Positions 1 through 64,000 are shown, counted from the first letter of the stretch. The stretch: 64,000 nucleotides of DNA from Myxococcota bacterium (GCA_041611735.1 JBFIML010000008.1:32001-96000), one strand, 5' to 3'. Notes: generated from the sequence alone by a model not told the origin. Numbers and translations: made by a program.

Positions 1-411
1 GCTTGCGATCGGCCGCCCGCAGCTCCAGCAGTGGGGCTGCCCCACCCGGGCGTAGAGGAGCCGCAGGTAGTCCGAAACCTCCGTGGTGGTCCCCACCGTG
101 GAGCGCGGGTTCCGGCTCACGGTGCGCTGCTCGATGGAGATGGCGGGCGAGAGTCCGTCGATGGACTCCACGTCCGGCTTGGTCATCTGCTCCAGGAACT
201 GACGCGCGTACGCGGACAGGGACTCCACGTAGCGTCGTTGGCCCTCGGCGTAGATCGTGTCGAAGGCGAGGGACGACTTGCCGGAGCCCGAGAGGCCGGT
301 GATCACCACCAGCCGATCGCGCGGGATGCGGACGTCGACGCCGGCCAGGTTGTGCTCTCGCGCCCCCCGGACGTCGATGTGGGTGGGGGCGTCCGCGGCC
401 CGGCCGGTCAC
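1..411 (-). CDS. uvrA: Excinuclease ABC subunit A, N-terminal part (runs off window)
   Basis: Manual translation gives [66 protein letters not shown] at 411 overlaps the upstream TGA. Confidence 0.95.
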
Positions 412-1427
412 GGGGTGGGCGGAGGCGGCGCTCCGCCGGAGCGCGGCTCGCCGAGCCGGGCCGCCTCGGCGAAGATGCCCTTGCGCTCCACGTAGGTCCG
501 TTCCCGGAGCTTCTCCACGAAGCGCATGTACTCCTCGGCGAAGCGTTCCTCGAAGATCTGGGCCCGGAGCTGGGACCGCGCCGCCTCGTAGGTGACCGGG
601 TTCGCCTGGCGCCGCGCCACGAGCTCGAGCAGATTGCAGCCGAACGGCGTCTCGATCGGTTGGGAGACCTGGCCGGCGGACAGCTCGGCCACGGCGGGCG
701 CCATCCATCCGGCCAGGTCCGCGGCGTGGACCCAGCCCAAGTCGCCCCCGGTTGCCAGGCCCGCCCCGGCGAGCTCCGCACCGATCTGCTGGAACGTCCC
801 GACGTCCCCCATGCGTGCCCGCGCCCGTTGCGCCTCCTGGCAGGCGGCGTCGAGCGCCGCCTGGCCCTTGCCCCGCGGCGCGATCACCAGGTGGCGCAGG
901 TGGACCTCTTCGCCTTCGTTGCGCTGCTCCCCGAAGCGGGTCCGATAGAGGCGCCGCAGCTCCGCCTCGTCCACGCGCACGCGGCTCTGCACCATGCTGC
1001 CGAGCACCTTCTGGTGCACGATCTGCTCCGCCAGCTGGCCCCGGTAGGCATCGAAGGGCAGCCCCTGGGCCTCGACGCTGGCGCGCACCTGCTCGGGGCT
1101 CAGGCCGTTCTCGCTACCGATGGCGGCGATCGCCTGGTCGATCTCCGCGTCGCTGGCCTCGATCTCCGCACGCCGGGCGAGCTGTCCGATCAGGCGACGC
1201 TCGATCAGCCGCTCGAGGGCCTCCGCCCGGACCTTGACGATCTCCGCGTCGGGCACGCCGACCTGGCGCATCTCGGCCTCGACCGGGGCTACCAGCCGCT
1301 CCACGTCCGAGAGGAGAACCACGTCCGAACCCACCTGGGCCGCGATGCCGTCCGCCAGCTCTTCGGCCTGCCCCACGGGCACGAGGACGATCAGGGCGGC
1401 CAGCAGGGTCGGGAAGGCCTGGCGCAT
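408..1427 (-). CDS. SurA-like periplasmic peptidyl-prolyl isomerase/chaperone
   Basis: C-terminal part of ORF 408..5219; signal peptide [16 protein letters not shown], SurA N-domain ([15 protein letters not shown]), parvulin motif [17 protein letters not shown]. Confidence 0.85.
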
Positions 1428-1553
1428 GGCGGTCCTCCGGAGCGGGGCGTGGGAGCGCGCGTCGCCGCGCGCAGCCCGGGAGGATACCGCGGCCCGCTCG
1501 GGTAGGCTGGGCGATGGGGCGGGTGCGGGCCGCCGCGCCCGACGGAGGGCAGC

Positions 1554-1808
1554 GTGGGGAGCTTCCGGGTCGAGTCGGAGCGGGACGCTACCGGAAGCCT
1601 CGTTCCGCGCCGGGTGGGCCGGGCGGGATGCGTCCAGCGCATCGTCGAGGTCCTCGATCGCTGGCCGGGGGCGAACTACGTCTACTTCCGCGTGCGCACG
1701 GAGACCGGAGACGTGCTGATCCTGCGCCGGGAGGAGGGCGAAGAGGCAGCCCGGGGCTGGGAGCTCGTCTTCTTCGAGCGGGCCGGCGCCGGGCCCGGGG
1801 AAGCTTAG
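1554..1808 (+). CDS. Small hypothetical protein (DUF6504-like)
   Basis: 84 aa, protein-like composition, motif VEVLDRWPG..YVYFRVRT..GDVLILRR..WEL. Confidence 0.6.
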   Translation: MGSFRVESERDATGSLVPRRVGRAGCVQRIVEVLDRWPGANYVYFRVRTETGDVLILRREEGEEAARGWELVFFERAGAGPGEA

Positions 1809-2620
1809 GGCATCACCTCGACGCCGTTGTACCAGAGCTGCACCTCGGAGCCCTCCCAGGCCCAGACGGTGATCGCCTGCTCGGAGCTCTCCACCACGAG
1901 CTCGCCCGCCTCGGGACCGCTGGCCGAGACCTCGAAGGTCGCGCCCGGCGCCATGTCGTACTCCTCCGCCCAGGGCTCGAGGGCGAAGATCACGTCCGTG
2001 GCGTGGGAGTTCTCGACCAGCAGGGAGACCTCCACCGGCTCGGACTCCGGGGCCTCCTCCGTCTTCGCCTCCGCCGTGGTGGCTTCTGCGTCGCCCGCGG
2101 CTTCGGCCGCGGGATCGCCGTAGTCGACGCGCCGCAGCTCGGCGCCGTTCTGGTCCCAGAAGGTCCAGACGCCGGCCTTGAAGCCCTCCCGGTACTCGCC
2201 GCTCGACTGGGCGGGCCCGCTGTCCCAGTGGAAGGTCCAGCGTCCGTGCCGCTGTCCGTCTTCGTAGCTGCCCGACTCCACCACGTCCCCGGCGCGCTCC
2301 TTGCGCCAGGGCCCGTGCTGCAGGCGACCTCCGTCGGGGCCTGTGCGCACGCACCAGCGCATCACCGTGTCGATGAAGGGAAGGGCGAGCTCGGCCGGCT
2401 CGGTCTGGTCGGGACAGCGCAGCGCGCCGTACTCCTCGCTGCTGCCTGCGGCCGGCGCAGGCGCCTCGCCGCTCTCCGGCCTCGCCGCAGCGGTCCTGGC
2501 CGCAACGGCGGCGGCCGCATCCGGCTCGGACCGCTGGACCCCGCGCTCCGCGCGCTCCGAGCAGGCCAGCGTGACGAGCAGGGCGGCCGGCACCACCCGT
2601 GCCCAGCGTGCGGTCTTCAT
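1805..2620 (-). CDS. Lipoprotein with YwqK/MORN-variant repeats and an acidic C-terminal domain
   Basis: Lipobox-like VTLAC; repeats HGPWRK..GSYEDGQRHGRWTF..GEYREGFKAGVWTFWD. Confidence 0.7.
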   Translation of the reverse strand: MKTARWARVVPAALLVTLACSERAERGVQRSEPDAAAAVAARTAAARPESGEAPAPAAGSSEEYGALRCPDQTEPAELALPFIDTVMRWCVRTGPDGGRLQHGPWRKERAGDVVESGSYEDGQRHGRWTFHWDSGPAQSSGEYREGFKAGVWTFWDQNGAELRRVDYGDPAAEAAGDAEATTAEAKTEEAPESEPVEVSLLVENSHATDVIFALEPWAEEYDMAPGATFEVSASGPEAGELVVESSEQAITVWAWEGSEVQLWYNGVEVMP

Positions 2621-2671
2621 GGCTCGACCTCCCCCCAAAGAGCAGCCCGGGTTGCGTCGCTCCTCGGGATC

Positions 2672-5600
2672 CTACCCGGGATCGGTGTCGAGGGGAGCAG
2701 GCTTGAGGGGCTGCTCTGCACCCAGGCGCCCCAGCAGTCGCCGCGCCGTGTCGAAGCAGGCCGAAACGCCGGCGTGGGGCGGAAGCGGAGCGTAGAGACG
2801 ATGATCGGGGGTGACGCGCAGGCCGAGCCCCGCTTGTGTGAGCAGGCTCACCAACCGCTCCGGGTCCACGCGTGCGCGTTCGCTCAGCGTGACCACCAGC
2901 TCGCCGTTGGCCACGTCCAGGGCCCGGGCCCCCAGCCGCCGCGCCAGGATCTTGAGCCGGATCACCTCGAGCAGGTTCTCCGCCGGCGCCGGCAGCGGGC
3001 CGAAGCGGTCCAGGATCTCGTCCCGGATGCGATCCACGTCGGCCCGGTCGGGCGCACTGGCCAGGCGCTTGTACAGCACGAGGCGCTGGCTCACGTCCGG
3101 GACGTAGTCCTCCGGGAGGCGCGCCGGGACCGGGAGCCGGATCTCGGGATCCACCTCCACCTCGCGCACGTGCCCCCGCAGCTCCTCCACGGTCTCCTCG
3201 AGCATCTCCATGTACGTCTCGTAGCCCACCGCAGCCAGACAGCCCGATTGCTCCGCCCCGAGCAGGTTCCCCGCCCCGCGGATCTCCAGGTCCATGCTGG
3301 CCAGCCGGAAGCCGCTGCCGAGCTCCGTGAACTCCTGGAGGGCCTCCAGGCGGCGCTTCGCGTCGCTGGCCAGCGCGTCCTCGCCCGGGACCAGCAGATA
3401 GGCATAGGCCCGGTGGCGGCTGCGACCGACCCGGCCCCGCAGCTGGTAGAGCTGGGCCAGGCCGAAGGCGTCGGCCCGGTTGATCAGGATCGTATTGGCG
3501 CGCGGGATGTCGAGCCCGCTCTCGATGATGCTGGTGCAGAGCAGCAGCTCCGCCCCGCCGTGCCAGAAGGCGAGCATGCGCTCCTCGAGCTCGCGGTCGC
3601 GCATCTGTCCGTGGGCGACGATGAACTTGACCTCCGGCACGATGCGGGACAGGAGCTCTGCCATGCTGCCGATGGTCTGAACGCGGTTGTGCACGAAGAA
3701 GACCTGGCCGCCGCGACGGACTTCGCGCAGGATCGCCTCGCGGATCAACGGCTCCGAGAAGCGGCAGACCTGGGTGCGGATGGCGAAGCGGTCCGCCGGC
3801 GGGGTGTTGATGACCGAGAGATCGCGCAGGCCCGTGAAGGCCAGCTGGAGCGTGCGCGGGATGGGTGTGGCCGTCAAGGTGAGCACGTCCACGGTCTTGC
3901 GGAGCTGCTTGATGCGTTCCTTGTGGGCCACGCCGAAGCGGTGCTCCTCGTCGACCACCAGGAGCCCCAGGTCCCGGAAGCGTACGTTCTTCTGCAGCAG
4001 CTTGTGGGTGCCGATCACGACGTCCACGGAGCCGCTCAGGAGCCCTTCCAGCACCGCCTGGGTCTCCTTGGGCGACTGGAAGCGGGAGAGCGACTCGATG
4101 CGCACCGGGTAGCCCTCGAAGCGCTTGCGGAAGTTCTCCTCGTGCTGCTGGCACAGCACCGTGGTGGGCACGAGCACGGCCGCTTGCTTGCCGTCCAGAA
4201 CCACCCGGAAGGCGGCCCGCACCGCCACCTCCGTCTTGCCGAAGCCCACGTCCCCGCACACCAGGCGATCCATGGGTTTGGGCTTCTGGAGGTCCGCGAG
4301 CACGTCCTCGATGGCCGCTTCCTGGTCCGGGGTCTCCTCGTAGGGGAAGGCCGCCTCGAACTCCTCCAGCATGCGGTCGCGCGGCGCGAATGCGTGGCCC
4401 GAGGCCACCTCCCGGGCGGCGTGCACCGCCAGCAGCTGTTCGGCCATGTCGCGCAGCTGCTTGCGCACCTGGCCCCGGGCCTTGTTCCAGGTGGAGCCGC
4501 CCATCTTGTCGATGCGCGGAACGTGGCCGTCGGCCCCCACGTAGCGCTGGATCAGGTTGAGACGGTGGACGGGAAGGAAGAGCCGGTCGCCCCCCGCGTA
4601 CTCCAGGCGCAGGAACTCGCCTTCCACGCGCCCGACCTCGAGCTTCACGAGGCCCCGGTAGACGCCGATCCCGTGCTCCGCATGCACCAGGGCGTCCCCG
4701 GGCTTGAGCTGGGCCAGGGCCTCGATGGCCGTGGCGTCGCGCGGGCTGGCCCGGAGGCGGCGGCGCTCCCGCGGCCCGAAGATCTCCTCCTCCGTGAGCA
4801 CGATCAGGCGCTCGAGGGGGAAGCGGAAGCCCTCCGCGAACGGGGCGACCCGCACCTCGATGCGGCCGGGGGCGGACCAGCGCCAGGCGGGGCGTCGGTC
4901 GGTGGCGGTCCGCGCCTCGAGGCCGTACTCCCCGAGCAGCGTGCGCAGACGCTCGGCCCCGGAGAGGGCCGCGGCCACCAGCACGACGCGCCAGCCCTCC
5001 TCGATCCAGCTGGCGAGGCGCGTCACCAGGGGTTCGAGGGCGGCGTCGCTGCTGCGCGCCTTCACCAGCTCCCGGCGCAGCTCGTCGTGACCGTAGGTAC
5101 GCAGGGCCCAGCGTGCGCCGTGCGCGGCCACGTCCAGCCGTTCCAGCGCCACGGCCCGGCGCGCCTCGAGCTCTGCGAAGATCGCCTCGGGAGCGTCCAG
5201 CAGCTCCCCCGGCGGGCACACCGGCCGCGCGCCCTCGCGCGCCGCGTCGAAGTGGTGGTACGCCTCCTTCACGTAGTGCACCAGGCGTTCGCGGCCGGCG
5301 TCCGGGTCCTCCATCACCACGAGGGTGTCCTCGGGCAGGTGGTCGAAGACCCGCTCCAGGGCCGGCTGCAGCAGGGCGGCGAGGGCCTCCACGCCCGGCG
5401 GCAGGTGCCCACGCAGGAGGGCGTCGACCAGCGCGTCCACCGCGGCGGACGGGACGCCCTGGCTGCGGGCCAGCTCGCGCAGGGCGTCGGCGCGCTCGAT
5501 CACCAGGGAGCGGTCGAGCAGGAGCTCCCGGGGCGGCGGAGCGACGGCATGGGTCAGACGTCCCTGGGAGCGTTGGCTGGCGGGGTCGAACTCGCGGATC

Positions 5601-6229
5601 GACTCGACCTCGTCACCCAGCAGCTCGACGCGCAGGGGTCGCGGCCGGTGCGGCGGGAAGAGGTCCACGATGCCACCGCGCACCGCCAGCTCGCCCGGCT
5701 CCTCCACGAGCGGCATGCGCGCGTAGCCGGCCGCCAGCAGCCGCTCGACCAGGGCGTCGCGATCGATGGTCTGGCCCACCTCCAGGTGCACCACCCGGGC
5801 GCGCAGGGCGTCCCGGCTGGGAATGCGCAGGGCGAGTGCCGTCCAGGGCGCCACCACGATCGGGCCCTCGCTGCGCGCTTCGCTGGCCAGCCAGCGATAC
5901 AGGACGTCCATGCGCTGGGCGATCACCGTCGGCTGGGGCGAGAAGCGCTCGTAGGGCAGCGTGTCGTGGCGTGGGAAGGGGACCAGAAGGCCGTTCGCCT
6001 CCCGGGCGGGCTCGCCCAGGGCGCTGCGCAGGTCCTCCAGCAGGGCGTCGGCGGCCTTGGCGTGAGCCGCCAGGAAGAGGACCGGCCGACCGGGGTGGGC
6101 CTCGATCAGGCGTGCGCCCACCAGGGCACGCGCGGCGCCCCGCAGGCCGGTGAGCCGCACCGGGCCACGGCGCTTGCGGACGCGCTCGAGGACGTCCTCC
6201 AACGTGCTGGCGGGCTCTTGCTGGGGCAT
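2672..6229 (-). CDS. mfd: Transcription-repair coupling factor
   Basis: 1185 aa; CarD domain (VHAEHGIGVY), GDVGFGKTEVA, DEEHRFGV, QLRGRVGRS, TRCF C-terminus. Confidence 0.97.
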   Translation of the reverse strand: MPQQEPASTLEDVLERVRKRRGPVRLTGLRGAARALVGARLIEAHPGRPVLFLAAHAKAADALLEDLRSALGEPAREANGLLVPFPRHDTLPYERFSPQPTVIAQRMDVLYRWLASEARSEGPIVVAPWTALALRIPSRDALRARVVHLEVGQTIDRDALVERLLAAGYARMPLVEEPGELAVRGGIVDLFPPHRPRPLRVELLGDEVESIREFDPASQRSQGRLTHAVAPPPRELLLDRSLVIERADALRELARSQGVPSAAVDALVDALLRGHLPPGVEALAALLQPALERVFDHLPEDTLVVMEDPDAGRERLVHYVKEAYHHFDAAREGARPVCPPGELLDAPEAIFAELEARRAVALERLDVAAHGARWALRTYGHDELRRELVKARSSDAALEPLVTRLASWIEEGWRVVLVAAALSGAERLRTLLGEYGLEARTATDRRPAWRWSAPGRIEVRVAPFAEGFRFPLERLIVLTEEEIFGPRERRRLRASPRDATAIEALAQLKPGDALVHAEHGIGVYRGLVKLEVGRVEGEFLRLEYAGGDRLFLPVHRLNLIQRYVGADGHVPRIDKMGGSTWNKARGQVRKQLRDMAEQLLAVHAAREVASGHAFAPRDRMLEEFEAAFPYEETPDQEAAIEDVLADLQKPKPMDRLVCGDVGFGKTEVAVRAAFRVVLDGKQAAVLVPTTVLCQQHEENFRKRFEGYPVRIESLSRFQSPKETQAVLEGLLSGSVDVVIGTHKLLQKNVRFRDLGLLVVDEEHRFGVAHKERIKQLRKTVDVLTLTATPIPRTLQLAFTGLRDLSVINTPPADRFAIRTQVCRFSEPLIREAILREVRRGGQVFFVHNRVQTIGSMAELLSRIVPEVKFIVAHGQMRDRELEERMLAFWHGGAELLLCTSIIESGLDIPRANTILINRADAFGLAQLYQLRGRVGRSRHRAYAYLLVPGEDALASDAKRRLEALQEFTELGSGFRLASMDLEIRGAGNLLGAEQSGCLAAVGYETYMEMLEETVEELRGHVREVEVDPEIRLPVPARLPEDYVPDVSQRLVLYKRLASAPDRADVDRIRDEILDRFGPLPAPAENLLEVIRLKILARRLGARALDVANGELVVTLSERARVDPERLVSLLTQAGLGLRVTPDHRLYAPLPPHAGVSACFDTARRLLGRLGAEQPLKPAPLDTDPG

Positions 6230-6355
6230 CTCCGGACACGAAGACCCCTCGCCCCCGTCGCCGGGGGGAGGGGTTGCCTTCGGGGTCCCAGTGTAGCGAC
6301 TGGTGGGCCGCCGCTCCGGTCGGCCGCGTCGTGCGAGGCCGAGTTGGGGGCGCCG

Positions 6356-6565
6356 CTAGCCCTCGAACTTGAAGGAGAGCTTCACCCTGGCCCGGTACGC
6401 GATCACCTTGCCGCCGTCGAGCTGCAGGTCCAGCTTGGAGATCTCGGCAATGCGCAGGTCCCTCAGGGACTTCGAGGCCTGCTGCACCGCGGCCTGGGCC
6501 GCCTTCTCCCAGGAATCCGTGCTCGTACCCACCAGCTCGATGATCTTGTAGACGCTCTCTGCCAT
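6356..6565 (-). CDS. Dodecin flavin-binding protein
   Basis: MAESVYKIIELVGTS..SWEKAA..YRARVKLSFKFE. Confidence 0.92.
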   Translation of the reverse strand: MAESVYKIIELVGTSTDSWEKAAQAAVQQASKSLRDLRIAEISKLDLQLDGGKVIAYRARVKLSFKFEG

Positions 6566-6674
6566 CGTGGTCTCCCTCGCGGTCGCGGGCGGTGTCGGGT
6601 CCACCCCGCGGTTCTCGAATCCGCACCGATCCTACTTCGGCGCATGGCTGCGAACCAAGGGAAATCCGCGGGGC

Positions 6675-6992
6675 TCACGGACTGCGCGGAGTGATCTCGG
6701 TGACTCGATAGCGGCCGTCCGCGTACTCCACGCGGAAGTCCACCGGGTCGCCGGGTGCCAGGCCTTCGAGCTGGGCGGGGTCGACGACCTCGAAACCCAT
6801 GGTCATGGCCTTCATCACGCCGGGGATGTCCCCGTGCTGCAGCACCACCCTTCCCTCCTGCGCCTGCACTTCGCGCACCACGCCCTGCCCCTGTCCGGTC
6901 CGGGAGTCGCCGCCGCAGCCGGCGGCCGCCAGGCCCAGGGTGAGGACGAGCGCCAGGGCCGCGCCCCCGAGACGCACTCCGAATCCGCTCAT
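6675..6992 (-). CDS. cusF: CusF-family copper-binding lipoprotein
   Basis: HGDIPGVMKAMTMGF motif, signal/lipobox AAAGC; start overlaps the cusA stop. Confidence 0.8.
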   Translation of the reverse strand: MSGFGVRLGGAALALVLTLGLAAAGCGGDSRTGQGQGVVREVQAQEGRVVLQHGDIPGVMKAMTMGFEVVDPAQLEGLAPGDPVDFRVEYADGRYRVTEITPRSP

Positions 6993-9900
6993 CCCATCTC
7001 CCTTCCTGCCCCGGGCGGCGGGGCCGCCGGGACGTCGGGCGCCGCCAGGGCACGGCGCTTCCAGATCGCGAACAAGGCCGGGTACACCAGTAGCTCCAGG
7101 GTGAAGGAGGTGGCGAGACCGCCCACCATGGGCGCCGCGATGCGCTTCATCAGATCGGCCCCGGTGCCGGAGCTCCACAAGAGCGGCAGCAGCCCGGCCG
7201 TCATGGCGGCCACGGTCATGAGCTTGGGCCGGACGCGCCGCGCCGCTCCCTCCACGATGGCCTGCTCCAGGTCCGCGAAGCTGCGCAGGCGTCCCTCCGC
7301 GAGACGCTGGCGGTGCGCGAGGGTCAGGTAGAGGAGCATCACCACCCCGGTCTGCGCGTCCAGGCCCGCCAGGGCGATGATCCCCACCCAGACGGCGACG
7401 CTCAGGTTGTAGTCCAGCAGCCACAGCAGCCAGATCGCCCCGATCAGCGAGAAGGGCACCGCCAGCAGCACCATGCCCGTCTCGACGGCGGAGCCCGTGT
7501 TCCAATAGAGCAGCAGGGCGACCAGCAGCAGCGTGAGCGGCAGCACGACCGCCATCCGCTCCCGGGCCCGCTCGAAGTACTGGAACTGTCCCGCCCACTC
7601 GAGACGCATGCCGGCTGGCAGCGGCACCCGCTCGGCCACCAGGCGCCGGGCCTCGTGCACGTAGTCCACGATGGGCCGGCCGCTCACGTCCACGAACACG
7701 AAGCCCACCAGCCGTCCCGCTTCGCTGCGCACGAAAGGGGCCCCCATCTGGAAGGCGATCTCCGCCACCTGCCCGATGGGCACCTGGGCGCCCGTGGGTG
7801 TCGCTACCAGGATGCGCCGCAAGGCGTCGAGGTCCTCGCGGAAGTCCCGGGCGTAGCGCACGCTCACCGGATAGCGCTCGCGCCCCTCCACGGTTTCGGA
7901 GATGTTGCGGCCCCCGATGGCGGATTCGACGATCTCGTTCACGTCGCGAACCCGCAGCCCCAGACGCGCCGCCTCCTCACGGTCGATGCGGACATCCAGG
8001 TAGAAACCGCCGGTGAGCCGCTCCGCCACGGCGCTCCGGGTACCGTCCACCTCCGCCAGCGCCTGCTCGATGGCAACGGCCGTGGACTCGATGCTGGGCA
8101 GGTCGTCGCCGAAGACCTTGATGCCGAGCTGGCTGCGGATGCCCGTGGCCAGCATCTCGGTGCGGGTCTGGACCGGCATCCAGAACAGGTTCGGCATGCC
8201 CGGATAGCGCAGGCGCTCGTTCATCTGCTGGATGAGTCGCTCCCAGGTCATGCCGGCGCGCCACTGGGAGCGGGGCTTCAAGGTGATCACCGTCTCCACC
8301 ATCTCGAGGGGCGCCGGGTCGGTGGGCGTGTCGGCGCGACCCACCTTGCCGAACACGCGCGCCACCTCGGGGAACGCCACGAGCTCGCGGTCCATGCGCT
8401 GGAGCACCGCCGTGGCTTCGGTGATGGACATGCCCGGCGGCGCGGTGGGCATGTAGAGGATCGTGCCCTCGTTGAGGGGCGGCATGAACTCGCTCCCCAG
8501 GGCGAAGAACACCGGCACGGTCGCCAGCATGGCCAGCAGGGCGAGGCCCACCACCAGCGCGCGGTGCCGCACCACGCGACGCACGACCGGGGCATACAGG
8601 GCCACCAGCCAGCGATTCAGCGGGTTCTCGTCCTCGCTCCGCAGGCGGCCGCGGATCAGCAGGGCGGCCAGGGCAGGGGTCAGGGTCACGGACAGCACGG
8701 CCGCGAAGCCCATGGCGTAGGTCTTCGTGTAGGCCAGGGGCTTGAACAGGCGGCCCTCGGTGGATTCCAGCGCGAAGATCGGCAGGAAGGAGACGGTGAT
8801 CACCAGCAGGGCGAAGAAGACGCTCGGCCCCACCTCCTGCATGGCCCGCAGGATCACCGCCTCCCGCTGCTCCGGTCGGCCGGCGTGCTCCCAGGCTTCG
8901 AGCCGCTTGTGGACGTTCTCCACCACGATGATGGAGGCGTCCACCATGGCCCCGATCGCCACGGCGATCCCGCCCAGGGACATGATGTTGGCGGTGAGCT
9001 CCTGGTACAGCATGGGGACGAAGGCGAGCAGCACGCCCACCGGGATGGTGAGGATCGGGATCAGAGCGCTGCGGGCGTGGAGCAGGAAGACGAAGATGAT
9101 CAGGGAGACGATCGCCATCTCCTCCAGCAGCGTCCGGCGCAGCGTGTCGATGGCGCCCCGGATCAGCTCCGAGCGGTCGTAGGTGGGCACGACCTCGATG
9201 CCCTCGGGGAGCCCGGCCTCCACCGCCGCCAGGCGCTCCTTCACGGCGTCGATCACCCGCAGGGCGTTCTCCCCGTGGCGCATCACCACGATGCCGCCCA
9301 CCACCTCGCCCTCGCCGTCGAGCTCTGCCGCCCCGCGGCGCATGTCGGGGCCGACACCGACCTCCGCCACCTGCTCGATCGTCACCGGCGTGCCGCCGTC
9401 GGCACGCAGCGGCACCCGCCGGAGGTCGTCGAGGCTGCGCACGTAGCCGCGGCCGCGCACCACGTACTCGTGTCCCGCCAGCTCGAGGCTGCGTCCGCCG
9501 GCGTCCTCGTTCGACTCGCGCACCGCCTCGATCACGTCCCGCAGCGGGATGCCCAGGGCCAGCAGCTTGTTCGGATCGACCTGGATCTGGTACTGGCGCT
9601 CGAAGCCGCCCAGCGAGGCCACCTCCGCCACGCCCGGCACGCTGGCCAGCGCGTAGCGCAGGTTCCAGTCCTGCAGGCTGCGCAGCTGGGCCAGGTCGTG
9701 CCGGCCGCTGCGGTCCAGCAGGGCGTACTCGAAGACCCACCCGACCCCGGTGGCATCGGGGCCCAGCACGGGCGAGACGCCCTCCGGCAGCGCCCCCTGG
9801 ATCCCCGCCAGGTACTCGAGCACCCGGCTGCGCGCCCAGTAGAGGTCGGTCCCGTCCTCGAAGATGACGTAGACGAAGGAGAGCCCGAAGAAGGATTGCC

Positions 9901-10180
9901 CGCGCACGTAGCGCACGTGGGGTGCGGCGAGCAGCCGGGTCGAGATCGGGTAGGTGAGCTGGTCCTCGACCAGGTCCGGGCTGCGCCCGGGCCACTCGGT
10001 GAACACGATCACCTGCACGTCCGAGAGGTCGGGGATCGCGTCCAGCGGGGCGCGGCGCAAGGCGTGGACGCCCCAGACCGTCGCGGCGACCACCAGCAGG
10101 ACGGTGAGGAAGCGCTGGCGTGCGCAGGCGGCGATCACGCGCGCGACGTAGCCCTCGTTCTGCTGGGGCTGGCCGCTCAC
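6989..10180 (-). CDS. cusA: CusA/CzcA heavy-metal RND efflux permease
   Basis: LDAIPDLSDVQVIV, LGPDATGVGWV, GAMVDA, RVRPKLMT; GTG at 10180 overlaps the upstream stop. Confidence 0.95.
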   Translation of the reverse strand: MSGQPQQNEGYVARVIAACARQRFLTVLLVVAATVWGVHALRRAPLDAIPDLSDVQVIVFTEWPGRSPDLVEDQLTYPISTRLLAAPHVRYVRGQSFFGLSFVYVIFEDGTDLYWARSRVLEYLAGIQGALPEGVSPVLGPDATGVGWVFEYALLDRSGRHDLAQLRSLQDWNLRYALASVPGVAEVASLGGFERQYQIQVDPNKLLALGIPLRDVIEAVRESNEDAGGRSLELAGHEYVVRGRGYVRSLDDLRRVPLRADGGTPVTIEQVAEVGVGPDMRRGAAELDGEGEVVGGIVVMRHGENALRVIDAVKERLAAVEAGLPEGIEVVPTYDRSELIRGAIDTLRRTLLEEMAIVSLIIFVFLLHARSALIPILTIPVGVLLAFVPMLYQELTANIMSLGGIAVAIGAMVDASIIVVENVHKRLEAWEHAGRPEQREAVILRAMQEVGPSVFFALLVITVSFLPIFALESTEGRLFKPLAYTKTYAMGFAAVLSVTLTPALAALLIRGRLRSEDENPLNRWLVALYAPVVRRVVRHRALVVGLALLAMLATVPVFFALGSEFMPPLNEGTILYMPTAPPGMSITEATAVLQRMDRELVAFPEVARVFGKVGRADTPTDPAPLEMVETVITLKPRSQWRAGMTWERLIQQMNERLRYPGMPNLFWMPVQTRTEMLATGIRSQLGIKVFGDDLPSIESTAVAIEQALAEVDGTRSAVAERLTGGFYLDVRIDREEAARLGLRVRDVNEIVESAIGGRNISETVEGRERYPVSVRYARDFREDLDALRRILVATPTGAQVPIGQVAEIAFQMGAPFVRSEAGRLVGFVFVDVSGRPIVDYVHEARRLVAERVPLPAGMRLEWAGQFQYFERARERMAVVLPLTLLLVALLLYWNTGSAVETGMVLLAVPFSLIGAIWLLWLLDYNLSVAVWVGIIALAGLDAQTGVVMLLYLTLAHRQRLAEGRLRSFADLEQAIVEGAARRVRPKLMTVAAMTAGLLPLLWSSGTGADLMKRIAAPMVGGLATSFTLELLVYPALFAIWKRRALAAPDVPAAPPPGAGREMG

Positions 10181-11670
10181 CACTGGTCCAGGGCCTCCCG
10201 CAGCCGGCTCTCGGAGGCGATCAGGAAGGTGCCCGACGTGACGACGGGCTCCCCTTCCTCGAGCCCCGAGACGACCTCCACGTCCTCGCCGCTGCGCATC
10301 CCGGTGCGCACCTCCCGGGGCCGGAAGCGGCCTGCGTCGATCTGCACGAACACGAAGCTCCGGTCGCCGGCGTGGAGCACCGCCGACTGCGGTACCACCA
10401 GCCGCTCGCCCCGCTCGGCGCGCAGCCGCACCGTGACCCACATGTCGGGTCGGAGCTGGTGTTCCGGGTTGGGCAGCACGACGCGCAGGCGCAGGGTGCG
10501 CGTCGCCCCCACGAGCTGTGGATGGATGTAGGCGACGTTTCCCTTCCAGCTGCGATCCGGCTGGTGGGAAAGCGTCACCTCGGCGGGCTGCCCCACCTCG
10601 ACCAGCGGGATCTCGGACTCGTAGATCTCCGCCTCGATCCAGACCCGGTCGAGGGGTGCGATGCGGTAGAGGCGTTGGCCGGGCTCGACACTGCCGCCTT
10701 CCACCACGCCCTTCTCGGTCACGTAGCCGCTGGCGGGAGAGCGGATCGGCAGGTACTCGAGCGCCTCGCCGCCGCGCTCGAGGCGGGCGAGCTCCGCCGC
10801 CGACACGTCCCACAGCCGCAGGCGCTTGCGGGCCGAGTGCACCAGGTAGTCGGCCCGCTCGGGCGCGCCGGTCTCCCGTGCCCGCGCCTGGCTGCGCAGC
10901 GCCTGGAGGTACTCCTGCTGGGCCGCGTAGAGCTCGGGGCTGTAGAGGCGGAACAGGACGGCGCCGCGCTCCACGGGATCGCCCAGCGCGGCGACGCGCA
11001 GGTCGCCCACCCAGCCGCGCACCTTGAGGGAGACGTCCACCAGGGCCGTCTCGTCGAACTCGACGCGGCCCGCGGCCCGCACCACCCGCTCCATGGGCTT
11101 GCGGGCGGCCGGCGTCGTGCGCACCCCCACGCGCTGGAGACGCTCGGGCGCGAAGGAGACCTCTGGCGCTCCGGTCGGTCCCGGGGAGCCGGCCGGCGGC
11201 CCGCCGGCCGGGCCTCCGGGGGGGGTGAGCTGCAGGCCGCGCGTCCCCACCAGGAGGGATGCCTCCGCCCGGACCCCGCTGCCCGCGGGCGTCCGGGCGC
11301 TGAGCTCCACCTGCCAGCTGCCACCCATGTCCAGCTCGAAGTCGGCCCGGTAGCGACCCTCGCCGCGGGCCTGCACCCGGGCCGGACCGCCCATGGCCGG
11401 CATGCTGCCCATGGCGTGCATGTGGACCTTGACGCCCAATTCCGCGTCCTCGATCGGCCTGTCCTCCGCGTCCCGCAGCTCGACCCACAGCCGGTTCTCG
11501 CCCACGCGCGGGACGGCCGGCTCGACGGCGACGCGCAGCTCGAGACCCGGGGAGACGACCCGCACGGGCTCCGAGCGGGAGCCCCCGCACGCGAGGGCCA
11601 GTCCGAGCAGCAGCGCGGCCGCCCAAGCGCCCCGGTCGGGATTCGCCCCGTGGAAGCTTCCAGCTCGCAT
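10177..11670 (-). CDS. cusB: CusB-type RND periplasmic adaptor with N-terminal YtkA/FixH-like domain
   Basis: YSPELYAAQQEYL, IRSPASGYV, LRPDMWV, GTFLIASESRL; N-domain with HMHAMGSMPAM. Confidence 0.88.
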   Translation of the reverse strand: MRAGSFHGANPDRGAWAAALLLGLALACGGSRSEPVRVVSPGLELRVAVEPAVPRVGENRLWVELRDAEDRPIEDAELGVKVHMHAMGSMPAMGGPARVQARGEGRYRADFELDMGGSWQVELSARTPAGSGVRAEASLLVGTRGLQLTPPGGPAGGPPAGSPGPTGAPEVSFAPERLQRVGVRTTPAARKPMERVVRAAGRVEFDETALVDVSLKVRGWVGDLRVAALGDPVERGAVLFRLYSPELYAAQQEYLQALRSQARARETGAPERADYLVHSARKRLRLWDVSAAELARLERGGEALEYLPIRSPASGYVTEKGVVEGGSVEPGQRLYRIAPLDRVWIEAEIYESEIPLVEVGQPAEVTLSHQPDRSWKGNVAYIHPQLVGATRTLRLRVVLPNPEHQLRPDMWVTVRLRAERGERLVVPQSAVLHAGDRSFVFVQIDAGRFRPREVRTGMRSGEDVEVVSGLEEGEPVVTSGTFLIASESRLREALDQW

Positions 11671-11684
11671 GCTCTTGCTCCCCC

Positions 11685-13079
11685 TCACGGCAGGGTCGGG
11701 AGCGCGCCCGTGGCCCGCTCGATCTCGGCCCGGCGTCGGCTCACGCCCGCCAGCGCCTCCTCGTAGCCGAGCTCCGCCTCCAGCAGGTTGCGCTCCGACT
11801 CGATCAGCTCCAGGAACCCGTTGCGCCCGGTTTCGAAGCCGGCGCGCGCCGCCTCCAGCTGGTCGCGCGCCGCCGGCAGCAGTCGGTCGCGATGGATCGC
11901 GAGTACGCGACGCGCCTCGTCCAGCCGGTCGAGGGCGCTGCGAACCCCGAAGCGCACCTCGTCCTCCACGCTCTCTCGCTGCTGCTGCGCCTGCTGGAGC
12001 AGGGCCTTCGACTCGTCCAACGCCGCACGGCGACGCGCCAGGCGCAACGGCACGTTCACGGCGATGCCCACCATGGGACGCACGTCCCGCTCGGGCATCA
12101 TCCCGTTGTAGGCTCCCATCAGCGTGAAATCCGGCAGGAACTCCCGTTCCGCCAGGGCGACCGCCGCCTCCCGCGAGCGGACCCGGGCCTGGGCGGCGAG
12201 CAGCTCGGGCCGCCGGGCCAGGGCGCGCGCCAGGGGTCCCTCCGCGTCGGCCTCCGGCTCTCCGTCGAGCTCCAGGCTCGCCGGTGGCGGCGGAAGCGGT
12301 CGCTCCGCACGACGATGCAGCAGCAGGTTGATCTGCTCCGCGGTCACCCGGTGGGCGGTTTCGAGCAACACGTCCTCGCGCAGGCGCCGGGCCAGCTCCA
12401 CCTCGGCCTGCAGGGGATCCTGCTGGGAGGCGTCCCCTGCCTCGTAGCGGGCGGCGGCGATGCGCTGCAGCTCGCGCAGCAGCTCCACGTGCTCCGCGTT
12501 GATGGCGCGCGCGCGCGTGGCCACGTAGTAGTCGTCGAAGAGCAGGGAGGCCATGGTGGCGAGCCCGAGTCGCACGGCCTCGAAGTCGTGGCTCGCGGCC
12601 TCCGCCTCGGCCAGGGCGACCTGGCCGCGCAGGGTGAGCTTCCCGGGAAACGGCAGCACCTGGCTGAGCTCCACCTGATGGGCGTCGTCCACCATGCGCG
12701 AGCCGAAGGACGTGGGCGAGACGCCGTAGCCGAGCATCGGATCGTCCAGGGAGACCTGCTGGGGATAGCGGGCCAACGCCGCGCGCCAGGCCTGGCGTGC
12801 CGCGTGCAGGGTGGGGTTGCGGCGCAGCACCTCCGCCACCAGCGTGGTCCGCTCGAGGAAGGGCGCGCCCGCGAAGCGGTCGTCCTCGGCCGACGGGGTC
12901 GAGGTCGGGGCGGTCCGTTGCCACTGCTCCTGCAGGTTGCCGTAGCGGGCGCGCAGCCCGAGCCCTGCACAACCGGCCAGCAGCGCCGGGGCCAGGACCA
13001 CCAGCGTGGCAAGCCTCCGGCGTGGGCGCGGGGCGCCGTTGCGGATCGGAAAGACGGTCACGATCGGACACCTCGTCAC
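11685..13079 (-). CDS. TolC/CusC-family outer membrane factor
   Basis: Lipobox LLAGC; LSQVLPFPGKL and FLPDFTL helical repeats; first gene of the RND operon. Confidence 0.9.
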   Translation of the reverse strand: MTRCPIVTVFPIRNGAPRPRRRLATLVVLAPALLAGCAGLGLRARYGNLQEQWQRTAPTSTPSAEDDRFAGAPFLERTTLVAEVLRRNPTLHAARQAWRAALARYPQQVSLDDPMLGYGVSPTSFGSRMVDDAHQVELSQVLPFPGKLTLRGQVALAEAEAASHDFEAVRLGLATMASLLFDDYYVATRARAINAEHVELLRELQRIAAARYEAGDASQQDPLQAEVELARRLREDVLLETAHRVTAEQINLLLHRRAERPLPPPPASLELDGEPEADAEGPLARALARRPELLAAQARVRSREAAVALAEREFLPDFTLMGAYNGMMPERDVRPMVGIAVNVPLRLARRRAALDESKALLQQAQQQRESVEDEVRFGVRSALDRLDEARRVLAIHRDRLLPAARDQLEAARAGFETGRNGFLELIESERNLLEAELGYEEALAGVSRRRAEIERATGALPTLP

Positions 13080-13154
13080 TCGGCGTCGGACGGCACGGGA
13101 GCCGCACCGATGCCGTGGCGGAAAGCGCGCTTCGCTAGTGGGACGAGGTGTGGA

Positions 13155-13529
13155 TCAGAGACGCAGGACGACGCTGGCGAGGCCGTCCGCGGAGGCTGGC
13201 TGCCCGATCGGATGCCCTGGCCGATCTCCACCCGGGAGGGCTGCGGGAGACAGGGCGATCGGGCTCCAGGTGGGCGCGGGAGGCGTCGCGGTGGGTGCCT
13301 GGGATTGCAGCGCCGCCGGGGCCACCAGGCAGCCGGACGGCACCAGGCAGGGGCAGGCGTCCGCCACGCTCTCGTGGGCGCAGGCAACGGGACCCTCGCA
13401 GCAGGACGGGCCGGCCAGGGTGGGAGCGGCCGCGGCGGCCAGGCCAAGCGCGAGAGCGGCCAGCAGCAGCCAGCCGGACCGCGTGCGCCAAGGCGATCGT
13501 GCGCGCCAGGGGGATCGCTGCGACACCAT
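13155..13529 (-). CDS. Cys-rich exported small protein / putative leader ORF of the cus operon
   Basis: Signal peptide, CCEGPVAC..CPC..GC, Pro-rich linker, ends ASVVLRL; immediately upstream of the OMF gene. Confidence 0.55.
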   Translation of the reverse strand: MVSQRSPWRARSPWRTRSGWLLLAALALGLAAAAAPTLAGPSCCEGPVACAHESVADACPCLVPSGCLVAPAALQSQAPTATPPAPTWSPIALSPAALPGGDRPGHPIGQPASADGLASVVLRL

Positions 13530-13631
13530 AAGGCTCAATTACGTCCTCGCCGAAGGCTTGTCAACGCGGACCCACCCAGGGGTCCTTCGGATGCCGGATC
13601 GGCCCGCTTGAGGATCCCCAGGGGCGGCCTG

Positions 13632-14477
13632 TCAGGCGAAGCTGCGCATCAGCTCGGCGTGCTGGTCGAGGCGCGGCAGGATCGCGTCACGGCCCTCCGA
13701 GGGCAGCGCGAAGATCGCCCGCTGCACCCCGGCCCGCACGTAGCGCTCGAGCTGTGCCTTGTCGGGCGCCGCTCCATAGAGGCTGACCGAGATCGATTCC
13801 GGGTCGCGCCCCGCCCGCTCCGCGCGTCGGCGCAGGTCCACCAGGTCGTCCTCGAGCCGGGGGCTGAGCGGCGCGATGGGCAGGTAGCCGTCGCAGTACT
13901 CCACCACCTTGCGCCGCGCCCCGGGTGTGTTGCCTCCCAGGAGCACCGGCGGGTGCGGCTTCTGCATCGGCTTCGGCCACGACCAGATGCGCTCGAAGCG
14001 CACCAGCTCTCCCTGATAGCTGGCCTCCTCCTCGGTCCAGATCCGCTTCATGGCCAGCAGCTTCTCGCGCACCGCCTGCCAGCGCTTCTCGAAGGGGACG
14101 CCGTGGTTCTCCATCTCCTCGGCGTTCCAGCCGCCGCCGATTCCGAACAGGAAGCGCCCGTTCGAGAGCTGGTCCAGGGAGGCGACCTCCTTGGCCGTGG
14201 TGATCGGATCGCGCTCCACCACCAGGCAGATGCCGGTTCCCACCCGCAGGCGTTGCGTGGCGGCGGCGGCGGCCATCAGCGCCACGAACGGATCGTGAGT
14301 GTGCCAGTACTCCTTCGGGAGCGAAGCGCCGCCGGGCCACGGCGTGCGGCGCTCGGCGGGGATGTGGGTGTGCTCGGGGAACCACAGCGACTCGAAGCCG
14401 CGTTCCTCGCAGGCCCGGGCCAGCTCGTCGGGCCGGATCGCGTAGTCGGCCGGGAACATGACGATGCCGAAGTCCAC
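13632..14477 (-). CDS. LLM-class (probable F420-dependent) oxidoreductase
   Basis: GFESLWFPEHTHIP, DPFVALMAAAAAT, GRFLFGIGGGWN, PKPMQKPHPP. Confidence 0.88.
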   Translation of the reverse strand: MDFGIVMFPADYAIRPDELARACEERGFESLWFPEHTHIPAERRTPWPGGASLPKEYWHTHDPFVALMAAAAATQRLRVGTGICLVVERDPITTAKEVASLDQLSNGRFLFGIGGGWNAEEMENHGVPFEKRWQAVREKLLAMKRIWTEEEASYQGELVRFERIWSWPKPMQKPHPPVLLGGNTPGARRKVVEYCDGYLPIAPLSPRLEDDLVDLRRRAERAGRDPESISVSLYGAAPDKAQLERYVRAGVQRAIFALPSEGRDAILPRLDQHAELMRSFA

Positions 14478-14518
14478 GGAGACCCTCCGTCCTCCCCCCC
14501 CTCGCAGCATGGAGGCGA

Positions 14519-15748
14519 TCAGGTCTTGCGGTCAAGCTGCTGCCGGACGAGCTGCTGGCGTCCTCCGCTTCGCAGCGCCCGGGCCGCCTCGACCAGCTCG
14601 AGGGTGCGCTCGGTGAGGCCGGGCCAGCGATGTTCCGCCTCCAGCACCTCCCGGCCGCCGCGGCCCAGGGCCCGGGCCAGCTCGGGCTGGTCGAGCAGGG
14701 CGCGGATGCCGTCGGCCAGGTCGTCGGGGGTCGCCTCGCGGTCGAGCAGCCAGACGGAGCGGCCGTCCGCGAGGCCGTCCACCACCCCGGCGCGCGCCAC
14801 GATGGGGCGGGCGGCCTCCATGTACTGCAGCAGCTTGATGGGGAAGCCGCCCGGGCGCCGCCGCGGCAGCACGGTCACGGCCGCGGCGAAGCAGAGCGCC
14901 CGCGCCTCGTCGGGATTCCCCACGTGCACGGTGAGCAGCGGCTGCGGCGCCTCGTAGGGGGAGTGGGTCGCCACGGCCACCAGCACGTCCAGCCGTTCGG
15001 CGGCGGCGGCCAGATCGTCGAGATCCTGGTAGCGGTCCAGGTTCCCGGCGTAGAGCACGAAGCGGCCCGGTGTCAGGCCGTGCTCGCGGCAGATGGCGGC
15101 GGTGGCCCGGGCGGTGGGCGGCGGACTCGGCTCGAGGCCCGGCGGGATGCAGGCGACGCGCCCGCGGGCCGTGGTGCGTAGCACGCGCTCCGCCGCCCGG
15201 GAGAGCACCTGCACCGCGTCGGCACGGCGGGCGAGCATGCGGTCCAGGTAGCGGCCCAGGCGCTCCAGGGGCCGGGCCAGGGCGTAGGGTCCGTAGGCGG
15301 GCAGCTCCGGGCCCAGCAGCGTATGCGCCACGTAGACCACCGGGAAGCGCGTCACGACGCGGGCCGCCAGGGCGGCCAGGGCCGCCTCTGCGTTGTGGGC
15401 GAGCACCGCGTGGAAGCGGTCCCGCCGCTGATGCCCGATCAGCTTCGCGACCAGCGCGGCGTCGGCGAAGGGCTTGCGGAAGCTCGGCCCCGAAGCGAGT
15501 CGCCGCGGCGAAAGGCGCGGGTCGGTGCGCACCACCTCCAGGTCCGGGGGGCCCGGGCCGGCGCCCCGGCCGTAGGTGAAGAGGGTCACGCGCGCTCCGG
15601 CCGCCATCAGGGCGCGGGCCTGGGCTTCGAAGAAGGCCTGGGAGCCCTGGGGCAGCGGGAAGGGAAAGGCGCCCACCAGCGCCAGGTGCAGGGCCTTTGC
15701 CCGGATTGCGGGCAGGGGCGGCTGCGGCGCGCGCTGGGGCTGCACCAA
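14519..15748 (-). CDS. Glycosyltransferase family 4
   Basis: YAGNLDRYQ, GFPIKLLQYMEAARPIV. Confidence 0.85.
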   Translation of the reverse strand: MVQPQRAPQPPLPAIRAKALHLALVGAFPFPLPQGSQAFFEAQARALMAAGARVTLFTYGRGAGPGPPDLEVVRTDPRLSPRRLASGPSFRKPFADAALVAKLIGHQRRDRFHAVLAHNAEAALAALAARVVTRFPVVYVAHTLLGPELPAYGPYALARPLERLGRYLDRMLARRADAVQVLSRAAERVLRTTARGRVACIPPGLEPSPPPTARATAAICREHGLTPGRFVLYAGNLDRYQDLDDLAAAAERLDVLVAVATHSPYEAPQPLLTVHVGNPDEARALCFAAAVTVLPRRRPGGFPIKLLQYMEAARPIVARAGVVDGLADGRSVWLLDREATPDDLADGIRALLDQPELARALGRGGREVLEAEHRWPGLTERTLELVEAARALRSGGRQQLVRQQLDRKT

Positions 15749-15751
15749 CGG

Positions 15752-16525
15752 CTAGTCGCTCGACCCGGAGGCCGGGTCGGGTAGCGGCGGGCCCGGGCGG
15801 GCCTGCGCCGTTCGGGCCGGGATCTCGGGGCGCCTGAGCTCCCGGTAGAGCAGGGCGAGCTCGGCCAGGGCACGCACGATGACGCGCGGGCGCGCGCCCT
15901 TGGCGCGTCCGGCCCGGCGTGGGCGGTGGCTCACGGGCACCTGGTGGATGCGGAAGCCGGCCCGCTGGGCGCGCACCAGCAGCTCCGTGTTCACGAAGGC
16001 CCCGATCGAGGCGATCGGGAGGGCCTCCAGCACGGGCGCCCGGAACACCTTGAAGGCGCAGTCGATGTCGCGTACGCGCAGGCCGAAGAGCGTGCCCACG
16101 AGGGCGCCCCAGACCGCTGCGATGAGCCGGCGCCGCCACGGGTCGCGCCGCGGGGCCCGATAGCCGGCCACGATGTCGAAGCGCTCCGCCTGCTCCAGCA
16201 GCCGGGCCAGCTCCTCCAGGTCGAACTGCAGGTCCGCGTCGCTGAAGAAGACCAGCTCGCCTCGCGCCGCACGCAGCCCCGAGCGCAGGGCGGCTCCGTA
16301 TCCCACGTTGGTGGGATGGCGCAGCAGCCGGACCCGCGGCTCGCTGCGCTTGCGGGCGGCGACGATCTCGGCGCTGCGGTCGCGGCTGCCGTCGTCCACC
16401 ACGATGATCTCGAAGTCGCTGGCCAGGCGGGGGGCGAGCGCCAGGGCCCCGTCCAGGAGCGGGCCCACGTTGGCCTCTTCGTCGAAGACCGGGAATACCA
16501 GCGAGAGGGCGGGCCGATGGGTCAT
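15752..16525 (-). CDS. Glycosyltransferase family 2 (polyprenol-phosphate glycosyltransferase-like)
   Basis: VFPVFDEEAN, VDDGSRD, NVGYGAAL, FSDADLQ, RDIDCAFK. Confidence 0.9.
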   Translation of the reverse strand: MTHRPALSLVFPVFDEEANVGPLLDGALALAPRLASDFEIIVVDDGSRDRSAEIVAARKRSEPRVRLLRHPTNVGYGAALRSGLRAARGELVFFSDADLQFDLEELARLLEQAERFDIVAGYRAPRRDPWRRRLIAAVWGALVGTLFGLRVRDIDCAFKVFRAPVLEALPIASIGAFVNTELLVRAQRAGFRIHQVPVSHRPRRAGRAKGARPRVIVRALAELALLYRELRRPEIPARTAQARPGPPLPDPASGSSD

Positions 16526-18156
16526 TCCAGGTACCCGAGAGCCCGGAGCCGCGCCGCCACCCGGGCCTCCTGGTCCGGGGTGTAGGCCCGGACGGGTGAG
16601 GCGCCGTCGGCCGGGTCGCCCCCTGCCGGCACGCCGAGGGCGGCAAGCAGCGCCGGGGCCACGTCTACGATGGAGGCGGGCAGCGGCCCGCCCGGCTGCG
16701 GGTCGCTGGCGATCAGGATCCCATCGGACCGGTGGGTGCCGTTCATGCCACGTCCCCGGCCCCCGGCGAGCTCGTCGTCGGCCAGGGTGTACACGGCGGG
16801 GCGTTGCGGCTCGCTCCAGGGCGTCGGCACCAGGGAGTGGGCATAGCCCTCCTCGAGGCCGAGCTCCACCACCACGTCGGGCGCCCGGTCGCTGCAGGGA
16901 CCGCGGTGCACCTCCTCGCGCCGCCGGGCCCGGGCCACCACCGGCCCGCCCCCGGGCAGCTTCCAGTCGAGCAGGGCTTCGATCACCTCGCCGCGCACGC
17001 GTTCGTAGTCCCGGGGCGCCACGCAGCCGGCCGCCTCGCGCCCGCGCAGGTTGATCCACACGCCGGGCTGGGTGTTGACCTCCTCGGAGAAGGCCGCCGT
17101 GCGGCTCCAGTCGAGGCCGCCGAAGCGCGCCGCGCTCTCGAGCCGCGCCGCGGGGCTCGGCAGGCGCCGGAAGATCGCCTGGGTGAGGCGCGGCGGGAGG
17201 GCCCGCAGCGCCGCGTCCCGGGCGCGCCGGGCGGCCGCGTCGAGCGCGCCGCCCGGCCGGCGCGTCAGCAGCCCGCAGTCGGCCAGGCGCCGGTTCAGGT
17301 GCACCACGCGGCGCGAGGCGCCGCCGCTGCCGTGATCCGAGACGACCAGGCAGAGCGCCTCCTCGCCGAAGGCCCCACGTAGCTCCCCCGCCGCCGCGTC
17401 GAGCCGTTCGTAGACGGCCGTCACCGCGCCCCGTCGCAGCGGGCTCGCCGCCGGGTCGTGGCGAGGCGAGGCGGGGTCGTGGTCGCGCCAGAAGTGGTGG
17501 GCCACCGTGTCGCTCTCCGAGAAGACCACCACGGCCAGCTCCGGCCGCCGTCCTTCCCCGGTGAGCCGGCGCAGGGCCTCGCTTGCGAAGGCCGTCTTGC
17601 GCTCGATCCGGGCCAGCAAGGTCGGGAGCGCGCGTTCGTGCCAGCCCTCCGGATGGCGGGTCTCGTCCAGGTCGGCGCGCATCCAGGGTCCGACGCGCTC
17701 TGCCACCGCCCGGTACAGGGCCGGATCGCTGGCGGAGCCGGCATCGGTGGCGGCGGAGACCGGGGCGTCGAAGCCCGGCACCAGCAGCCCGTCCAGGGGC
17801 TGCGGCGGGAAGCTGGCGGGAACGCCGAGACACAGGACGCGGCAGCCGGCCTGGGAGGCCCGGCCGGGGAACGAAGCGCCCCGGCGGTGGGTCGCGTTCA
17901 GGAAGGTGATCCGGTAGGCGCCGGGCTGCTTCTGGGTGAAGTCGAAGATGCCGTGGTGAGCGGGCTCGAGCCCGGTCAGGAACGAGGACCAGGCCGGGAA
18001 GCTCATGGGGGGGGTCGTGCTGGCCAGCGGCCGTGCCGCGCCCTCCGCCATCCAGCGCGCCAGGTGGGGCAGTCGTCCCGCCGCCGCCAGCGGACGCAAG
18101 ACGTCGAAGGTGGCGCCGTCCAGACCGATCACCAGCACCGGACGCCGGACGGCCAC
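16522..18156 (-). CDS. Alkaline phosphatase superfamily / nucleotide pyrophosphatase-phosphodiesterase
   Basis: [46 protein letters not shown]. Confidence 0.88.
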
Positions 18157-18160
18157 GCCG

Positions 18161-19171
18161 CTACCCGAGCTGCTCGACGATGGCGTCGGTGATGCGGTCC
18201 AGGTTCGCCTCGCCGCCCAGGTCGCGGGTGCGGTTGCGGGGCTCCGCCAGGGCGGCGTACACCGCGGCCTCGATGCGGCGCGCGGCCTCGGTCTCCTCCA
18301 GGTGTCGCATCATCTCCGCGGCCGAGAGGATCACGGCGCTGGGGTTGGCCAGCCGCTTGCCGGCGATGTCGGGAGCGCTGCCGTGCACCGCCTCGAAGAC
18401 GGCGCAGTCGTCGCCCACGTTCATGCCGGGCACCACCCCGAGGCCCCCCACCAGCCCCGCGCAGAGGTCCGAGAGGATGTCCCCGTAGAGGTTCTCGAGC
18501 AGCAGCACGTCGAAGCGGGCAGGGTCCCGCACCAGCTGCATGGCGCAGTTGTCGATGATCAGCTCCTCGTACTCGATCTCCGTGTGGTCGCGGGCCACCT
18601 TGCGGGCGCACTCGAGGAACAGGCCGTCCGAAAGCTTCATGATGTTCGCTTTGTGGACGGCCGTGACCTTGCGGCGCCCCTGGCGCTCAGCCAGGCGGAA
18701 GGCGTAGCTCGAGATGCGCAGGCAGGCGCGCTCCGTCACCACCTTCAGGCTCTCCACGATGCCGGGCGCCACCCGGTGCTCGAGGCCCGAGTAGAGCCCC
18801 TCGGTGTTCTCGCGCACCAGCACCAGGTCTACGTTCTCGAAGCGGGCGGGGACCGAGGGGATGGAGCGCACCGGGCGGACGCAGGCGTACAGATCCAGGC
18901 CCTGGCGCAGCTGTACGTTCGCGCTCCTGAAGCCGCCCCCGATCGGGGTGGTGACGGGACCCTTCAGGGCGACCCCGGTGCGGCGGATGGAGCGGAACAC
19001 CTCGTCCGGGACGGGGCTTCCGTACTTGGCGACCACCTCGGCGCCGGCCTCGACGCGCTCCCAACGGATCGGGACGCCGGCGGCCTCGAGGACCCGGAGG
19101 GCGGCCCCGGTCACCTCGGGCCCGATGCCGTCCCCGGAGATCAGGGTGATGGCGTGCGGCTGGCTCGACAC
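18161..19171 (-). CDS. Isocitrate/isopropylmalate dehydrogenase family (NAD-IDH-like)
   Basis: [49 protein letters not shown]. Confidence 0.9.
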
Positions 19172-19231
19172 TGGACTGGAATCCTCCTATATTCCGGCGC
19201 CTTGCGAACCCCCTGCGCGGAGAGCCCCGCC

Positions 19232-19876
19232 GTGAGCCTCGAGATCCTGTGCCGCAAGATCGGCATGACGCGCGTCTTCGATGAAGAGGGCCAGGCCCTG
19301 CCGGTGACGGTGCTCGAGGCCGGCCCGAACGTCGTCGTCCAGAAGAAGACCGAAGCAACCGATGGCTACAGCGCCCTCCAGCTCGGCTTCGCGGACTGCA
19401 AGCCACGCAACGTGACCCGCCCCCGGGCCGGCCACTTCCGCAAGGCCGGCAGCGAGCCCAGGCGCCACCTCAGCGAATGCCGCGTAACCCCCGAAGATGC
19501 CGAATCCTACCAGGTCGGCCAGGAAATCCGCTGCGACGTGTTCCAGAAGGGGCAGCGGGTGGACGTGATCGGCACCAGCAAGGGGCGCGGCACCGCGGGC
19601 GTCGTGAAGCGCCACAACTTCTCCGTGCACGGAGCCACCCACGGCACCCACGAGTACTTCCGCCACGGGGGGTCGATCGGCGCCAGCGCCTTCCCCTCCC
19701 GGGTCATCAAGGGCATGCGTATGCCGGGCCGTCACGGCAACTCCCGGGTCACCGTCCGCAACGTCGAGGTCGTCGGAGTCGACCGGGAGCGGAACCTGCT
19801 CCTGCTGCGCGGCGCCGTGCCGGGCCATCCCAACGGCCTGGTGCGCGTGCGCCCCGCCGTGGCCGTGCGCGGCTGA
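19232..19876 (+). CDS. rplC: 50S ribosomal protein L3
   Basis: KIGMTRVF..PVTVL..DGYSALQLG..VDVIGTSKGRG..HGGSIG..KGMRMPG..GAVPG. Confidence 0.95.
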   Translation: MSLEILCRKIGMTRVFDEEGQALPVTVLEAGPNVVVQKKTEATDGYSALQLGFADCKPRNVTRPRAGHFRKAGSEPRRHLSECRVTPEDAESYQVGQEIRCDVFQKGQRVDVIGTSKGRGTAGVVKRHNFSVHGATHGTHEYFRHGGSIGASAFPSRVIKGMRMPGRHGNSRVTVRNVEVVGVDRERNLLLLRGAVPGHPNGLVRVRPAVAVRG

Positions 19877-19880
19877 TCCC

Positions 19881-20474
19881 ACGGCCTACCGCCGCAAGGA
19901 CGCCCTCCACCAGCGCGCCAAGCGCGAGGGCTACCGGTCGCGAGCCGCCTACAAGCTGCTCGAACTCCAGCGCGCCCACGGGCTGCTACGCCCCGGCCAG
20001 CGGGTGGTGGACCTCGGCTGCTGGCCCGGGGGCTGGCTGCAGGTGGCGGCGCGGAGGGTGGGGCCGGCGGGGCGGGTGGTCGGGGTGGACGTGGCGGAGG
20101 TGGAGCCCCTCGAGGGGTTTGCGAACGTGTTCCTGATCCAGGCGGACCTCACCGAGCCAGCGGTGGTCGAGGGAATTCTCGAGCTCCTCGGGGGCCCTGC
20201 GGACGTGTTCCTGTGCGATGCCGCTCCCAAGCTGACGGGCGTGCGGGCCACCGACCGCGCCCGGGAGGAGGCGCTGCTGCAGGCGGTGGAGGCCCTGGTG
20301 CCGCGCCTGCTGCGGCCTCGGGGGGACCTCGTACTCAAGCTGCTGGACGCTCCGGAGGCCGAGGCGGTGGCGTCGCGGCTGCGGCCCCGCTTCGCCCACG
20401 CCCGCGTCACGCGCCTGGCCGCCACCCGTCGCGGAAGCAGCGAGCGGTATCTGATAGGCCGGGGACGTTCTTGA
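19881..20474 (+). CDS. rlmE: 23S rRNA Um2552 methyltransferase RlmE/FtsJ (start uncertain; ACG at 19881)
   Basis: In frame with ORF 20004..20474: AYRRKDALHQRAKREGYRSRAAYKL..VVDLGCWPGGW..DAAPKLTG..SSERY. Confidence 0.85.
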   Translation, partial: TAYRRKDALHQRAKREGYRSRAAYKLLELQRAHGLLRPGQRVVDLGCWPGGWLQVAARRVGPAGRVVGVDVAEVEPLEGFANVFLIQADLTEPAVVEGILELLGGPADVFLCDAAPKLTGVRATDRAREEALLQAVEALVPRLLRPRGDLVLKLLDAPEAEAVASRLRPRFAHARVTRLAATRRGSSERYLIGRGRS

Positions 20475-20536
20475 CGAAGCGACTTTCTCCCTCGGCGACC
20501 CGGCCGGGAAGAAGCGGATCAGTCAAGAACCTCCCC
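20461..20536. repeat. Inverted-repeat (MITE/REPIN-like) element, copy 1
   Basis: GGGGACGTTCTTGACGAAGCGACTTT..GAAGCGGATCAGTCAAGAACCTCCCC; contains the stops of rlmE and rimO. Confidence 0.8.
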
Positions 20537-21886
20537 CTCCAGGTCGACGCCGCGGACGGCGGTGAGGCGGGCCCGGCGCAGGTCGCCCGGCCGCGCCGAG
20601 CCGCGCACCCGCACGTGCCCGTCGATCTCCGGCGCCTGGGAGGGAAGCCGGCCGCGAGCGATCCCGTTGCCGCCGGCATCGATCAGGAGCGTCTGCTCGC
20701 TTCCCACCAGGACCTCGAGCTTCTGGCGCAGGATCTCGCCCTGGACCGCCAGCAGCCGGCGATGACGCTCCCGGGCCACCCGGACCGGGACCTTGCCCGG
20801 GAGCTGGAAGGCCGCCGTCCCCTCCTCGTCCGAGTAGCGGAAGAAGCCGACGCGGTCGAAGCGCAGCTCGCGGACGAAGTCGAGCAGCTCCTCGAAGTCC
20901 GACGCCGTCTCGCCCGGAAAGCCCACGATGAAGGTGGTGCGGAGCGTGACGTCGGGAATGGCCGCGCGCAGCCGCTCCACCAGCCGCCGCTGGCGGTGCT
21001 GGGTGGTGCCCCGTCGCATGGCGCGTAGCACGCGGTCGCTCGCGTGCTGCAGGGGCACGTCCACGTAGGGAAGGACCCGCCGCGCTCCCGCCACGGCCTC
21101 GATCAGCTCGTCACCGACGGCGCTCGGGTATAGGTAGAGCAGGCGGATCCAGTCGAGGCCCTCCACGGCGTCGAGGGCCCGCACCAGGTCGACGAGCCTG
21201 GGGCGCGCCGTCCCGGTCGCCGGCAGGTCCTTGCCCCACGAGGTCGAATCCTGGGCCACCAGGTTGAGCTCCCGCACGCCGAGGGCGGCCAGCTGCCGGG
21301 CCTCCGCCAGGACCGACTCGAGCGTGCGGCTCTGGAAGCGCCCGCGGATGCCCGGGATCGCGCAGAAGGCGCAGATCCGGTCGCAGCCCTCGGCGATCTT
21401 CAGGTAGGCGCTGTGAGCGGGCCCGGTCAGGATGCGCGGGTCGTGCTCGTCGTAAAGGTGGGTCCGGCCGGCCTCCACGTACACGCCACGCCCCCGACCC
21501 GCCAGGGCGTCGTCCAGGATGCGCGGCAGGTTCGGGAACTCCCCGGTGCCGACGAAGGCGTCCACCTCCGGGAGCTCCCGGGCCAGCTCGGCGCCGTAGC
21601 GTTGGGGCAGACAGCCCGTCACCACCAGCGCCCGCAGGCTCCCGCGCTCGCGCAGCTCCGCCACCTCGAGGATGGCCTGGATCGATTCCTCGCGAGCCGC
21701 CGCGATGAACGAGCAGGTGTTGACCACGGCCACGTCGGCGTCCTCGAGGCGCTCCGCCAGGACGTAGCCGGCCACGGCCAGGCGCCCGAGCATGACCTCG
21801 GTGTCGAGCTGGTTCTTCGGGCAGCCGAGCGAGCGGAAGTGAACCCGCGCCCCGGCGGCGAGGGCCACGGCGGACGACGACGCCAT
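20519..21886 (-). CDS. rimO: Ribosomal protein S12 methylthiotransferase
   Basis: [39 protein letters not shown] domain. Confidence 0.95.
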
Positions 21887-21966
21887 GGCGACGCAGGGTA
21901 GCAGGGGGTCGCCGGGGCCCGGGGCCTCGCATACCCTCGCCACCCGCTCCACCGGGAGATGACGCC

Positions 21967-22461
21967 GTGTCCGAACGCCCGTTCCGTGTGCTCGGAGTGC
22001 AGCAGATCGCCGTCGGCGCCCGGGACAAGGCCGCCCTGCGCCGGCTGTGGATCGACCTGCTCGGCCTCACGCCGGAGGGCTCGTTCCGGAGCGAGACGGA
22101 GAACGTGGACGAGGACATCGCCGTGGCGGGCGCCGGGGCCCTGCGCGTCGAGGTGGATCTGATGCAGCCCATCGACCCGGAGAAGCGACCGCGCGTACAC
22201 GAGCCACCGCTCAACCACGTGGGGCTGTGGGTGGACGACCTGCCGGCGGCCGTCGCGTGGCTGGGGGAGCGGGGGGTCCGCTTCACCCCGGGCGGCATCC
22301 GCAAGGGCGCGGCGGGCCACCCGGTCTGCTTCATCCATCCCAAGGGGAGCGAGTCCGAGCCCGTGGGGGGCGAGGGGGTGCTGATCGAGCTGGTGCAGGC
22401 GCCCCCCGAGGTGATCGCCGCGGTCCGGGCGGCGTCCGGCCCGGGGCCCGCGAGGCCCTGA
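21967..22461 (+). CDS. VOC/glyoxalase family protein (methylmalonyl-CoA epimerase-like)
   Basis: [39 protein letters not shown]. Confidence 0.8.
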
Positions 22462-22492
22462 ACGGCCTCGAATCGGAATGCTTTCCACTCCT

Positions 22493-22519
22493 GCGGGGCA
22501 GGGGCTTCCCCTGCCCCGC
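22493..22519. terminator. GC-rich hairpin after the VOC gene (possible terminator)
   Basis: GCGGGGCAGGG-GCTTC-CCCTGCCCCGC; no U-tract. Confidence 0.45.
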
Positions 22520-22643
22520 GCGCCCGCGCTAGCATGGAAACCTGAAACCCTCGGGGCAGGTTTACGTCCAATCTGCAAAGCCGTGGAGTGCCCCGACCCT
22601 GGCTCCCCCCCCACACGGGGCCGGACTGGAGGAGACATCCGTG

Positions 22644-23954
22644 ATGCATGCGCGCCCGCGCCGAATTCTCGCCTGGATCGCCGCCGCCGTGCTCGCCGCA
22701 CCGGCGGCCGTCGCTCAGGAGGACACCGGAGTCGCCCCGCCCTTCAAGGAAGGCGACATCATCACCTTCGACAAGCTCGAGAAGATCCGGCCCTATCTGC
22801 CGCCGGAGTTCTGGGCGAACCGGGACTTCTTCTTCTACGAGGGCATGAAGATGGAGATCGGGCCCTCGAACCGGGACTACTCCCCGGCTGCGGAGTTCAA
22901 GGAGGCCACGGCCCAGTTCAAGGGCCAATCCAAGATCGGCCCCGACCAGAGTCTCCAGGGCTACACCGCCGGCACGCCCTTCCCCATGGAGAGCATCGAC
23001 TGCAAGGGCGACCCGCAGGCCGGCACCAAGATCATGTGGAACCACGACTACCAGTGGACCGGCGACGGCGCCGACGCCCGCTACTACTACTCCTACTGGG
23101 ACCGTGGCGAGGAGCTGCCGCTCTACTACCAGGGCACCTCGAAGACCATCCAGCTCGCCAACCGGGTCGAGAAGGAGTACCTGGAGAAGAGCGAGGGCGA
23201 CATGTTCCGCGGCGAGAAGCGGAAGTTCGCCTTCGGCATCGAGGTGGAGGCACCCTTCGACGCGCGCGGCATCATGCTGCTCACGTATCGCTACAAGTCC
23301 TCGGACATGGCGCGCGCCCAGGCCAAGAACGACGACACCTGGGTCTACGTGCCCACCCTGCGCCGCGTGCGCCGCATCTCGACGGCGCAGCGCACCGACG
23401 CGGTGGCCGGCACGGACTTCACGTTCGACGACCTGCGCAGCTTCTCCGGCATCGTGCCCCAGTACGAGTGGAGCTGTCTCGGCGAGATGGACATCATGGC
23501 CCCCATGAACACCAAGGTGAAGGCCTATCCGGAGAGCAAGGACCACAACTTTGGTCCCTACGGTCTGTCGTATGCCGATGATCGCTGGGAGGTGCGGCGC
23601 GTGGTGAAGGTGCGCATGAAGCCCAAGAACCAGGACCACCCCTATCACCACAAGGACATCTACATCGACAAGGAAGCGATCACGGCGCTCTACTCCTTCG
23701 CCTACGACCAGAAGGAAGAGCTCTGGAAGATCATCTGGCACAACCACCGCTGGAGCGGCGATGGCACCTGGTACAAGGGCTGGGACGGCATCTCGGATCC
23801 GCGCGACCTGCGCATCATCTCCGACATGATCGTGAACGTGCAGACCGGCACCGGCAACCGGATCGAGTTCTGGGACAGCCACGGCAGCCCGTTCGCGAGC
23901 AAGGGCAAGGTGCGGCGCTACATCGACGTGGGCCGCCTCACCAAGGGCCGCTAG
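22644..23954 (+). CDS. DUF1329 family exported protein (LolA-like fold)
   Basis: Signal peptide; GTPFP, KIMWN, DDTWVYVPTLRRVRRIS, WEVRRV; RBS GGAGGAG. Confidence 0.85.
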   Translation: MHARPRRILAWIAAAVLAAPAAVAQEDTGVAPPFKEGDIITFDKLEKIRPYLPPEFWANRDFFFYEGMKMEIGPSNRDYSPAAEFKEATAQFKGQSKIGPDQSLQGYTAGTPFPMESIDCKGDPQAGTKIMWNHDYQWTGDGADARYYYSYWDRGEELPLYYQGTSKTIQLANRVEKEYLEKSEGDMFRGEKRKFAFGIEVEAPFDARGIMLLTYRYKSSDMARAQAKNDDTWVYVPTLRRVRRISTAQRTDAVAGTDFTFDDLRSFSGIVPQYEWSCLGEMDIMAPMNTKVKAYPESKDHNFGPYGLSYADDRWEVRRVVKVRMKPKNQDHPYHHKDIYIDKEAITALYSFAYDQKEELWKIIWHNHRWSGDGTWYKGWDGISDPRDLRIISDMIVNVQTGTGNRIEFWDSHGSPFASKGKVRRYIDVGRLTKGR

Positions 23955-23975
23955 CCCCGACGGGCACGCGACACG

Positions 23976-24006
23976 CGGGGCCGGGACGCCAGGCGTCCCG
24001 GCCCCG
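23976..24006 (+). terminator. Hairpin / probable terminator after DUF1329 gene
   Basis: CGGGGCCGGGACGCC-A-GGCGTCCCGGCCCCG followed by TCTGCGTT. Confidence 0.6.
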
Positions 24007-24082
24007 TCTGCGTTCCGGGAGGGGTTGCGTCGGGCATCCGGGGCTGCTGTGCTCGGGGGTCCGAACCCGCCCAGGAGGGCGC

Positions 24083-25237
24083 ATGCCCGACACGGTCGAG
24101 CCCTATCGGATCCAGGTCCCCGACGCCGTTCTGGAAGACCTGAGCCAGCGCCTGGCGCGCACGCGCTTCCCCGACCAGCTCGAGGGCGCTGGCTGGGACT
24201 ACGGCACCGAGCTCGGCTATCTGCGCGAGCTGATCCAGTACTGGCGCGAGAAGTTCGACTGGCGGGCCCGCGAGGCCCGGCTCAACCGCCTTCCTCACTT
24301 CCGTACGGCGATCGACGGGCGCAAGCTCCACTTCATCCACGCCCGCTCGCCCCGGCCGGATGCCGTGCCGCTGCTCATGCTCCACGGCTGGCCAGGATCC
24401 GTCTGCGTGTTCGACAAGGTGATCGAGCCCCTGGCCGACCCGGCAGCGCACGGCGGGCGCGCCGAGCCGGCCTTCCACGTGGTGGTGCCCTCGCTGCCCG
24501 GCTATGGCTTCTCGGATCCGCCGCGGGAGCGGGGCTTCGACGTGCGGAGCGTGGCGGAGACCCTGGCGAAGCTCATGGCCCGCCTGGGCTACGACCGCTA
24601 CGGGGTCCAGGGCGGCGACTGGGGCGCCATGATCGCCTCCCACCTGGGTCTCGTGGATGCGGAGCACCTGCGCGGTATCCACCTGAACTTCGTGGTCGCC
24701 CTGCCGCCCCCCGGCGGCGATCCCCTGCAAGGCCTCACCGATGCCGAGAAGGCCGCCTTCGCGGACATGCTGCGCTTCCAGCAGGAGGAGACCGGCTACT
24801 CGAGCATCCAGGGCACCAAGCCCCAGAGCCTCGGCTACGGGCTCAACGACTCGCCGGCCGGCCTGGCGGCGTGGATCGTGGAGAAGTTCCGGACCTGGAG
24901 CGACTGCGAGGGCGACGTGGAGCGCCGCTTCAGCAAGGACGAGCTGCTCACCAACATCACGATCTACTGGGTGACCCAGAGCATCACCGCCTCCACGCGG
25001 CTCTACTACGAGACCATGAAGGCCGGGCGCTGGGGGCCGGTTCCCGAGCGCGTGGAGGTGCCGACCGGCTGCGCGATCTTCCCGCGGGAGATCCTGCGCC
25101 CGCCGCGGCCCTGGGCCGAGCGCCTCTACAACGTGGTCCACTGGACCGAGATGCCGTCCGGCGGGCACTTCGCCGCCCTGGAGGAGCCCGAGCGCCTGGT
25201 GGCGGACGTGCGCGCCTTTGCCCGGAAGCTCCCCTGA
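24083..25237 (+). CDS. Epoxide hydrolase (EHN domain plus alpha/beta hydrolase)
   Basis: HGWPGS, PSLPGYGFS, QGGDWG, GGHFAALEEP. Confidence 0.93.
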   Translation: MPDTVEPYRIQVPDAVLEDLSQRLARTRFPDQLEGAGWDYGTELGYLRELIQYWREKFDWRAREARLNRLPHFRTAIDGRKLHFIHARSPRPDAVPLLMLHGWPGSVCVFDKVIEPLADPAAHGGRAEPAFHVVVPSLPGYGFSDPPRERGFDVRSVAETLAKLMARLGYDRYGVQGGDWGAMIASHLGLVDAEHLRGIHLNFVVALPPPGGDPLQGLTDAEKAAFADMLRFQQEETGYSSIQGTKPQSLGYGLNDSPAGLAAWIVEKFRTWSDCEGDVERRFSKDELLTNITIYWVTQSITASTRLYYETMKAGRWGPVPERVEVPTGCAIFPREILRPPRPWAERLYNVVHWTEMPSGGHFAALEEPERLVADVRAFARKLP

Positions 25238-25288
25238 GCGCTTCGATGGAGATCGCTGGCCCCGGCGCCCGGTCGCTATGCTCCGGAC

Positions 25289-25981
25289 ATGGGAAGGGGC
25301 GGTGCCATTCGTCGCTGGGCCGTGCGGATCGCGATCGCACTCACGATCGTCGGGCTCGCCGTCTTCGCCAACGCCTCGCAGCTCCTCCAGCGGGCACTGG
25401 AGACCCTGGAAGGCCTCGGGCCGGCGGCGCCCGCCCTGTTCCTGGCGCTCTACGTCGCCACCTGCGTCCTCTTCGTGCCGTCCTTCGTGTTCACCTTTGC
25501 GGCGGGCGCTCTCTTCGGTCTCCCGCTCGGCGTGGCGCTGAGCCTGCTCGGCACGGGGCTCGGGTCCGTGGCGGCCTTCGCCGTCGGACGCCACCTGGCT
25601 CGCGACGCGGTGACGCGCGCCTTCGCGGAGAATCGCCAGTTCCAGGCCCTGGCCGGCGCGGTGGCGCGCCGCGGCTGGAAGATCGTGGCCCTGGCGCGCC
25701 TCTCGCCGGTCTTCCCGTTCCTGGTCGGAAACTACGCCTTCGGCGTGACGGGCATCCCGGCGCGCCACTACTTCGTGGCCTCGGTGCTGGGGACGATCCC
25801 CTCCGCCACCGTCTACGTCTACGTGGGCACCCTGGCCGGCGACCTGGCGGCGGCCTCGGAGCGGGGCCGCACGCCCCTCGAATGGGCCCTGTTCCTGGCC
25901 GGGCTCGCTGCCACCGTGATCCTCACCCTCTACGTACGGCGCGTGGCGCGGGTCGCCCTGGAGCGGGAAGTTCCCTCCTGA
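25289..25981 (+). CDS. TVP38/TMEM64 (DedA superfamily) membrane protein
   Basis: Several TM helices; RLSPVFPF..NYAFG. Confidence 0.88.
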   Translation: MGRGGAIRRWAVRIAIALTIVGLAVFANASQLLQRALETLEGLGPAAPALFLALYVATCVLFVPSFVFTFAAGALFGLPLGVALSLLGTGLGSVAAFAVGRHLARDAVTRAFAENRQFQALAGAVARRGWKIVALARLSPVFPFLVGNYAFGVTGIPARHYFVASVLGTIPSATVYVYVGTLAGDLAAASERGRTPLEWALFLAGLAATVILTLYVRRVARVALEREVPS

Positions 25982-25998
25982 CTCCCGCCCCGGCGGCG

Positions 25999-26028
25999 TG
26001 GACAACGAGATTGAAACATGTTCTAATC
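25999..26028 (+). promoter_or_regulatory. Sigma70-like promoter overlapped by KstR-type operator 1
   Basis: TGGACA-17 bp-TCTAAT; operator TGAAACATGTTCTA (26012-26025) matches TnnAACnnGTTnnA. Confidence 0.8.
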
Positions 26029-26036
26029 GTGGCCCC

Positions 26037-26699
26037 ATGGGCGCGCGCACCCGTTCCGAGGCGGCGGCGGGCGGAGCCGGGTTGCCGGAGCTGCCCGGGG
26101 CACGCCTCGCCGCCAACCAGCTGCGGCGCATGCGGCGCGTGGTCGACGCGGCGGTGCGGCTGGCCGAGAAGGGCGGCTTCGAAGGGGTGCGCCTGCGCGA
26201 CGTGGCGGAGCACTCGGGCGTCGCCCTCGGCACGCTCTACAAGTACTTCCACAGCAAGGAGGACATCCTCCTCTTCGCGCTGAACGAGGAGCTCGAGCGC
26301 GTCGAGCAGGCCCTGGCCGAGCGCCCGGCCTCGGGCCGCACTCCCCTCGCGCGGGTCACCGACTTCTTCCGCCGCGCCACCGAGGCCTTCCTCGGCAATC
26401 CGCAGCTCGGCCGCGCCGTGCTGCGTGCCATGGCGGGCGGCGACGCGGAGACGGCGGTGCGCATCGCCGGGGCCCAGCTGCGGGTGGCACGCCTGGTGGT
26501 GGCGGCCCTGCACGGGGAGACGCCGGACCTCGCGGCCGCTCGGGAGGCCGAGCTCGGCGACGAGCGCGAGCGCCGCATTGCCCTCACGCTCCAGTACGTG
26601 TGGTTCGCGGCGCTGGTCGGCTGGTCCGTGGGCATCCACCCCGAGTCGGCCGTGATCCACCACGTGCGCACGGCGGCGGAGCTGATCCTGAAACGGTGA
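26037..26699 (+). CDS. kstR: KstR-like TetR regulator
   Basis: KGGFEGVRLRDVAEHSGVALGTLYKYFHSK; C-domain GRTPLARV..NPQL..VWFAALVGW resembles mycobacterial KstR; adjacent operator. Confidence 0.75.
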   Translation: MGARTRSEAAAGGAGLPELPGARLAANQLRRMRRVVDAAVRLAEKGGFEGVRLRDVAEHSGVALGTLYKYFHSKEDILLFALNEELERVEQALAERPASGRTPLARVTDFFRRATEAFLGNPQLGRAVLRAMAGGDAETAVRIAGAQLRVARLVVAALHGETPDLAAAREAELGDERERRIALTLQYVWFAALVGWSVGIHPESAVIHHVRTAAELILKR

Positions 26700-26703
26700 C
26701 CCG

Positions 26704-27165
26704 ATGAAGCTGCCGATCCGAGACGTCGACGGCTTCCTGTCCGCGCCCCACGTGCTCGAGTACCGCTACCGGCGCTCGGTGGGGCCGCTGCTGGGCCGCT
26801 TCTTCGCGGGCCTGCGCGACCGGCAGCTGCTCGGCGTGCGGACTCCCGCCGGCCGCGTGCTGGTGCCGCCAACGGAGTACGATCCGGAGACCGGCGACGC
26901 CCTGGAGGAGCTCGTGCCCGTCGGGCCGGGCGGGGTCGTGACGACGTGGGCCTGGGTGGCCCGCCCGCGCCCCAAGCAGCCACTCCCCCATCCCTTCGCC
27001 TGGGCCCTGGTGCGGCCCGACGGGGCGGACACCGCCCTGCTGCACGCCGTGGACGCCGGTGGCCAGGCCCGCATGCACACGGGAATGCGCGTGCGGCCGC
27101 GCTGGCGCGAGGAGCGGGGGGGAGGCATCGGCGACCTGGTCTGCTTCGAGCCGGAGGACGCATGA
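26704..27165 (+). CDS. DUF35/OB-fold acyl-CoA-binding protein (like N-half of Rv3521)
   Basis: YRRSVGPLLGRF..VPPTEYDPETG..GADTALLHAV. Confidence 0.8.
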   Translation: MKLPIRDVDGFLSAPHVLEYRYRRSVGPLLGRFFAGLRDRQLLGVRTPAGRVLVPPTEYDPETGDALEELVPVGPGGVVTTWAWVARPRPKQPLPHPFAWALVRPDGADTALLHAVDAGGQARMHTGMRVRPRWREERGGGIGDLVCFEPEDA

Positions 27166-27650
27166 GCGAGCCCGTAAAGCGCCTCGAGATCCCGGTTCGG
27201 CTGGAGTACGACTACAGCGCCGGCCGGGCCACGTCCCGCTTCCTGCGCGGCATCGCCGAGGGGCGCATCTTGGGCCAGCGTTGCCCCAGCTGCCGCAAGG
27301 TCTACGTACCTGCGCGCGGGGCCTGCCCCTGCTGCACCGTCCCCACCGAAGAGGAGGTGCAGGTCTCGGACCGCGGCACCGTCACCACCTTCAGCATCGT
27401 GCGCGTCCCCTCGGAGAACCTCTCCGTCCCGCTTCCCTTCGCCTGCGCCCACGTCCTCCTGGACGGCGCGGACATTCCCTTCTATGGCGTGATCCAGGAG
27501 TGTCCGCTCGAGCAGGTGCGGATGGGCATGCGCGTCCAGGCGGTCTGGAAGCCCAGCGAGGAGCTCGGGCCCACCCTCGAGAGCATCCGTCACTTCCGGC
27601 CCGTCGACGAGCCGGACGCGCCCTTCGAGTCCTACCGGGAGCATCTGTGA
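27162..27650 (+). CDS. Zn-ribbon DUF35/OB-fold protein (like C-half of Rv3521)
   Basis: CPSCRKVYVPARGACPCC, LLDGADIPF, GMRVQAVW. Confidence 0.85.
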   Translation: MSEPVKRLEIPVRLEYDYSAGRATSRFLRGIAEGRILGQRCPSCRKVYVPARGACPCCTVPTEEEVQVSDRGTVTTFSIVRVPSENLSVPLPFACAHVLLDGADIPFYGVIQECPLEQVRMGMRVQAVWKPSEELGPTLESIRHFRPVDEPDAPFESYREHL

Positions 27651-28708
27651 TGCGCGAGGTCGCGGTCGTCGCCTTCGCCCAGGCGCCGAGTGTGCGTCGC
27701 GAGACGCGACGCAACGAGGTGGAGATCCTCCAGCCGGTGGTGCAGGAGGTGCTCGAGCGTGCGGAGCTCGCCCGCGACCAGATCGACTTCACCTGCTCGG
27801 GCAGCAGCGACTACCTGCAGGGCCAGCCCTTCTCCTTCGTGGGCGCCCTCGACGCGGTGGGCGCCTGGCCGCCCATCGTCGAGTCGCACGTGGAGATGGA
27901 CGGCGCCTGGGCGCTGTACGAGGCGTGGGTCAAGCTCCAGACCGGCGAGGCGGACACGGCCCTCGTCTACGCCTTCGGCAAGTCCTCCGCCGGCGACGTG
28001 GCCGAGGTGCTGGCGCTCCAGCTGGACCCCTACTGCGTGGCTCCGCTGTGGCCCGACGCGGTGAGCCTCGCCGCGCTCCAGGCCCGCGCCTGGCTCGAGC
28101 GCAGCGGGCGCAGCGAGCGCGACCTGGCAGCGGTCGCCGCCCGCAGCCGGCGCGACGCCCTCCGCAACCCGAACGCCCAGGTGGCCGGGGACTTCGAGGT
28201 GGAGAAGCTGCTGGCGGAGCCGTACCTGGTCGCCCCGCTCCGCAAGCACGACTGCCCGCCCATTTCGGACGGCGCGGCGGCCGTGGTGCTGGCGGCCGAC
28301 GAGCGGGCGCGTCGCCTGCACCGCCGCCCCGCCTGGATCCGCGGCATCGACCACCGCATCGATCCCCAGGCGCTCGGCTTGCGCGACCTCACCCGTTCCG
28401 CGTCGGCGGCGTTCGCCGCCGGGAAGGCCGGCGTGGCCGACCGCCCCGTGGAAGTGGCGGAGCTGCATGCCCCCTTCACCCATCAGGAGTGGATCCTGCG
28501 CGAGGCCCTGGGCCTCGGCGAGGACGTGCGGGTGAACCCTTCCGGCGGCGCGTTGGCGGCGAACCCGATCATGGTGGCGGGTCTGCTCCGCATGGGCGAG
28601 GCGGCGCAGCGGCTGCTCGACGGGGAGGCGACCCGGGCCGTGGCCCATGCCACCTCGGGGCCTTGCCTGCAGCAGAACCTGGTCTGCGTGCTGGAGGCGA
28701 GCTCGTGA
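27650..28708 (+). CDS. ltp4: Thiolase-like steroid aldolase Ltp4
   Basis: CSGSSDYL..ESHVEMDGAWALYEAW..HATSGPCLQQNLV. Confidence 0.85.
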   Translation: MREVAVVAFAQAPSVRRETRRNEVEILQPVVQEVLERAELARDQIDFTCSGSSDYLQGQPFSFVGALDAVGAWPPIVESHVEMDGAWALYEAWVKLQTGEADTALVYAFGKSSAGDVAEVLALQLDPYCVAPLWPDAVSLAALQARAWLERSGRSERDLAAVAARSRRDALRNPNAQVAGDFEVEKLLAEPYLVAPLRKHDCPPISDGAAAVVLAADERARRLHRRPAWIRGIDHRIDPQALGLRDLTRSASAAFAAGKAGVADRPVEVAELHAPFTHQEWILREALGLGEDVRVNPSGGALAANPIMVAGLLRMGEAAQRLLDGEATRAVAHATSGPCLQQNLVCVLEASS

Positions 28709-29862
28709 GCCGTCCCTGCGCCGTCATCGGCATCGGGCAGACCCACCACGCCGCCCAGCGCACGGACCTGTCCCTGCCGGGACTGCTGCGCGAGGCCGCC
28801 CTGCGCGCCCTGGCGGACGCCGAGCTCTCCTGGGGCGACATGGACGCGGTCGTGATCGGCAAGGCCCCGGACATGTTCGAGGGCGTGATGATGCCCGAGC
28901 TGATTCTCGCCGAGGCCCTGGGCGCCGCGGGCAAGCCCGCCCTCCGCGTGCACACGGCGGGGAGCGTCGGAGGGTCCACGGCGATCGTGGCCGCCAGCCT
29001 GATCCAGGCGGGCGTGCACGAGCGCGTCCTCACGGTGGCCTTCGAGAAGCAGAGCGAGAGCAACGCCATGTGGGCGCTCACGATCCGGACACCGCTGCAG
29101 CCGGCCCTGGTGGCCGGGGCGGGCGGCTACTTCTCGCCCCTGATCCGCGCCTACATGCGCCGCTCCGGGGCTCCCGAGGACACGGGGATCCGGGTGGCCC
29201 TGAAGGACCGCCTCAACGCCATGAAGAACCCCTACGCGCACCTGCGCGACCCGGACATCTGCTACCAGACCGTGGCCAGCTCCCCGATGCTGTGGGATCC
29301 GATCCGCTTCCACGAGACCTGCCCGTCGTCGGACGGAGCCTGCGCCCTGGTGCTGGCCAGCCCCGACGCCGCCCGCCGCACCCCGCGGCCGCCTGCCTGG
29401 GTGCGGGCCACGGCCATGCGCAGCGAGCCCACCATGTTCGCGGGCCGCGACCAGGTGAACCCGCGCGCCGGGCGCGATTGCGCGGCGGATCTCTACCGCA
29501 AGGCGGGCATCCGCGACCCGCGGCGCGAGATCGACGTGGCGGAGATCTACGTGCCCTTCAGCTGGTTCGAGCCCATGTGGCTCGAGAACCTGGGCCTCGC
29601 GCCGGAGAACCAGGGCTGGCGGCCGGTGCTGGACGGCGTCACCGCCCTGGAGGGCGAGCTGCCCGTGAACCCCTCCGGCGGCGTCCTCGCCAGCAACCCG
29701 ATCGGGGCGTCGGGCATGCTGCGCTTCGCGGAGGCCGCGCTCCAGGTGCGCGGACAGGCCGGCGAGCACCAGGTGGACGGCGCCCGACTGGCGCTCGGCC
29801 ATGCGTACGGCGGCGGCTCCCAGTTCTTCGCCACGTGGATCGTCGCCGCGGAGCCCTCCTAG
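28705..29862 (+). CDS. ltp3: Thiolase-like steroid aldolase Ltp3
   Basis: GKAPDMFEGVMMPEL..RVHTAGSVGGSTA..GHAYGGGSQFF. Confidence 0.85.
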   Translation: MSRPCAVIGIGQTHHAAQRTDLSLPGLLREAALRALADAELSWGDMDAVVIGKAPDMFEGVMMPELILAEALGAAGKPALRVHTAGSVGGSTAIVAASLIQAGVHERVLTVAFEKQSESNAMWALTIRTPLQPALVAGAGGYFSPLIRAYMRRSGAPEDTGIRVALKDRLNAMKNPYAHLRDPDICYQTVASSPMLWDPIRFHETCPSSDGACALVLASPDAARRTPRPPAWVRATAMRSEPTMFAGRDQVNPRAGRDCAADLYRKAGIRDPRREIDVAEIYVPFSWFEPMWLENLGLAPENQGWRPVLDGVTALEGELPVNPSGGVLASNPIGASGMLRFAEAALQVRGQAGEHQVDGARLALGHAYGGGSQFFATWIVAAEPS

Positions 29863-29871
29863 GACGCGCCC

Positions 29872-31461
29872 ATGGAATGGAACCTCGCGGATCTCTTCGA
29901 ATCGGTGGCGGACGCGGTCCCGGATCGCGTGGCGCTGGTGTGCGGCGAGCAGCGGCTCCGCTTCGCGGAGCTGGAGGCCCGGGCCAACCGCTGCGCCCAC
30001 GCCCTGGCTGCCCGCGGCGTCGGGCCCGGCGCGCACGTGGGCCTCTACCTCCACAACGGCACCGAGTACGTGGAGAGCATGCTCGCCTGTCTCAAGCTCC
30101 GGGCGGTGCCGGTCAACGTGAACTTCCGCTACGTGGAGGACGAGCTGCGCTACCTGCTGCAGGATTCCGGCGCGGTGGCGCTGGTGCACCAGCGCGGGCT
30201 GGGGCCGCGCGTGGCCTCGGTGGCCGACGGACTCCCCGCGCTGCGCGCGCGGCTCTCGGTGGAGGATGGCAGCGGAGCGACATCGGGCGACGCCACGGAC
30301 TACGCGGCGGCCCTGGCCGCGGCCTCCCCGGAGCGGGAGTTCCCGCCGCGCTCGGGCGACGACCTCTACGTGATCTACACCGGCGGCACCACCGGCATGC
30401 CGAAGGGTGTCATGTGGCGCCAGGAGGACCTCTTCTTCAGCGGCCTCTTCGGCGCGAACCCGGGCGGCCCGCCCGCCGAGCGACCGGAGCAGGTCGCGGA
30501 GCGCGCGCGCGAGAAGGCGCCGATGGCGATGATGTCCGCGGCGCCGCTGATCCACGGCGCGGCCCAGCTCGGCAGCTGGATCGCGCTGCTCCAGGGCTAC
30601 GTCGCGGTGCTGGCACCCCGCTTCGATCCGCGCGAGATCTGGCGCACGGTGGAGGCCGAGCGGGTCCGCAGCCTCTCGATCGTGGGCGACGCCATGGCCC
30701 GCCCCCTGGCGGAAGCCCTGGAGGAGCCGGACTTCGCCTGCGACGCCTCCTCGCTGCTCGTGCTCTCCTCGGCCGGCGCGATCCTCTCCCCGGCGGTGCG
30801 CGAGCAGCTGAAGCGCCGGCTTCCCAAGCTCGGGCTCCTCGACAGCTTCGGCGCCTCCGAGACCGGAGCCCAGGGCATGGAGGCGGGCGCCCGCACCCCC
30901 GACGGCGGCATGCGCTTCCGCATGAACGAGAACACGGTGGTGCTGGACGACGATCTGCACCCGATCGAGCCGGGCTCCGGCCAGGTCGGCCGCCTGGCCC
31001 TGCGCGGCCGCGTTCCCCTTGGCTACCACCGAGACGCGGAGAAGACGGCCCGAACCTTCGTGAGCGTGGACGGCGTGCGGCACGTGTTGCCGGGCGACCT
31101 CGCCCGGCCGGAGGCGGACGGGACCATCACCGTCTTCGGCCGCGGCTCCCAGTGCATCAACTCGGGGGGCGAGAAGATCTTCCCCGAAGAGGTGGAGGGG
31201 GTGCTCAAGTCGCATCCTGACGTCTTCGACGCCGTGGTGGTGGGCGTTCCCGACGCACGTTGGGGCGAGCGGGTCGCGGCCCTGGTGCAGCTGCGTCCGG
31301 GACGCCAGCCCGAGGCCGACGATCTCGCGGGCCACTGCCGCAAGCACCTGGCGGGCTACAAGGTGCCCCGCCAGGTGCGCTTCGTGGAGCACATGGAGCG
31401 CTCCCCGAGCGGGAAGCCCGACTACCCCTGGGCGAAGACGACCGCCCAGCGAGAGGAGTGA
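29872..31461 (+). CDS. fadD19: Steroid acyl-CoA synthetase, FadD19-like
   Basis: NVNFRYVEDELRYL, YTGGTTGMPKGVMWR, CINSGGEKIFPEEVE, PSGKPDY. Confidence 0.8.
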   Translation: MEWNLADLFESVADAVPDRVALVCGEQRLRFAELEARANRCAHALAARGVGPGAHVGLYLHNGTEYVESMLACLKLRAVPVNVNFRYVEDELRYLLQDSGAVALVHQRGLGPRVASVADGLPALRARLSVEDGSGATSGDATDYAAALAAASPEREFPPRSGDDLYVIYTGGTTGMPKGVMWRQEDLFFSGLFGANPGGPPAERPEQVAERAREKAPMAMMSAAPLIHGAAQLGSWIALLQGYVAVLAPRFDPREIWRTVEAERVRSLSIVGDAMARPLAEALEEPDFACDASSLLVLSSAGAILSPAVREQLKRRLPKLGLLDSFGASETGAQGMEAGARTPDGGMRFRMNENTVVLDDDLHPIEPGSGQVGRLALRGRVPLGYHRDAEKTARTFVSVDGVRHVLPGDLARPEADGTITVFGRGSQCINSGGEKIFPEEVEGVLKSHPDVFDAVVVGVPDARWGERVAALVQLRPGRQPEADDLAGHCRKHLAGYKVPRQVRFVEHMERSPSGKPDYPWAKTTAQREE

Positions 31462-31515
31462 GACGGATGGCCGAGATGCAAGCCGCCCCGGGCGGCGGCC
31501 GGCGAGCGTAGCCCC

Positions 31516-33060
31516 ATGAAGGGTTTCTGGAACTTCGCGCAGCAGGATCCCGGCAAGCTCGCCCTCGTGGACGCGGGAGGTCGCGCGTGGACCCGGGGCG
31601 AGCTGCTGGCCGAGTGCAACCGTTTGGTGCACGGCCTGCGCGGGCTCGGGCTCCAGCCGGGGGATTGCGTGGCGACGCTGCTCCCGAACGGCGCGCCGGC
31701 CATCGCCCTCTACCTGGCCGCCGCCCAGGCGGGCTGGTACCTGACCCCTGTCAACTGGCACCTGACGGCCCCGGAGATCGCCTACATCCTGGCGGACTGC
31801 GAGGCCCGGGCCTTCGTGGCCGACGAGCGCTTCGGCGCGGCGGCGCGGGCCGCGGCCGACGAGGCGGGCGTTCCAGCCGACCGTTGCTTCGCGGTGGGGG
31901 TCATCGAGGGCTTCCGTCCCTGGACGGAGCTCAGCGCCGGCCGCCCCGACACGCTTCCCGAGGAGCGCGCCGCCGGCTCGGTCATGAACTACACCTCTGG
32001 CACCACGGGGCGGCCCAAGGGCGTGCGTCGTGGCCTCGCGCCCCTCGACCCGGACACGGTCGCGACCCTGTACACGGGGCTGCTCGCCATGTTCGGGATC
32101 GAGCCCGAGCAGGACAACGTGCACCTGGTGGGCTCGCCCCTCTACCACACCGCGGTGCTCATGTTCGCTTCCGCGTCGTTGCACTTCGGCCACGCGCTCG
32201 TGGTCGTGGACCGCTGGACGCCGGAGGGCTGCCTCGAGCTCGTGGCGCGCCACCGGGCCACCACGACCCACATGGTGCCGACCCAGTTCCACCGGCTGCT
32301 GGCGCTGCCGGACGCGGTGCGCGCCCGTCACGACGTCTCGTCCTGGCGGCACGTGATCCACGCCGCCGCGCCCTGTCCCGTGGAGGTGAAGCGCCGCATG
32401 CTCGAGTGGTGGGGTCCGGTGGTCTACGAGTACTATGCCGCCACCGAGGGCGGCGGCACCATCGTCCGGCCCGAGGAGTGGCTTCAGCGGCCTGGTACGG
32501 TGGGACGGGCCTGGCCGGGTGCGGAGATCCGCATCCTGGACGACGATGGCAAGGACTGCCCGCCCAACCAGCCGGGCACGGTCTACCTGAAGCTCGGCCA
32601 GGCCGACTTCGAGTACTACAAGGACGCGGAGAAGACGCGCCAGAACCGTCGCGAAGGTTTCTTCACGGTGGGCGACGTGGGCTACCTGGACGGGGACGGC
32701 TTCCTCTTCCTGTGCGACCGCAAGGCGGACATGATCATCGCCGGGGGCGTCAACATCTATCCCGCGGAGATCGAGAGCGTCCTGCTCACCCACCCCCAGG
32801 TGGGTGATGCGGCGGTCTTCGGCATCCCGCACCCGGACTGGGGCGAGGAGGTCAAGGCCGTGATCGAGCCGGCGGCCGGTGTCGCGGCCGGCCCCTCGTT
32901 GGCGGAGGAGCTGGTCGCCTTCTGTGGGGACAAGCTGGCGCGCTACAAGATCCCACGCAGCATCGACTTCATCGACGACATGCCGCGCGACCCGAACGGG
33001 AAGCTGTACAAGCGCAAGCTGCGCGATCCCTACTGGAAGGGCCGCGAGCGGCAGATCTAG
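31516..33060 (+). CDS. Acyl-CoA synthetase (AMP-forming)
   Basis: YTSGTTGRPKG, YYAATEGG, GDVGY, PNGKLYKR. Confidence 0.92.
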   Translation: MKGFWNFAQQDPGKLALVDAGGRAWTRGELLAECNRLVHGLRGLGLQPGDCVATLLPNGAPAIALYLAAAQAGWYLTPVNWHLTAPEIAYILADCEARAFVADERFGAAARAAADEAGVPADRCFAVGVIEGFRPWTELSAGRPDTLPEERAAGSVMNYTSGTTGRPKGVRRGLAPLDPDTVATLYTGLLAMFGIEPEQDNVHLVGSPLYHTAVLMFASASLHFGHALVVVDRWTPEGCLELVARHRATTTHMVPTQFHRLLALPDAVRARHDVSSWRHVIHAAAPCPVEVKRRMLEWWGPVVYEYYAATEGGGTIVRPEEWLQRPGTVGRAWPGAEIRILDDDGKDCPPNQPGTVYLKLGQADFEYYKDAEKTRQNRREGFFTVGDVGYLDGDGFLFLCDRKADMIIAGGVNIYPAEIESVLLTHPQVGDAAVFGIPHPDWGEEVKAVIEPAAGVAAGPSLAEELVAFCGDKLARYKIPRSIDFIDDMPRDPNGKLYKRKLRDPYWKGRERQI

Positions 33061-33063
33061 CCG

Positions 33064-34203
33064 GTGGACTTCGCCTTCAGCCAGGAGCAGGAGGCCTTCC
33101 GGGACGGGCTGCGGCGCTTCCTGGCCGAGCGCTGGCCGATCGGCGAGACACGGCGCCTGCTGGACGATGCCGAAGGCTTCGACCGCGGCGTGTGGAAGCA
33201 GATGGCGGCGGAGCTCGGGCTCCAGGGCCTGGCCATCCCCGAGGCGTGCGGAGGCCAGGGCTTCGGCTTCCTCGAGCTCGGCATCGCCCTGGAGGAGATG
33301 GGGCGGGCCCTGGCCGGCGGCCCCTTCTTCGCCACCGTGTGTCTGGCGGCCCGGGCCCTCGGCCACGGCGCCGACGAGGCCGCTCGCCGCGAGCTCCTGG
33401 CTCCCATCGCCGCGGGCGCCAGCGTGGCCACCCTGGCCCTGGCGGAGGCGGGGGGCCGCCCGGATCCCGACGCGATCGCCACCCGGGCGGAGCGCGACGG
33501 CTCGGGCTGGCGGCTGCGCGGCGAGAAGGGCTTCGTCCCGGACGGTGCGGTGGCCGACCTGCTGCTGGTGGCGGCGCGCCGTCCCGGCACGCGCGGGGCC
33601 CGGGGCCTCTCGCTGTTTGCGGTCCGGGGCGACGCCGAGGGCGTGCGCGTGGAGCCGCTCCCGGTCCTCGATCCCACGCGCCGCCAGGCCCGTCTGGTCC
33701 TCGCCGACGCGCCGGCCCGACTGCTCGGCGAGGAGGGCGCCGCCTGGCCCGCCCTGGCCCGGACCCTGGACGAGGCCCGGGTGGCGCTGGCCGCCGAGAT
33801 GGTGGGAGGCGCCGCCCGCTGCCTGGAGACCGCCGTCGAGTACGCCGGGACCCGCTTGCAGTTCGCGCGGCCGATCGGCTCCTTCCAGGCCATCAAGCAC
33901 AAGGCGGCGGAGGTGCTGCTCGAGCTCGAGTCGGCGCGCTCGGTCGCCTACTGGTCCTGGTGGGTGGCGGCGCAGGGGGGCGACGACGCGGGCGTTTTGG
34001 CCGAGGCGGCAAGCCTCGCCAAGGCGGCCGCGGCGGAGGCGTACCTGCGCGCCGCCGCCGAGAACCTGCACGTACACGGGGGCATGGGCGTCACCTGGGA
34101 GCACGACGCCCACCTCCACGTGCGGCGCGCCTTCTGCTCGGACGTCTGGCTCGGTGATGCCCGCAGCCACCACGTCCGTCTCGCGGAGCGACTCGGCCTC
34201 TGA
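33064..34203 (+). CDS. Acyl-CoA dehydrogenase family, probably a non-catalytic partner subunit
   Basis: RLQFARPIGSFQAIKH, HGGMGVTWE; short C-terminus without the GT(x)E motif. Confidence 0.88.
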   Translation: MDFAFSQEQEAFRDGLRRFLAERWPIGETRRLLDDAEGFDRGVWKQMAAELGLQGLAIPEACGGQGFGFLELGIALEEMGRALAGGPFFATVCLAARALGHGADEAARRELLAPIAAGASVATLALAEAGGRPDPDAIATRAERDGSGWRLRGEKGFVPDGAVADLLLVAARRPGTRGARGLSLFAVRGDAEGVRVEPLPVLDPTRRQARLVLADAPARLLGEEGAAWPALARTLDEARVALAAEMVGGAARCLETAVEYAGTRLQFARPIGSFQAIKHKAAEVLLELESARSVAYWSWWVAAQGGDDAGVLAEAASLAKAAAAEAYLRAAAENLHVHGGMGVTWEHDAHLHVRRAFCSDVWLGDARSHHVRLAERLGL

Positions 34204-34268
34204 CGGTCCCGCCCCGTTGAGCCGGCCACCGCGCCGTGCTGCAATGGGGCCCGGGAGGGAGGCGCGGG

Positions 34269-35297
34269 ATGCGCGAGATCGCCGCCCGTCTCTTGCTGCT
34301 GGGGGGCGGCCTTCTGGTGGCCGTGCTCGGCACGGAGCTCGTGCTCCGGGTGGTCCACGGCCGAACCCGCCAGGAGCTGCTGGTCCCGTCCGGTCTGTTC
34401 CGCTGGGACCCGCGCCTCGGATGGGCCGGGCTTCCCGGTGCGGCCGGCGTATCGCACTACTTCGGCCACCCGGTGCACTACACCATCAACTCCCACGGCC
34501 TGCGCGACGACGAGACGGCCTACGCGAAGCCAGCGGACGTGTTCCGCATGGTGGTCGTTGGAGATTCGGACACGTTCGGCGAGGGCATCCCAGTCGAGAG
34601 ACACTTCACGCGTCTGCTGGAGGGCTACTTCCGCAACCTGGAGGTGCTGAACCTGGGCGTCTCGGGCTACGGCATCGACCAGGAGCTGCTGGCCCTCCAG
34701 CTCGAGGGCGTGCGCTATCAGCCGGACGTCGTGCTCGCTCTCGTGCTCCACTACGGGAGCCATCGTCACATGCACAGCGTCCGCTTCGGAAAGGCCAAGC
34801 CCCGCTTCGTCCGGGGCCCCGAGGGCCTGGTGCTCGTGAACTCACCGGTGCCCGACCCCTACGCGCCGGCCCCGGTCACGGACCGGAGCCTCCCGGCCCG
34901 GCTCGACCGCAAGCTGCGCCACCGCAGCCGTCTGTACGCGCGCTTCTTCCCGGGCCCGGCGGCCGCGCCCCCGCCCGCCGACCCGGAGCCGGACGCGGCC
35001 TTCGAGGCGGAGGTGCATGCCCTGGGACGCGAGATCTTCCGGGAGATGCAGGGCAGCGCGGCCGCCCACGGGGCCCGCTTCCTGCTGATCACCAAGCAGC
35101 CGCGCATCGCCGCCTCGGTGGACGGGACGGGCATCCCGGTGCTCGACCTGCGCGCCGCCCTGGACAACCCCTTCTTCCACCTGGACGAGCCCGCCGGGCA
35201 TCCCAACGAGGCGGCCAACGGGGTGATCGCCCGGGAGATCGCCCGCTTCCTCACGGAGCGGGCGTGGATCCCGGCGGCGCACCGTCGGGGCGCCTGA
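34269..35297 (+). CDS. SGNH/GDSL hydrolase-like membrane-anchored protein
   Basis: N-terminal TM, INSHGLRD, VGDSDTFG, NLGVSGYG, GHPN. Confidence 0.75.
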   Translation: MREIAARLLLLGGGLLVAVLGTELVLRVVHGRTRQELLVPSGLFRWDPRLGWAGLPGAAGVSHYFGHPVHYTINSHGLRDDETAYAKPADVFRMVVVGDSDTFGEGIPVERHFTRLLEGYFRNLEVLNLGVSGYGIDQELLALQLEGVRYQPDVVLALVLHYGSHRHMHSVRFGKAKPRFVRGPEGLVLVNSPVPDPYAPAPVTDRSLPARLDRKLRHRSRLYARFFPGPAAAPPPADPEPDAAFEAEVHALGREIFREMQGSAAAHGARFLLITKQPRIAASVDGTGIPVLDLRAALDNPFFHLDEPAGHPNEAANGVIAREIARFLTERAWIPAAHRRGA

Positions 35298-35301
35298 GTC
35301 G

Positions 35302-37005
35302 CTACCAGCTTCCCCCGCCCCCGCCCCCGAAGCCGCCTCCGCTGGAGCCCCCGGAGAAGCCGCTGCCCCCCGAGCTGCGGGGGGTCGAGGCCAGGGTGCG
35401 CCCGATGCTGTTCAGGGACTGGCCCAGGTCGCCCACGAAGCGGCGCGGCGCGAAGCCGTCGGCGTAGCGGGCCGAGCGGTACCAGCGCGGCGGCTCCGTG
35501 TAGATGGAGGCGAAGGCGTCCGCCCACGCGTCCGCCACCCCGAGCACCACGGCGTAGGGCAGCACGCGCTCGAAGCGCTCCACGCTGCGGCCGCCCAGCC
35601 GCTCCAGGCGGTCGGCATCCACGCGCCGCACGAACTCCCGGAAGCCCGCGATCTCCTCGTAGACCTCCCGGCCCTTGCGCGTGCGGCGCGGCATGAACCG
35701 CGAGAAGGCCAGCACCACCCCGCCGCTGGCCGCCAGGGCCAGGGCTCCGCCCGGCGCCACGAGCCCCGAGAGGCCCAGCAGGGCCGCGGCCCCGAGCACG
35801 GCCACGCCGATTCCGGCCCAGGTCCTGCGCACGCGATCCGGTGAGACCGGGAAGTAGCCGCCCCGACGCGAGACCGCCCGGTAGAGCTCCTTGCGGATCC
35901 CGGGCAGATGCACGTGGAACTGGTTGCGCAGCGACGAGACCAGCAGCGTCTCGCCCCCGCCGAAGAGCGCCCCCAGGAGCCGGGACTCGTGGAGGCGCAG
36001 GTCCCCGGCAGGCATCGAGCGCCGCTGGAGCCGGTAGTCCCGGTCCGAGAGGAAGAGGAAGCGCGAGCTCTCGATCTCCTGGATCTCCAGGTGTCCGCGC
36101 ACCGCGAGGTCCAGGATGGTGGCCGTCACGTCCTCGAGATCCGCGCGCTCGTCGGCCACCACCCCCACCTCCGCCGGCGTGAGGCCTTCGGGAGGCTCGT
36201 AGCGCACCGGGATCGCCTCGCGGCCCACGGGGTCCCGCCCCCGGGAGCGCCACAGCCGTGTCATGCCGGCCAGGGCGGCGAACGGGAGCAGCAGCCAGGC
36301 CCCGCCGTAGTCGCGCAGCGTGTCGAGCAGACGCGCCCAGGCCGCCGGCTCGCGGAGTACCCCCTTCGGAAGCCCCACCACCAGGGTGAGCCCTTCGCCC
36401 GGGGCGAAGCCGCCCTCGGCCTCGAAGCGCACCGCATCTCCGCGCCGTTCGGCCCGGCAGGCGGCGGCCCGGGAGCCCGCGGCCCCGGTGAAGCAGGCCA
36501 GCCGCGCGGTGGCCGCTGCGGCCGTCGCCGGGAGCCTCACCACCGCCCCCGCCCGCTCCATGGGCACCGGCCACCCGTTCCCCGTGGCGTTCCAGTACAG
36601 CTCGTCGTGGGCCTCCAGGTACTGGATGGCGCGTCCCACCCGGTAGCGCAGGCGGTAGTGCCGGAGACCCGTGACCGTGCGCCGCGGGTCCCCGATCCGG
36701 ATGCGCAGCGAGGCGCCGGAGCGTGAGATCTGGTAGGGCTGCTCCGCTCCCTTGGCATCGGTCACGGCCTCGACCTCGAGACGCATGCGGCGGCGTCCCA
36801 CCGCGTCGCGGCTATACAGCACCGGGATGTCCCGGAAGATCCCGTGGCGCTGGAGGGGGCCGAAGTCGTAGGCGATGGACTCGGTGACCAGGAAGCTGCC
36901 GTCCGGGTCCAGGGAGATCTCCACCTCGAAGGAGCGGATCCGCTCCGCCTGCGCCGGCGCCGCCAGGGCCAGCGCGAGCAGCGCGGCGCGGAGCGCCCGG
37001 CCCAC
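35302..37005 (-). CDS. DUF2207 membrane protein
   Basis: HGIFRDIP, ELYWNATG, LPYAVVLG, Gly/Ser tail ending GGGGGGSW. Confidence 0.88.
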   Translation of the reverse strand: MGRALRAALLALALAAPAQAERIRSFEVEISLDPDGSFLVTESIAYDFGPLQRHGIFRDIPVLYSRDAVGRRRMRLEVEAVTDAKGAEQPYQISRSGASLRIRIGDPRRTVTGLRHYRLRYRVGRAIQYLEAHDELYWNATGNGWPVPMERAGAVVRLPATAAAATARLACFTGAAGSRAAACRAERRGDAVRFEAEGGFAPGEGLTLVVGLPKGVLREPAAWARLLDTLRDYGGAWLLLPFAALAGMTRLWRSRGRDPVGREAIPVRYEPPEGLTPAEVGVVADERADLEDVTATILDLAVRGHLEIQEIESSRFLFLSDRDYRLQRRSMPAGDLRLHESRLLGALFGGGETLLVSSLRNQFHVHLPGIRKELYRAVSRRGGYFPVSPDRVRRTWAGIGVAVLGAAALLGLSGLVAPGGALALAASGGVVLAFSRFMPRRTRKGREVYEEIAGFREFVRRVDADRLERLGGRSVERFERVLPYAVVLGVADAWADAFASIYTEPPRWYRSARYADGFAPRRFVGDLGQSLNSIGRTLASTPRSSGGSGFSGGSSGGGFGGGGGGSW

Positions 37006-37006
37006 G

Positions 37007-37564
37007 TCAGCCGCCGAACGAGACCGCGGGGGCGCTGCGCTCGGCGGCCGAGTCCAGCTCGAAGTAGTCCTTGCGGGAGAAGCCGAAGCCGGAGGCCACC
37101 AGGTTGCTGGGGAAGGACTCGCACAGGGTGTTGAGGTCCCGCACCACCGCGTTGTAGTAGCGCCGGGCGTTCTGGATCGCGTCCTCCAGGTTCGAGAGGT
37201 CCTGCTGGAGCGAGAGGAAGTTCTGGTTGGCCTTGAGCTCCGGATACGCCTCCGCCACGGCGAACAGGCTCTTCAGGGCCCCGGTCAGTGCTCCCTCGGC
37301 GACGGCCTTGTCCCCGGGACCGCTGGCCTGCATGGCCCGGGTGCGGGCCTCGGTGACCTTCTGGAAGGTGGCGGCTTCGTGTCGCGCGTAGCCCTTCACC
37401 GTCTCCACCAGGTTCGGAATCAGCTCGTAGCGCCGTTTGAGCTGCACGTCGATGTCGCTCCAGGCGCTCTCGCTCGAGTTGCGCAGCCGAACCAGCCGGT
37501 TGTAGAGCACGACGACGTAGCCGGCGACCGCGCCCACCAGCAGCAGGACGATCCAGAATCCCAT
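37007..37564 (-). CDS. lemA: LemA family protein
   Basis: WSDIDVQLKRRYELIPNLVETVKGY, AYPELKANQNF. Confidence 0.93.
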   Translation of the reverse strand: MGFWIVLLLVGAVAGYVVVLYNRLVRLRNSSESAWSDIDVQLKRRYELIPNLVETVKGYARHEAATFQKVTEARTRAMQASGPGDKAVAEGALTGALKSLFAVAEAYPELKANQNFLSLQQDLSNLEDAIQNARRYYNAVVRDLNTLCESFPSNLVASGFGFSRKDYFELDSAAERSAPAVSFGG

Positions 37565-37585
37565 GGAATCCTCCCGAGCCACGAC

Positions 37586-38374
37586 CTACCGGAGTGGTCT
37601 CGCCGCGTCAACCGACCCGCCCGGGCTGGCGCCGATGCGGACTCCGAGGGCTGCCAGGGCGGCCTCCGCGTGGCGCTCCCAGCCCCGGTTGGCCGCGGGG
37701 CTCGCCGGGCTCGGGTGGGGGATGCGACCGACCCGGACCGGAAGTCCGGCCAGCGCCTCGCGAGCGCGTCGCTCGGCGAAGCCGCCCACGCCGACCACCA
37801 GGCGCGGCGCCAGGCGTTCGATGCTGGCGCGCAGGGCCCGGTCGCAGGCCGCGAAGAGCGGCTCCCGCTCCGCCCTCGGAAGCCGGTCCGGGGTCCGGTT
37901 GCGCCCGCTCGCCTCCAGGAACAGGAGCGGGCAGTAGTTGGCCACGAAGAAGCGGGCGAAGCAGGCCTCGGGGGTCCCGAAGCGGGTGCGGGCCCAGCCC
38001 CAGAGGCGCCGCCCGCTCACCTCGCTGCGGCGGCAGGCGAAGCCCTGCACGGGTCGCTTCGGGTGCTGGCAGGCCGGCGGCTCCACCGGGGCCACGATGC
38101 CGAGCCAGTCGCGCACCAGGTTCACCTCACCGAAGGGAACACCGGTCTGCGCCATGCCCCAGGGCCCGGGATTCATCCCCACCAGCACCACCCGCTTGGG
38201 AGCGGCGCCGTAGCGGCGCAGGTAGAGCGCGTGGGACCGGCGCGCGTAGACGAGCGGGTTGTAGACATGGGTCACGGGAGGGCCGAAGAGGAGCGGCGCG
38301 AGCTCGCGCACCAGCCGATCCGTGATGCGGAGCAGCGTCTTCGCGGCGTCCGGTTTCGCTCGCCGGTCGCTCAA
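37586..38374 (-). CDS. SMUG1-type (family 3) uracil-DNA glycosylase
   Basis: YNPLVYAR, GMNPGPWGMAQTGVPFG, SEVSGRRLW, HPSPASP; TTG start overlaps the upstream stop. Confidence 0.9.
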   Translation of the reverse strand: MSDRRAKPDAAKTLLRITDRLVRELAPLLFGPPVTHVYNPLVYARRSHALYLRRYGAAPKRVVLVGMNPGPWGMAQTGVPFGEVNLVRDWLGIVAPVEPPACQHPKRPVQGFACRRSEVSGRRLWGWARTRFGTPEACFARFFVANYCPLLFLEASGRNRTPDRLPRAEREPLFAACDRALRASIERLAPRLVVGVGGFAERRAREALAGLPVRVGRIPHPSPASPAANRGWERHAEAALAALGVRIGASPGGSVDAARPLR

Positions 38375-38901
38375 AGCGGCCCGACGAGGCCCGCCAGCTC
38401 CTCCCGGCTCAGCTGCCGGAAGGAGAGCCGATAGCCCTCGTAGACCGCGATGGCGTAGAAGACGAGGTCGCCGGGCCGGAAGCTGGCCGCCAGCAGGCGC
38501 CCAGCGCTGGCGGCGTCCAGGCGGTCCAGCACCTCGCGCAGGGGGAGGCCTTCCTGCGCTGCCACGATCGCGCACACGGCCAGCAGGTTGCCGAGCACGC
38601 AGCCGCCGAGGGCCAGGATCCCGCCGGCCACGCCGAACTGGCGGTCCACGCCCTTGCCGAGCGCGCGGACCGTCCAGCCCACCAGCAGGCCGATCGCCAC
38701 GGCCACGATGCCGAGCTGGTAGCCCGTGGCCGCCGCGACGGCCGCCCAGCCCGCCGCGCCCACGGCCGCCGCCACGGCGCCGCCCACCACGCCGAGCACC
38801 AGGTTCTGCTCGGAGCGCAGCAGCTGGAGCGCGTACTCGAGCCGCACCGGGTCGATGGGCGGCGTCTGCGGTGCCTCGGGCTCTCGGGGGGCCTCGCCCA
38901 C
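38371..38901 (-). CDS. Hypothetical membrane protein
   Basis: Several hydrophobic segments; EQNLVLG..DLVFYAIAVYEGYRLSFR. Confidence 0.7.
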   Translation of the reverse strand: MGEAPREPEAPQTPPIDPVRLEYALQLLRSEQNLVLGVVGGAVAAAVGAAGWAAVAAATGYQLGIVAVAIGLLVGWTVRALGKGVDRQFGVAGGILALGGCVLGNLLAVCAIVAAQEGLPLREVLDRLDAASAGRLLAASFRPGDLVFYAIAVYEGYRLSFRQLSREELAGLVGPL

Positions 38902-38923
38902 GCGGCCTAGTCTACGCAAGGGT

Positions 38924-40111
38924 TCATCCGCGCGGAAGCTTCTCGAAGGGGAGCTCGCGATCCGGCCGCGCCTCCCGGGGCAGGCCGAGCACACGCTCCG
39001 CGATCACGTTCTTCTGGATCTCGTCGGTGCCTCCGGCGATGTGCAGCGCCGGAGCGAACAGCAGCTGGCGGGTCCAGGGTGGCCGGTCGAGCAGCGCTTC
39101 GGGGCCCAGCAGTCGCTGTCCCAGGTCGCCGGCCTGGGAGAGGATGCGGGCGATGGCGAGCTTCATCACCGAGGACTCGGCGTCGGGGATGCGGCCTCGC
39201 CCGAGCTGGGTGACCACGCGCGCATTCAGGAGCTCGAGGGCCTTCACCCGCACGTAGAGATGTCCGAGCTCGTCGCGCAGGCCGGGGTCCAGGTGCTCGC
39301 GGCAGGCGCGCGCGTGGGCGGCGAGGGCTTCGAACGAGAACATGCGCTCGATCCCGCCGATCGCCATGCGTTCGTGCATCAGCGTCGTGAGCGCCACGGG
39401 CCAGCCGCCGTCCACCGGTCCGACCCGGTGCGCGTCCGGCACGCGCACCTCGTTCAGGAAGACCTCGTTGAAGTGGGCATCCCCGGTCATCTGGCGCAGG
39501 GGGCGCACCTCGACGCCCGGGGCACGCATGTCCAGCAGGAAGTAGGTGATGCCCTGGTGCTTGGGACGGGTGGGGTCGCTGCGCGCCAGCAGGATGCCCC
39601 AGTCCGCATAGTGGGCTCCCGACGACCAGGTCTTCTGGCCCGTCACGAGCCACGCGTCGCCGTCGCGAACCGCCCGCGTCGCGATGGCCGCCAGGTCGGA
39701 GCCGGCTCCGGGCTCGCTGAAGAGCTGGCACCACAGCTCGTCGCCGCGCAGCATCGGTGGCAGGAAGCGCTGCTTCTGCTCCGCGTCGCCGTGGGCGATC
39801 AGGGTGGGGCCGGCCATCCCGATCCCCACCACGAAGATCGATTCGCCGAGGCCCGCCCGGCCGAGCTCCTGGTTCCAGACGATCTGCTCCACCGGGCCGA
39901 GGCCGCGGCCGCCGTACTCGCTCGGCCACAGCAGCGCCGCCCAGCCATGCTGGTGGAGCGTGCGCTGCCAGGCGCGGGAGACGGCCAGCAGCTCCGCGTC
40001 GTCCACCTGCTCCAGGGTATAGTCGGGCCAGTGCGCCGGGGCCCGGGCGTCGAGGAAGGCGCGTGCCTGGGCCCGGAAGGCGGCTTCGGCCGGCGAGTCG
40101 CGGAAGTCCAT
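38924..40111 (-). CDS. Acyl-CoA dehydrogenase
   Basis: WCQLFSEPGAGSDLA, GQKTWSS, GGTDEIQKNVIAERVLGLP. Confidence 0.92.
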   Translation of the reverse strand: MDFRDSPAEAAFRAQARAFLDARAPAHWPDYTLEQVDDAELLAVSRAWQRTLHQHGWAALLWPSEYGGRGLGPVEQIVWNQELGRAGLGESIFVVGIGMAGPTLIAHGDAEQKQRFLPPMLRGDELWCQLFSEPGAGSDLAAIATRAVRDGDAWLVTGQKTWSSGAHYADWGILLARSDPTRPKHQGITYFLLDMRAPGVEVRPLRQMTGDAHFNEVFLNEVRVPDAHRVGPVDGGWPVALTTLMHERMAIGGIERMFSFEALAAHARACREHLDPGLRDELGHLYVRVKALELLNARVVTQLGRGRIPDAESSVMKLAIARILSQAGDLGQRLLGPEALLDRPPWTRQLLFAPALHIAGGTDEIQKNVIAERVLGLPREARPDRELPFEKLPRG

Positions 40112-40143
40112 GGCTGCCTCCCGTTGAGCCCTCGGGCCAGAAA

Positions 40144-40157
40144 TGATACACGTTTCA
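40144..40157. promoter_or_regulatory. KstR-type operator 2 (1 mismatch) between divergent ACAD genes
   Basis: TGATACACGTTTCA (reverse complement TGAAACGTGTATCA) in an AT-rich patch. Confidence 0.65.
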
Positions 40158-40208
40158 AAAACGAGGCCGCCCGCGGCGCCGGGCGGCGGCTCGATGCGGA
40201 GCCGCGGC

Positions 40209-41384
40209 ATGTATCTGGACCTCACTCCCGAGCAGCAGGCCCTGCGCGACCAGCTGCGCGCCTACTTCGCCACGCTCATGACTCCGGACCTCGAGGAGGA
40301 GATCCGGGGCAGCGAGGGAGGCGGACCGCTCTACCGAGAGGTCTTGCGCCGCATGGGCGAGGATGGCTGGCTCGGCATCGGGTGGCCCAAGGAGTACGGC
40401 GGGCAGGGGCGCTCACACATCGAGCAGCTCATCTTCGCCGACGAGGTGCAGCGGGCCGGCTTCCCCCTCCCCTTCCTGACCCTGCATACCGTCGGTCCGA
40501 CGCTCATGCAGTTCGGGACGGAGGCGCAGCGGCGCGAGCTGCTGCCCCGCATCCTGCGCGGCCAGTGCCATTTCGCCATCGGCTACTCGGAGCCCGGAGC
40601 GGGCACCGACCTGGCGTCGCTCCAGACCCGGGCCGTACGCGACGGCGACGAGTACGTGGTCAACGGCCAGAAGGTCTTCACGAGCCTCGCGGACTTCGCC
40701 GACTACATCTGGCTGGCAGTTCGCACCGATCCCCGGGCGCCCAAGCACCGTGGCATCTCGATCCTCATGGTGGACACCCAGCTCCCCGGCTTCAAGCTGA
40801 CCCCGACCTGGACCATGGGCGACGTGCGCACCAACACCACCTGGTACGAGGACGTGCGGGTGCCGGTGCGCATGCTGGTGGGGCGCGAGAACGAGGGCTG
40901 GGGCCTGATCGTGAACCAGCTCAACTACGAGCGCATCTCGCTCACGCCCTACGGTCCGCTGGCGCGGCTGCTGGAGGAGACGCGCGCCTGGGCGCACAAG
41001 ACCGAGCTCGCGGGAGGAGAGCGGGTCATCGACCGGCCCTGGGTGCGCGAGCGGCTGGCGCGTGTCCACGCGGGACTCGAAGCGCTCAAGCTCATGCACT
41101 GGAAGCAGGCCTGGGCCATGACGCGCGGGATGCTCCAGGCGGCGGACGCGTCGGCCCTCAAGGTGTACGCCAGCGAGTTCTACGTGGAGGCCTATCGCCA
41201 TCTGATGGAAGTCTTCGGGCCCGGCGCGGCGCTCCAGCGCGGGTCGGCCGGAGCGGTGCTGCGCGGGCGGCTCGAGCGCATGTACCGGGCCACCTTGATC
41301 CTCACCTTCGGGGGCGGCACCAACGAGGTGCAGCGCGACATCATCGCCATGGCCGGCCTCGGCCTGCCAAGGGGACGTTCTTGA
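40209..41384 (+). CDS. fadE26: Steroid side-chain acyl-CoA dehydrogenase, FadE26/ChsE4-like
   Basis: AYFATLMTP, IGYSEPGAGTDLA, TSLADFADY, LTFGGGTNEVQRD. Confidence 0.75.
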   Translation: MYLDLTPEQQALRDQLRAYFATLMTPDLEEEIRGSEGGGPLYREVLRRMGEDGWLGIGWPKEYGGQGRSHIEQLIFADEVQRAGFPLPFLTLHTVGPTLMQFGTEAQRRELLPRILRGQCHFAIGYSEPGAGTDLASLQTRAVRDGDEYVVNGQKVFTSLADFADYIWLAVRTDPRAPKHRGISILMVDTQLPGFKLTPTWTMGDVRTNTTWYEDVRVPVRMLVGRENEGWGLIVNQLNYERISLTPYGPLARLLEETRAWAHKTELAGGERVIDRPWVRERLARVHAGLEALKLMHWKQAWAMTRGMLQAADASALKVYASEFYVEAYRHLMEVFGPGAALQRGSAGAVLRGRLERMYRATLILTFGGGTNEVQRDIIAMAGLGLPRGRS

Positions 41385-41459
41385 CGAATTGACTTCTTCC
41401 GGCGGCGTGCCATCGGGCCCGGCGGCTTGTAAAGCAGTCAATGAGTCAGGAACTTCCCC
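41371..41459. repeat. Inverted-repeat element, copy 2
   Basis: GGGGACGTTCTTGACGAATTGACTTC..GCAGTCAATGAGTCAGGAACTTCCCC. Confidence 0.8.
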
Positions 41460-41470
41460 GGAGCGAGAGC

Positions 41471-42610
41471 ATGGACTTCGGTTTCACCGAGGAGCAGCAG
41501 GCGCTTCGCGAGCTGGCGCGCAAGATCCTTGCGGATCGCGTCACGCCGGATCGTTTGCGGGAGATCGAGCGAAGCGACGAGGGCATCGACCGCGAGCTGT
41601 GGGCCGAGCTGGCCAAGGCGAACCTGCTCGGGAGCTGCCTGCCCGAGTCGGTGGACGGGAGCGGGCTCGGCTTCTTCGAGCTGTGTCTCCTGCTCCAGGA
41701 AGCGGGCCGGACGGTCGCGCCGCTCCCCCTGTGGGCGACGCTCGTCCTCGGCGCCCTGCCGCTCGCCGAGTTCGGGAGCGCCGCCCAGCGCGAGCGCTGG
41801 CTCCCGGCGGTGGTTCGCGGCGAGGCCTTCCTCACCGCAGCGCTCTTCGAGCCGGACTCCCTGGACCCGACCCGCCCCACGACCCGCGCCGAACGTGTCG
41901 ACGGCGGCTGGCGCCTCTCGGGCGAGAAGCTGTGTGTTCCAGCCGCGCCGGTCGCGGCCCGGGTACTCGTTCCGGCCCGCTTCGCCTCGGGCGGCGTCGG
42001 GATGTTCCTGCTCGACCCACATGCCGATGGCGTCGCGCTCGAGCGCCAGATCGCCACGAATCACGAGGTGCTGGGACGCCTGGTGCTCAGCCGCGCGTCG
42101 GTCGCCGACGCGGACCGGCTCGGCGGCGAACAGGAGGGCCAGGCCGCAATCCGCTGGCTGGCGGACCGGGCGGTGGTGGCTCTCTGCGCCCTCCAGCTCG
42201 GGGTGGTCGAGCGCGCCCTCGAGATCACGGCCCGCTACGTGGCCGAGCGCCGCCAGTTCGACCGCCCCATCGGCAGCTTCCAGGCCGTGCACCAACGCGC
42301 CGGGGATGCCTACATCGACGTGGAGCTGATCCGCCTCACCACCTGGCAGGCGGCCTGGCGTCTGGACCAGGGCATGCCGTCGACGGGAGAGATCGCCGTG
42401 GCCAAGTTCTTCGCTTCGGAGGCCGGCCATCGGATCGTGTACGCAGCCCAGCATCTCCACGGCGGGATTGGCGTCGACGTGGACTACCCGATCCACCGCT
42501 ACTACCTGTGGGCGCGCGAGATCGAGCTGACGCTCGGCTCCGGAGCCCGCCAGCTCGAGCGGCTCGGGGAGGAGCTGGCGCGCAGCCCCGCGACGGCCGC
42601 GATCGGGTAG
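41471..42610 (+). CDS. fadE27: Acyl-CoA dehydrogenase partner subunit, FadE27/ChsE5-like
   Basis: [37 protein letters not shown]; follows fadE26-like gene. Confidence 0.72.
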   Translation: MDFGFTEEQQALRELARKILADRVTPDRLREIERSDEGIDRELWAELAKANLLGSCLPESVDGSGLGFFELCLLLQEAGRTVAPLPLWATLVLGALPLAEFGSAAQRERWLPAVVRGEAFLTAALFEPDSLDPTRPTTRAERVDGGWRLSGEKLCVPAAPVAARVLVPARFASGGVGMFLLDPHADGVALERQIATNHEVLGRLVLSRASVADADRLGGEQEGQAAIRWLADRAVVALCALQLGVVERALEITARYVAERRQFDRPIGSFQAVHQRAGDAYIDVELIRLTTWQAAWRLDQGMPSTGEIAVAKFFASEAGHRIVYAAQHLHGGIGVDVDYPIHRYYLWAREIELTLGSGARQLERLGEELARSPATAAIG

Positions 42611-42742
42611 TCGGCAAGCGGAGCGCGCAGCGAGGCGCAGCCGAGCGAAGTTCATCGGCAAGCGAAGCGCGCAGCGAGGCGCAGCCGAGCGAAGTTCATC
42701 GGCAAGCGAAGCGCGCAGCGAGGCGCAGCCGAGCGAAGTCTA
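42611..42742. repeat. Direct tandem repeat, 3 x 44 bp
   Basis: TCGGCAAGCG(G/A)AGCGCGCAGCGAGGCGCAGCCGAGCGAAGT(TC/CT)A starting at 42611, 42655 and 42699. Confidence 0.92.
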
Positions 42743-43216
42743 TCCAAGCGGTGGCACGAAGAGGGTGATCGTCTCGTACACCACCGCAGGGCGATCGTTC
42801 CCCACCACGTGGATGTGGTTCTCGAACACGATCTGCGTGCCCTTCGGCTTCTTCTCCACGGCCTTCAAGCGCCCGCGCATGTGGATCTTGCTCCCGGCCA
42901 GGACCGGCCCCGTGAAGCGCAGCTTGTCGGAGCCGTAGTTCACCACGTTCCCGAAGCCAGTCAGGGCAAAGGTCGGCTTGGGGGTCAGGCTCGGCAGCAG
43001 CGACAGGGTGAGGAAGCCGTGGGCCACGGGCCCCCCGAATGGGCTCTGCTTCCTGGCGCGTTCCACGTCCACGTGGATCCACTGGTGATCCCCGGTCAGA
43101 TCCGCGAACTGCTCGATCATCTCCTGGGTCACCGTCATCTCGGGTCCCCAGGGTCCGAACTCCTCGCTCACCTGCTTGCGGATGCTCTCGACGTCATCGA
43201 AGCGGATCGGGTCCAT
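42740..43216 (-). CDS. MaoC-family dehydratase
   Basis: FADLTGDHQWIHVD..AHGFLTLSL..NYGSDKLRF. Confidence 0.9.
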   Translation of the reverse strand: MDPIRFDDVESIRKQVSEEFGPWGPEMTVTQEMIEQFADLTGDHQWIHVDVERARKQSPFGGPVAHGFLTLSLLPSLTPKPTFALTGFGNVVNYGSDKLRFTGPVLAGSKIHMRGRLKAVEKKPKGTQIVFENHIHVVGNDRPAVVYETITLFVPPLG

Positions 43217-43239
43217 GCCACACTCCTCCTGGCCGACAG

Positions 43240-44151
43240 TCATTGGGGCGGGACGGTGAAGCCGTCCTTCACCGGCTCGAGCTTCTCGAAGTGGGGACCG
43301 AGCTGATCGTCGAGGGCCTCCACGGTCCAGCGCTCGGCACTCTCGAAGCGGGTGTGGAGGGTGGGTCTCCCCACCACGGTCACGTTGCGTCCCCAGACCA
43401 CGAAGACCTGGCCCGAGATGCGATCCGCCTTCGGAGAGGCCAGATAGACCACGAGTGGCGTCACGTTCTCGGGCGCGAAGTGGTCGAAGCCCTGCTCGGG
43501 CTTCTGGAAGATCGCTGCCACCGGGCCCGCCAGGGTCATGCGCGTGCGGGCCCGGGGCATCACCACGTTGGCGGTGACCCCGTACTTCTGGCACAGCTGG
43601 GCCGCGCCCATGGTGAGGGCGACGATTCCCGCCTTGGCGGCGGCGTAGTTGGGCTGGCCGGGGTTTCCGAACAGGAAGGCTTCGGAGGAGGTGCTGATCA
43701 GACGGCCGTAGAGGGGACCCCCTCGGGCCTTGGACTGCTCGCGCCACCAGGCGGTGGCGTGCCGCATGGTGCAGAAGTGACCTTTCAGGTGGACGCGCAC
43801 CACCGCGTCGAAATCCTCCTCGCTCATGTTGAAGAGGGTGGCGTCACGCAGGAAGCCGGCGTTGTTGACGAGGATGTCGAGGTCGCCGAACTCGGAGAGG
43901 GCGGTCTCGATCAGGCGCTTGGCATCGTTCCAATCGGCGACGTCGCCGAAGTGCGGGACCGCCTCGCCGCCCGCGGCGCGGATCTCGTCCACCACCGCGC
44001 GAGCCGCGCTCTCGTCGCGCCCGGTGCCGTCGGCCCGGGTGCCGAGATCGTTCACCACCAGCCGCGCCCCGTGCCGAGCCAGGTCGAGGGCCTCGAGCCG
44101 GCCGAGCCCATGGGCTGCTCCGGTGACGATCGCAACCTTGCCGTCGAGCAT
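43240..44151 (-). CDS. SDR oxidoreductase, Hsd4A/ChsB1-like
   Basis: TGAAHGLG, NNAG, YGRLISTSSEA, NYAAAKAG. Confidence 0.85.
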   Translation of the reverse strand: MLDGKVAIVTGAAHGLGRLEALDLARHGARLVVNDLGTRADGTGRDESAARAVVDEIRAAGGEAVPHFGDVADWNDAKRLIETALSEFGDLDILVNNAGFLRDATLFNMSEEDFDAVVRVHLKGHFCTMRHATAWWREQSKARGGPLYGRLISTSSEAFLFGNPGQPNYAAAKAGIVALTMGAAQLCQKYGVTANVVMPRARTRMTLAGPVAAIFQKPEQGFDHFAPENVTPLVVYLASPKADRISGQVFVVWGRNVTVVGRPTLHTRFESAERWTVEALDDQLGPHFEKLEPVKDGFTVPPQ

Positions 44152-44161
44152 GCCGTCTCCC

Positions 44162-48161
<4,000 letters not shown>

Positions 48162-48164
48162 CGA

Positions 48165-49142
48165 CTAGCCCGCCGGCCGGAAGACGGGGAGCTTCAGCTC
48201 CTCGTCCACGTTCTCGATGCTCGCCTGGAGCCGCATGCCAATCGCCACCTTCTCGGGATCGCAGCCCACGACGTTGGCCACCATCCGCGTGCCTTCCTCG
48301 AGCTCGATGAGCCCCACCACCAGGGGATACTCGTAGCCCGGAAAGCGAGGGTGATGGAGGACCGTGTAGCTGTGGAGCGTACCCCGCCCCCGGGCGGGCA
48401 CCGCGCCCCACTCGAGGGACTGGCATTTCCCGCACATGGGGCGCGGCGGATGGCGCAGCGTGCCGCAGGCGCTACAGCGCTGGATCAGCAGCTCGCCCCG
48501 GTCGATTCCCTCCCACCACCAGGCGTTGTCGTGGCCCCGGGGCGCACGCATGCGGCGGGGCTGGCTGGCTGTGGCTGGCTGCGGGGAGGCCTGCGGCTCC
48601 TGGGCGGGCTTGAACTTCAGCACGCGGAAGGTCATCCAGCCGACCTCTTGCCCCTGCTGGTCTCGGAAGACCGTCCGCGTGTCGATGAAATATCCGATTC
48701 CAAGGGCGGTCGCCTTCTGCTCGGAGATGGACTCGATCGTGGTGGTGGCGGTCACGCGGTCACCGGGTCGCAGGTAGCGCCGGTACTCCTGCTCGCAGTC
48801 CGTGGCCACGACCGAGGGGTAGCCGTGCGCGCTGAGCAACTGGTGCAGCTCCTGCTGCTTGTCGCGGGGACCGTCGCCCACCTGCGCCATCTCGACTCCG
48901 CCCAGGATCCAGGCCTGCAGCATGGTGGGCGGCGCCACGAGCCCATGGTGCACGGAAGCGACCGCCGCCTGCGGGTCCGTGTACACCGGGTTGCGGTCGC
49001 CGAGGGCCTCGCACCAGTGGCGGATCATGGCCTCGTTCACGGGGACCGGGCCTACGCCGGGCGGACCGGTCTCGATGCCCACGTAGGCCCGCAACCGCTT
49101 CTCGAAGGCCTGCTGGTCGCGCTTCTGCAGACTCACGTTCAC
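48165..49142 (-). CDS. chsH2: ChsH2-like MaoC plus DUF35/OB-fold protein (alternative GTG start at 49136)
   Basis: VNEAMIRHWCEA..APPTMLQAW..VVATDCEQEY; CSACG..HPPRPMCGKC. Confidence 0.85.
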   Translation of the reverse strand: MNVSLQKRDQQAFEKRLRAYVGIETGPPGVGPVPVNEAMIRHWCEALGDRNPVYTDPQAAVASVHHGLVAPPTMLQAWILGGVEMAQVGDGPRDKQQELHQLLSAHGYPSVVATDCEQEYRRYLRPGDRVTATTTIESISEQKATALGIGYFIDTRTVFRDQQGQEVGWMTFRVLKFKPAQEPQASPQPATASQPRRMRAPRGHDNAWWWEGIDRGELLIQRCSACGTLRHPPRPMCGKCQSLEWGAVPARGRGTLHSYTVLHHPRFPGYEYPLVVGLIELEEGTRMVANVVGCDPEKVAIGMRLQASIENVDEELKLPVFRPAG

Positions 49143-49145
49143 TCC

Positions 49146-49233
49146 GGGGACGTTCTTGGCCGATCGACTCTTGCCGAGAACGTCAAGCTTGCCGATGCGA
49201 TCGGGGAAAAGTCAATCAGTCAAGAACGTCCCC
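49146..49233. repeat. Inverted-repeat element, copy 4
   Basis: GGGGACGTTCTTGGCCGATCGACTC..AAAAGTCAATCAGTCAAGAACGTCCCC. Confidence 0.8.
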
Positions 49234-50407
49234 GGCCTCGGGGCAGGCGCAGGCCAGCCCCGGCGATGATGTCGCGCTGCACCTCGTTCACGCCTCCCCC
49301 GAAGGTCAGGGTCACGGCGGCCCGGTAGGCCTGTTCCAGGAGACCCCCGAAAAGCGCGCCGGGCTGCCCCGCGCGGATCCGGCCCGCCGGACCCACGACC
49401 TCCAGGAGCAGCCGGTAGCACTCCACGAAGAACTCGGTCCCCATCACCTTGACCGCCGACGCCTCCGCCATCTCGGGCTCGCCCGCCGCCACCGACCAGG
49501 CCGAGTGCCAGTTCAGCAGCTTGAGTGCCTCGAGCCGGGCATGGACGCGCGCGAGATCGAGCTGGACCCAGGGCTGGTCCAGCATCCGGCCGCCGTCGGG
49601 CGCTGGCGTGTGCGCGGCCCAGGCCCAGACCTCGTCGAGCAGCCGGTCTGCCAGGCCCGGGCACGCGAGGGTGATGCGCTCGTGGTTGAGCTGCTCGGTG
49701 ATCAGGCTCCAGCCGCCGTGCTCGGGCCCGACCCGGTTCGTCACCGGGATCCGGACGTTCTCGTACCAGGTGGAGTTGGTGCGCTCGCCGCCCAACGTGT
49801 GGATGGGCGTCACCGAGAAACCCGGACAGTCCGTCGGCACCAGCAGGATCGAGATGCCCTTGTGGCGGGGAGCCTCGGGATCGGTGCGGGCGGCCAGCCA
49901 GATGTAGTCGGCGTCGTGGGCGTGGGTCGTGTAGAGCTTCTGGCCGTTGATCACGTACTCGTCGCCGTCACGGACCGCCCGCGTCTGGAGCGACGCCAGG
50001 TCGGTGCCGGCCGCCGGCTCCGTGTAGCCCACGCCGAAGAAGAGCTCGCCGCGCAGGATGCGGGGCAGCAGCTGGCGCTTCTGGGCTTCGCTCCCGTGAC
50101 GGATCAGGGTGGGTCCGATCGTGTTGACGGAGATCACCGGGAGCGGCGCCCGGGCCCGGTAGGTCTCGTCCCAGAAGATGAACTGCTCGATTGCGGAGCG
50201 GCCCCGTCCGCCGTACTCCCGCGGCCAGCCGAGCCCGAGCCAGCCGTCGCGGCCCATGCGGCCCACGACCTGGCGGAAGACGGGTCCGCCCATCTCCTCG
50301 AACTCCGCATCCAGAGCGCGTCGCAGCTCGGGAGTGAAGAGCTCCCGGTAGTAGCTGCGGATCTCCTTGCGGAGGGCCTGCTGCTCGGGGGTGAAGTCGA
50401 GGTACAT
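49220..50407 (-). CDS. fadE29: Steroid acyl-CoA dehydrogenase, FadE29/ChsE2-like
   Basis: GYTEPAAGTDLASL, TTHAHDADYIWLA, TFGGGVNEVQRD. Confidence 0.78.
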   Translation of the reverse strand: MYLDFTPEQQALRKEIRSYYRELFTPELRRALDAEFEEMGGPVFRQVVGRMGRDGWLGLGWPREYGGRGRSAIEQFIFWDETYRARAPLPVISVNTIGPTLIRHGSEAQKRQLLPRILRGELFFGVGYTEPAAGTDLASLQTRAVRDGDEYVINGQKLYTTHAHDADYIWLAARTDPEAPRHKGISILLVPTDCPGFSVTPIHTLGGERTNSTWYENVRIPVTNRVGPEHGGWSLITEQLNHERITLACPGLADRLLDEVWAWAAHTPAPDGGRMLDQPWVQLDLARVHARLEALKLLNWHSAWSVAAGEPEMAEASAVKVMGTEFFVECYRLLLEVVGPAGRIRAGQPGALFGGLLEQAYRAAVTLTFGGGVNEVQRDIIAGAGLRLPRGRGRS

Positions 50408-50459
50408 GGTGCTCCGCTGCGATCGGGCGCGGCACGGCCCTGGCGGATGTGCTCCCGCC

Positions 50460-51260
50460 CTAGCGTCCCTTGAAGGCCGGCTTGCGCTTCTGCGCGAAGG
50501 CGCGCGGCCCTTCCCGGGCATCCTCGCTGGCGAAGACGGGCAGGCCGATCTGGAGCTCGGTCTTCAACGCCTCGCTCTCGGGAACCCCCTCCGTCTCCCG
50601 CAGCGCGCGCAGCACGGCCTGCACGGCCAGGGGTCCGTTCTCGGCGATCTGCCCGGCAATCTCCCGCGCGCGGTCCAAGGCCTGGCCGTCCGGGACCACG
50701 TGACCGATCAATCCGATCCCGAGCGCCTCGCGCGCGGAGAGGTGACGACCCGTCAGGAGCATCTCTGCAGCGTGCGTGTAGGAAATCTGGCGGCGCAGCC
50801 GCACCGTGGAGCCGCCCAACGGGAAGAGCCCCCAACGCACCTCCGAGACGCCGAAGCGGGCGCTCTCGCCCGCGACGCGGACGTCCGTGGCCTGCAGGAT
50901 CTCCGTGCCGCCGGCCACCGCCGGGCCCTCCACGGCTGCCACCAGCGGCTTCCGGGGCCGCTGCTGGCGCAGGAGCGCCTTCCACTGCAGGTCCGGATCC
51001 TCGACGAAGCGGCGCTTCCACGGGTCGTCGCCCGCGTGCCCCCCGGCGAGCGCCTTCAGGTCCGCCCCGGCGCAGAAGCAGCCTCCGGCCCCGGTCAGGA
51101 TCGCCGCCCGCACGTCCGGGTCGGCGTCGATCGCCTGCCAGGCGTCGGCCATGCGAGCCAGCATCTCGGGACTGAACGCATTGCGGGCCTCGGGCCGGTT
51201 CAGGGTCACGACCACCACCTGGCCCTCGCGCTCCATGAGCACGTGCGGGGACTCGGCCAT
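50460..51260 (-). CDS. echA19: Enoyl-CoA hydratase EchA19-like
   Basis: AVEGPAVAGGTEILQATD, GHVVPDGQAL, EDAREGPRAFAQKR. Confidence 0.82.
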   Translation of the reverse strand: MAESPHVLMEREGQVVVVTLNRPEARNAFSPEMLARMADAWQAIDADPDVRAAILTGAGGCFCAGADLKALAGGHAGDDPWKRRFVEDPDLQWKALLRQQRPRKPLVAAVEGPAVAGGTEILQATDVRVAGESARFGVSEVRWGLFPLGGSTVRLRRQISYTHAAEMLLTGRHLSAREALGIGLIGHVVPDGQALDRAREIAGQIAENGPLAVQAVLRALRETEGVPESEALKTELQIGLPVFASEDAREGPRAFAQKRKPAFKGR

Positions 51261-51294
51261 GCCGCCTCCCGGGCGCGATCGCCCTTGCCGGACG

Positions 51295-51314
51295 GATTGA
51301 AACATGTTCTAATC
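51295..51314. promoter_or_regulatory. KstR-type operator 3 between divergent echA19 operon and P450
   Basis: GATTGAAACATGTTCTAATC, identical over 20 bp to 26009-26028. Confidence 0.85.
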
Positions 51315-51370
51315 TGCTTGTAAAGCGGGCACCGGGTGGCCGGGCCAGCACTCCGACCGGGAGAATCCGC

Positions 51371-52579
51371 ATGGCCCTGGCGGACGTCGATCTCTGCGAC
51401 CTGGACCTGTTCGCCGACGGGTTCCCGCACCAGCACTTCACCCGTCTGCGCGCCGAGGCTCCGATCGTCTGGAACCCCGAGTCCGACGGACCCGGCTTCT
51501 TCGCGATCACGCGCCACGCCCACGCCGTGCGCATCTCCAGGGATCCCCACAGCTTCTCCTCCCATTCGGGCACCAACATCCGCGACCATGCCCCCGACGA
51601 CCTGGTCCACATCCAGGCGCAGCTCGTGAACATGGATCCGCCGCAGCACGTGAAGTACCGCCAGCTCGTGCGGCGCGGTTTCACGCCGCGCCAGATCGCT
51701 GCCCTCGAGCCCCACGTGCGGGAGCTCACCCGCAAGATCGTGGACCGGATTGCACACAAGGGCGAATGCGACTTCGTCACCGACGTGGCGGCCGAGCTCC
51801 CGCTGCAGGTGATCCTCGAGATGATGGGGGTGCCGGTGGAAGACCGGCACCTGATCTTCGACCTGAGCAACCGCCTGATCGGCTTCGACGACCCGGAGTT
51901 CCAGACCTCGATCGAGGACGGTCGCCGCGCCGCCGCCGAGATGTGGGGTTACGCGCACCAGATGGCGCAGGAACGCCGCGCAAAGCCCTGCGAGGACCTG
52001 GTCACCAGCCTGCTCGACGGCCAGGTGGACGGCCAGCGCCTGACCGACGTGGAGTTCAACAACTTCTTCCTGCTGCTGGCGGTGGCCGGGAACGAGACCA
52101 CGCGCAACGCAATCTCCGGCGGCGTGCTGGCCCTGATCGAGCATCCCTCGGAGCGGGCCCGGCTGCTCGCCGAGCCGGGCCTGATCCCGAAGGCCGTGGA
52201 GGAGATCCTGCGCTGGGTCACCCCGGTGATCCACTTCCGGCGCACGGCCACCCGCGACGTGGATCTGGACGGTCAGCCGGTCCGGGCCGGCCAGAAGCTG
52301 GTGATGTTCTACCCCTCGGCCAACCGCGACGAGGCGGTGTTCCAGGACCCGTTCCGCTTCGACGTGGGACGCCGGCGCAACCCGCACCTGGCCTTCGGGA
52401 TCGGGGAGCACTTCTGCCTGGGGGCCCATCTCGCCCGGCTCGAGATCCGCGTCATGCTCGAGGAGCTGCTGCAACGGCTCCCGGACATGGAGCTGGCGGC
52501 AGCGCCCCGCCGGCTGCGCTCCAACTTCATCAACGGCATCAAGGAGATGCGGGTCCGCTTCACGCCCGAGGCGGGCTAG
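51371..52579 (+). CDS. Cytochrome P450, CYP125/CYP142-like
   Basis: MDPPQH, LAVAGNETTRN, EILR, FGIGEHFCLG. Confidence 0.88.
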   Translation: MALADVDLCDLDLFADGFPHQHFTRLRAEAPIVWNPESDGPGFFAITRHAHAVRISRDPHSFSSHSGTNIRDHAPDDLVHIQAQLVNMDPPQHVKYRQLVRRGFTPRQIAALEPHVRELTRKIVDRIAHKGECDFVTDVAAELPLQVILEMMGVPVEDRHLIFDLSNRLIGFDDPEFQTSIEDGRRAAAEMWGYAHQMAQERRAKPCEDLVTSLLDGQVDGQRLTDVEFNNFFLLLAVAGNETTRNAISGGVLALIEHPSERARLLAEPGLIPKAVEEILRWVTPVIHFRRTATRDVDLDGQPVRAGQKLVMFYPSANRDEAVFQDPFRFDVGRRRNPHLAFGIGEHFCLGAHLARLEIRVMLEELLQRLPDMELAAAPRRLRSNFINGIKEMRVRFTPEAG

Positions 52580-52595
52580 GAGCCGGGGGAGCGGC

Positions 52596-52796
52596 TCAGC
52601 TCTCGACGATCGAGATCGCCTGGCGGGGGCAGATCGCCTCCGCCTCCTTCAGCTTGGTGCGCAGCTCCTCGCCGGGCTGCTCGACGAGGATGTGGAGGTT
52701 GTCGTCCTCGTCGACCCGGAACACCTCCGGGCAGACCTCCATGCACAGTGCGTTCGCCTCGCACAGATCGAAGTCCACCTTCACCCGAAGCGCCAT
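52596..52796 (-). CDS. 3Fe-4S ferredoxin
   Basis: CEANALC..CPRQAI; RBS AGGGAGG. Confidence 0.88.
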   Translation of the reverse strand: MALRVKVDFDLCEANALCMEVCPEVFRVDEDDNLHILVEQPGEELRTKLKEAEAICPRQAISIVES

Positions 52797-52885
52797 CGCC
52801 TCCTCCCTTGCGCGTCCGACGGCGCCAGACCATACCACGCCGCCCGCCGGATGGTGAAGCGGCCCGCCCGGCTGGTGCGTGCGGC

Positions 52886-54556
52886 TCAGTTCACGATCTG
52901 GAAGCTGTCGAGCACCTGGTCGTCCAGGTCGTAGGCGGTCCACGTGAGGACGCTTCCGCTCACGTCCATCAGGTTGTAGTGCCAGGCGGATTCCACCACG
53001 TCGAAGAAGGCCCAGGGCTCGGGCGGCGTCCATGTGTCCAGCGCCCCGCCGCCCCCGCCCACGATCACGTACGTGACTCCGTTGCGAGCCCCGCGCTGGT
53101 AGGCATGGGCGTGCCCGCTGACGACCAGGTCGACGCTCTTCGCCTCGAAGACCGGCACCCAGTCCCGCCGCACCCAGGTCTCGCCATTGTAGGAGAAGGG
53201 GTCGTCCCAGAGGTTCGTGTAGGGCGGCCGGTGGAAGACCACGATGCGGAACTCGGCGACCAGGGCCTCGGGAGATTCGAGGGCCTGGATCAGGAAGGCG
53301 AGCTGGTCCTGCTCGGGGCTGGTCACCCCGGTGCGCGCCTCGGTGTCCAGCACCACGAAGAAGGCGTTCCCATAGGAAAAGGCGTACCAGGACTCGTTAC
53401 CCGGCAGCGCACTGTAGGCGTAGGCGAAGGCGTGCTCCTTGTCGTGATTGCCGCGGGCGAACACCACCGGTCTGGTCTGGGCAAAGAAGGCGATCTCGAG
53501 CGGGGCGAACCACTGGGTCTGCCACTCCTCGAGCACGTTCCCGTTCTGGACGACGTCGCCGGCGGCGATCAGGAGGTCGGGGTTGCGGGCCGCCATGTGG
53601 ATCACGTGCTGACCGAGGACACCGGGTCCGTTCTGATTGTCCGCGATCCAGGCGATGCGATACGGGCTCGAGGGGAGCGGGGCGGTGCGAAACGTGTAGA
53701 TGGGCGAGGCGGTCGTCTCGCTGACGACCCGGTAGTCGTAGGCCGTCTCGGGGGAGAGGCCACTCAGGACGGCCTTGTGTACGAAGTGCTGGGCATCCAC
53801 CTGGGTGGTCTCCACGTGGGCATGCACCTGCCCGAGGCCCGCCCCGGCAGGGCCCCACTCCACCGTGTGGCGGGCGCGGTTGCCGTCTGTCTCCCACAGG
53901 ATGGTCATGGCGTCCAGCCGCACGTCCTGGAGCATGGGCTGCTTGGTGAGCGTCGGTGGCGAGGTTTCGATCCGGGCCAGCTTGACGCTCGTGTCGTCCG
54001 CCATGCCGTCGTTGTCGAGGCCGGCGCGGAAGCGCGCTTCGATCTCGACCCGCAGGCGCCGGGTTCCCGGCGGGAGCACGGCCGCAGCCCGGCGCTGCAG
54101 CCAGTCGTCGTCCCCGACCAGCAGCGTGCGCACGCTGCCGAGCTCGATGCCCGCCGGATCGAGGAAGCGCACCCGGTAGAAGACCTGGTCGTCGAAACTC
54201 CCGGCGTTCGCCCAGCTTCGCAGCCACGCCTCGGCATTCACCGTGGCGAGCCCGGCGTCGAGGGTCGCGGCCAGGAAGCCCTCGCGCAGCAGGTCCACCT
54301 CCTGCCAGGCGCGGCAGCTCGCCACTGCTCCCTCGTCGCCCCCGTAGAAGAGCCAGTCGCCGGAGTGCGGAGTCGCCCACGGGAACGAGGGCCCGTACTC
54401 GATCTCGCACGAGCCGTACTCGACCACCCAGGGCGCGAAGACGCCGGCCTCGAAGCCCGGATTCCCGAGCAGCTCGCGGTCGAAGGGCTGGCGGGGTGCC
54501 CCGCCGAGGCAGGGCCAGACGGCGAGAGCGAGCGCCAGCAGGTGCAGCGGTCGCAT
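52886..54556 (-). CDS. Secreted metallophosphoesterase (purple acid phosphatase type) with an extra N-terminal domain
   Basis: Signal peptide, FN3-like region, ADNQ, GDVVQ, GNHD, SGHAHAYQR. Confidence 0.85.
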   Translation of the reverse strand: MRPLHLLALALAVWPCLGGAPRQPFDRELLGNPGFEAGVFAPWVVEYGSCEIEYGPSFPWATPHSGDWLFYGGDEGAVASCRAWQEVDLLREGFLAATLDAGLATVNAEAWLRSWANAGSFDDQVFYRVRFLDPAGIELGSVRTLLVGDDDWLQRRAAAVLPPGTRRLRVEIEARFRAGLDNDGMADDTSVKLARIETSPPTLTKQPMLQDVRLDAMTILWETDGNRARHTVEWGPAGAGLGQVHAHVETTQVDAQHFVHKAVLSGLSPETAYDYRVVSETTASPIYTFRTAPLPSSPYRIAWIADNQNGPGVLGQHVIHMAARNPDLLIAAGDVVQNGNVLEEWQTQWFAPLEIAFFAQTRPVVFARGNHDKEHAFAYAYSALPGNESWYAFSYGNAFFVVLDTEARTGVTSPEQDQLAFLIQALESPEALVAEFRIVVFHRPPYTNLWDDPFSYNGETWVRRDWVPVFEAKSVDLVVSGHAHAYQRGARNGVTYVIVGGGGGALDTWTPPEPWAFFDVVESAWHYNLMDVSGSVLTWTAYDLDDQVLDSFQIVN

Positions 54557-54602
54557 CAAGCCACTCTATGGGGACGCGCCCGGCCGGGTCAAGCCGGGCC
54601 GG

Positions 54603-55100
54603 TCACCCGGGCTCGCGCAGGTAGCTGGTGGCGAGCGCGTCGGCATACTCGTTCCAGCGCGATCCGTCGTGGGCTGCGATCCAGCGCAGCTCCACCTTGG
54701 GGTGGGCCGCGGCCAGGGCGTAGAGCTCCCGGACCAGCTCCAGGTTCTTGATGGGCCCGCCCTTGCGGCGCCAGCCGCGCTGCTCCCAGCCAGGCGCCCA
54801 CTCGTTGACGGTGCGCACGCAGAGCTGGCTGTCCGAGTAGACTGGCACCTCCGCGTCCCTGGGCAGCATGCGGTAGGCCTCGATCAGGGCGGTCAGCTCC
54901 ATGCGGTTGTTCGTGGTGTCCGGGTCGGAGCCGTGCTTCTCGGCCACGATGCGGCCGTCCTCGACCCAGACGACGCCCCAACCGCCGGGCCCCGGGTTGC
55001 CCTCGCAGGAGCCGTCGCTGAAAACGCCGGTTCGGGGACCGCCGCGGTAGCGAGCCAGCACCTCCTCGGGGCTCAGGAACTCGCTGCGCCGCGCCGCCAA
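54603..55100 (-). CDS. rnhA: Ribonuclease HI
   Basis: SDGSCEGNPGPGGWG, TTNNRMEL, SDS, IKNLEL, WNEYADALA. Confidence 0.92.
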   Translation of the reverse strand: MAARRSEFLSPEEVLARYRGGPRTGVFSDGSCEGNPGPGGWGVVWVEDGRIVAEKHGSDPDTTNNRMELTALIEAYRMLPRDAEVPVYSDSQLCVRTVNEWAPGWEQRGWRRKGGPIKNLELVRELYALAAAHPKVELRWIAAHDGSRWNEYADALATSYLREPG

Positions 55101-55101
55101 C

Positions 55102-56196
55102 CTAGGCTCCCACCCGGAAATAGATCACGTCGCCGTCCCGCACCACGTAGTCCTTGCCTTCGACTCGCATCCTTCCGCGCGCCTTGGCCTCGACCTCGCT
55201 TCCAGCGGCGTCGAAGTCCTCGAAGCGAATCACCTCGGCGCGGATGAAATGACGCTCGAAGTCCGTGTGGACCACCGCGGCGGCCCGCGGGGCCGTGGTT
55301 CCGGCCCGCACGGTCCAGGCCCGCACCTGCTTCGGTCCGATCGTGAAGAAGGTGACGAGGCCGAGCAGCGCGTAGGCGGCGCGGGCGAGGCGATGCAGCC
55401 CCGGCTCCTCCAGGCCGAGGTCGGCCAGGAAGGCGCGACGCTCCTCGGGCGGAAGCTCCGCCAGCTCGGCCTCGATCTTCGCACACAGGCGCAGTACGGG
55501 CGCGCCGCTGCGCGCCGCGTGCGCTTCCAGCGCCCGGGTTGCGGCGTTGGCCTTGCGGAGCGCCGCCTCGTCCACGTTCGCCACGTAGAGAACGGGCCTG
55601 GCGGTGAGCAGGTGACAGTCGCGAAAGACCTCGGCCATGGGATCCGGAACCGTGAAGGTGCGTGCCGGGCCTCCCGCGGAGAGGTGGGCCAGCAGGGCCT
55701 CCAGGAAGACCACCGCTTCCCGCGCCTCCTTCGCGCCGGTCTTGGCCGTGCGCCGGGCCGGGTCGAGGCGCCGTTCCACGGTCTCGAGGTCGGCGAGCCC
55801 GAGCTCGGTCTCCACGGTCTCCACGTCGCGTAGCGGATCGAGCGCGCCGTCCACGTGCACGACGTTCGGGTCCTCGAAGCAGCGCACCACGTGGAGCACC
55901 GCGTGCACCTCCCGGATGTGGGCCAGGAACTGGTTCCCGAGGCCTTCTCCCCGGGAGGCGCCGCGCACCAGCCCGGCGATGTCCACCAGCTCCACCGTGG
56001 CCGGAATCACCGCCGCCGGCTTGACCAGCTCGGCCAGTCGGTCGAGGCGCGCGTCGGGCACCGGCACCACGCCCGCGTTCGGCTCGACGGTGCAGAAGGG
56101 GTAGTTCTCGGCCGCGACCCCCGCCGCCGTCAAGGCGTTGAAGAGCGTGCTCTTCCCGACGTTGGGAAGCCCGACGATACCGGCGCGCAGGGGCAT
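55102..56196 (-). CDS. ychF: Ribosome-binding ATPase YchF
   Basis: [38 protein letters not shown]. Confidence 0.96.
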
Positions 56197-56308
56197 GGCG
56201 TGAGTAACACTAGCGGTCGTCCCAGCCAGCGCGAGCGCTCCGAGCCGGTTGCTCCAAGCGCCCTCCGGTTGGCCTCGTCCGGCTTCCAGCCCGAGCCGCC
56301 CGAGGGCT

Positions 56309-57307
56309 CTACTGCCGCCGAAACCAACGGGTGATCACGAGATCCTGCCGCACGCCCTCGGCCCGATGGCGGCGAGGCGTGACCTCGATTCCGGAGCCGA
56401 TCGGAAGCGCGGGCGGCACTTCGCGTGCTCTCACCTGGCTCTGCCCGATCACCGTCGGCTCGTCCACGCCCATCGGGTTGGCCAGGGCAGAGCGAGGTCG
56501 CATCACGAAGGCGCCGCGCGCCTTCTCGAGGTCGTCCCGGGGCGCGTCGGACAGGGCGACGTACACGTGAACGATCCCGTGATCGGCATGCCGCTCGAGT
56601 CCGGCGGCAGGTTCGGACACCACGACCGTTCGATCCGGGGCGACGGGATTGCCTTCAGCAGCTCCGATCGGCGGAAACAGCGCTGTCACCGTGCCCACGG
56701 CATCTACGAAGAAGACATAGACGAAGGAGCGGCCAAAGGGGCGAAACGCGATCCGCACCGGATCGCCTCCTCGAACCGCTGCTCCGTCATCGACCTCGCG
56801 CCCGGATTCGTCGAACACCGCCACGTCGATCCCAGTGACGCCACCCCGGGTGGAGACCTCGCTCTCGTCCTGATCGGACGGCGCCTCGAATGCCTCCTGC
56901 GAAGGTGGAGCCGTCGCAACAAAGAGATCTTCCTCCTGCGGAGGATCTTGTCCCGCAGGCACGACCGCTGCGGCTTCGGGGGCGTCGGGCTCCAGCGAGG
57001 ACTCTGCTTGGAAGCCCGGGTCCGGCTCGGGCGGTCGTTGGCGCTGAGGAAGCTGCGACGGATCGACCAGTGCCGTGAGCGGACGCGGGCCACCCTGCAG
57101 CGACAGCGTCCGCTCTTCCCGCAGCCGGGCCGCGAGGCTCAGCGTGAGGACGCGCGCGCTGTCGCAGTAGGACTGCGGGTTGTTCTCACACGTGACCGCA
57201 AGCCAGTCGCTAGCCACCAGGCTTGCCACCTCCACCGCCTGGCCGCAGGTGGCACCGATGAGCGCCAGCGGCCAGGCTGCCAGGGCCACCCGGAAGCCTC
57301 CTCGCAT
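56309..57307 (-). CDS. Exported protein with DUF4384-like domain
   Basis: RBS GGAGG, signal-like N-terminus, low-complexity linker, GDPVRIAF..FVYVFFVDAVGTVTALFP. Confidence 0.55.
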   Translation of the reverse strand: MRGGFRVALAAWPLALIGATCGQAVEVASLVASDWLAVTCENNPQSYCDSARVLTLSLAARLREERTLSLQGGPRPLTALVDPSQLPQRQRPPEPDPGFQAESSLEPDAPEAAAVVPAGQDPPQEEDLFVATAPPSQEAFEAPSDQDESEVSTRGGVTGIDVAVFDESGREVDDGAAVRGGDPVRIAFRPFGRSFVYVFFVDAVGTVTALFPPIGAAEGNPVAPDRTVVVSEPAAGLERHADHGIVHVYVALSDAPRDDLEKARGAFVMRPRSALANPMGVDEPTVIGQSQVRAREVPPALPIGSGIEVTPRRHRAEGVRQDLVITRWFRRQ

Positions 57308-57333
57308 CCCTCCCCTCCCGTGGCCCGTGGACT

Positions 57334-60135
57334 TCAAAGCGCCCGTACGAACGACGACCATCCCGTGTAGCCGGAGTTCGCCGTGCCGTTCCGGGTTCGG
57401 AAACGCCAGAAATACTGGGTTGCGACGTTGGGCGTGTCCACCTCGACATCCTGATAAGGAAGCGGCCACTGGATCGACGGCAACGTCAGGTTGAGCAGGT
57501 CGTTGAAGCTGAGGGCGCAGAGGTTCACCGATTGAACCTGCCCAAGGCCGTTCTCGCACAGGAACGGAATCACCAGGGGCGCGAAGCCCGCAACCAGCGT
57601 GTCCCGGAGATCCACCGAGGTGCGCTGGGGCGTGGCGTTACGCGTGAACGTGCGCCACACGTTGCGTGCGCAGGGGTACGGGATCAGGCCTTCGCAGATC
57701 CTCCATTCGAGCTCCCAGTAGCCGATCTCGACGTCGTAACGGGTGGTCGGATGCCAGCGGTGGTACTTGTCCGCATCGAAGAGCATCAATCGGACCCGAC
57801 TTCCGAAGGTCGGAAGCCACTCGTTGAGCGGCCCCGCGGCGCGCAGGCGATCGTTGGGACGATCTGCGGTGCTCGGCGATTCGAAGACCTGCCTGAGGAC
57901 GCCGACCTGGGAGGGCGTGTGTTCGTAGGCGAAGTCGCTCCCCGAGTCCATCACGTTGTCGCCCGCATCCCGGAAGGTGCCGCGCCCGAAGAACATGCCG
58001 CTCTCGACCTCATACTCGTTGCGCGTGAAGCCGCCGGTCGTCACCGTGGCAGGAAAGCGCCTGCGGAGCGACATGTTGTCCGAGCCGTTGTCGGCCAGGA
58101 CCTCGCTCAGACGGATCTCGTAGGTGTAGAAGAAGTCGCCAATCAGGCTTGCCCAGGAGTTCCACGACGCGTCCAGGCGGACCATGCCCGTCAAGAGGTC
58201 GAAGTCCGTGGCGCGGGTGCTCTCCATCCCGGGCTCGATGTACTCGTCCAGGAACTGGATGGCGGCGTGGGCGAGCTCGTGCATGGGCACGTAGTTGCTC
58301 TGCATGTCGTCGCGCGTGACCCGCGCGATCCCGTAGGGCCTGCCGATCAGATGGGGGAGGGCCGCATTCGCCGTGATATTGCCTCTCACGTTGAAGAGCA
58401 GAAGCACGCCGATCGGCTGCGGTCGCTGGGAAACGGGAGTGCTCGGGAAGCGCTGTTGAAGTAGCTGGTTCACCGTCGAGGCGACCTGGGCGTGATCGGA
58501 GCTGATGCCCTGGCCGTCCCGAACCGGATGGTCGAACAGCTGGGCGCCGAAGTTCGCGTTGCCCGACTCGAGGGTTTGGCCCGGAAGCCAGTAGACCGTG
58601 TAATGGATGCGGTCTCTCCAGCGGCGGGTGAACGCGTTCTGCGTATCGGTCGCCATCCGCAGGATCATCTGATCGACCTCTTCGCGGAAGGCTCCGTGAT
58701 CGTCGACCGTCCAGCCAGTGGGCAGGATCACGATCTCGCGCAGATGGCCACTCCGGTTGGGGCTGGTGAAACGCGATTCACCGCTGCAATCGCGGACCTC
58801 GTCGTTCGAACCGACGCTGCGGCAGTAGGAATACGGGGATTGCCCGGGTTGGAGGCGGGGCAGAGTGGGCGCGATGAGTTTGAGCGCGTCGATCTGCTCT
58901 CGAGGAAGCTTGATCACCTGGAAGCGACTGTCCAGCTCTCGCGTCTGGACCGGATTGGCCTGGGGTACGCGCATCCTCTGGTGCATCGCTTCGAACTCGG
59001 ATCGGAAGTCGCCGGGAACGTGGTTGCGGAGGTCGGAGGGAACGCTGGTTCGAGGGCGATCGGCACGACGCAGATCCATCAGGATCAAGCTCTTGGAGGC
59101 CGCGCGCTTGACGGCGGCAGAGGCCCGGGCATCCCCGAGGACCCCGGTGAGCAGGCGGCCGGTCGCGTCGTCGGGGCGCTCGGGACGAAGCTCTTCGAGG
59201 ATCGAGCCGCGGTCTTCGTCGCTGCGTGCCCTTGGGTAGAGCTCGCGAAGCGCCTTCTGTGCCTCCGGATCTCGCGAGCCACCGAGCCCGCGGAGCGCGG
59301 CGTCGCGAAGCGCGGGGTTGGAAGCGCGCTCGGCGATCTGGCGGGCGTTGAAGATCTGCTTCGAGCCGATGGAGGTGGTCTGCAGCTGGTGCAGGACCTG
59401 ATCTGGGTCAGCCGAGGGATCGAGGTTCACCACGCGCAGATCCGGCTCTGGAACCGAGGTCGCCTGCCAACCTTGCCGCGTCAGGCCTGCGCGCCTGGCG
59501 CTCTCGACTGCGTTGCGACGCGCCACCTCCTTCTCCAGCTCGGCCAGGTCGGGACCCGAGGGCTGCTTCACGGGCGCGGGTTGCGTCGAGGCGACCGTCG
59601 TCGGAAGCCGGGTCTTGCTCACCTGGACGCGGTGCATGCGGATCCGCGAGGCCGAGGCGAGCGTCGTGCTGCCTGCGCGCTCGAAGACGCCGGTGAGCGA
59701 GCCAGCCGCGTCGATCGCCCGGCCGTCGGGAAGCAGCAAGACCAGGTGATGCACGTCGCCGTCGCCGCCGAGGGACTCCGCGGCGGGGGCGACGAGATTG
59801 TTCTCGTGCGACGAGCTCTTCGCACGCAGCTTCCAAGCGAGATCGCCGGTTGCACTCCGGACTTCGAGAGGCGGCTGCTCGCTGATGGCGACCAGGTAAT
59901 CGCCCGCTTCGAGGACTGCGCTCTTGCCGTCCTGGGTTCGGAACGTGACGCTGCGTTCGAGGACGACCGGGGCATGCGGGGTCTCTCCGACGAGGCGCGG
60001 TGCCAGGCTCCCATCCCGCAACACCGGGGTGGCGGCCAGGGGATCCTCCTGGCCCTGGGCGGTGGCGCCGTAGGAGAGGACTCCCCACACCACCAGGCCG
60101 AGCAGTCCGAAAGCCCGCCCGAGAATGGCCACCAT
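57334..60135 (-). CDS. Large secreted multidomain protein with M64-like zinc metallopeptidase domain
   Basis: Signal peptide, HEAT-like helices, HELAHAAIQFLDEY. Confidence 0.65.
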   Translation of the reverse strand: MVAILGRAFGLLGLVVWGVLSYGATAQGQEDPLAATPVLRDGSLAPRLVGETPHAPVVLERSVTFRTQDGKSAVLEAGDYLVAISEQPPLEVRSATGDLAWKLRAKSSSHENNLVAPAAESLGGDGDVHHLVLLLPDGRAIDAAGSLTGVFERAGSTTLASASRIRMHRVQVSKTRLPTTVASTQPAPVKQPSGPDLAELEKEVARRNAVESARRAGLTRQGWQATSVPEPDLRVVNLDPSADPDQVLHQLQTTSIGSKQIFNARQIAERASNPALRDAALRGLGGSRDPEAQKALRELYPRARSDEDRGSILEELRPERPDDATGRLLTGVLGDARASAAVKRAASKSLILMDLRRADRPRTSVPSDLRNHVPGDFRSEFEAMHQRMRVPQANPVQTRELDSRFQVIKLPREQIDALKLIAPTLPRLQPGQSPYSYCRSVGSNDEVRDCSGESRFTSPNRSGHLREIVILPTGWTVDDHGAFREEVDQMILRMATDTQNAFTRRWRDRIHYTVYWLPGQTLESGNANFGAQLFDHPVRDGQGISSDHAQVASTVNQLLQQRFPSTPVSQRPQPIGVLLLFNVRGNITANAALPHLIGRPYGIARVTRDDMQSNYVPMHELAHAAIQFLDEYIEPGMESTRATDFDLLTGMVRLDASWNSWASLIGDFFYTYEIRLSEVLADNGSDNMSLRRRFPATVTTGGFTRNEYEVESGMFFGRGTFRDAGDNVMDSGSDFAYEHTPSQVGVLRQVFESPSTADRPNDRLRAAGPLNEWLPTFGSRVRLMLFDADKYHRWHPTTRYDVEIGYWELEWRICEGLIPYPCARNVWRTFTRNATPQRTSVDLRDTLVAGFAPLVIPFLCENGLGQVQSVNLCALSFNDLLNLTLPSIQWPLPYQDVEVDTPNVATQYFWRFRTRNGTANSGYTGWSSFVRAL

Positions 60136-60386
60136 GACGTGCGTCCTCCTGTGCCGAAGTGCCTCGCCACGTTATCACAAGGCAGGCTCCGAACGGGCCG
60201 AAGCGTCACGCCGGGCATCCCCCACGCTTCCCTTCCAGCCAGACGACGGCGGAGCAAATGCGCCGCACGGCCTGCGGAATCAGGACGGTGCGGTGCCGTC
60301 CCGATTCCCGGAAGCGGTCGGCCTCGACCTGCCCCGCCGGAGCGGGTCGCTGGCAGGTCCTTCCGACCTGCTCGAGTCCCCGCCGG

Positions 60387-61499
60387 TCACGCCCCGTACT
60401 CCGCCAGGAACTTCAGCCGCCACGCGTCGTAGCGTCCGGCCCGGATCGCCTCGCGGGCCTGGCGCACCAGCCGCTGGTAGAAGTGCACGTTGTGGATCGA
60501 GGCGAGGATCGCGGACAGGATCTCGTTGGCGGCGAACAGGTGGTGCAGGTAGGCGCGCGAGAAGCCCCCCGCGCACACGCTGCAGTCGCAGGAAGGGTCG
60601 ATCGGATAGCCGTCACGCCGGTAGCGGCGGTTGGTGAGCCGGATCCTGCCGCGCACGCTGAAGACCGCGGCCGAGCGCGCATAGCGCGTCGGGATCACGC
60701 AGTCGAAGAGGTCGATCCCGTAGCCGATGGCCGCCAGCAGGTCCTCGGGCAGGCCGACGCCCATCAGGTAGCGGGGCCGGTCCTCGGGAAGCAGCGCGGC
60801 GGTGTGCTCGGTGACCCGGCACAGCAGCTCGTGCCCCTCGCCCACCGAGACCCCGCCGATCCCGTAGCCCGGGAAGTCCAGGGCCACCAGCGACTCCGCG
60901 CAGCGGGTGCGCAGCTCGAGGTCCGTGCTCCCCTGCACGATCCCGAACAGCGCCTGCTCGTCCGGGCGGGTGTGTGCCCGCTGGCAGCGCTCCGCCCAGG
61001 CCAGCGTGCGCCGCACCCCCGTCGCGGCGAGCTTGGCGTCCGCAGGGTACGGCGTGCATTCATCGAAGGCCATGATCACGTCGGCGCCGAGGGCATTCTG
61101 GATCTCGATGGACCGCTCCGGGGTGAGCTCCACGACCGTGCCGGTGAGCTCGTTCTTGAAGCGCACGCCGCGGTCCGAGATCTCCTTGTTGGGCAGGGAG
61201 AAGACCTGGAAGCCGCCGCTGTCGGTCAGGATCGGCCCTTCCCAGCGCATGAAGGCGTGCAGCCCGCCGAGCTTCGCCACCAGGGCCTCCCCCGGGCGCA
61301 GGGTCAGGTGGTAGGTGTTGGCCAGGATGATCTCGGCCCCGGTCGCGCGCACCTGCTCGGGCGTCATGGCCTTCACCGCGCCGTGGGTGCCCACGGGCAT
61401 GAAGGCGGGCGTGTGCACGACGCCGTGGGGCGTGTCGAAGCGGCCGGCCCGGGCGGCGCCCGAGCGGGCTTCGAGGCGGTAGTGGAAGGGGAGCGCCAC
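60387..61499 (-). CDS. tgt: tRNA-guanine transglycosylase
   Basis: TPAFMPVGT, ANTYHL, TDSGGFQVFSL, DCVIPTR, Zn site CDCSVC..H. Confidence 0.95.
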   Translation of the reverse strand: MALPFHYRLEARSGAARAGRFDTPHGVVHTPAFMPVGTHGAVKAMTPEQVRATGAEIILANTYHLTLRPGEALVAKLGGLHAFMRWEGPILTDSGGFQVFSLPNKEISDRGVRFKNELTGTVVELTPERSIEIQNALGADVIMAFDECTPYPADAKLAATGVRRTLAWAERCQRAHTRPDEQALFGIVQGSTDLELRTRCAESLVALDFPGYGIGGVSVGEGHELLCRVTEHTAALLPEDRPRYLMGVGLPEDLLAAIGYGIDLFDCVIPTRYARSAAVFSVRGRIRLTNRRYRRDGYPIDPSCDCSVCAGGFSRAYLHHLFAANEILSAILASIHNVHFYQRLVRQAREAIRAGRYDAWRLKFLAEYGA

Positions 61500-61564
61500 G
61501 CGGCGATGCTAGCGGTTGCGGCCCCGACCCCCCGATGCGGGACGACGGCCCTGCCGGCGGGCGG

Positions 61565-61693
61565 CTAGCGGTAGGACTTGCGCCCGCCGCGGCTCTGGCG
61601 CAGGCGGGCGCGGGCGAGCTTGGCCTTGAGCCGCGCCCGGTAGCGGGCGGTCTTGCGCCGGTTGCGATGGGGGAGCGGCTTGGCCTTCTTCAT
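61565..61693 (-). CDS. 42-aa highly basic small protein
   Basis: MKKAKPLPHRNRRKTARYRARLKAKLARARLRQSRGGRKSYR; GGAGG 4 nt before ATG. Confidence 0.6.
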   Translation of the reverse strand: MKKAKPLPHRNRRKTARYRARLKAKLARARLRQSRGGRKSYR

Positions 61694-61794
61694 GGCGCCT
61701 CCGAGGCCGACCACGGTAGGCAAGCCGGCGGGCGCGGTCCAGCGCGGGCCGGACGTGACCCGGCGCGGGCCCCGGCGTACCCTAGGCCCGCAGC

Positions 61795-62976
61795 ATGACG
61801 GCGCCCGGACCCCTCCAGCGCATGGCCGACTTCGACCTCTCGTCCGAGCAGCGCGAGGTACGCCGGGCCGTGCGGGAGTTCGCCGAGAAGGAGATCCTCC
61901 CCTTCGTCGAGGAGTACGAGCGCCAGGAGAAGTATCCCCTCGATCTGATCCAGAAGCTCGTTCCCCTGGGCTACATCGCACCCATGATCCCCGAACGCTG
62001 GGGCGGCTCCTTCGTGGACGTCACCACCTACGGGGTAATCTGCGAGGAGCTGGCCCGGGTGGACTGGGTGGTCGCTTCGGTCGTCTCGGTGACCAACTCG
62101 CTGGTGGCCGGCTCGATCCTGCGCCACGGGAGCGAGATCCAGCAGGAGCGCTGGCTGCCTCCCATGGCCCGGGGCGACATCCTGACCTCCGCCTGTCTGA
62201 CCGAGCCCGGGGGCGGGACGGACCTGGCTCGCATGCGCACGGTCGCCGTGCGTGCCGACGGCGGCTGGCGGATCACCGGCACCAAGGTCTTCATCTCGCA
62301 CGCCGCCCACGCAGGGCTCTTCTTCCTGGTGGCGAGCGTCGACCCCGCCAAGGCGCACAGGGGCGTCACGGCCTTCCTGGTCGAGGCCGACTCGCCGGGG
62401 ATCCGCGTGGGAACCTTCCCCATGCGCACGCTCAAGCGCGACAACCTGGCGGAGGTGCACTTCGACGAGGTCTTCGTCCCCGACGAGAACCTGCTGGGCG
62501 AGCCGGGCGGCGGCTTCCCGGTGCTGGGCTCTGCCCTCGACATGGGGCGCTACTCGGTGGCCGCCCGCTGCGTGGGCCAGGCCCAGCGTTGCCTGGACCT
62601 GGCGGTGCCCTATGCCATGCAGCGCGAGGCCTTCGGGCACCGCATCGGCGAGTTCCAGATGATCCAGCAGAAGATCGCCGACATGGTGTGCCGCGCCGAG
62701 TCGGCTCGCGCCCTGGTGCATCGGCTCGGTCGCATGAAGGACGCGGGCGTGGCGCGGGCCTCCTGCGAGGCTTCGCTCGCCAAGCTCGTGGCCAGCGAAG
62801 CGGCCACCCGCAACGCCCTGGACGCCATCCAGATCCACGGCGGCTACGGCCTCTCCGCCGAGTACGAGGTCGGGCGCTTGCTGCTCGAGGCCAAGGCCCT
62901 CGAGTTCGGCGAGGGAACCAGCGAGCTGCACCGCAAGCTGATCGCCGAGTACGCGCTCGGCCTGCGCCAGCAGTAG
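61795..62976 (+). CDS. Acyl-CoA dehydrogenase (alternative ATG at 61822)
   Basis: LTEPGGGTD, REAFG..FQMIQ, IHGGYG, EGTSE. Confidence 0.92.
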   Translation: MTAPGPLQRMADFDLSSEQREVRRAVREFAEKEILPFVEEYERQEKYPLDLIQKLVPLGYIAPMIPERWGGSFVDVTTYGVICEELARVDWVVASVVSVTNSLVAGSILRHGSEIQQERWLPPMARGDILTSACLTEPGGGTDLARMRTVAVRADGGWRITGTKVFISHAAHAGLFFLVASVDPAKAHRGVTAFLVEADSPGIRVGTFPMRTLKRDNLAEVHFDEVFVPDENLLGEPGGGFPVLGSALDMGRYSVAARCVGQAQRCLDLAVPYAMQREAFGHRIGEFQMIQQKIADMVCRAESARALVHRLGRMKDAGVARASCEASLAKLVASEAATRNALDAIQIHGGYGLSAEYEVGRLLLEAKALEFGEGTSELHRKLIAEYALGLRQQ

Positions 62977-62982
62977 GGGACC

Positions 62983-63540
62983 GTGGAGAGCGACGCCGCC
63001 CGCCGCGAGCTGCTCGAGCTGATCCTGCGCGTTTCCTTCCGGCGCGAGCGGGTCGTGCTCGCCAGCGGCCGCGAGAGCGACTTCTATCTGGACCTGCGCC
63101 AGACCTTGATGCGGCCCCGGGGGCTACGCCTGGCCGGGCGCCTGGTGCTGGAGCGCCTGGCTTCCGGCCCCCGGGTGGACGCCGTGGGGGGCATGGCCGT
63201 GGGGGCGGTGCCCCTGGTGGCGGCGGTGCTGGCCGCCGCGGCGGAGCGGGAGCCACAGACGGGCCTGCTGGGCTTCTTCGTCCGCAGGGAGGCCAAGCCA
63301 CACGGGCTCCGGCGCCGCCTGGAGGGAGCCTTCGCGCCCGGCCAGAGCGTGGCCCTGCTGGAGGACGTGGTGACCACCGGCGCCTCCACCCTGGAGGCGG
63401 CCGCGGCGGTGGAGGCCGAGGGCGGCAAGGTGACGCGGGTAGTGGGCCTGGTGGACCGGGGCGAGGGCGCCGAGCAGGCCTTCGCGGCCCGGGGACTGTG
63501 CCTGGAGACGCTCTTCAGCCGCGCCGACCTGCCCGTCTGA
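62983..63540 (+). CDS. pyrE: Orotate phosphoribosyltransferase
   Basis: LASGRESDFYLD, VRREAKPHG, LEDVVTTGAS. Confidence 0.92.
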   Translation: MESDAARRELLELILRVSFRRERVVLASGRESDFYLDLRQTLMRPRGLRLAGRLVLERLASGPRVDAVGGMAVGAVPLVAAVLAAAAEREPQTGLLGFFVRREAKPHGLRRRLEGAFAPGQSVALLEDVVTTGASTLEAAAAVEAEGGKVTRVVGLVDRGEGAEQAFAARGLCLETLFSRADLPV

Positions 63541-63593
63541 CTGAGCCGACGACGAGGCGTGCGGGGTACTCCCGCGCAGCAAGGAGAAGCGAG

Positions 63594-64000
63594 ATGAGCC
63601 TGAACCTGGCCTCCATCCTGATGGCTGCAGCCCGCGACCACGCCGACCGGCCGGCCGTGCGCTGGAACGAGCTGGTCCTCACCCATGCGAAGCTCGACCG
63701 CGCCGCGCGCGGCGTCGCCACCGCCCTGCGCGACCGCGGCCTCCAGCCCGGCGACCGGGTGGCGCTGCTGGTGCCGAACGTGCCCGAGTTCCCGATCGCC
63801 TACTTCGGGGCCCTGTACGCGGGCTGCAGCGTGGTGCCCATCAACGTGCTGGCCTCGGGTCCGGAGGTGGACTACTTCCTGCGCGACTCCGAAGCGCGGC
63901 TGCTGGTGGCCCATCCGTTCTTCGAGAAGCCCGCCCGCGCCGGGGCCGAGAAGGCCGGCGTCCCGCTGGTCTGGTCGAGCGGCGATGCCGCGCCTCCCGA
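63594..64000 (+). CDS. Long-chain acyl-CoA ligase, N-terminal part (runs off window)
   Basis: AAGGAG RBS; MSLNLASIL..PGDRVALLVPNVPEFPIAYFGALYAG..VPINVL. Confidence 0.85.
   Translation, partial: MSLNLASILMAAARDHADRPAVRWNELVLTHAKLDRAARGVATALRDRGLQPGDRVALLVPNVPEFPIAYFGALYAGCSVVPINVLASGPEVDYFLRDSEARLLVAHPFFEKPARAGAEKAGVPLVWSSGDAAPP

Follow-up and report, generated by a model that had tools for sequence, protein, structure and literature searches.

Inverted-repeat elements of the window

The window, that is the whole stretch of 64,000 nucleotides analysed here, belongs to the genome of an uncultured bacterium, probably a member of the Myxococcota (G000; 4.1 Mb in 118 contigs, 95% complete). It harbours four REPIN-like doublets, each built of two inverted arms of approx. 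28 nt with a variable centre between them. One of them (20461-20536, strandless) separates the convergent genes of an RlmE-like protein (plus strand) and RimO (minus strand). Its left arm encodes the end of the RlmE-like protein, ...GRGRS-TGA, with the stop codon at 20472-20474, and its right arm the end of RimO, ...GEVLD-TGA, with the stop codon at 20519-20521. The other three are located within operons. In the element at 41371-41459 (plus strand), the left arm terminates an acyl-CoA dehydrogenase gene (40143-41384) with RGRS-TGA in place of the native HYKS-stop, and the right arm adjoins ggagcgagagcATG of the next dehydrogenase gene, which starts at 41471. In the element at 45353-45443 (minus strand), the arm at 45416-45443 closes an Ltp2-like gene (45430-46599) with (L)GRC-TGA, where the native ending is GQL- or GKLD-stop, and there are 2 nt between the arm at 45353-45380 and the GGAGG and ATG of a thiolase gene (44162-45337). 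The last element (49146-49233, minus strand) ends another acyl-CoA dehydrogenase gene (49220-50521) with RGRS-TGA in its arm at 49206-49233, and its arm at 49146-49173 adjoins the GGAG and GTG start of the following gene (48165 to about 49136).

RimO, the Ltp2-like lipid-transfer protein and the steroid 3-ketoacyl-CoA thiolase all scored above the NCBIfam cut-off, and the RlmE-like protein and the acyl-CoA dehydrogenases are NCBIfam matches below the equivalog cut-offs. Three of the four copies reside in one steroid-degradation gene cluster. Two of the elements are among the 25 longest inverted repeats listed by an inverted-repeat search of the window, namely 49144-49175/49204-49235 (32 nt, 84%) and 20461-20491/20506-20536 (31 nt, 74%). 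An arm profile recovered all eight arms and thereby confirmed the four elements with the boundaries proposed in a previous sequence-only reading. Translation of the gene ends returned the five C-terminal tails expected from it (YLIGRGRS, GLPRGRS, PRGRGRS, MILGRC and DLEGEVLD, each followed by the stop); the labels fadE26-like and fadE29-like for the dehydrogenases stem from that reading. Its further statements that the distal arm abuts the next ribosome binding site and that a hairpin is placed between stop codon and ribosome binding site also hold for the three operon copies: GGAG or GGAGG follows 0-2 nt past the distal arm, and the RNA folds predicted for five strands of the four elements range from -41 to -49 kcal/mol (z -4.0 to -7.3). 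No Rfam 15 family matched at gathering score anywhere in the window.

Arm family and stop codons

A search of the genome with the arm profile (nhmmer, E<10) gave 103 arm matches, which form 42 inverted doublets of 32-123 bp and leave 19 arms unpaired. Pairing covered spacings of up to 260 bp, and none was paired beyond 123 bp. Seven of the 40 initial 15-mer pairs had been left out of the profile: three chance pairs in coding DNA (C1 152473, C8 29988, C28 44028), one nested pair (C49 8698) and three short palindromes of less than 60 bp. Allowing two mismatches or fewer, the arm pattern matched 63 times in the genome, in contrast to no match for the reversed control. The roughly 100 arms lie beside unrelated genes on 30-odd contigs.

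The consensus arm, GGGGACGTTCTTGACTGATTGACTTCTC (in short form GGGGACGTTCTTGAC), has a 10-nt tip (GGGGACGTTC) that is conserved. Next come two TTGAC words, direct repeats 8 nt apart, and the GAC triplets are the most invariant positions of the arm. The consensus carries TGA in all three frames within the first 22 nt. The arm alone is not a palindrome and folds at only -3.8 kcal/mol, and it lacks a GTAG head. CGTC does occur in the reverse complement of the tip, but inside the paired stem of the doublet. For these reasons, a classical REP, i.e. a GTAG/CGTC-tagged palindromic unit, was discarded as an identity. In the related genome G151, an outer stem encloses the tip of the arms.

Arms of G000 are decayed, with 82% identity to the consensus. 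The centres are unrelated between copies, with the exception of one local duplicate, and the same applies to the related genome G194, where the arms are near-perfect; simple arm-centre-arm copying leaves these unrelated centres unexplained. Upkeep of the hairpin by compensatory change is weakly supported. Deviations from the consensus were found in one arm in 219 cases and common to both arms in 55, and identity within a pair (21.4 of 28 positions) is close to that between pairs (20.3). The absence of a target-site duplication, noted before for the window, extends to the genome, as 31 of 36 doublets lack a direct repeat at their borders and the rest have one of 2-3 nt, equal to the shuffled control.

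To relate the arms to genes, a GC3-periodicity test per arm, not a trained gene finder, took the place of a greedy gene set that covered 76% of the genome. An incoming coding frame was present at 59 arms. The stop codon lies within the arm in 47 of these and 0-7 nt ahead of it in the remaining 12; none lies more than 7 nt outside. The sequence-only reading had counted five genes stopped in this way, which is true for the window, and the genome-wide number is 47. Random tips, compared for gene-end placement, reached 1.4%. Within the arm the stop codon ends at position 14 (17 genes), 18 (20 genes), 22 (9 genes) or 25 (one gene), and depending on the frame the arm-encoded tail is of the RGRS, GDVLD or GTFLTD type with 4-7 residues. 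Stop positions not in use are retained in only 35-54% of arms.

Most copies are situated at 3′ ends and not in promoter regions. The proposal that they are tolerated only at gene ends is too strong, because divergent genes flank 4 of the 42 doublets and four more have no clear incoming gene. Convergent junctions are over-represented, with 13 of 37 classified doublets as compared to 335 of 1867 high-confidence gene pairs, and where no element separates two convergent genes, their stop codons are a median of 9 nt apart. Positions within 7 nt of a stop codon make up only 11-25% of the spacers, yet all 12 retained stops are that close to their arm.

Orthologous junctions and the Y1 transposase of relatives

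Five genomes of the same family (G005, G006, G009, G010 and G011) served for comparison, each junction being examined in those with a recovered orthologue. The orthologous junctions are free of arms of the G000 family and the genes end with native tails such as GLGLPHYKS, MILGQL, RLGLG, VYGT and LPKDR. This substantiates the earlier suggestion that the C-termini had been rewritten. Spacers at the measured junctions are 0-34 nt long. The changes from HYKS to RGRS and from GQL to GRC had suggested an equal-length replacement, in which the TGA of the arm always falls on the native stop. This idea was dropped because the differences in length (native minus G000) include 0 and +7 besides -4, -4, -3 and -3/-4. 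With up to two mismatches, 14 of 16 genomes of the same family have no arms of the G000 family. Among 401 genomes of the phylum, 17 contain the exact tip pair; all are from the same order or class, and the inner part of the arm is specific to each genome. Altogether, the approx. 100 arms, the missing target-site duplication and the arm-free junctions in relatives agree with the non-autonomous REPIN/MITE-like family that had been postulated.

A Y1 (RAYT-type) transposase encoded elsewhere had been put forward as the mover. The relatives support this. Y1_Tnp matches were obtained in 31 of 71 genomes of the same order by Pfam family search, and in 9 of 18 fetched Y1 loci the gene is positioned between inverted arms with the same 10-nt tip, the tips being 0.9-1.17 kb apart; no flanking tip pair was found at the other nine. 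In G194, G151, G003 and G005, the arms on either side of the Y1 gene are of the genome's own dispersed type. A metagenome contig (L209) encodes a 330-amino-acid relative of the transposase between G000-type arms (GGGGACGTTCTTGACTTATTGACTT / ...TTGATTT). Among loci from genome contigs, 14 of 80 have both flanking tips. Two transposases, from G005 and G194, were scanned; they exceed the cut-off of Pfam Y1_Tnp, contain a C-terminal HTH and score 66-68 bits with the NCBIfam model 'REP-associated tyrosine transposase', for which the cut-off is 80. Relatives of the transposase were detected in 563 of 615 candidate stretches of the species collection, with record titles from several phyla. Presence of Y1 and of elements do not always coincide: a Y1 gene occurs without an exact tip pair in G011, and tip pairs occur without a Y1 match in G171 and G344.

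In G000 itself, the expected gene between arms of the same kind was not found. PF01797 had no match in the assembly, tblastn with the proteins of six relatives gave a best E value of 0.004 confined to the HTH part, and hmmsearch with a profile of the relatives' transposases gave a weak best value of 0.0031. The defining linkage of transposase and arms is therefore missing in this genome. At 95% completeness and with 118 contigs, a gap in the assembly cannot be told from a true loss of the transposase. Since the gene is absent from the assembly and the arms are decayed, these repeats are most likely orphaned and no longer mobile.

Origin and placement of the elements

REPIN-RAYT systems, reportedly described by Nunvar et al. 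in 2010 and by Bertels and Rainey in 2011, resemble the elements presented here in several respects. Both are non-autonomous inverted doublets of a short repeat that form a long hairpin and occur in lineage-specific variants, both have a single cognate Y1 gene flanked by the repeats (here in relatives, not in G000), and both decay after transposase loss, which is probable for G000. In contrast to a REPIN, the present unit taken singly is no palindrome and lacks the GTAG head, and the centres differ completely in length and sequence. The transposases of the relatives depart from RAYTs by their C-terminal HTH and their score below the NCBIfam cut-off. For E. coli, Liang, Rudd and Deutscher reportedly found in 2015 that REPs near stop codons lower translation. 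Correia/NEMIS, ERIC and RPE-type MITEs have target-site duplications (TA in the case of Correia), a conserved interior and a link to DDE-type transposases or none known. They are likewise short inverted repeats in transcribed DNA that form hairpins as RNA and sometimes change where an ORF ends, whereas the G000 elements combine unrelated centres and a Y1 link with the lack of such duplications. A search of the literature on Myxococcus repeats and on REPs with tmRNA yielded nothing useful.

The part available to us of the article by Di Nocera, De Gregorio and Rocco (2013; PMC3733652) already describes the element class, and likewise how the ends of repeats supply stop codons. There, TIRs are moderately abundant dispersed families, often dimers, and resemble the G000 elements in this. 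The cognate TIRYT transposases are longer than classical RAYTs, and some TIRs have a GGGGWSAS motif. The tip GGGGACGT fits positions 1-6 of this motif (GGGGAC) but not positions 7-8 (GT). The elements described here differ in coming from an uncultured order, probably of the Myxococcota, and in G000 the repeats are left without the gene. As in G000, REPs are, according to the same part of the article, mostly found between unidirectional and convergent ORFs, and GTAG termini of REPs that overlap gene 3′ ends supply TAG stops (PMC3733652). In the G000 elements, by contrast, the stop codon is TGA, lies inside the arm in any of the three frames and follows 4-7 repeat-encoded residues, and this concerns 47 genes of a single 4.1-Mb genome, with the stop no more than 7 nt outside the arm at 59 of 59 arms. 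The decay of a REPIN population after loss of the RAYT has been reported in the available part of a preprint by Bertels and Rainey (bioRxiv 10.1101/2021.07.10.451892).

On these grounds, the elements are very probably dispersed non-autonomous copies of the REPIN or TIR-dimer type, moved by a Y1 transposase and wedged at the gene ends of a compact genome. The arms would be the ends recognised by a RAYT/TIRYT-type tyrosine (Y1, HUH) transposase with a C-terminal HTH, and mobilisation would proceed in trans via single-stranded hairpin DNA. The transposase would later have been lost from the G000 lineage, leaving the arms as an orphan population. As the genome is very compact, copies would be wedged into tiny intergenic spacers, on or beside stop codons, and because the arm has TGA in all three frames, any gene whose native stop was displaced or later deleted would end inside it. 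The transcribed hairpin might influence how neighbouring genes are terminated or translated, or how stable their mRNA is.

The analysis extends tyrosine-transposase-associated hairpin repeats to an uncultured order that is probably myxococcotal, where they are a large class with a conserved GGGGACGTYC tip, and G000 offers a natural case of a repeat population without its transposase in which decay can be tested. For annotation, dozens of proteins in G000 and in relatives such as G194 have 4-7 repeat-encoded residues at the C-terminus, and RGRS, GDVLD and GTFLTD tails should not be taken for conserved motifs.

Two other accounts of the arms were considered. The two direct TTGAC words in each arm with their invariant GAC triplets, and the three window copies in one steroid-degradation cluster, are what might be expected of immobile operator-like sites, conserved in place and bound by a cellular protein such as a TTGAC-reading regulator. 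This is largely refuted and in our view very improbable, given the spread of the arms over unrelated genes and many contigs, their preference for 3′ ends over promoter regions, their absence from orthologous junctions and from most genomes of the same family, and their position on both sides of a transposase gene in relatives. Short, dispersed copies with inverted arms of approx. 28 nt starting with GGGG would also suit classical MITEs, i.e. deletion derivatives of an insertion sequence with a DDE transposase and the same terminal inverted repeats, as several IS and Tn3-type ends begin with GGGG. However, such an origin is hardly credible for elements that lack a target-site duplication and for which arm pairs spaced by up to 260 bp include no parent; the sole gene found between such arms, at relatives' loci fetched by their Y1 match and on L209, is a Y1 transposase. 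Integron attC sites were rejected as well: the arms flank housekeeping genes, in both orientations and on many contigs, and comparison by eye with the core-site consensus revealed no attC match.

The placement of the copies is a separate matter. The copies sit closer to stop codons than they would after uniform insertion into spacers; passive wedging leaves this unexplained, and targeting, trimming or selection may act beyond it. It is possible, though we would not call it probable, that the copies owe their position and retention to selection for gene-end punctuation and not to tolerance, which is compatible with a transposon origin. Stop codons together with a strong hairpin would insulate neighbouring genes, acting as a bidirectional terminator or 3′-end stabiliser between convergent genes and in mRNA processing or translational coupling within operons. 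Beside the tight placement and the strong predicted hairpins, the excess of convergent junctions points in this direction, as does the fact that element-free convergent genes have nearly no space for a terminator. Stop codons also lie 0-7 nt from the outer edge in G194, G015, G014 and G151, the arms of the latter having no stops of their own; the element at 41371-41459 is retained in a metagenomic relative that is approx. 90% alike; and an unrelated palindrome occupies the rlmE-rimO junction of G005. On the other hand, none of the four window hairpins is followed by a T-run, and a terminator scan of 40000-51000 returned two sites, neither at an element, against a mean of 2.5 in shuffled sequence, so that intrinsic terminators were dismissed as an identity of the elements. 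The free decay of the arms, the frequent loss of unused stops and the arm-free state of the same junctions in genomes of the same family further argue against selected punctuation.

An active form of placement, in which elements of the superfamily are aimed at translation stops or selectively kept there, appears unlikely. A Y1 transposase specific for single strands might integrate at DNA that is single-stranded just past the point where the ribosome leaves the transcript. Alternatively, a module of hairpin and stop might have become a gene-end signal of ultra-compact genomes, in which convergent genes would otherwise share or abut their stop codons and have no room for a terminator. If the abutment of stop codons does reflect targeting or function, it would bear on the question of what hosts gain from REPIN-type elements. 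The observations from which active placement was considered are the distance of 0-7 nt between outer edge and stop codon across genomes, and the colonisation of one convergent junction, independently, by different palindromes.

Inverted arms in the window and across the genome

Each of the four elements picked out by the sequence-only reading, at 20461-20536 (between rlmE and rimO) and, inside operons, at 41371-41459, 45353-45443 and 49146-49233, does carry an inverted arm of about 28 nt on each side of an unrelated centre. That reading also gave the five gene tails correctly: GRGRS* in the RlmE-like protein, RGRS* in two acyl-CoA dehydrogenases, LGRC* in the Ltp2-like protein and GEVLD* in RimO. 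RimO, the Ltp2-like protein and an adjoining steroid thiolase passed their NCBIfam cut-offs; the RlmE-like protein and the dehydrogenases matched below equivalog cut-offs. The proposed hairpin between stop codon and ribosome-binding site is borne out by strong RNA folds (−41 to −49 kcal/mol for five element strands, z-scores −4.0 to −7.3 against shuffles) and by a GGAG or GGAGG 0-2 nt past the distal arm in all three operon copies. An inverted-repeat search of the window placed two of the four elements among its 25 longest repeats, the arm profile recovered all eight arms, and an Rfam search of the whole window gave no matches.

The elements belong to a family dispersed over the analysed genome (4.09 Mb in 118 contigs, 72.3% G+C, 95% complete). 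There are 14 exact copies of a 15-base arm core and 93 when up to two mismatches are allowed, and 63 copies of a longer arm pattern, whose reversed control is absent. An nhmmer profile built from 66 aligned arms (E<10) found 103 arm matches, forming 42 doublets of 32-123 bp, mostly 70-104 bp, and 19 unpaired arms. The consensus arm, GGGGACGTTCTTGACTGATTGACTTCTC, to which the arms are on average 82% identical, carries TGA at positions 12-14, 16-18 and 20-22, one per frame. Identity between the two arms of a doublet slightly exceeds that between arms taken from separate doublets (21.4/28 versus 20.3/28, an excess reached in none of 5000 shuffles), with 55 deviations from the consensus common to both arms versus 219 in one arm. 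Centres are unrelated, the sole exception being a local duplication on contig 3 with its copies 434 bp apart. The target-site duplication said to be missing is indeed absent at 31 of 36 doublets, the same as in the shuffled control. Two minimal copies, on contig 9 (52582-52613) and contig 44 (6170-6199), are palindromes of 30-32 nt in which the two arm cores are separated by 0-2 nt; both convergent genes end in RGRS* at the former, and one gene is recorded with this tail at the latter.

Native C-termini in related genomes

Orthologous loci were aligned in five same-family genomes with good synteny and 72-85% protein identity at the compared ends, each junction in those genomes where an orthologue was recovered. 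None has an arm of this family in the 47-50 nt downstream of the orthologue's stop, and the native C-termini differ from the element-encoded ones. The dehydrogenase at 40143-41384 natively ends GLGLPHYK[STDE] in 11 genomes, with the next ATG or GTG 0-20 nt on; here it ends GLGLPRGRS, and the far side of the element leads directly into ggagcgagagcATG. Similarly, the Ltp2-like protein changed from MILGQL* or GKLD* to MILGRC*, and the second dehydrogenase from LPRARR* or PRLQRAR* to LPRGRGRS*. Outside the window, RLGLG* became RLGLGDVPG* (contig 3, 37312), VYGT* became VYGDVVD* (contig 49, 21330), and LPKDR*, whose TGA overlaps the next ATG, became LPREPRARS* (contig 3, 130720). Comparison of these tails thus places the arm tip, its conserved outer 10 nt, between about 13 nt upstream and 7 nt downstream of the native stop. 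At the rlmE-rimO junction, the two stops share CTAG in G006 and are separated by 5 nt in G010. The elements have been inserted into very short spacers in a lineage-specific manner, and the claim that they rewrite C-termini holds.

Elements 3 and 4 are bridged unchanged by contigs from two other studies' sequencing runs, and element 2 by an approximately 90% alike contig of a further run with small indels in the centre; the copies are therefore older than that divergence. The site of our element at the rlmE-rimO junction is occupied in G005 (L157/L160, contig 35) by a different palindrome, 90 nt long and nearly perfect; its arm, CCGTCAAGAAAGGGGCCGGGTTGGATTCGTCAACTTTTCCC, recurs in G005 after the stop of the orthologue of the contig 41 gene at 39702.

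Placement at stop codons

For a genome-wide tabulation of arms against stops, the coding frame was judged over 180 nt on the outer side of each arm from GC periodicity (GC3 of 0.82 or more, GC1 higher than GC2), the sole basis of these gene calls, and read on to the first stop. Genes run into 59 of the 103 arms. The stop of 47 of these genes falls within the arm (TGA 45, TAA 1, TAG 1), with its last base at arm position 14 (n=17), 18 (n=20), 22 (n=9) or 25 (n=1); the remaining 12 end 0-7 nt before the arm and none farther. Random positions gave such placement in 1.4% (276/20000). Among the 42 doublets, 13 are convergent, 20 co-directional and 4 divergent, one has a single incoming gene with the other side unclear, and 4 are unclear; the high-confidence gene pairs comprise 335 convergent, 1213 co-directional and 319 divergent ones.

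Stops at all three canonical places are kept in only 12 of 93 arms, and canonical positions not serving as a stop still hold one in 35-54% of arms. It is therefore the consensus that closes all three frames, a capacity that individual arms lose where it is unused. An arm of consensus type would let a gene lose its own stop harmlessly, either at insertion or through later small deletions.

As the genome is very compact, an intergenic element necessarily falls on gene ends. Where high-confidence convergent pairs lack an element, their stops are a median of 9 nt apart (quartiles −4 to 39) and a quarter of the pairs overlap. Such compactness at gene ends, of which 20474/20519 in the window is an example, leaves no room for conventional terminators. 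Uniform insertion into such spacers, however, predicts only 11-25% of insertions within 7 nt of a stop, versus all 12 retained stops observed. Abutment is tighter than this account allows, as it also is in relatives; targeting, trimming under deletion bias or selection for a gene-end hairpin are possible causes.

Related arms and a putative Y1 transposase

An exact pair of tips, GGGGACGTTC...GAACGTCCCC, separated by 8-120 nt, is present in 17 of 401 sampled genomes of the phylum, all 17 within the same order or class and none outside the class. Beyond the common tip the inner arm differs genome by genome, usually containing a pair of direct 5-6-mers spaced by about 8 nt (TTGCC..TTGCC, TTTCCG..TTTCCG, CTTGAC..CTGAAC). 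G194 arms close all three frames and hold the stop of 5 of 8 incoming genes. G151 arms lack stops. Of 14 genes that run towards them, 13 end 5-16 nt short of the tip, which puts their stops 0-7 nt away from an outer stem (GCAAGA or GTGAGACAA) belonging to the element in that genome. Each G151 arm (L134-L141) is a small hairpin in which this stem pairs with an inner word and the tip lies in the loop; in two cases the TGA within GTGAGACAA is the neighbouring gene's stop. G015 and G014 (L092-L109) have a compact 47-nt variant, GGGGACGTTCCTG-AAGTCAAC-TAAGTCAAC-..CAGGAACGTCCCC, which also adjoins stops (tails such as TWGRS*) and is flanked by GTTGACTT / AAGTCAAC words that recur beyond the element as partial tandem copies.

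No Y1 transposase was found in the 95% complete assembly; the RAYT-type mover suggested earlier finds its support elsewhere. Y1_Tnp matches occur in 31 of 71 same-order genomes, and 9 of 18 fetched loci have inverted tips on both sides of the gene, at a distance of 0.9-1.17 kb from one another. The arms that flank it belong to the genome's own dispersed type in G194, G151, G003 and G005. Two scanned proteins (G005 and G194, 280-289 aa) exceed the Pfam Y1_Tnp cut-off, have a C-terminal helix-turn-helix and score 66-68 bits with the NCBIfam 'REP-associated tyrosine transposase' model, missing its cut-off of 80. Scanning metagenome contigs with our arm pattern found two stretches. One, L209, encodes a 330-aa transposase relative between two arms of exactly our type; at 46% G+C, it comes from a different organism.

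Single-strand transposition by Y1 enzymes, without target duplication, is established for the IS200/IS605 type. The arms were probably mobilised in trans, as single-stranded hairpin DNA, by a Y1 transposase whose gene would since have been lost or lie in an assembly gap. The reading of the elements as a non-autonomous REPIN/MITE-like family fits the 103 arm matches, the lack of target-site duplication and the arm-free junctions in relatives; both the original observation and most of its interpretation stand, the exceptions being a cognate Y1 gene in this genome and tolerance at gene ends only, which is too strong given the 4 divergent doublets and the 4 with unclear context.

Arms plus a Y1 gene have the architecture of REPIN-RAYT systems (Bertels and Rainey) and of the TIRtrons of Di Nocera et al. 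(PMC3733652), in which RAYT-like 'TIRYT' genes have long inverted repeats at both sides that also form dispersed families. According to a preprint by Bertels and Rainey (bioRxiv 10.1101/2021.07.10.451892), REPIN populations decay after RAYT loss, which the diverged arms here fit. Both this class of element and stop codons provided by such repeats have been described before; new here is a further member in a little-studied lineage, of unusual scale and with unusually tight abutment to stop codons.

Of 615 candidate stretches of a species collection, 563 encode relatives detected by a profile of six Y1 proteins; the record titles are mostly Desulfobacterota, but also Myxococcota, Planctomycetota, Nitrospirota and Acidobacteriota. 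Among the 80 loci that were kept, a tip is present at 39 and tips on both sides at 14. The C-terminal helix-turn-helix of flanked transposases (L116, L120, L123, L128, L131, L209) spans about 60-100 residues and is lacking in classical short RAYTs; the genome-specific direct 5-6-mers would be its natural partners. A further metagenome contig, L210 (1366-2089), has the N-terminal part of a truncated RAYT-like gene adjoining two doublets of our type, whose centres are alike, in contrast to the unrelated centres of our genome.
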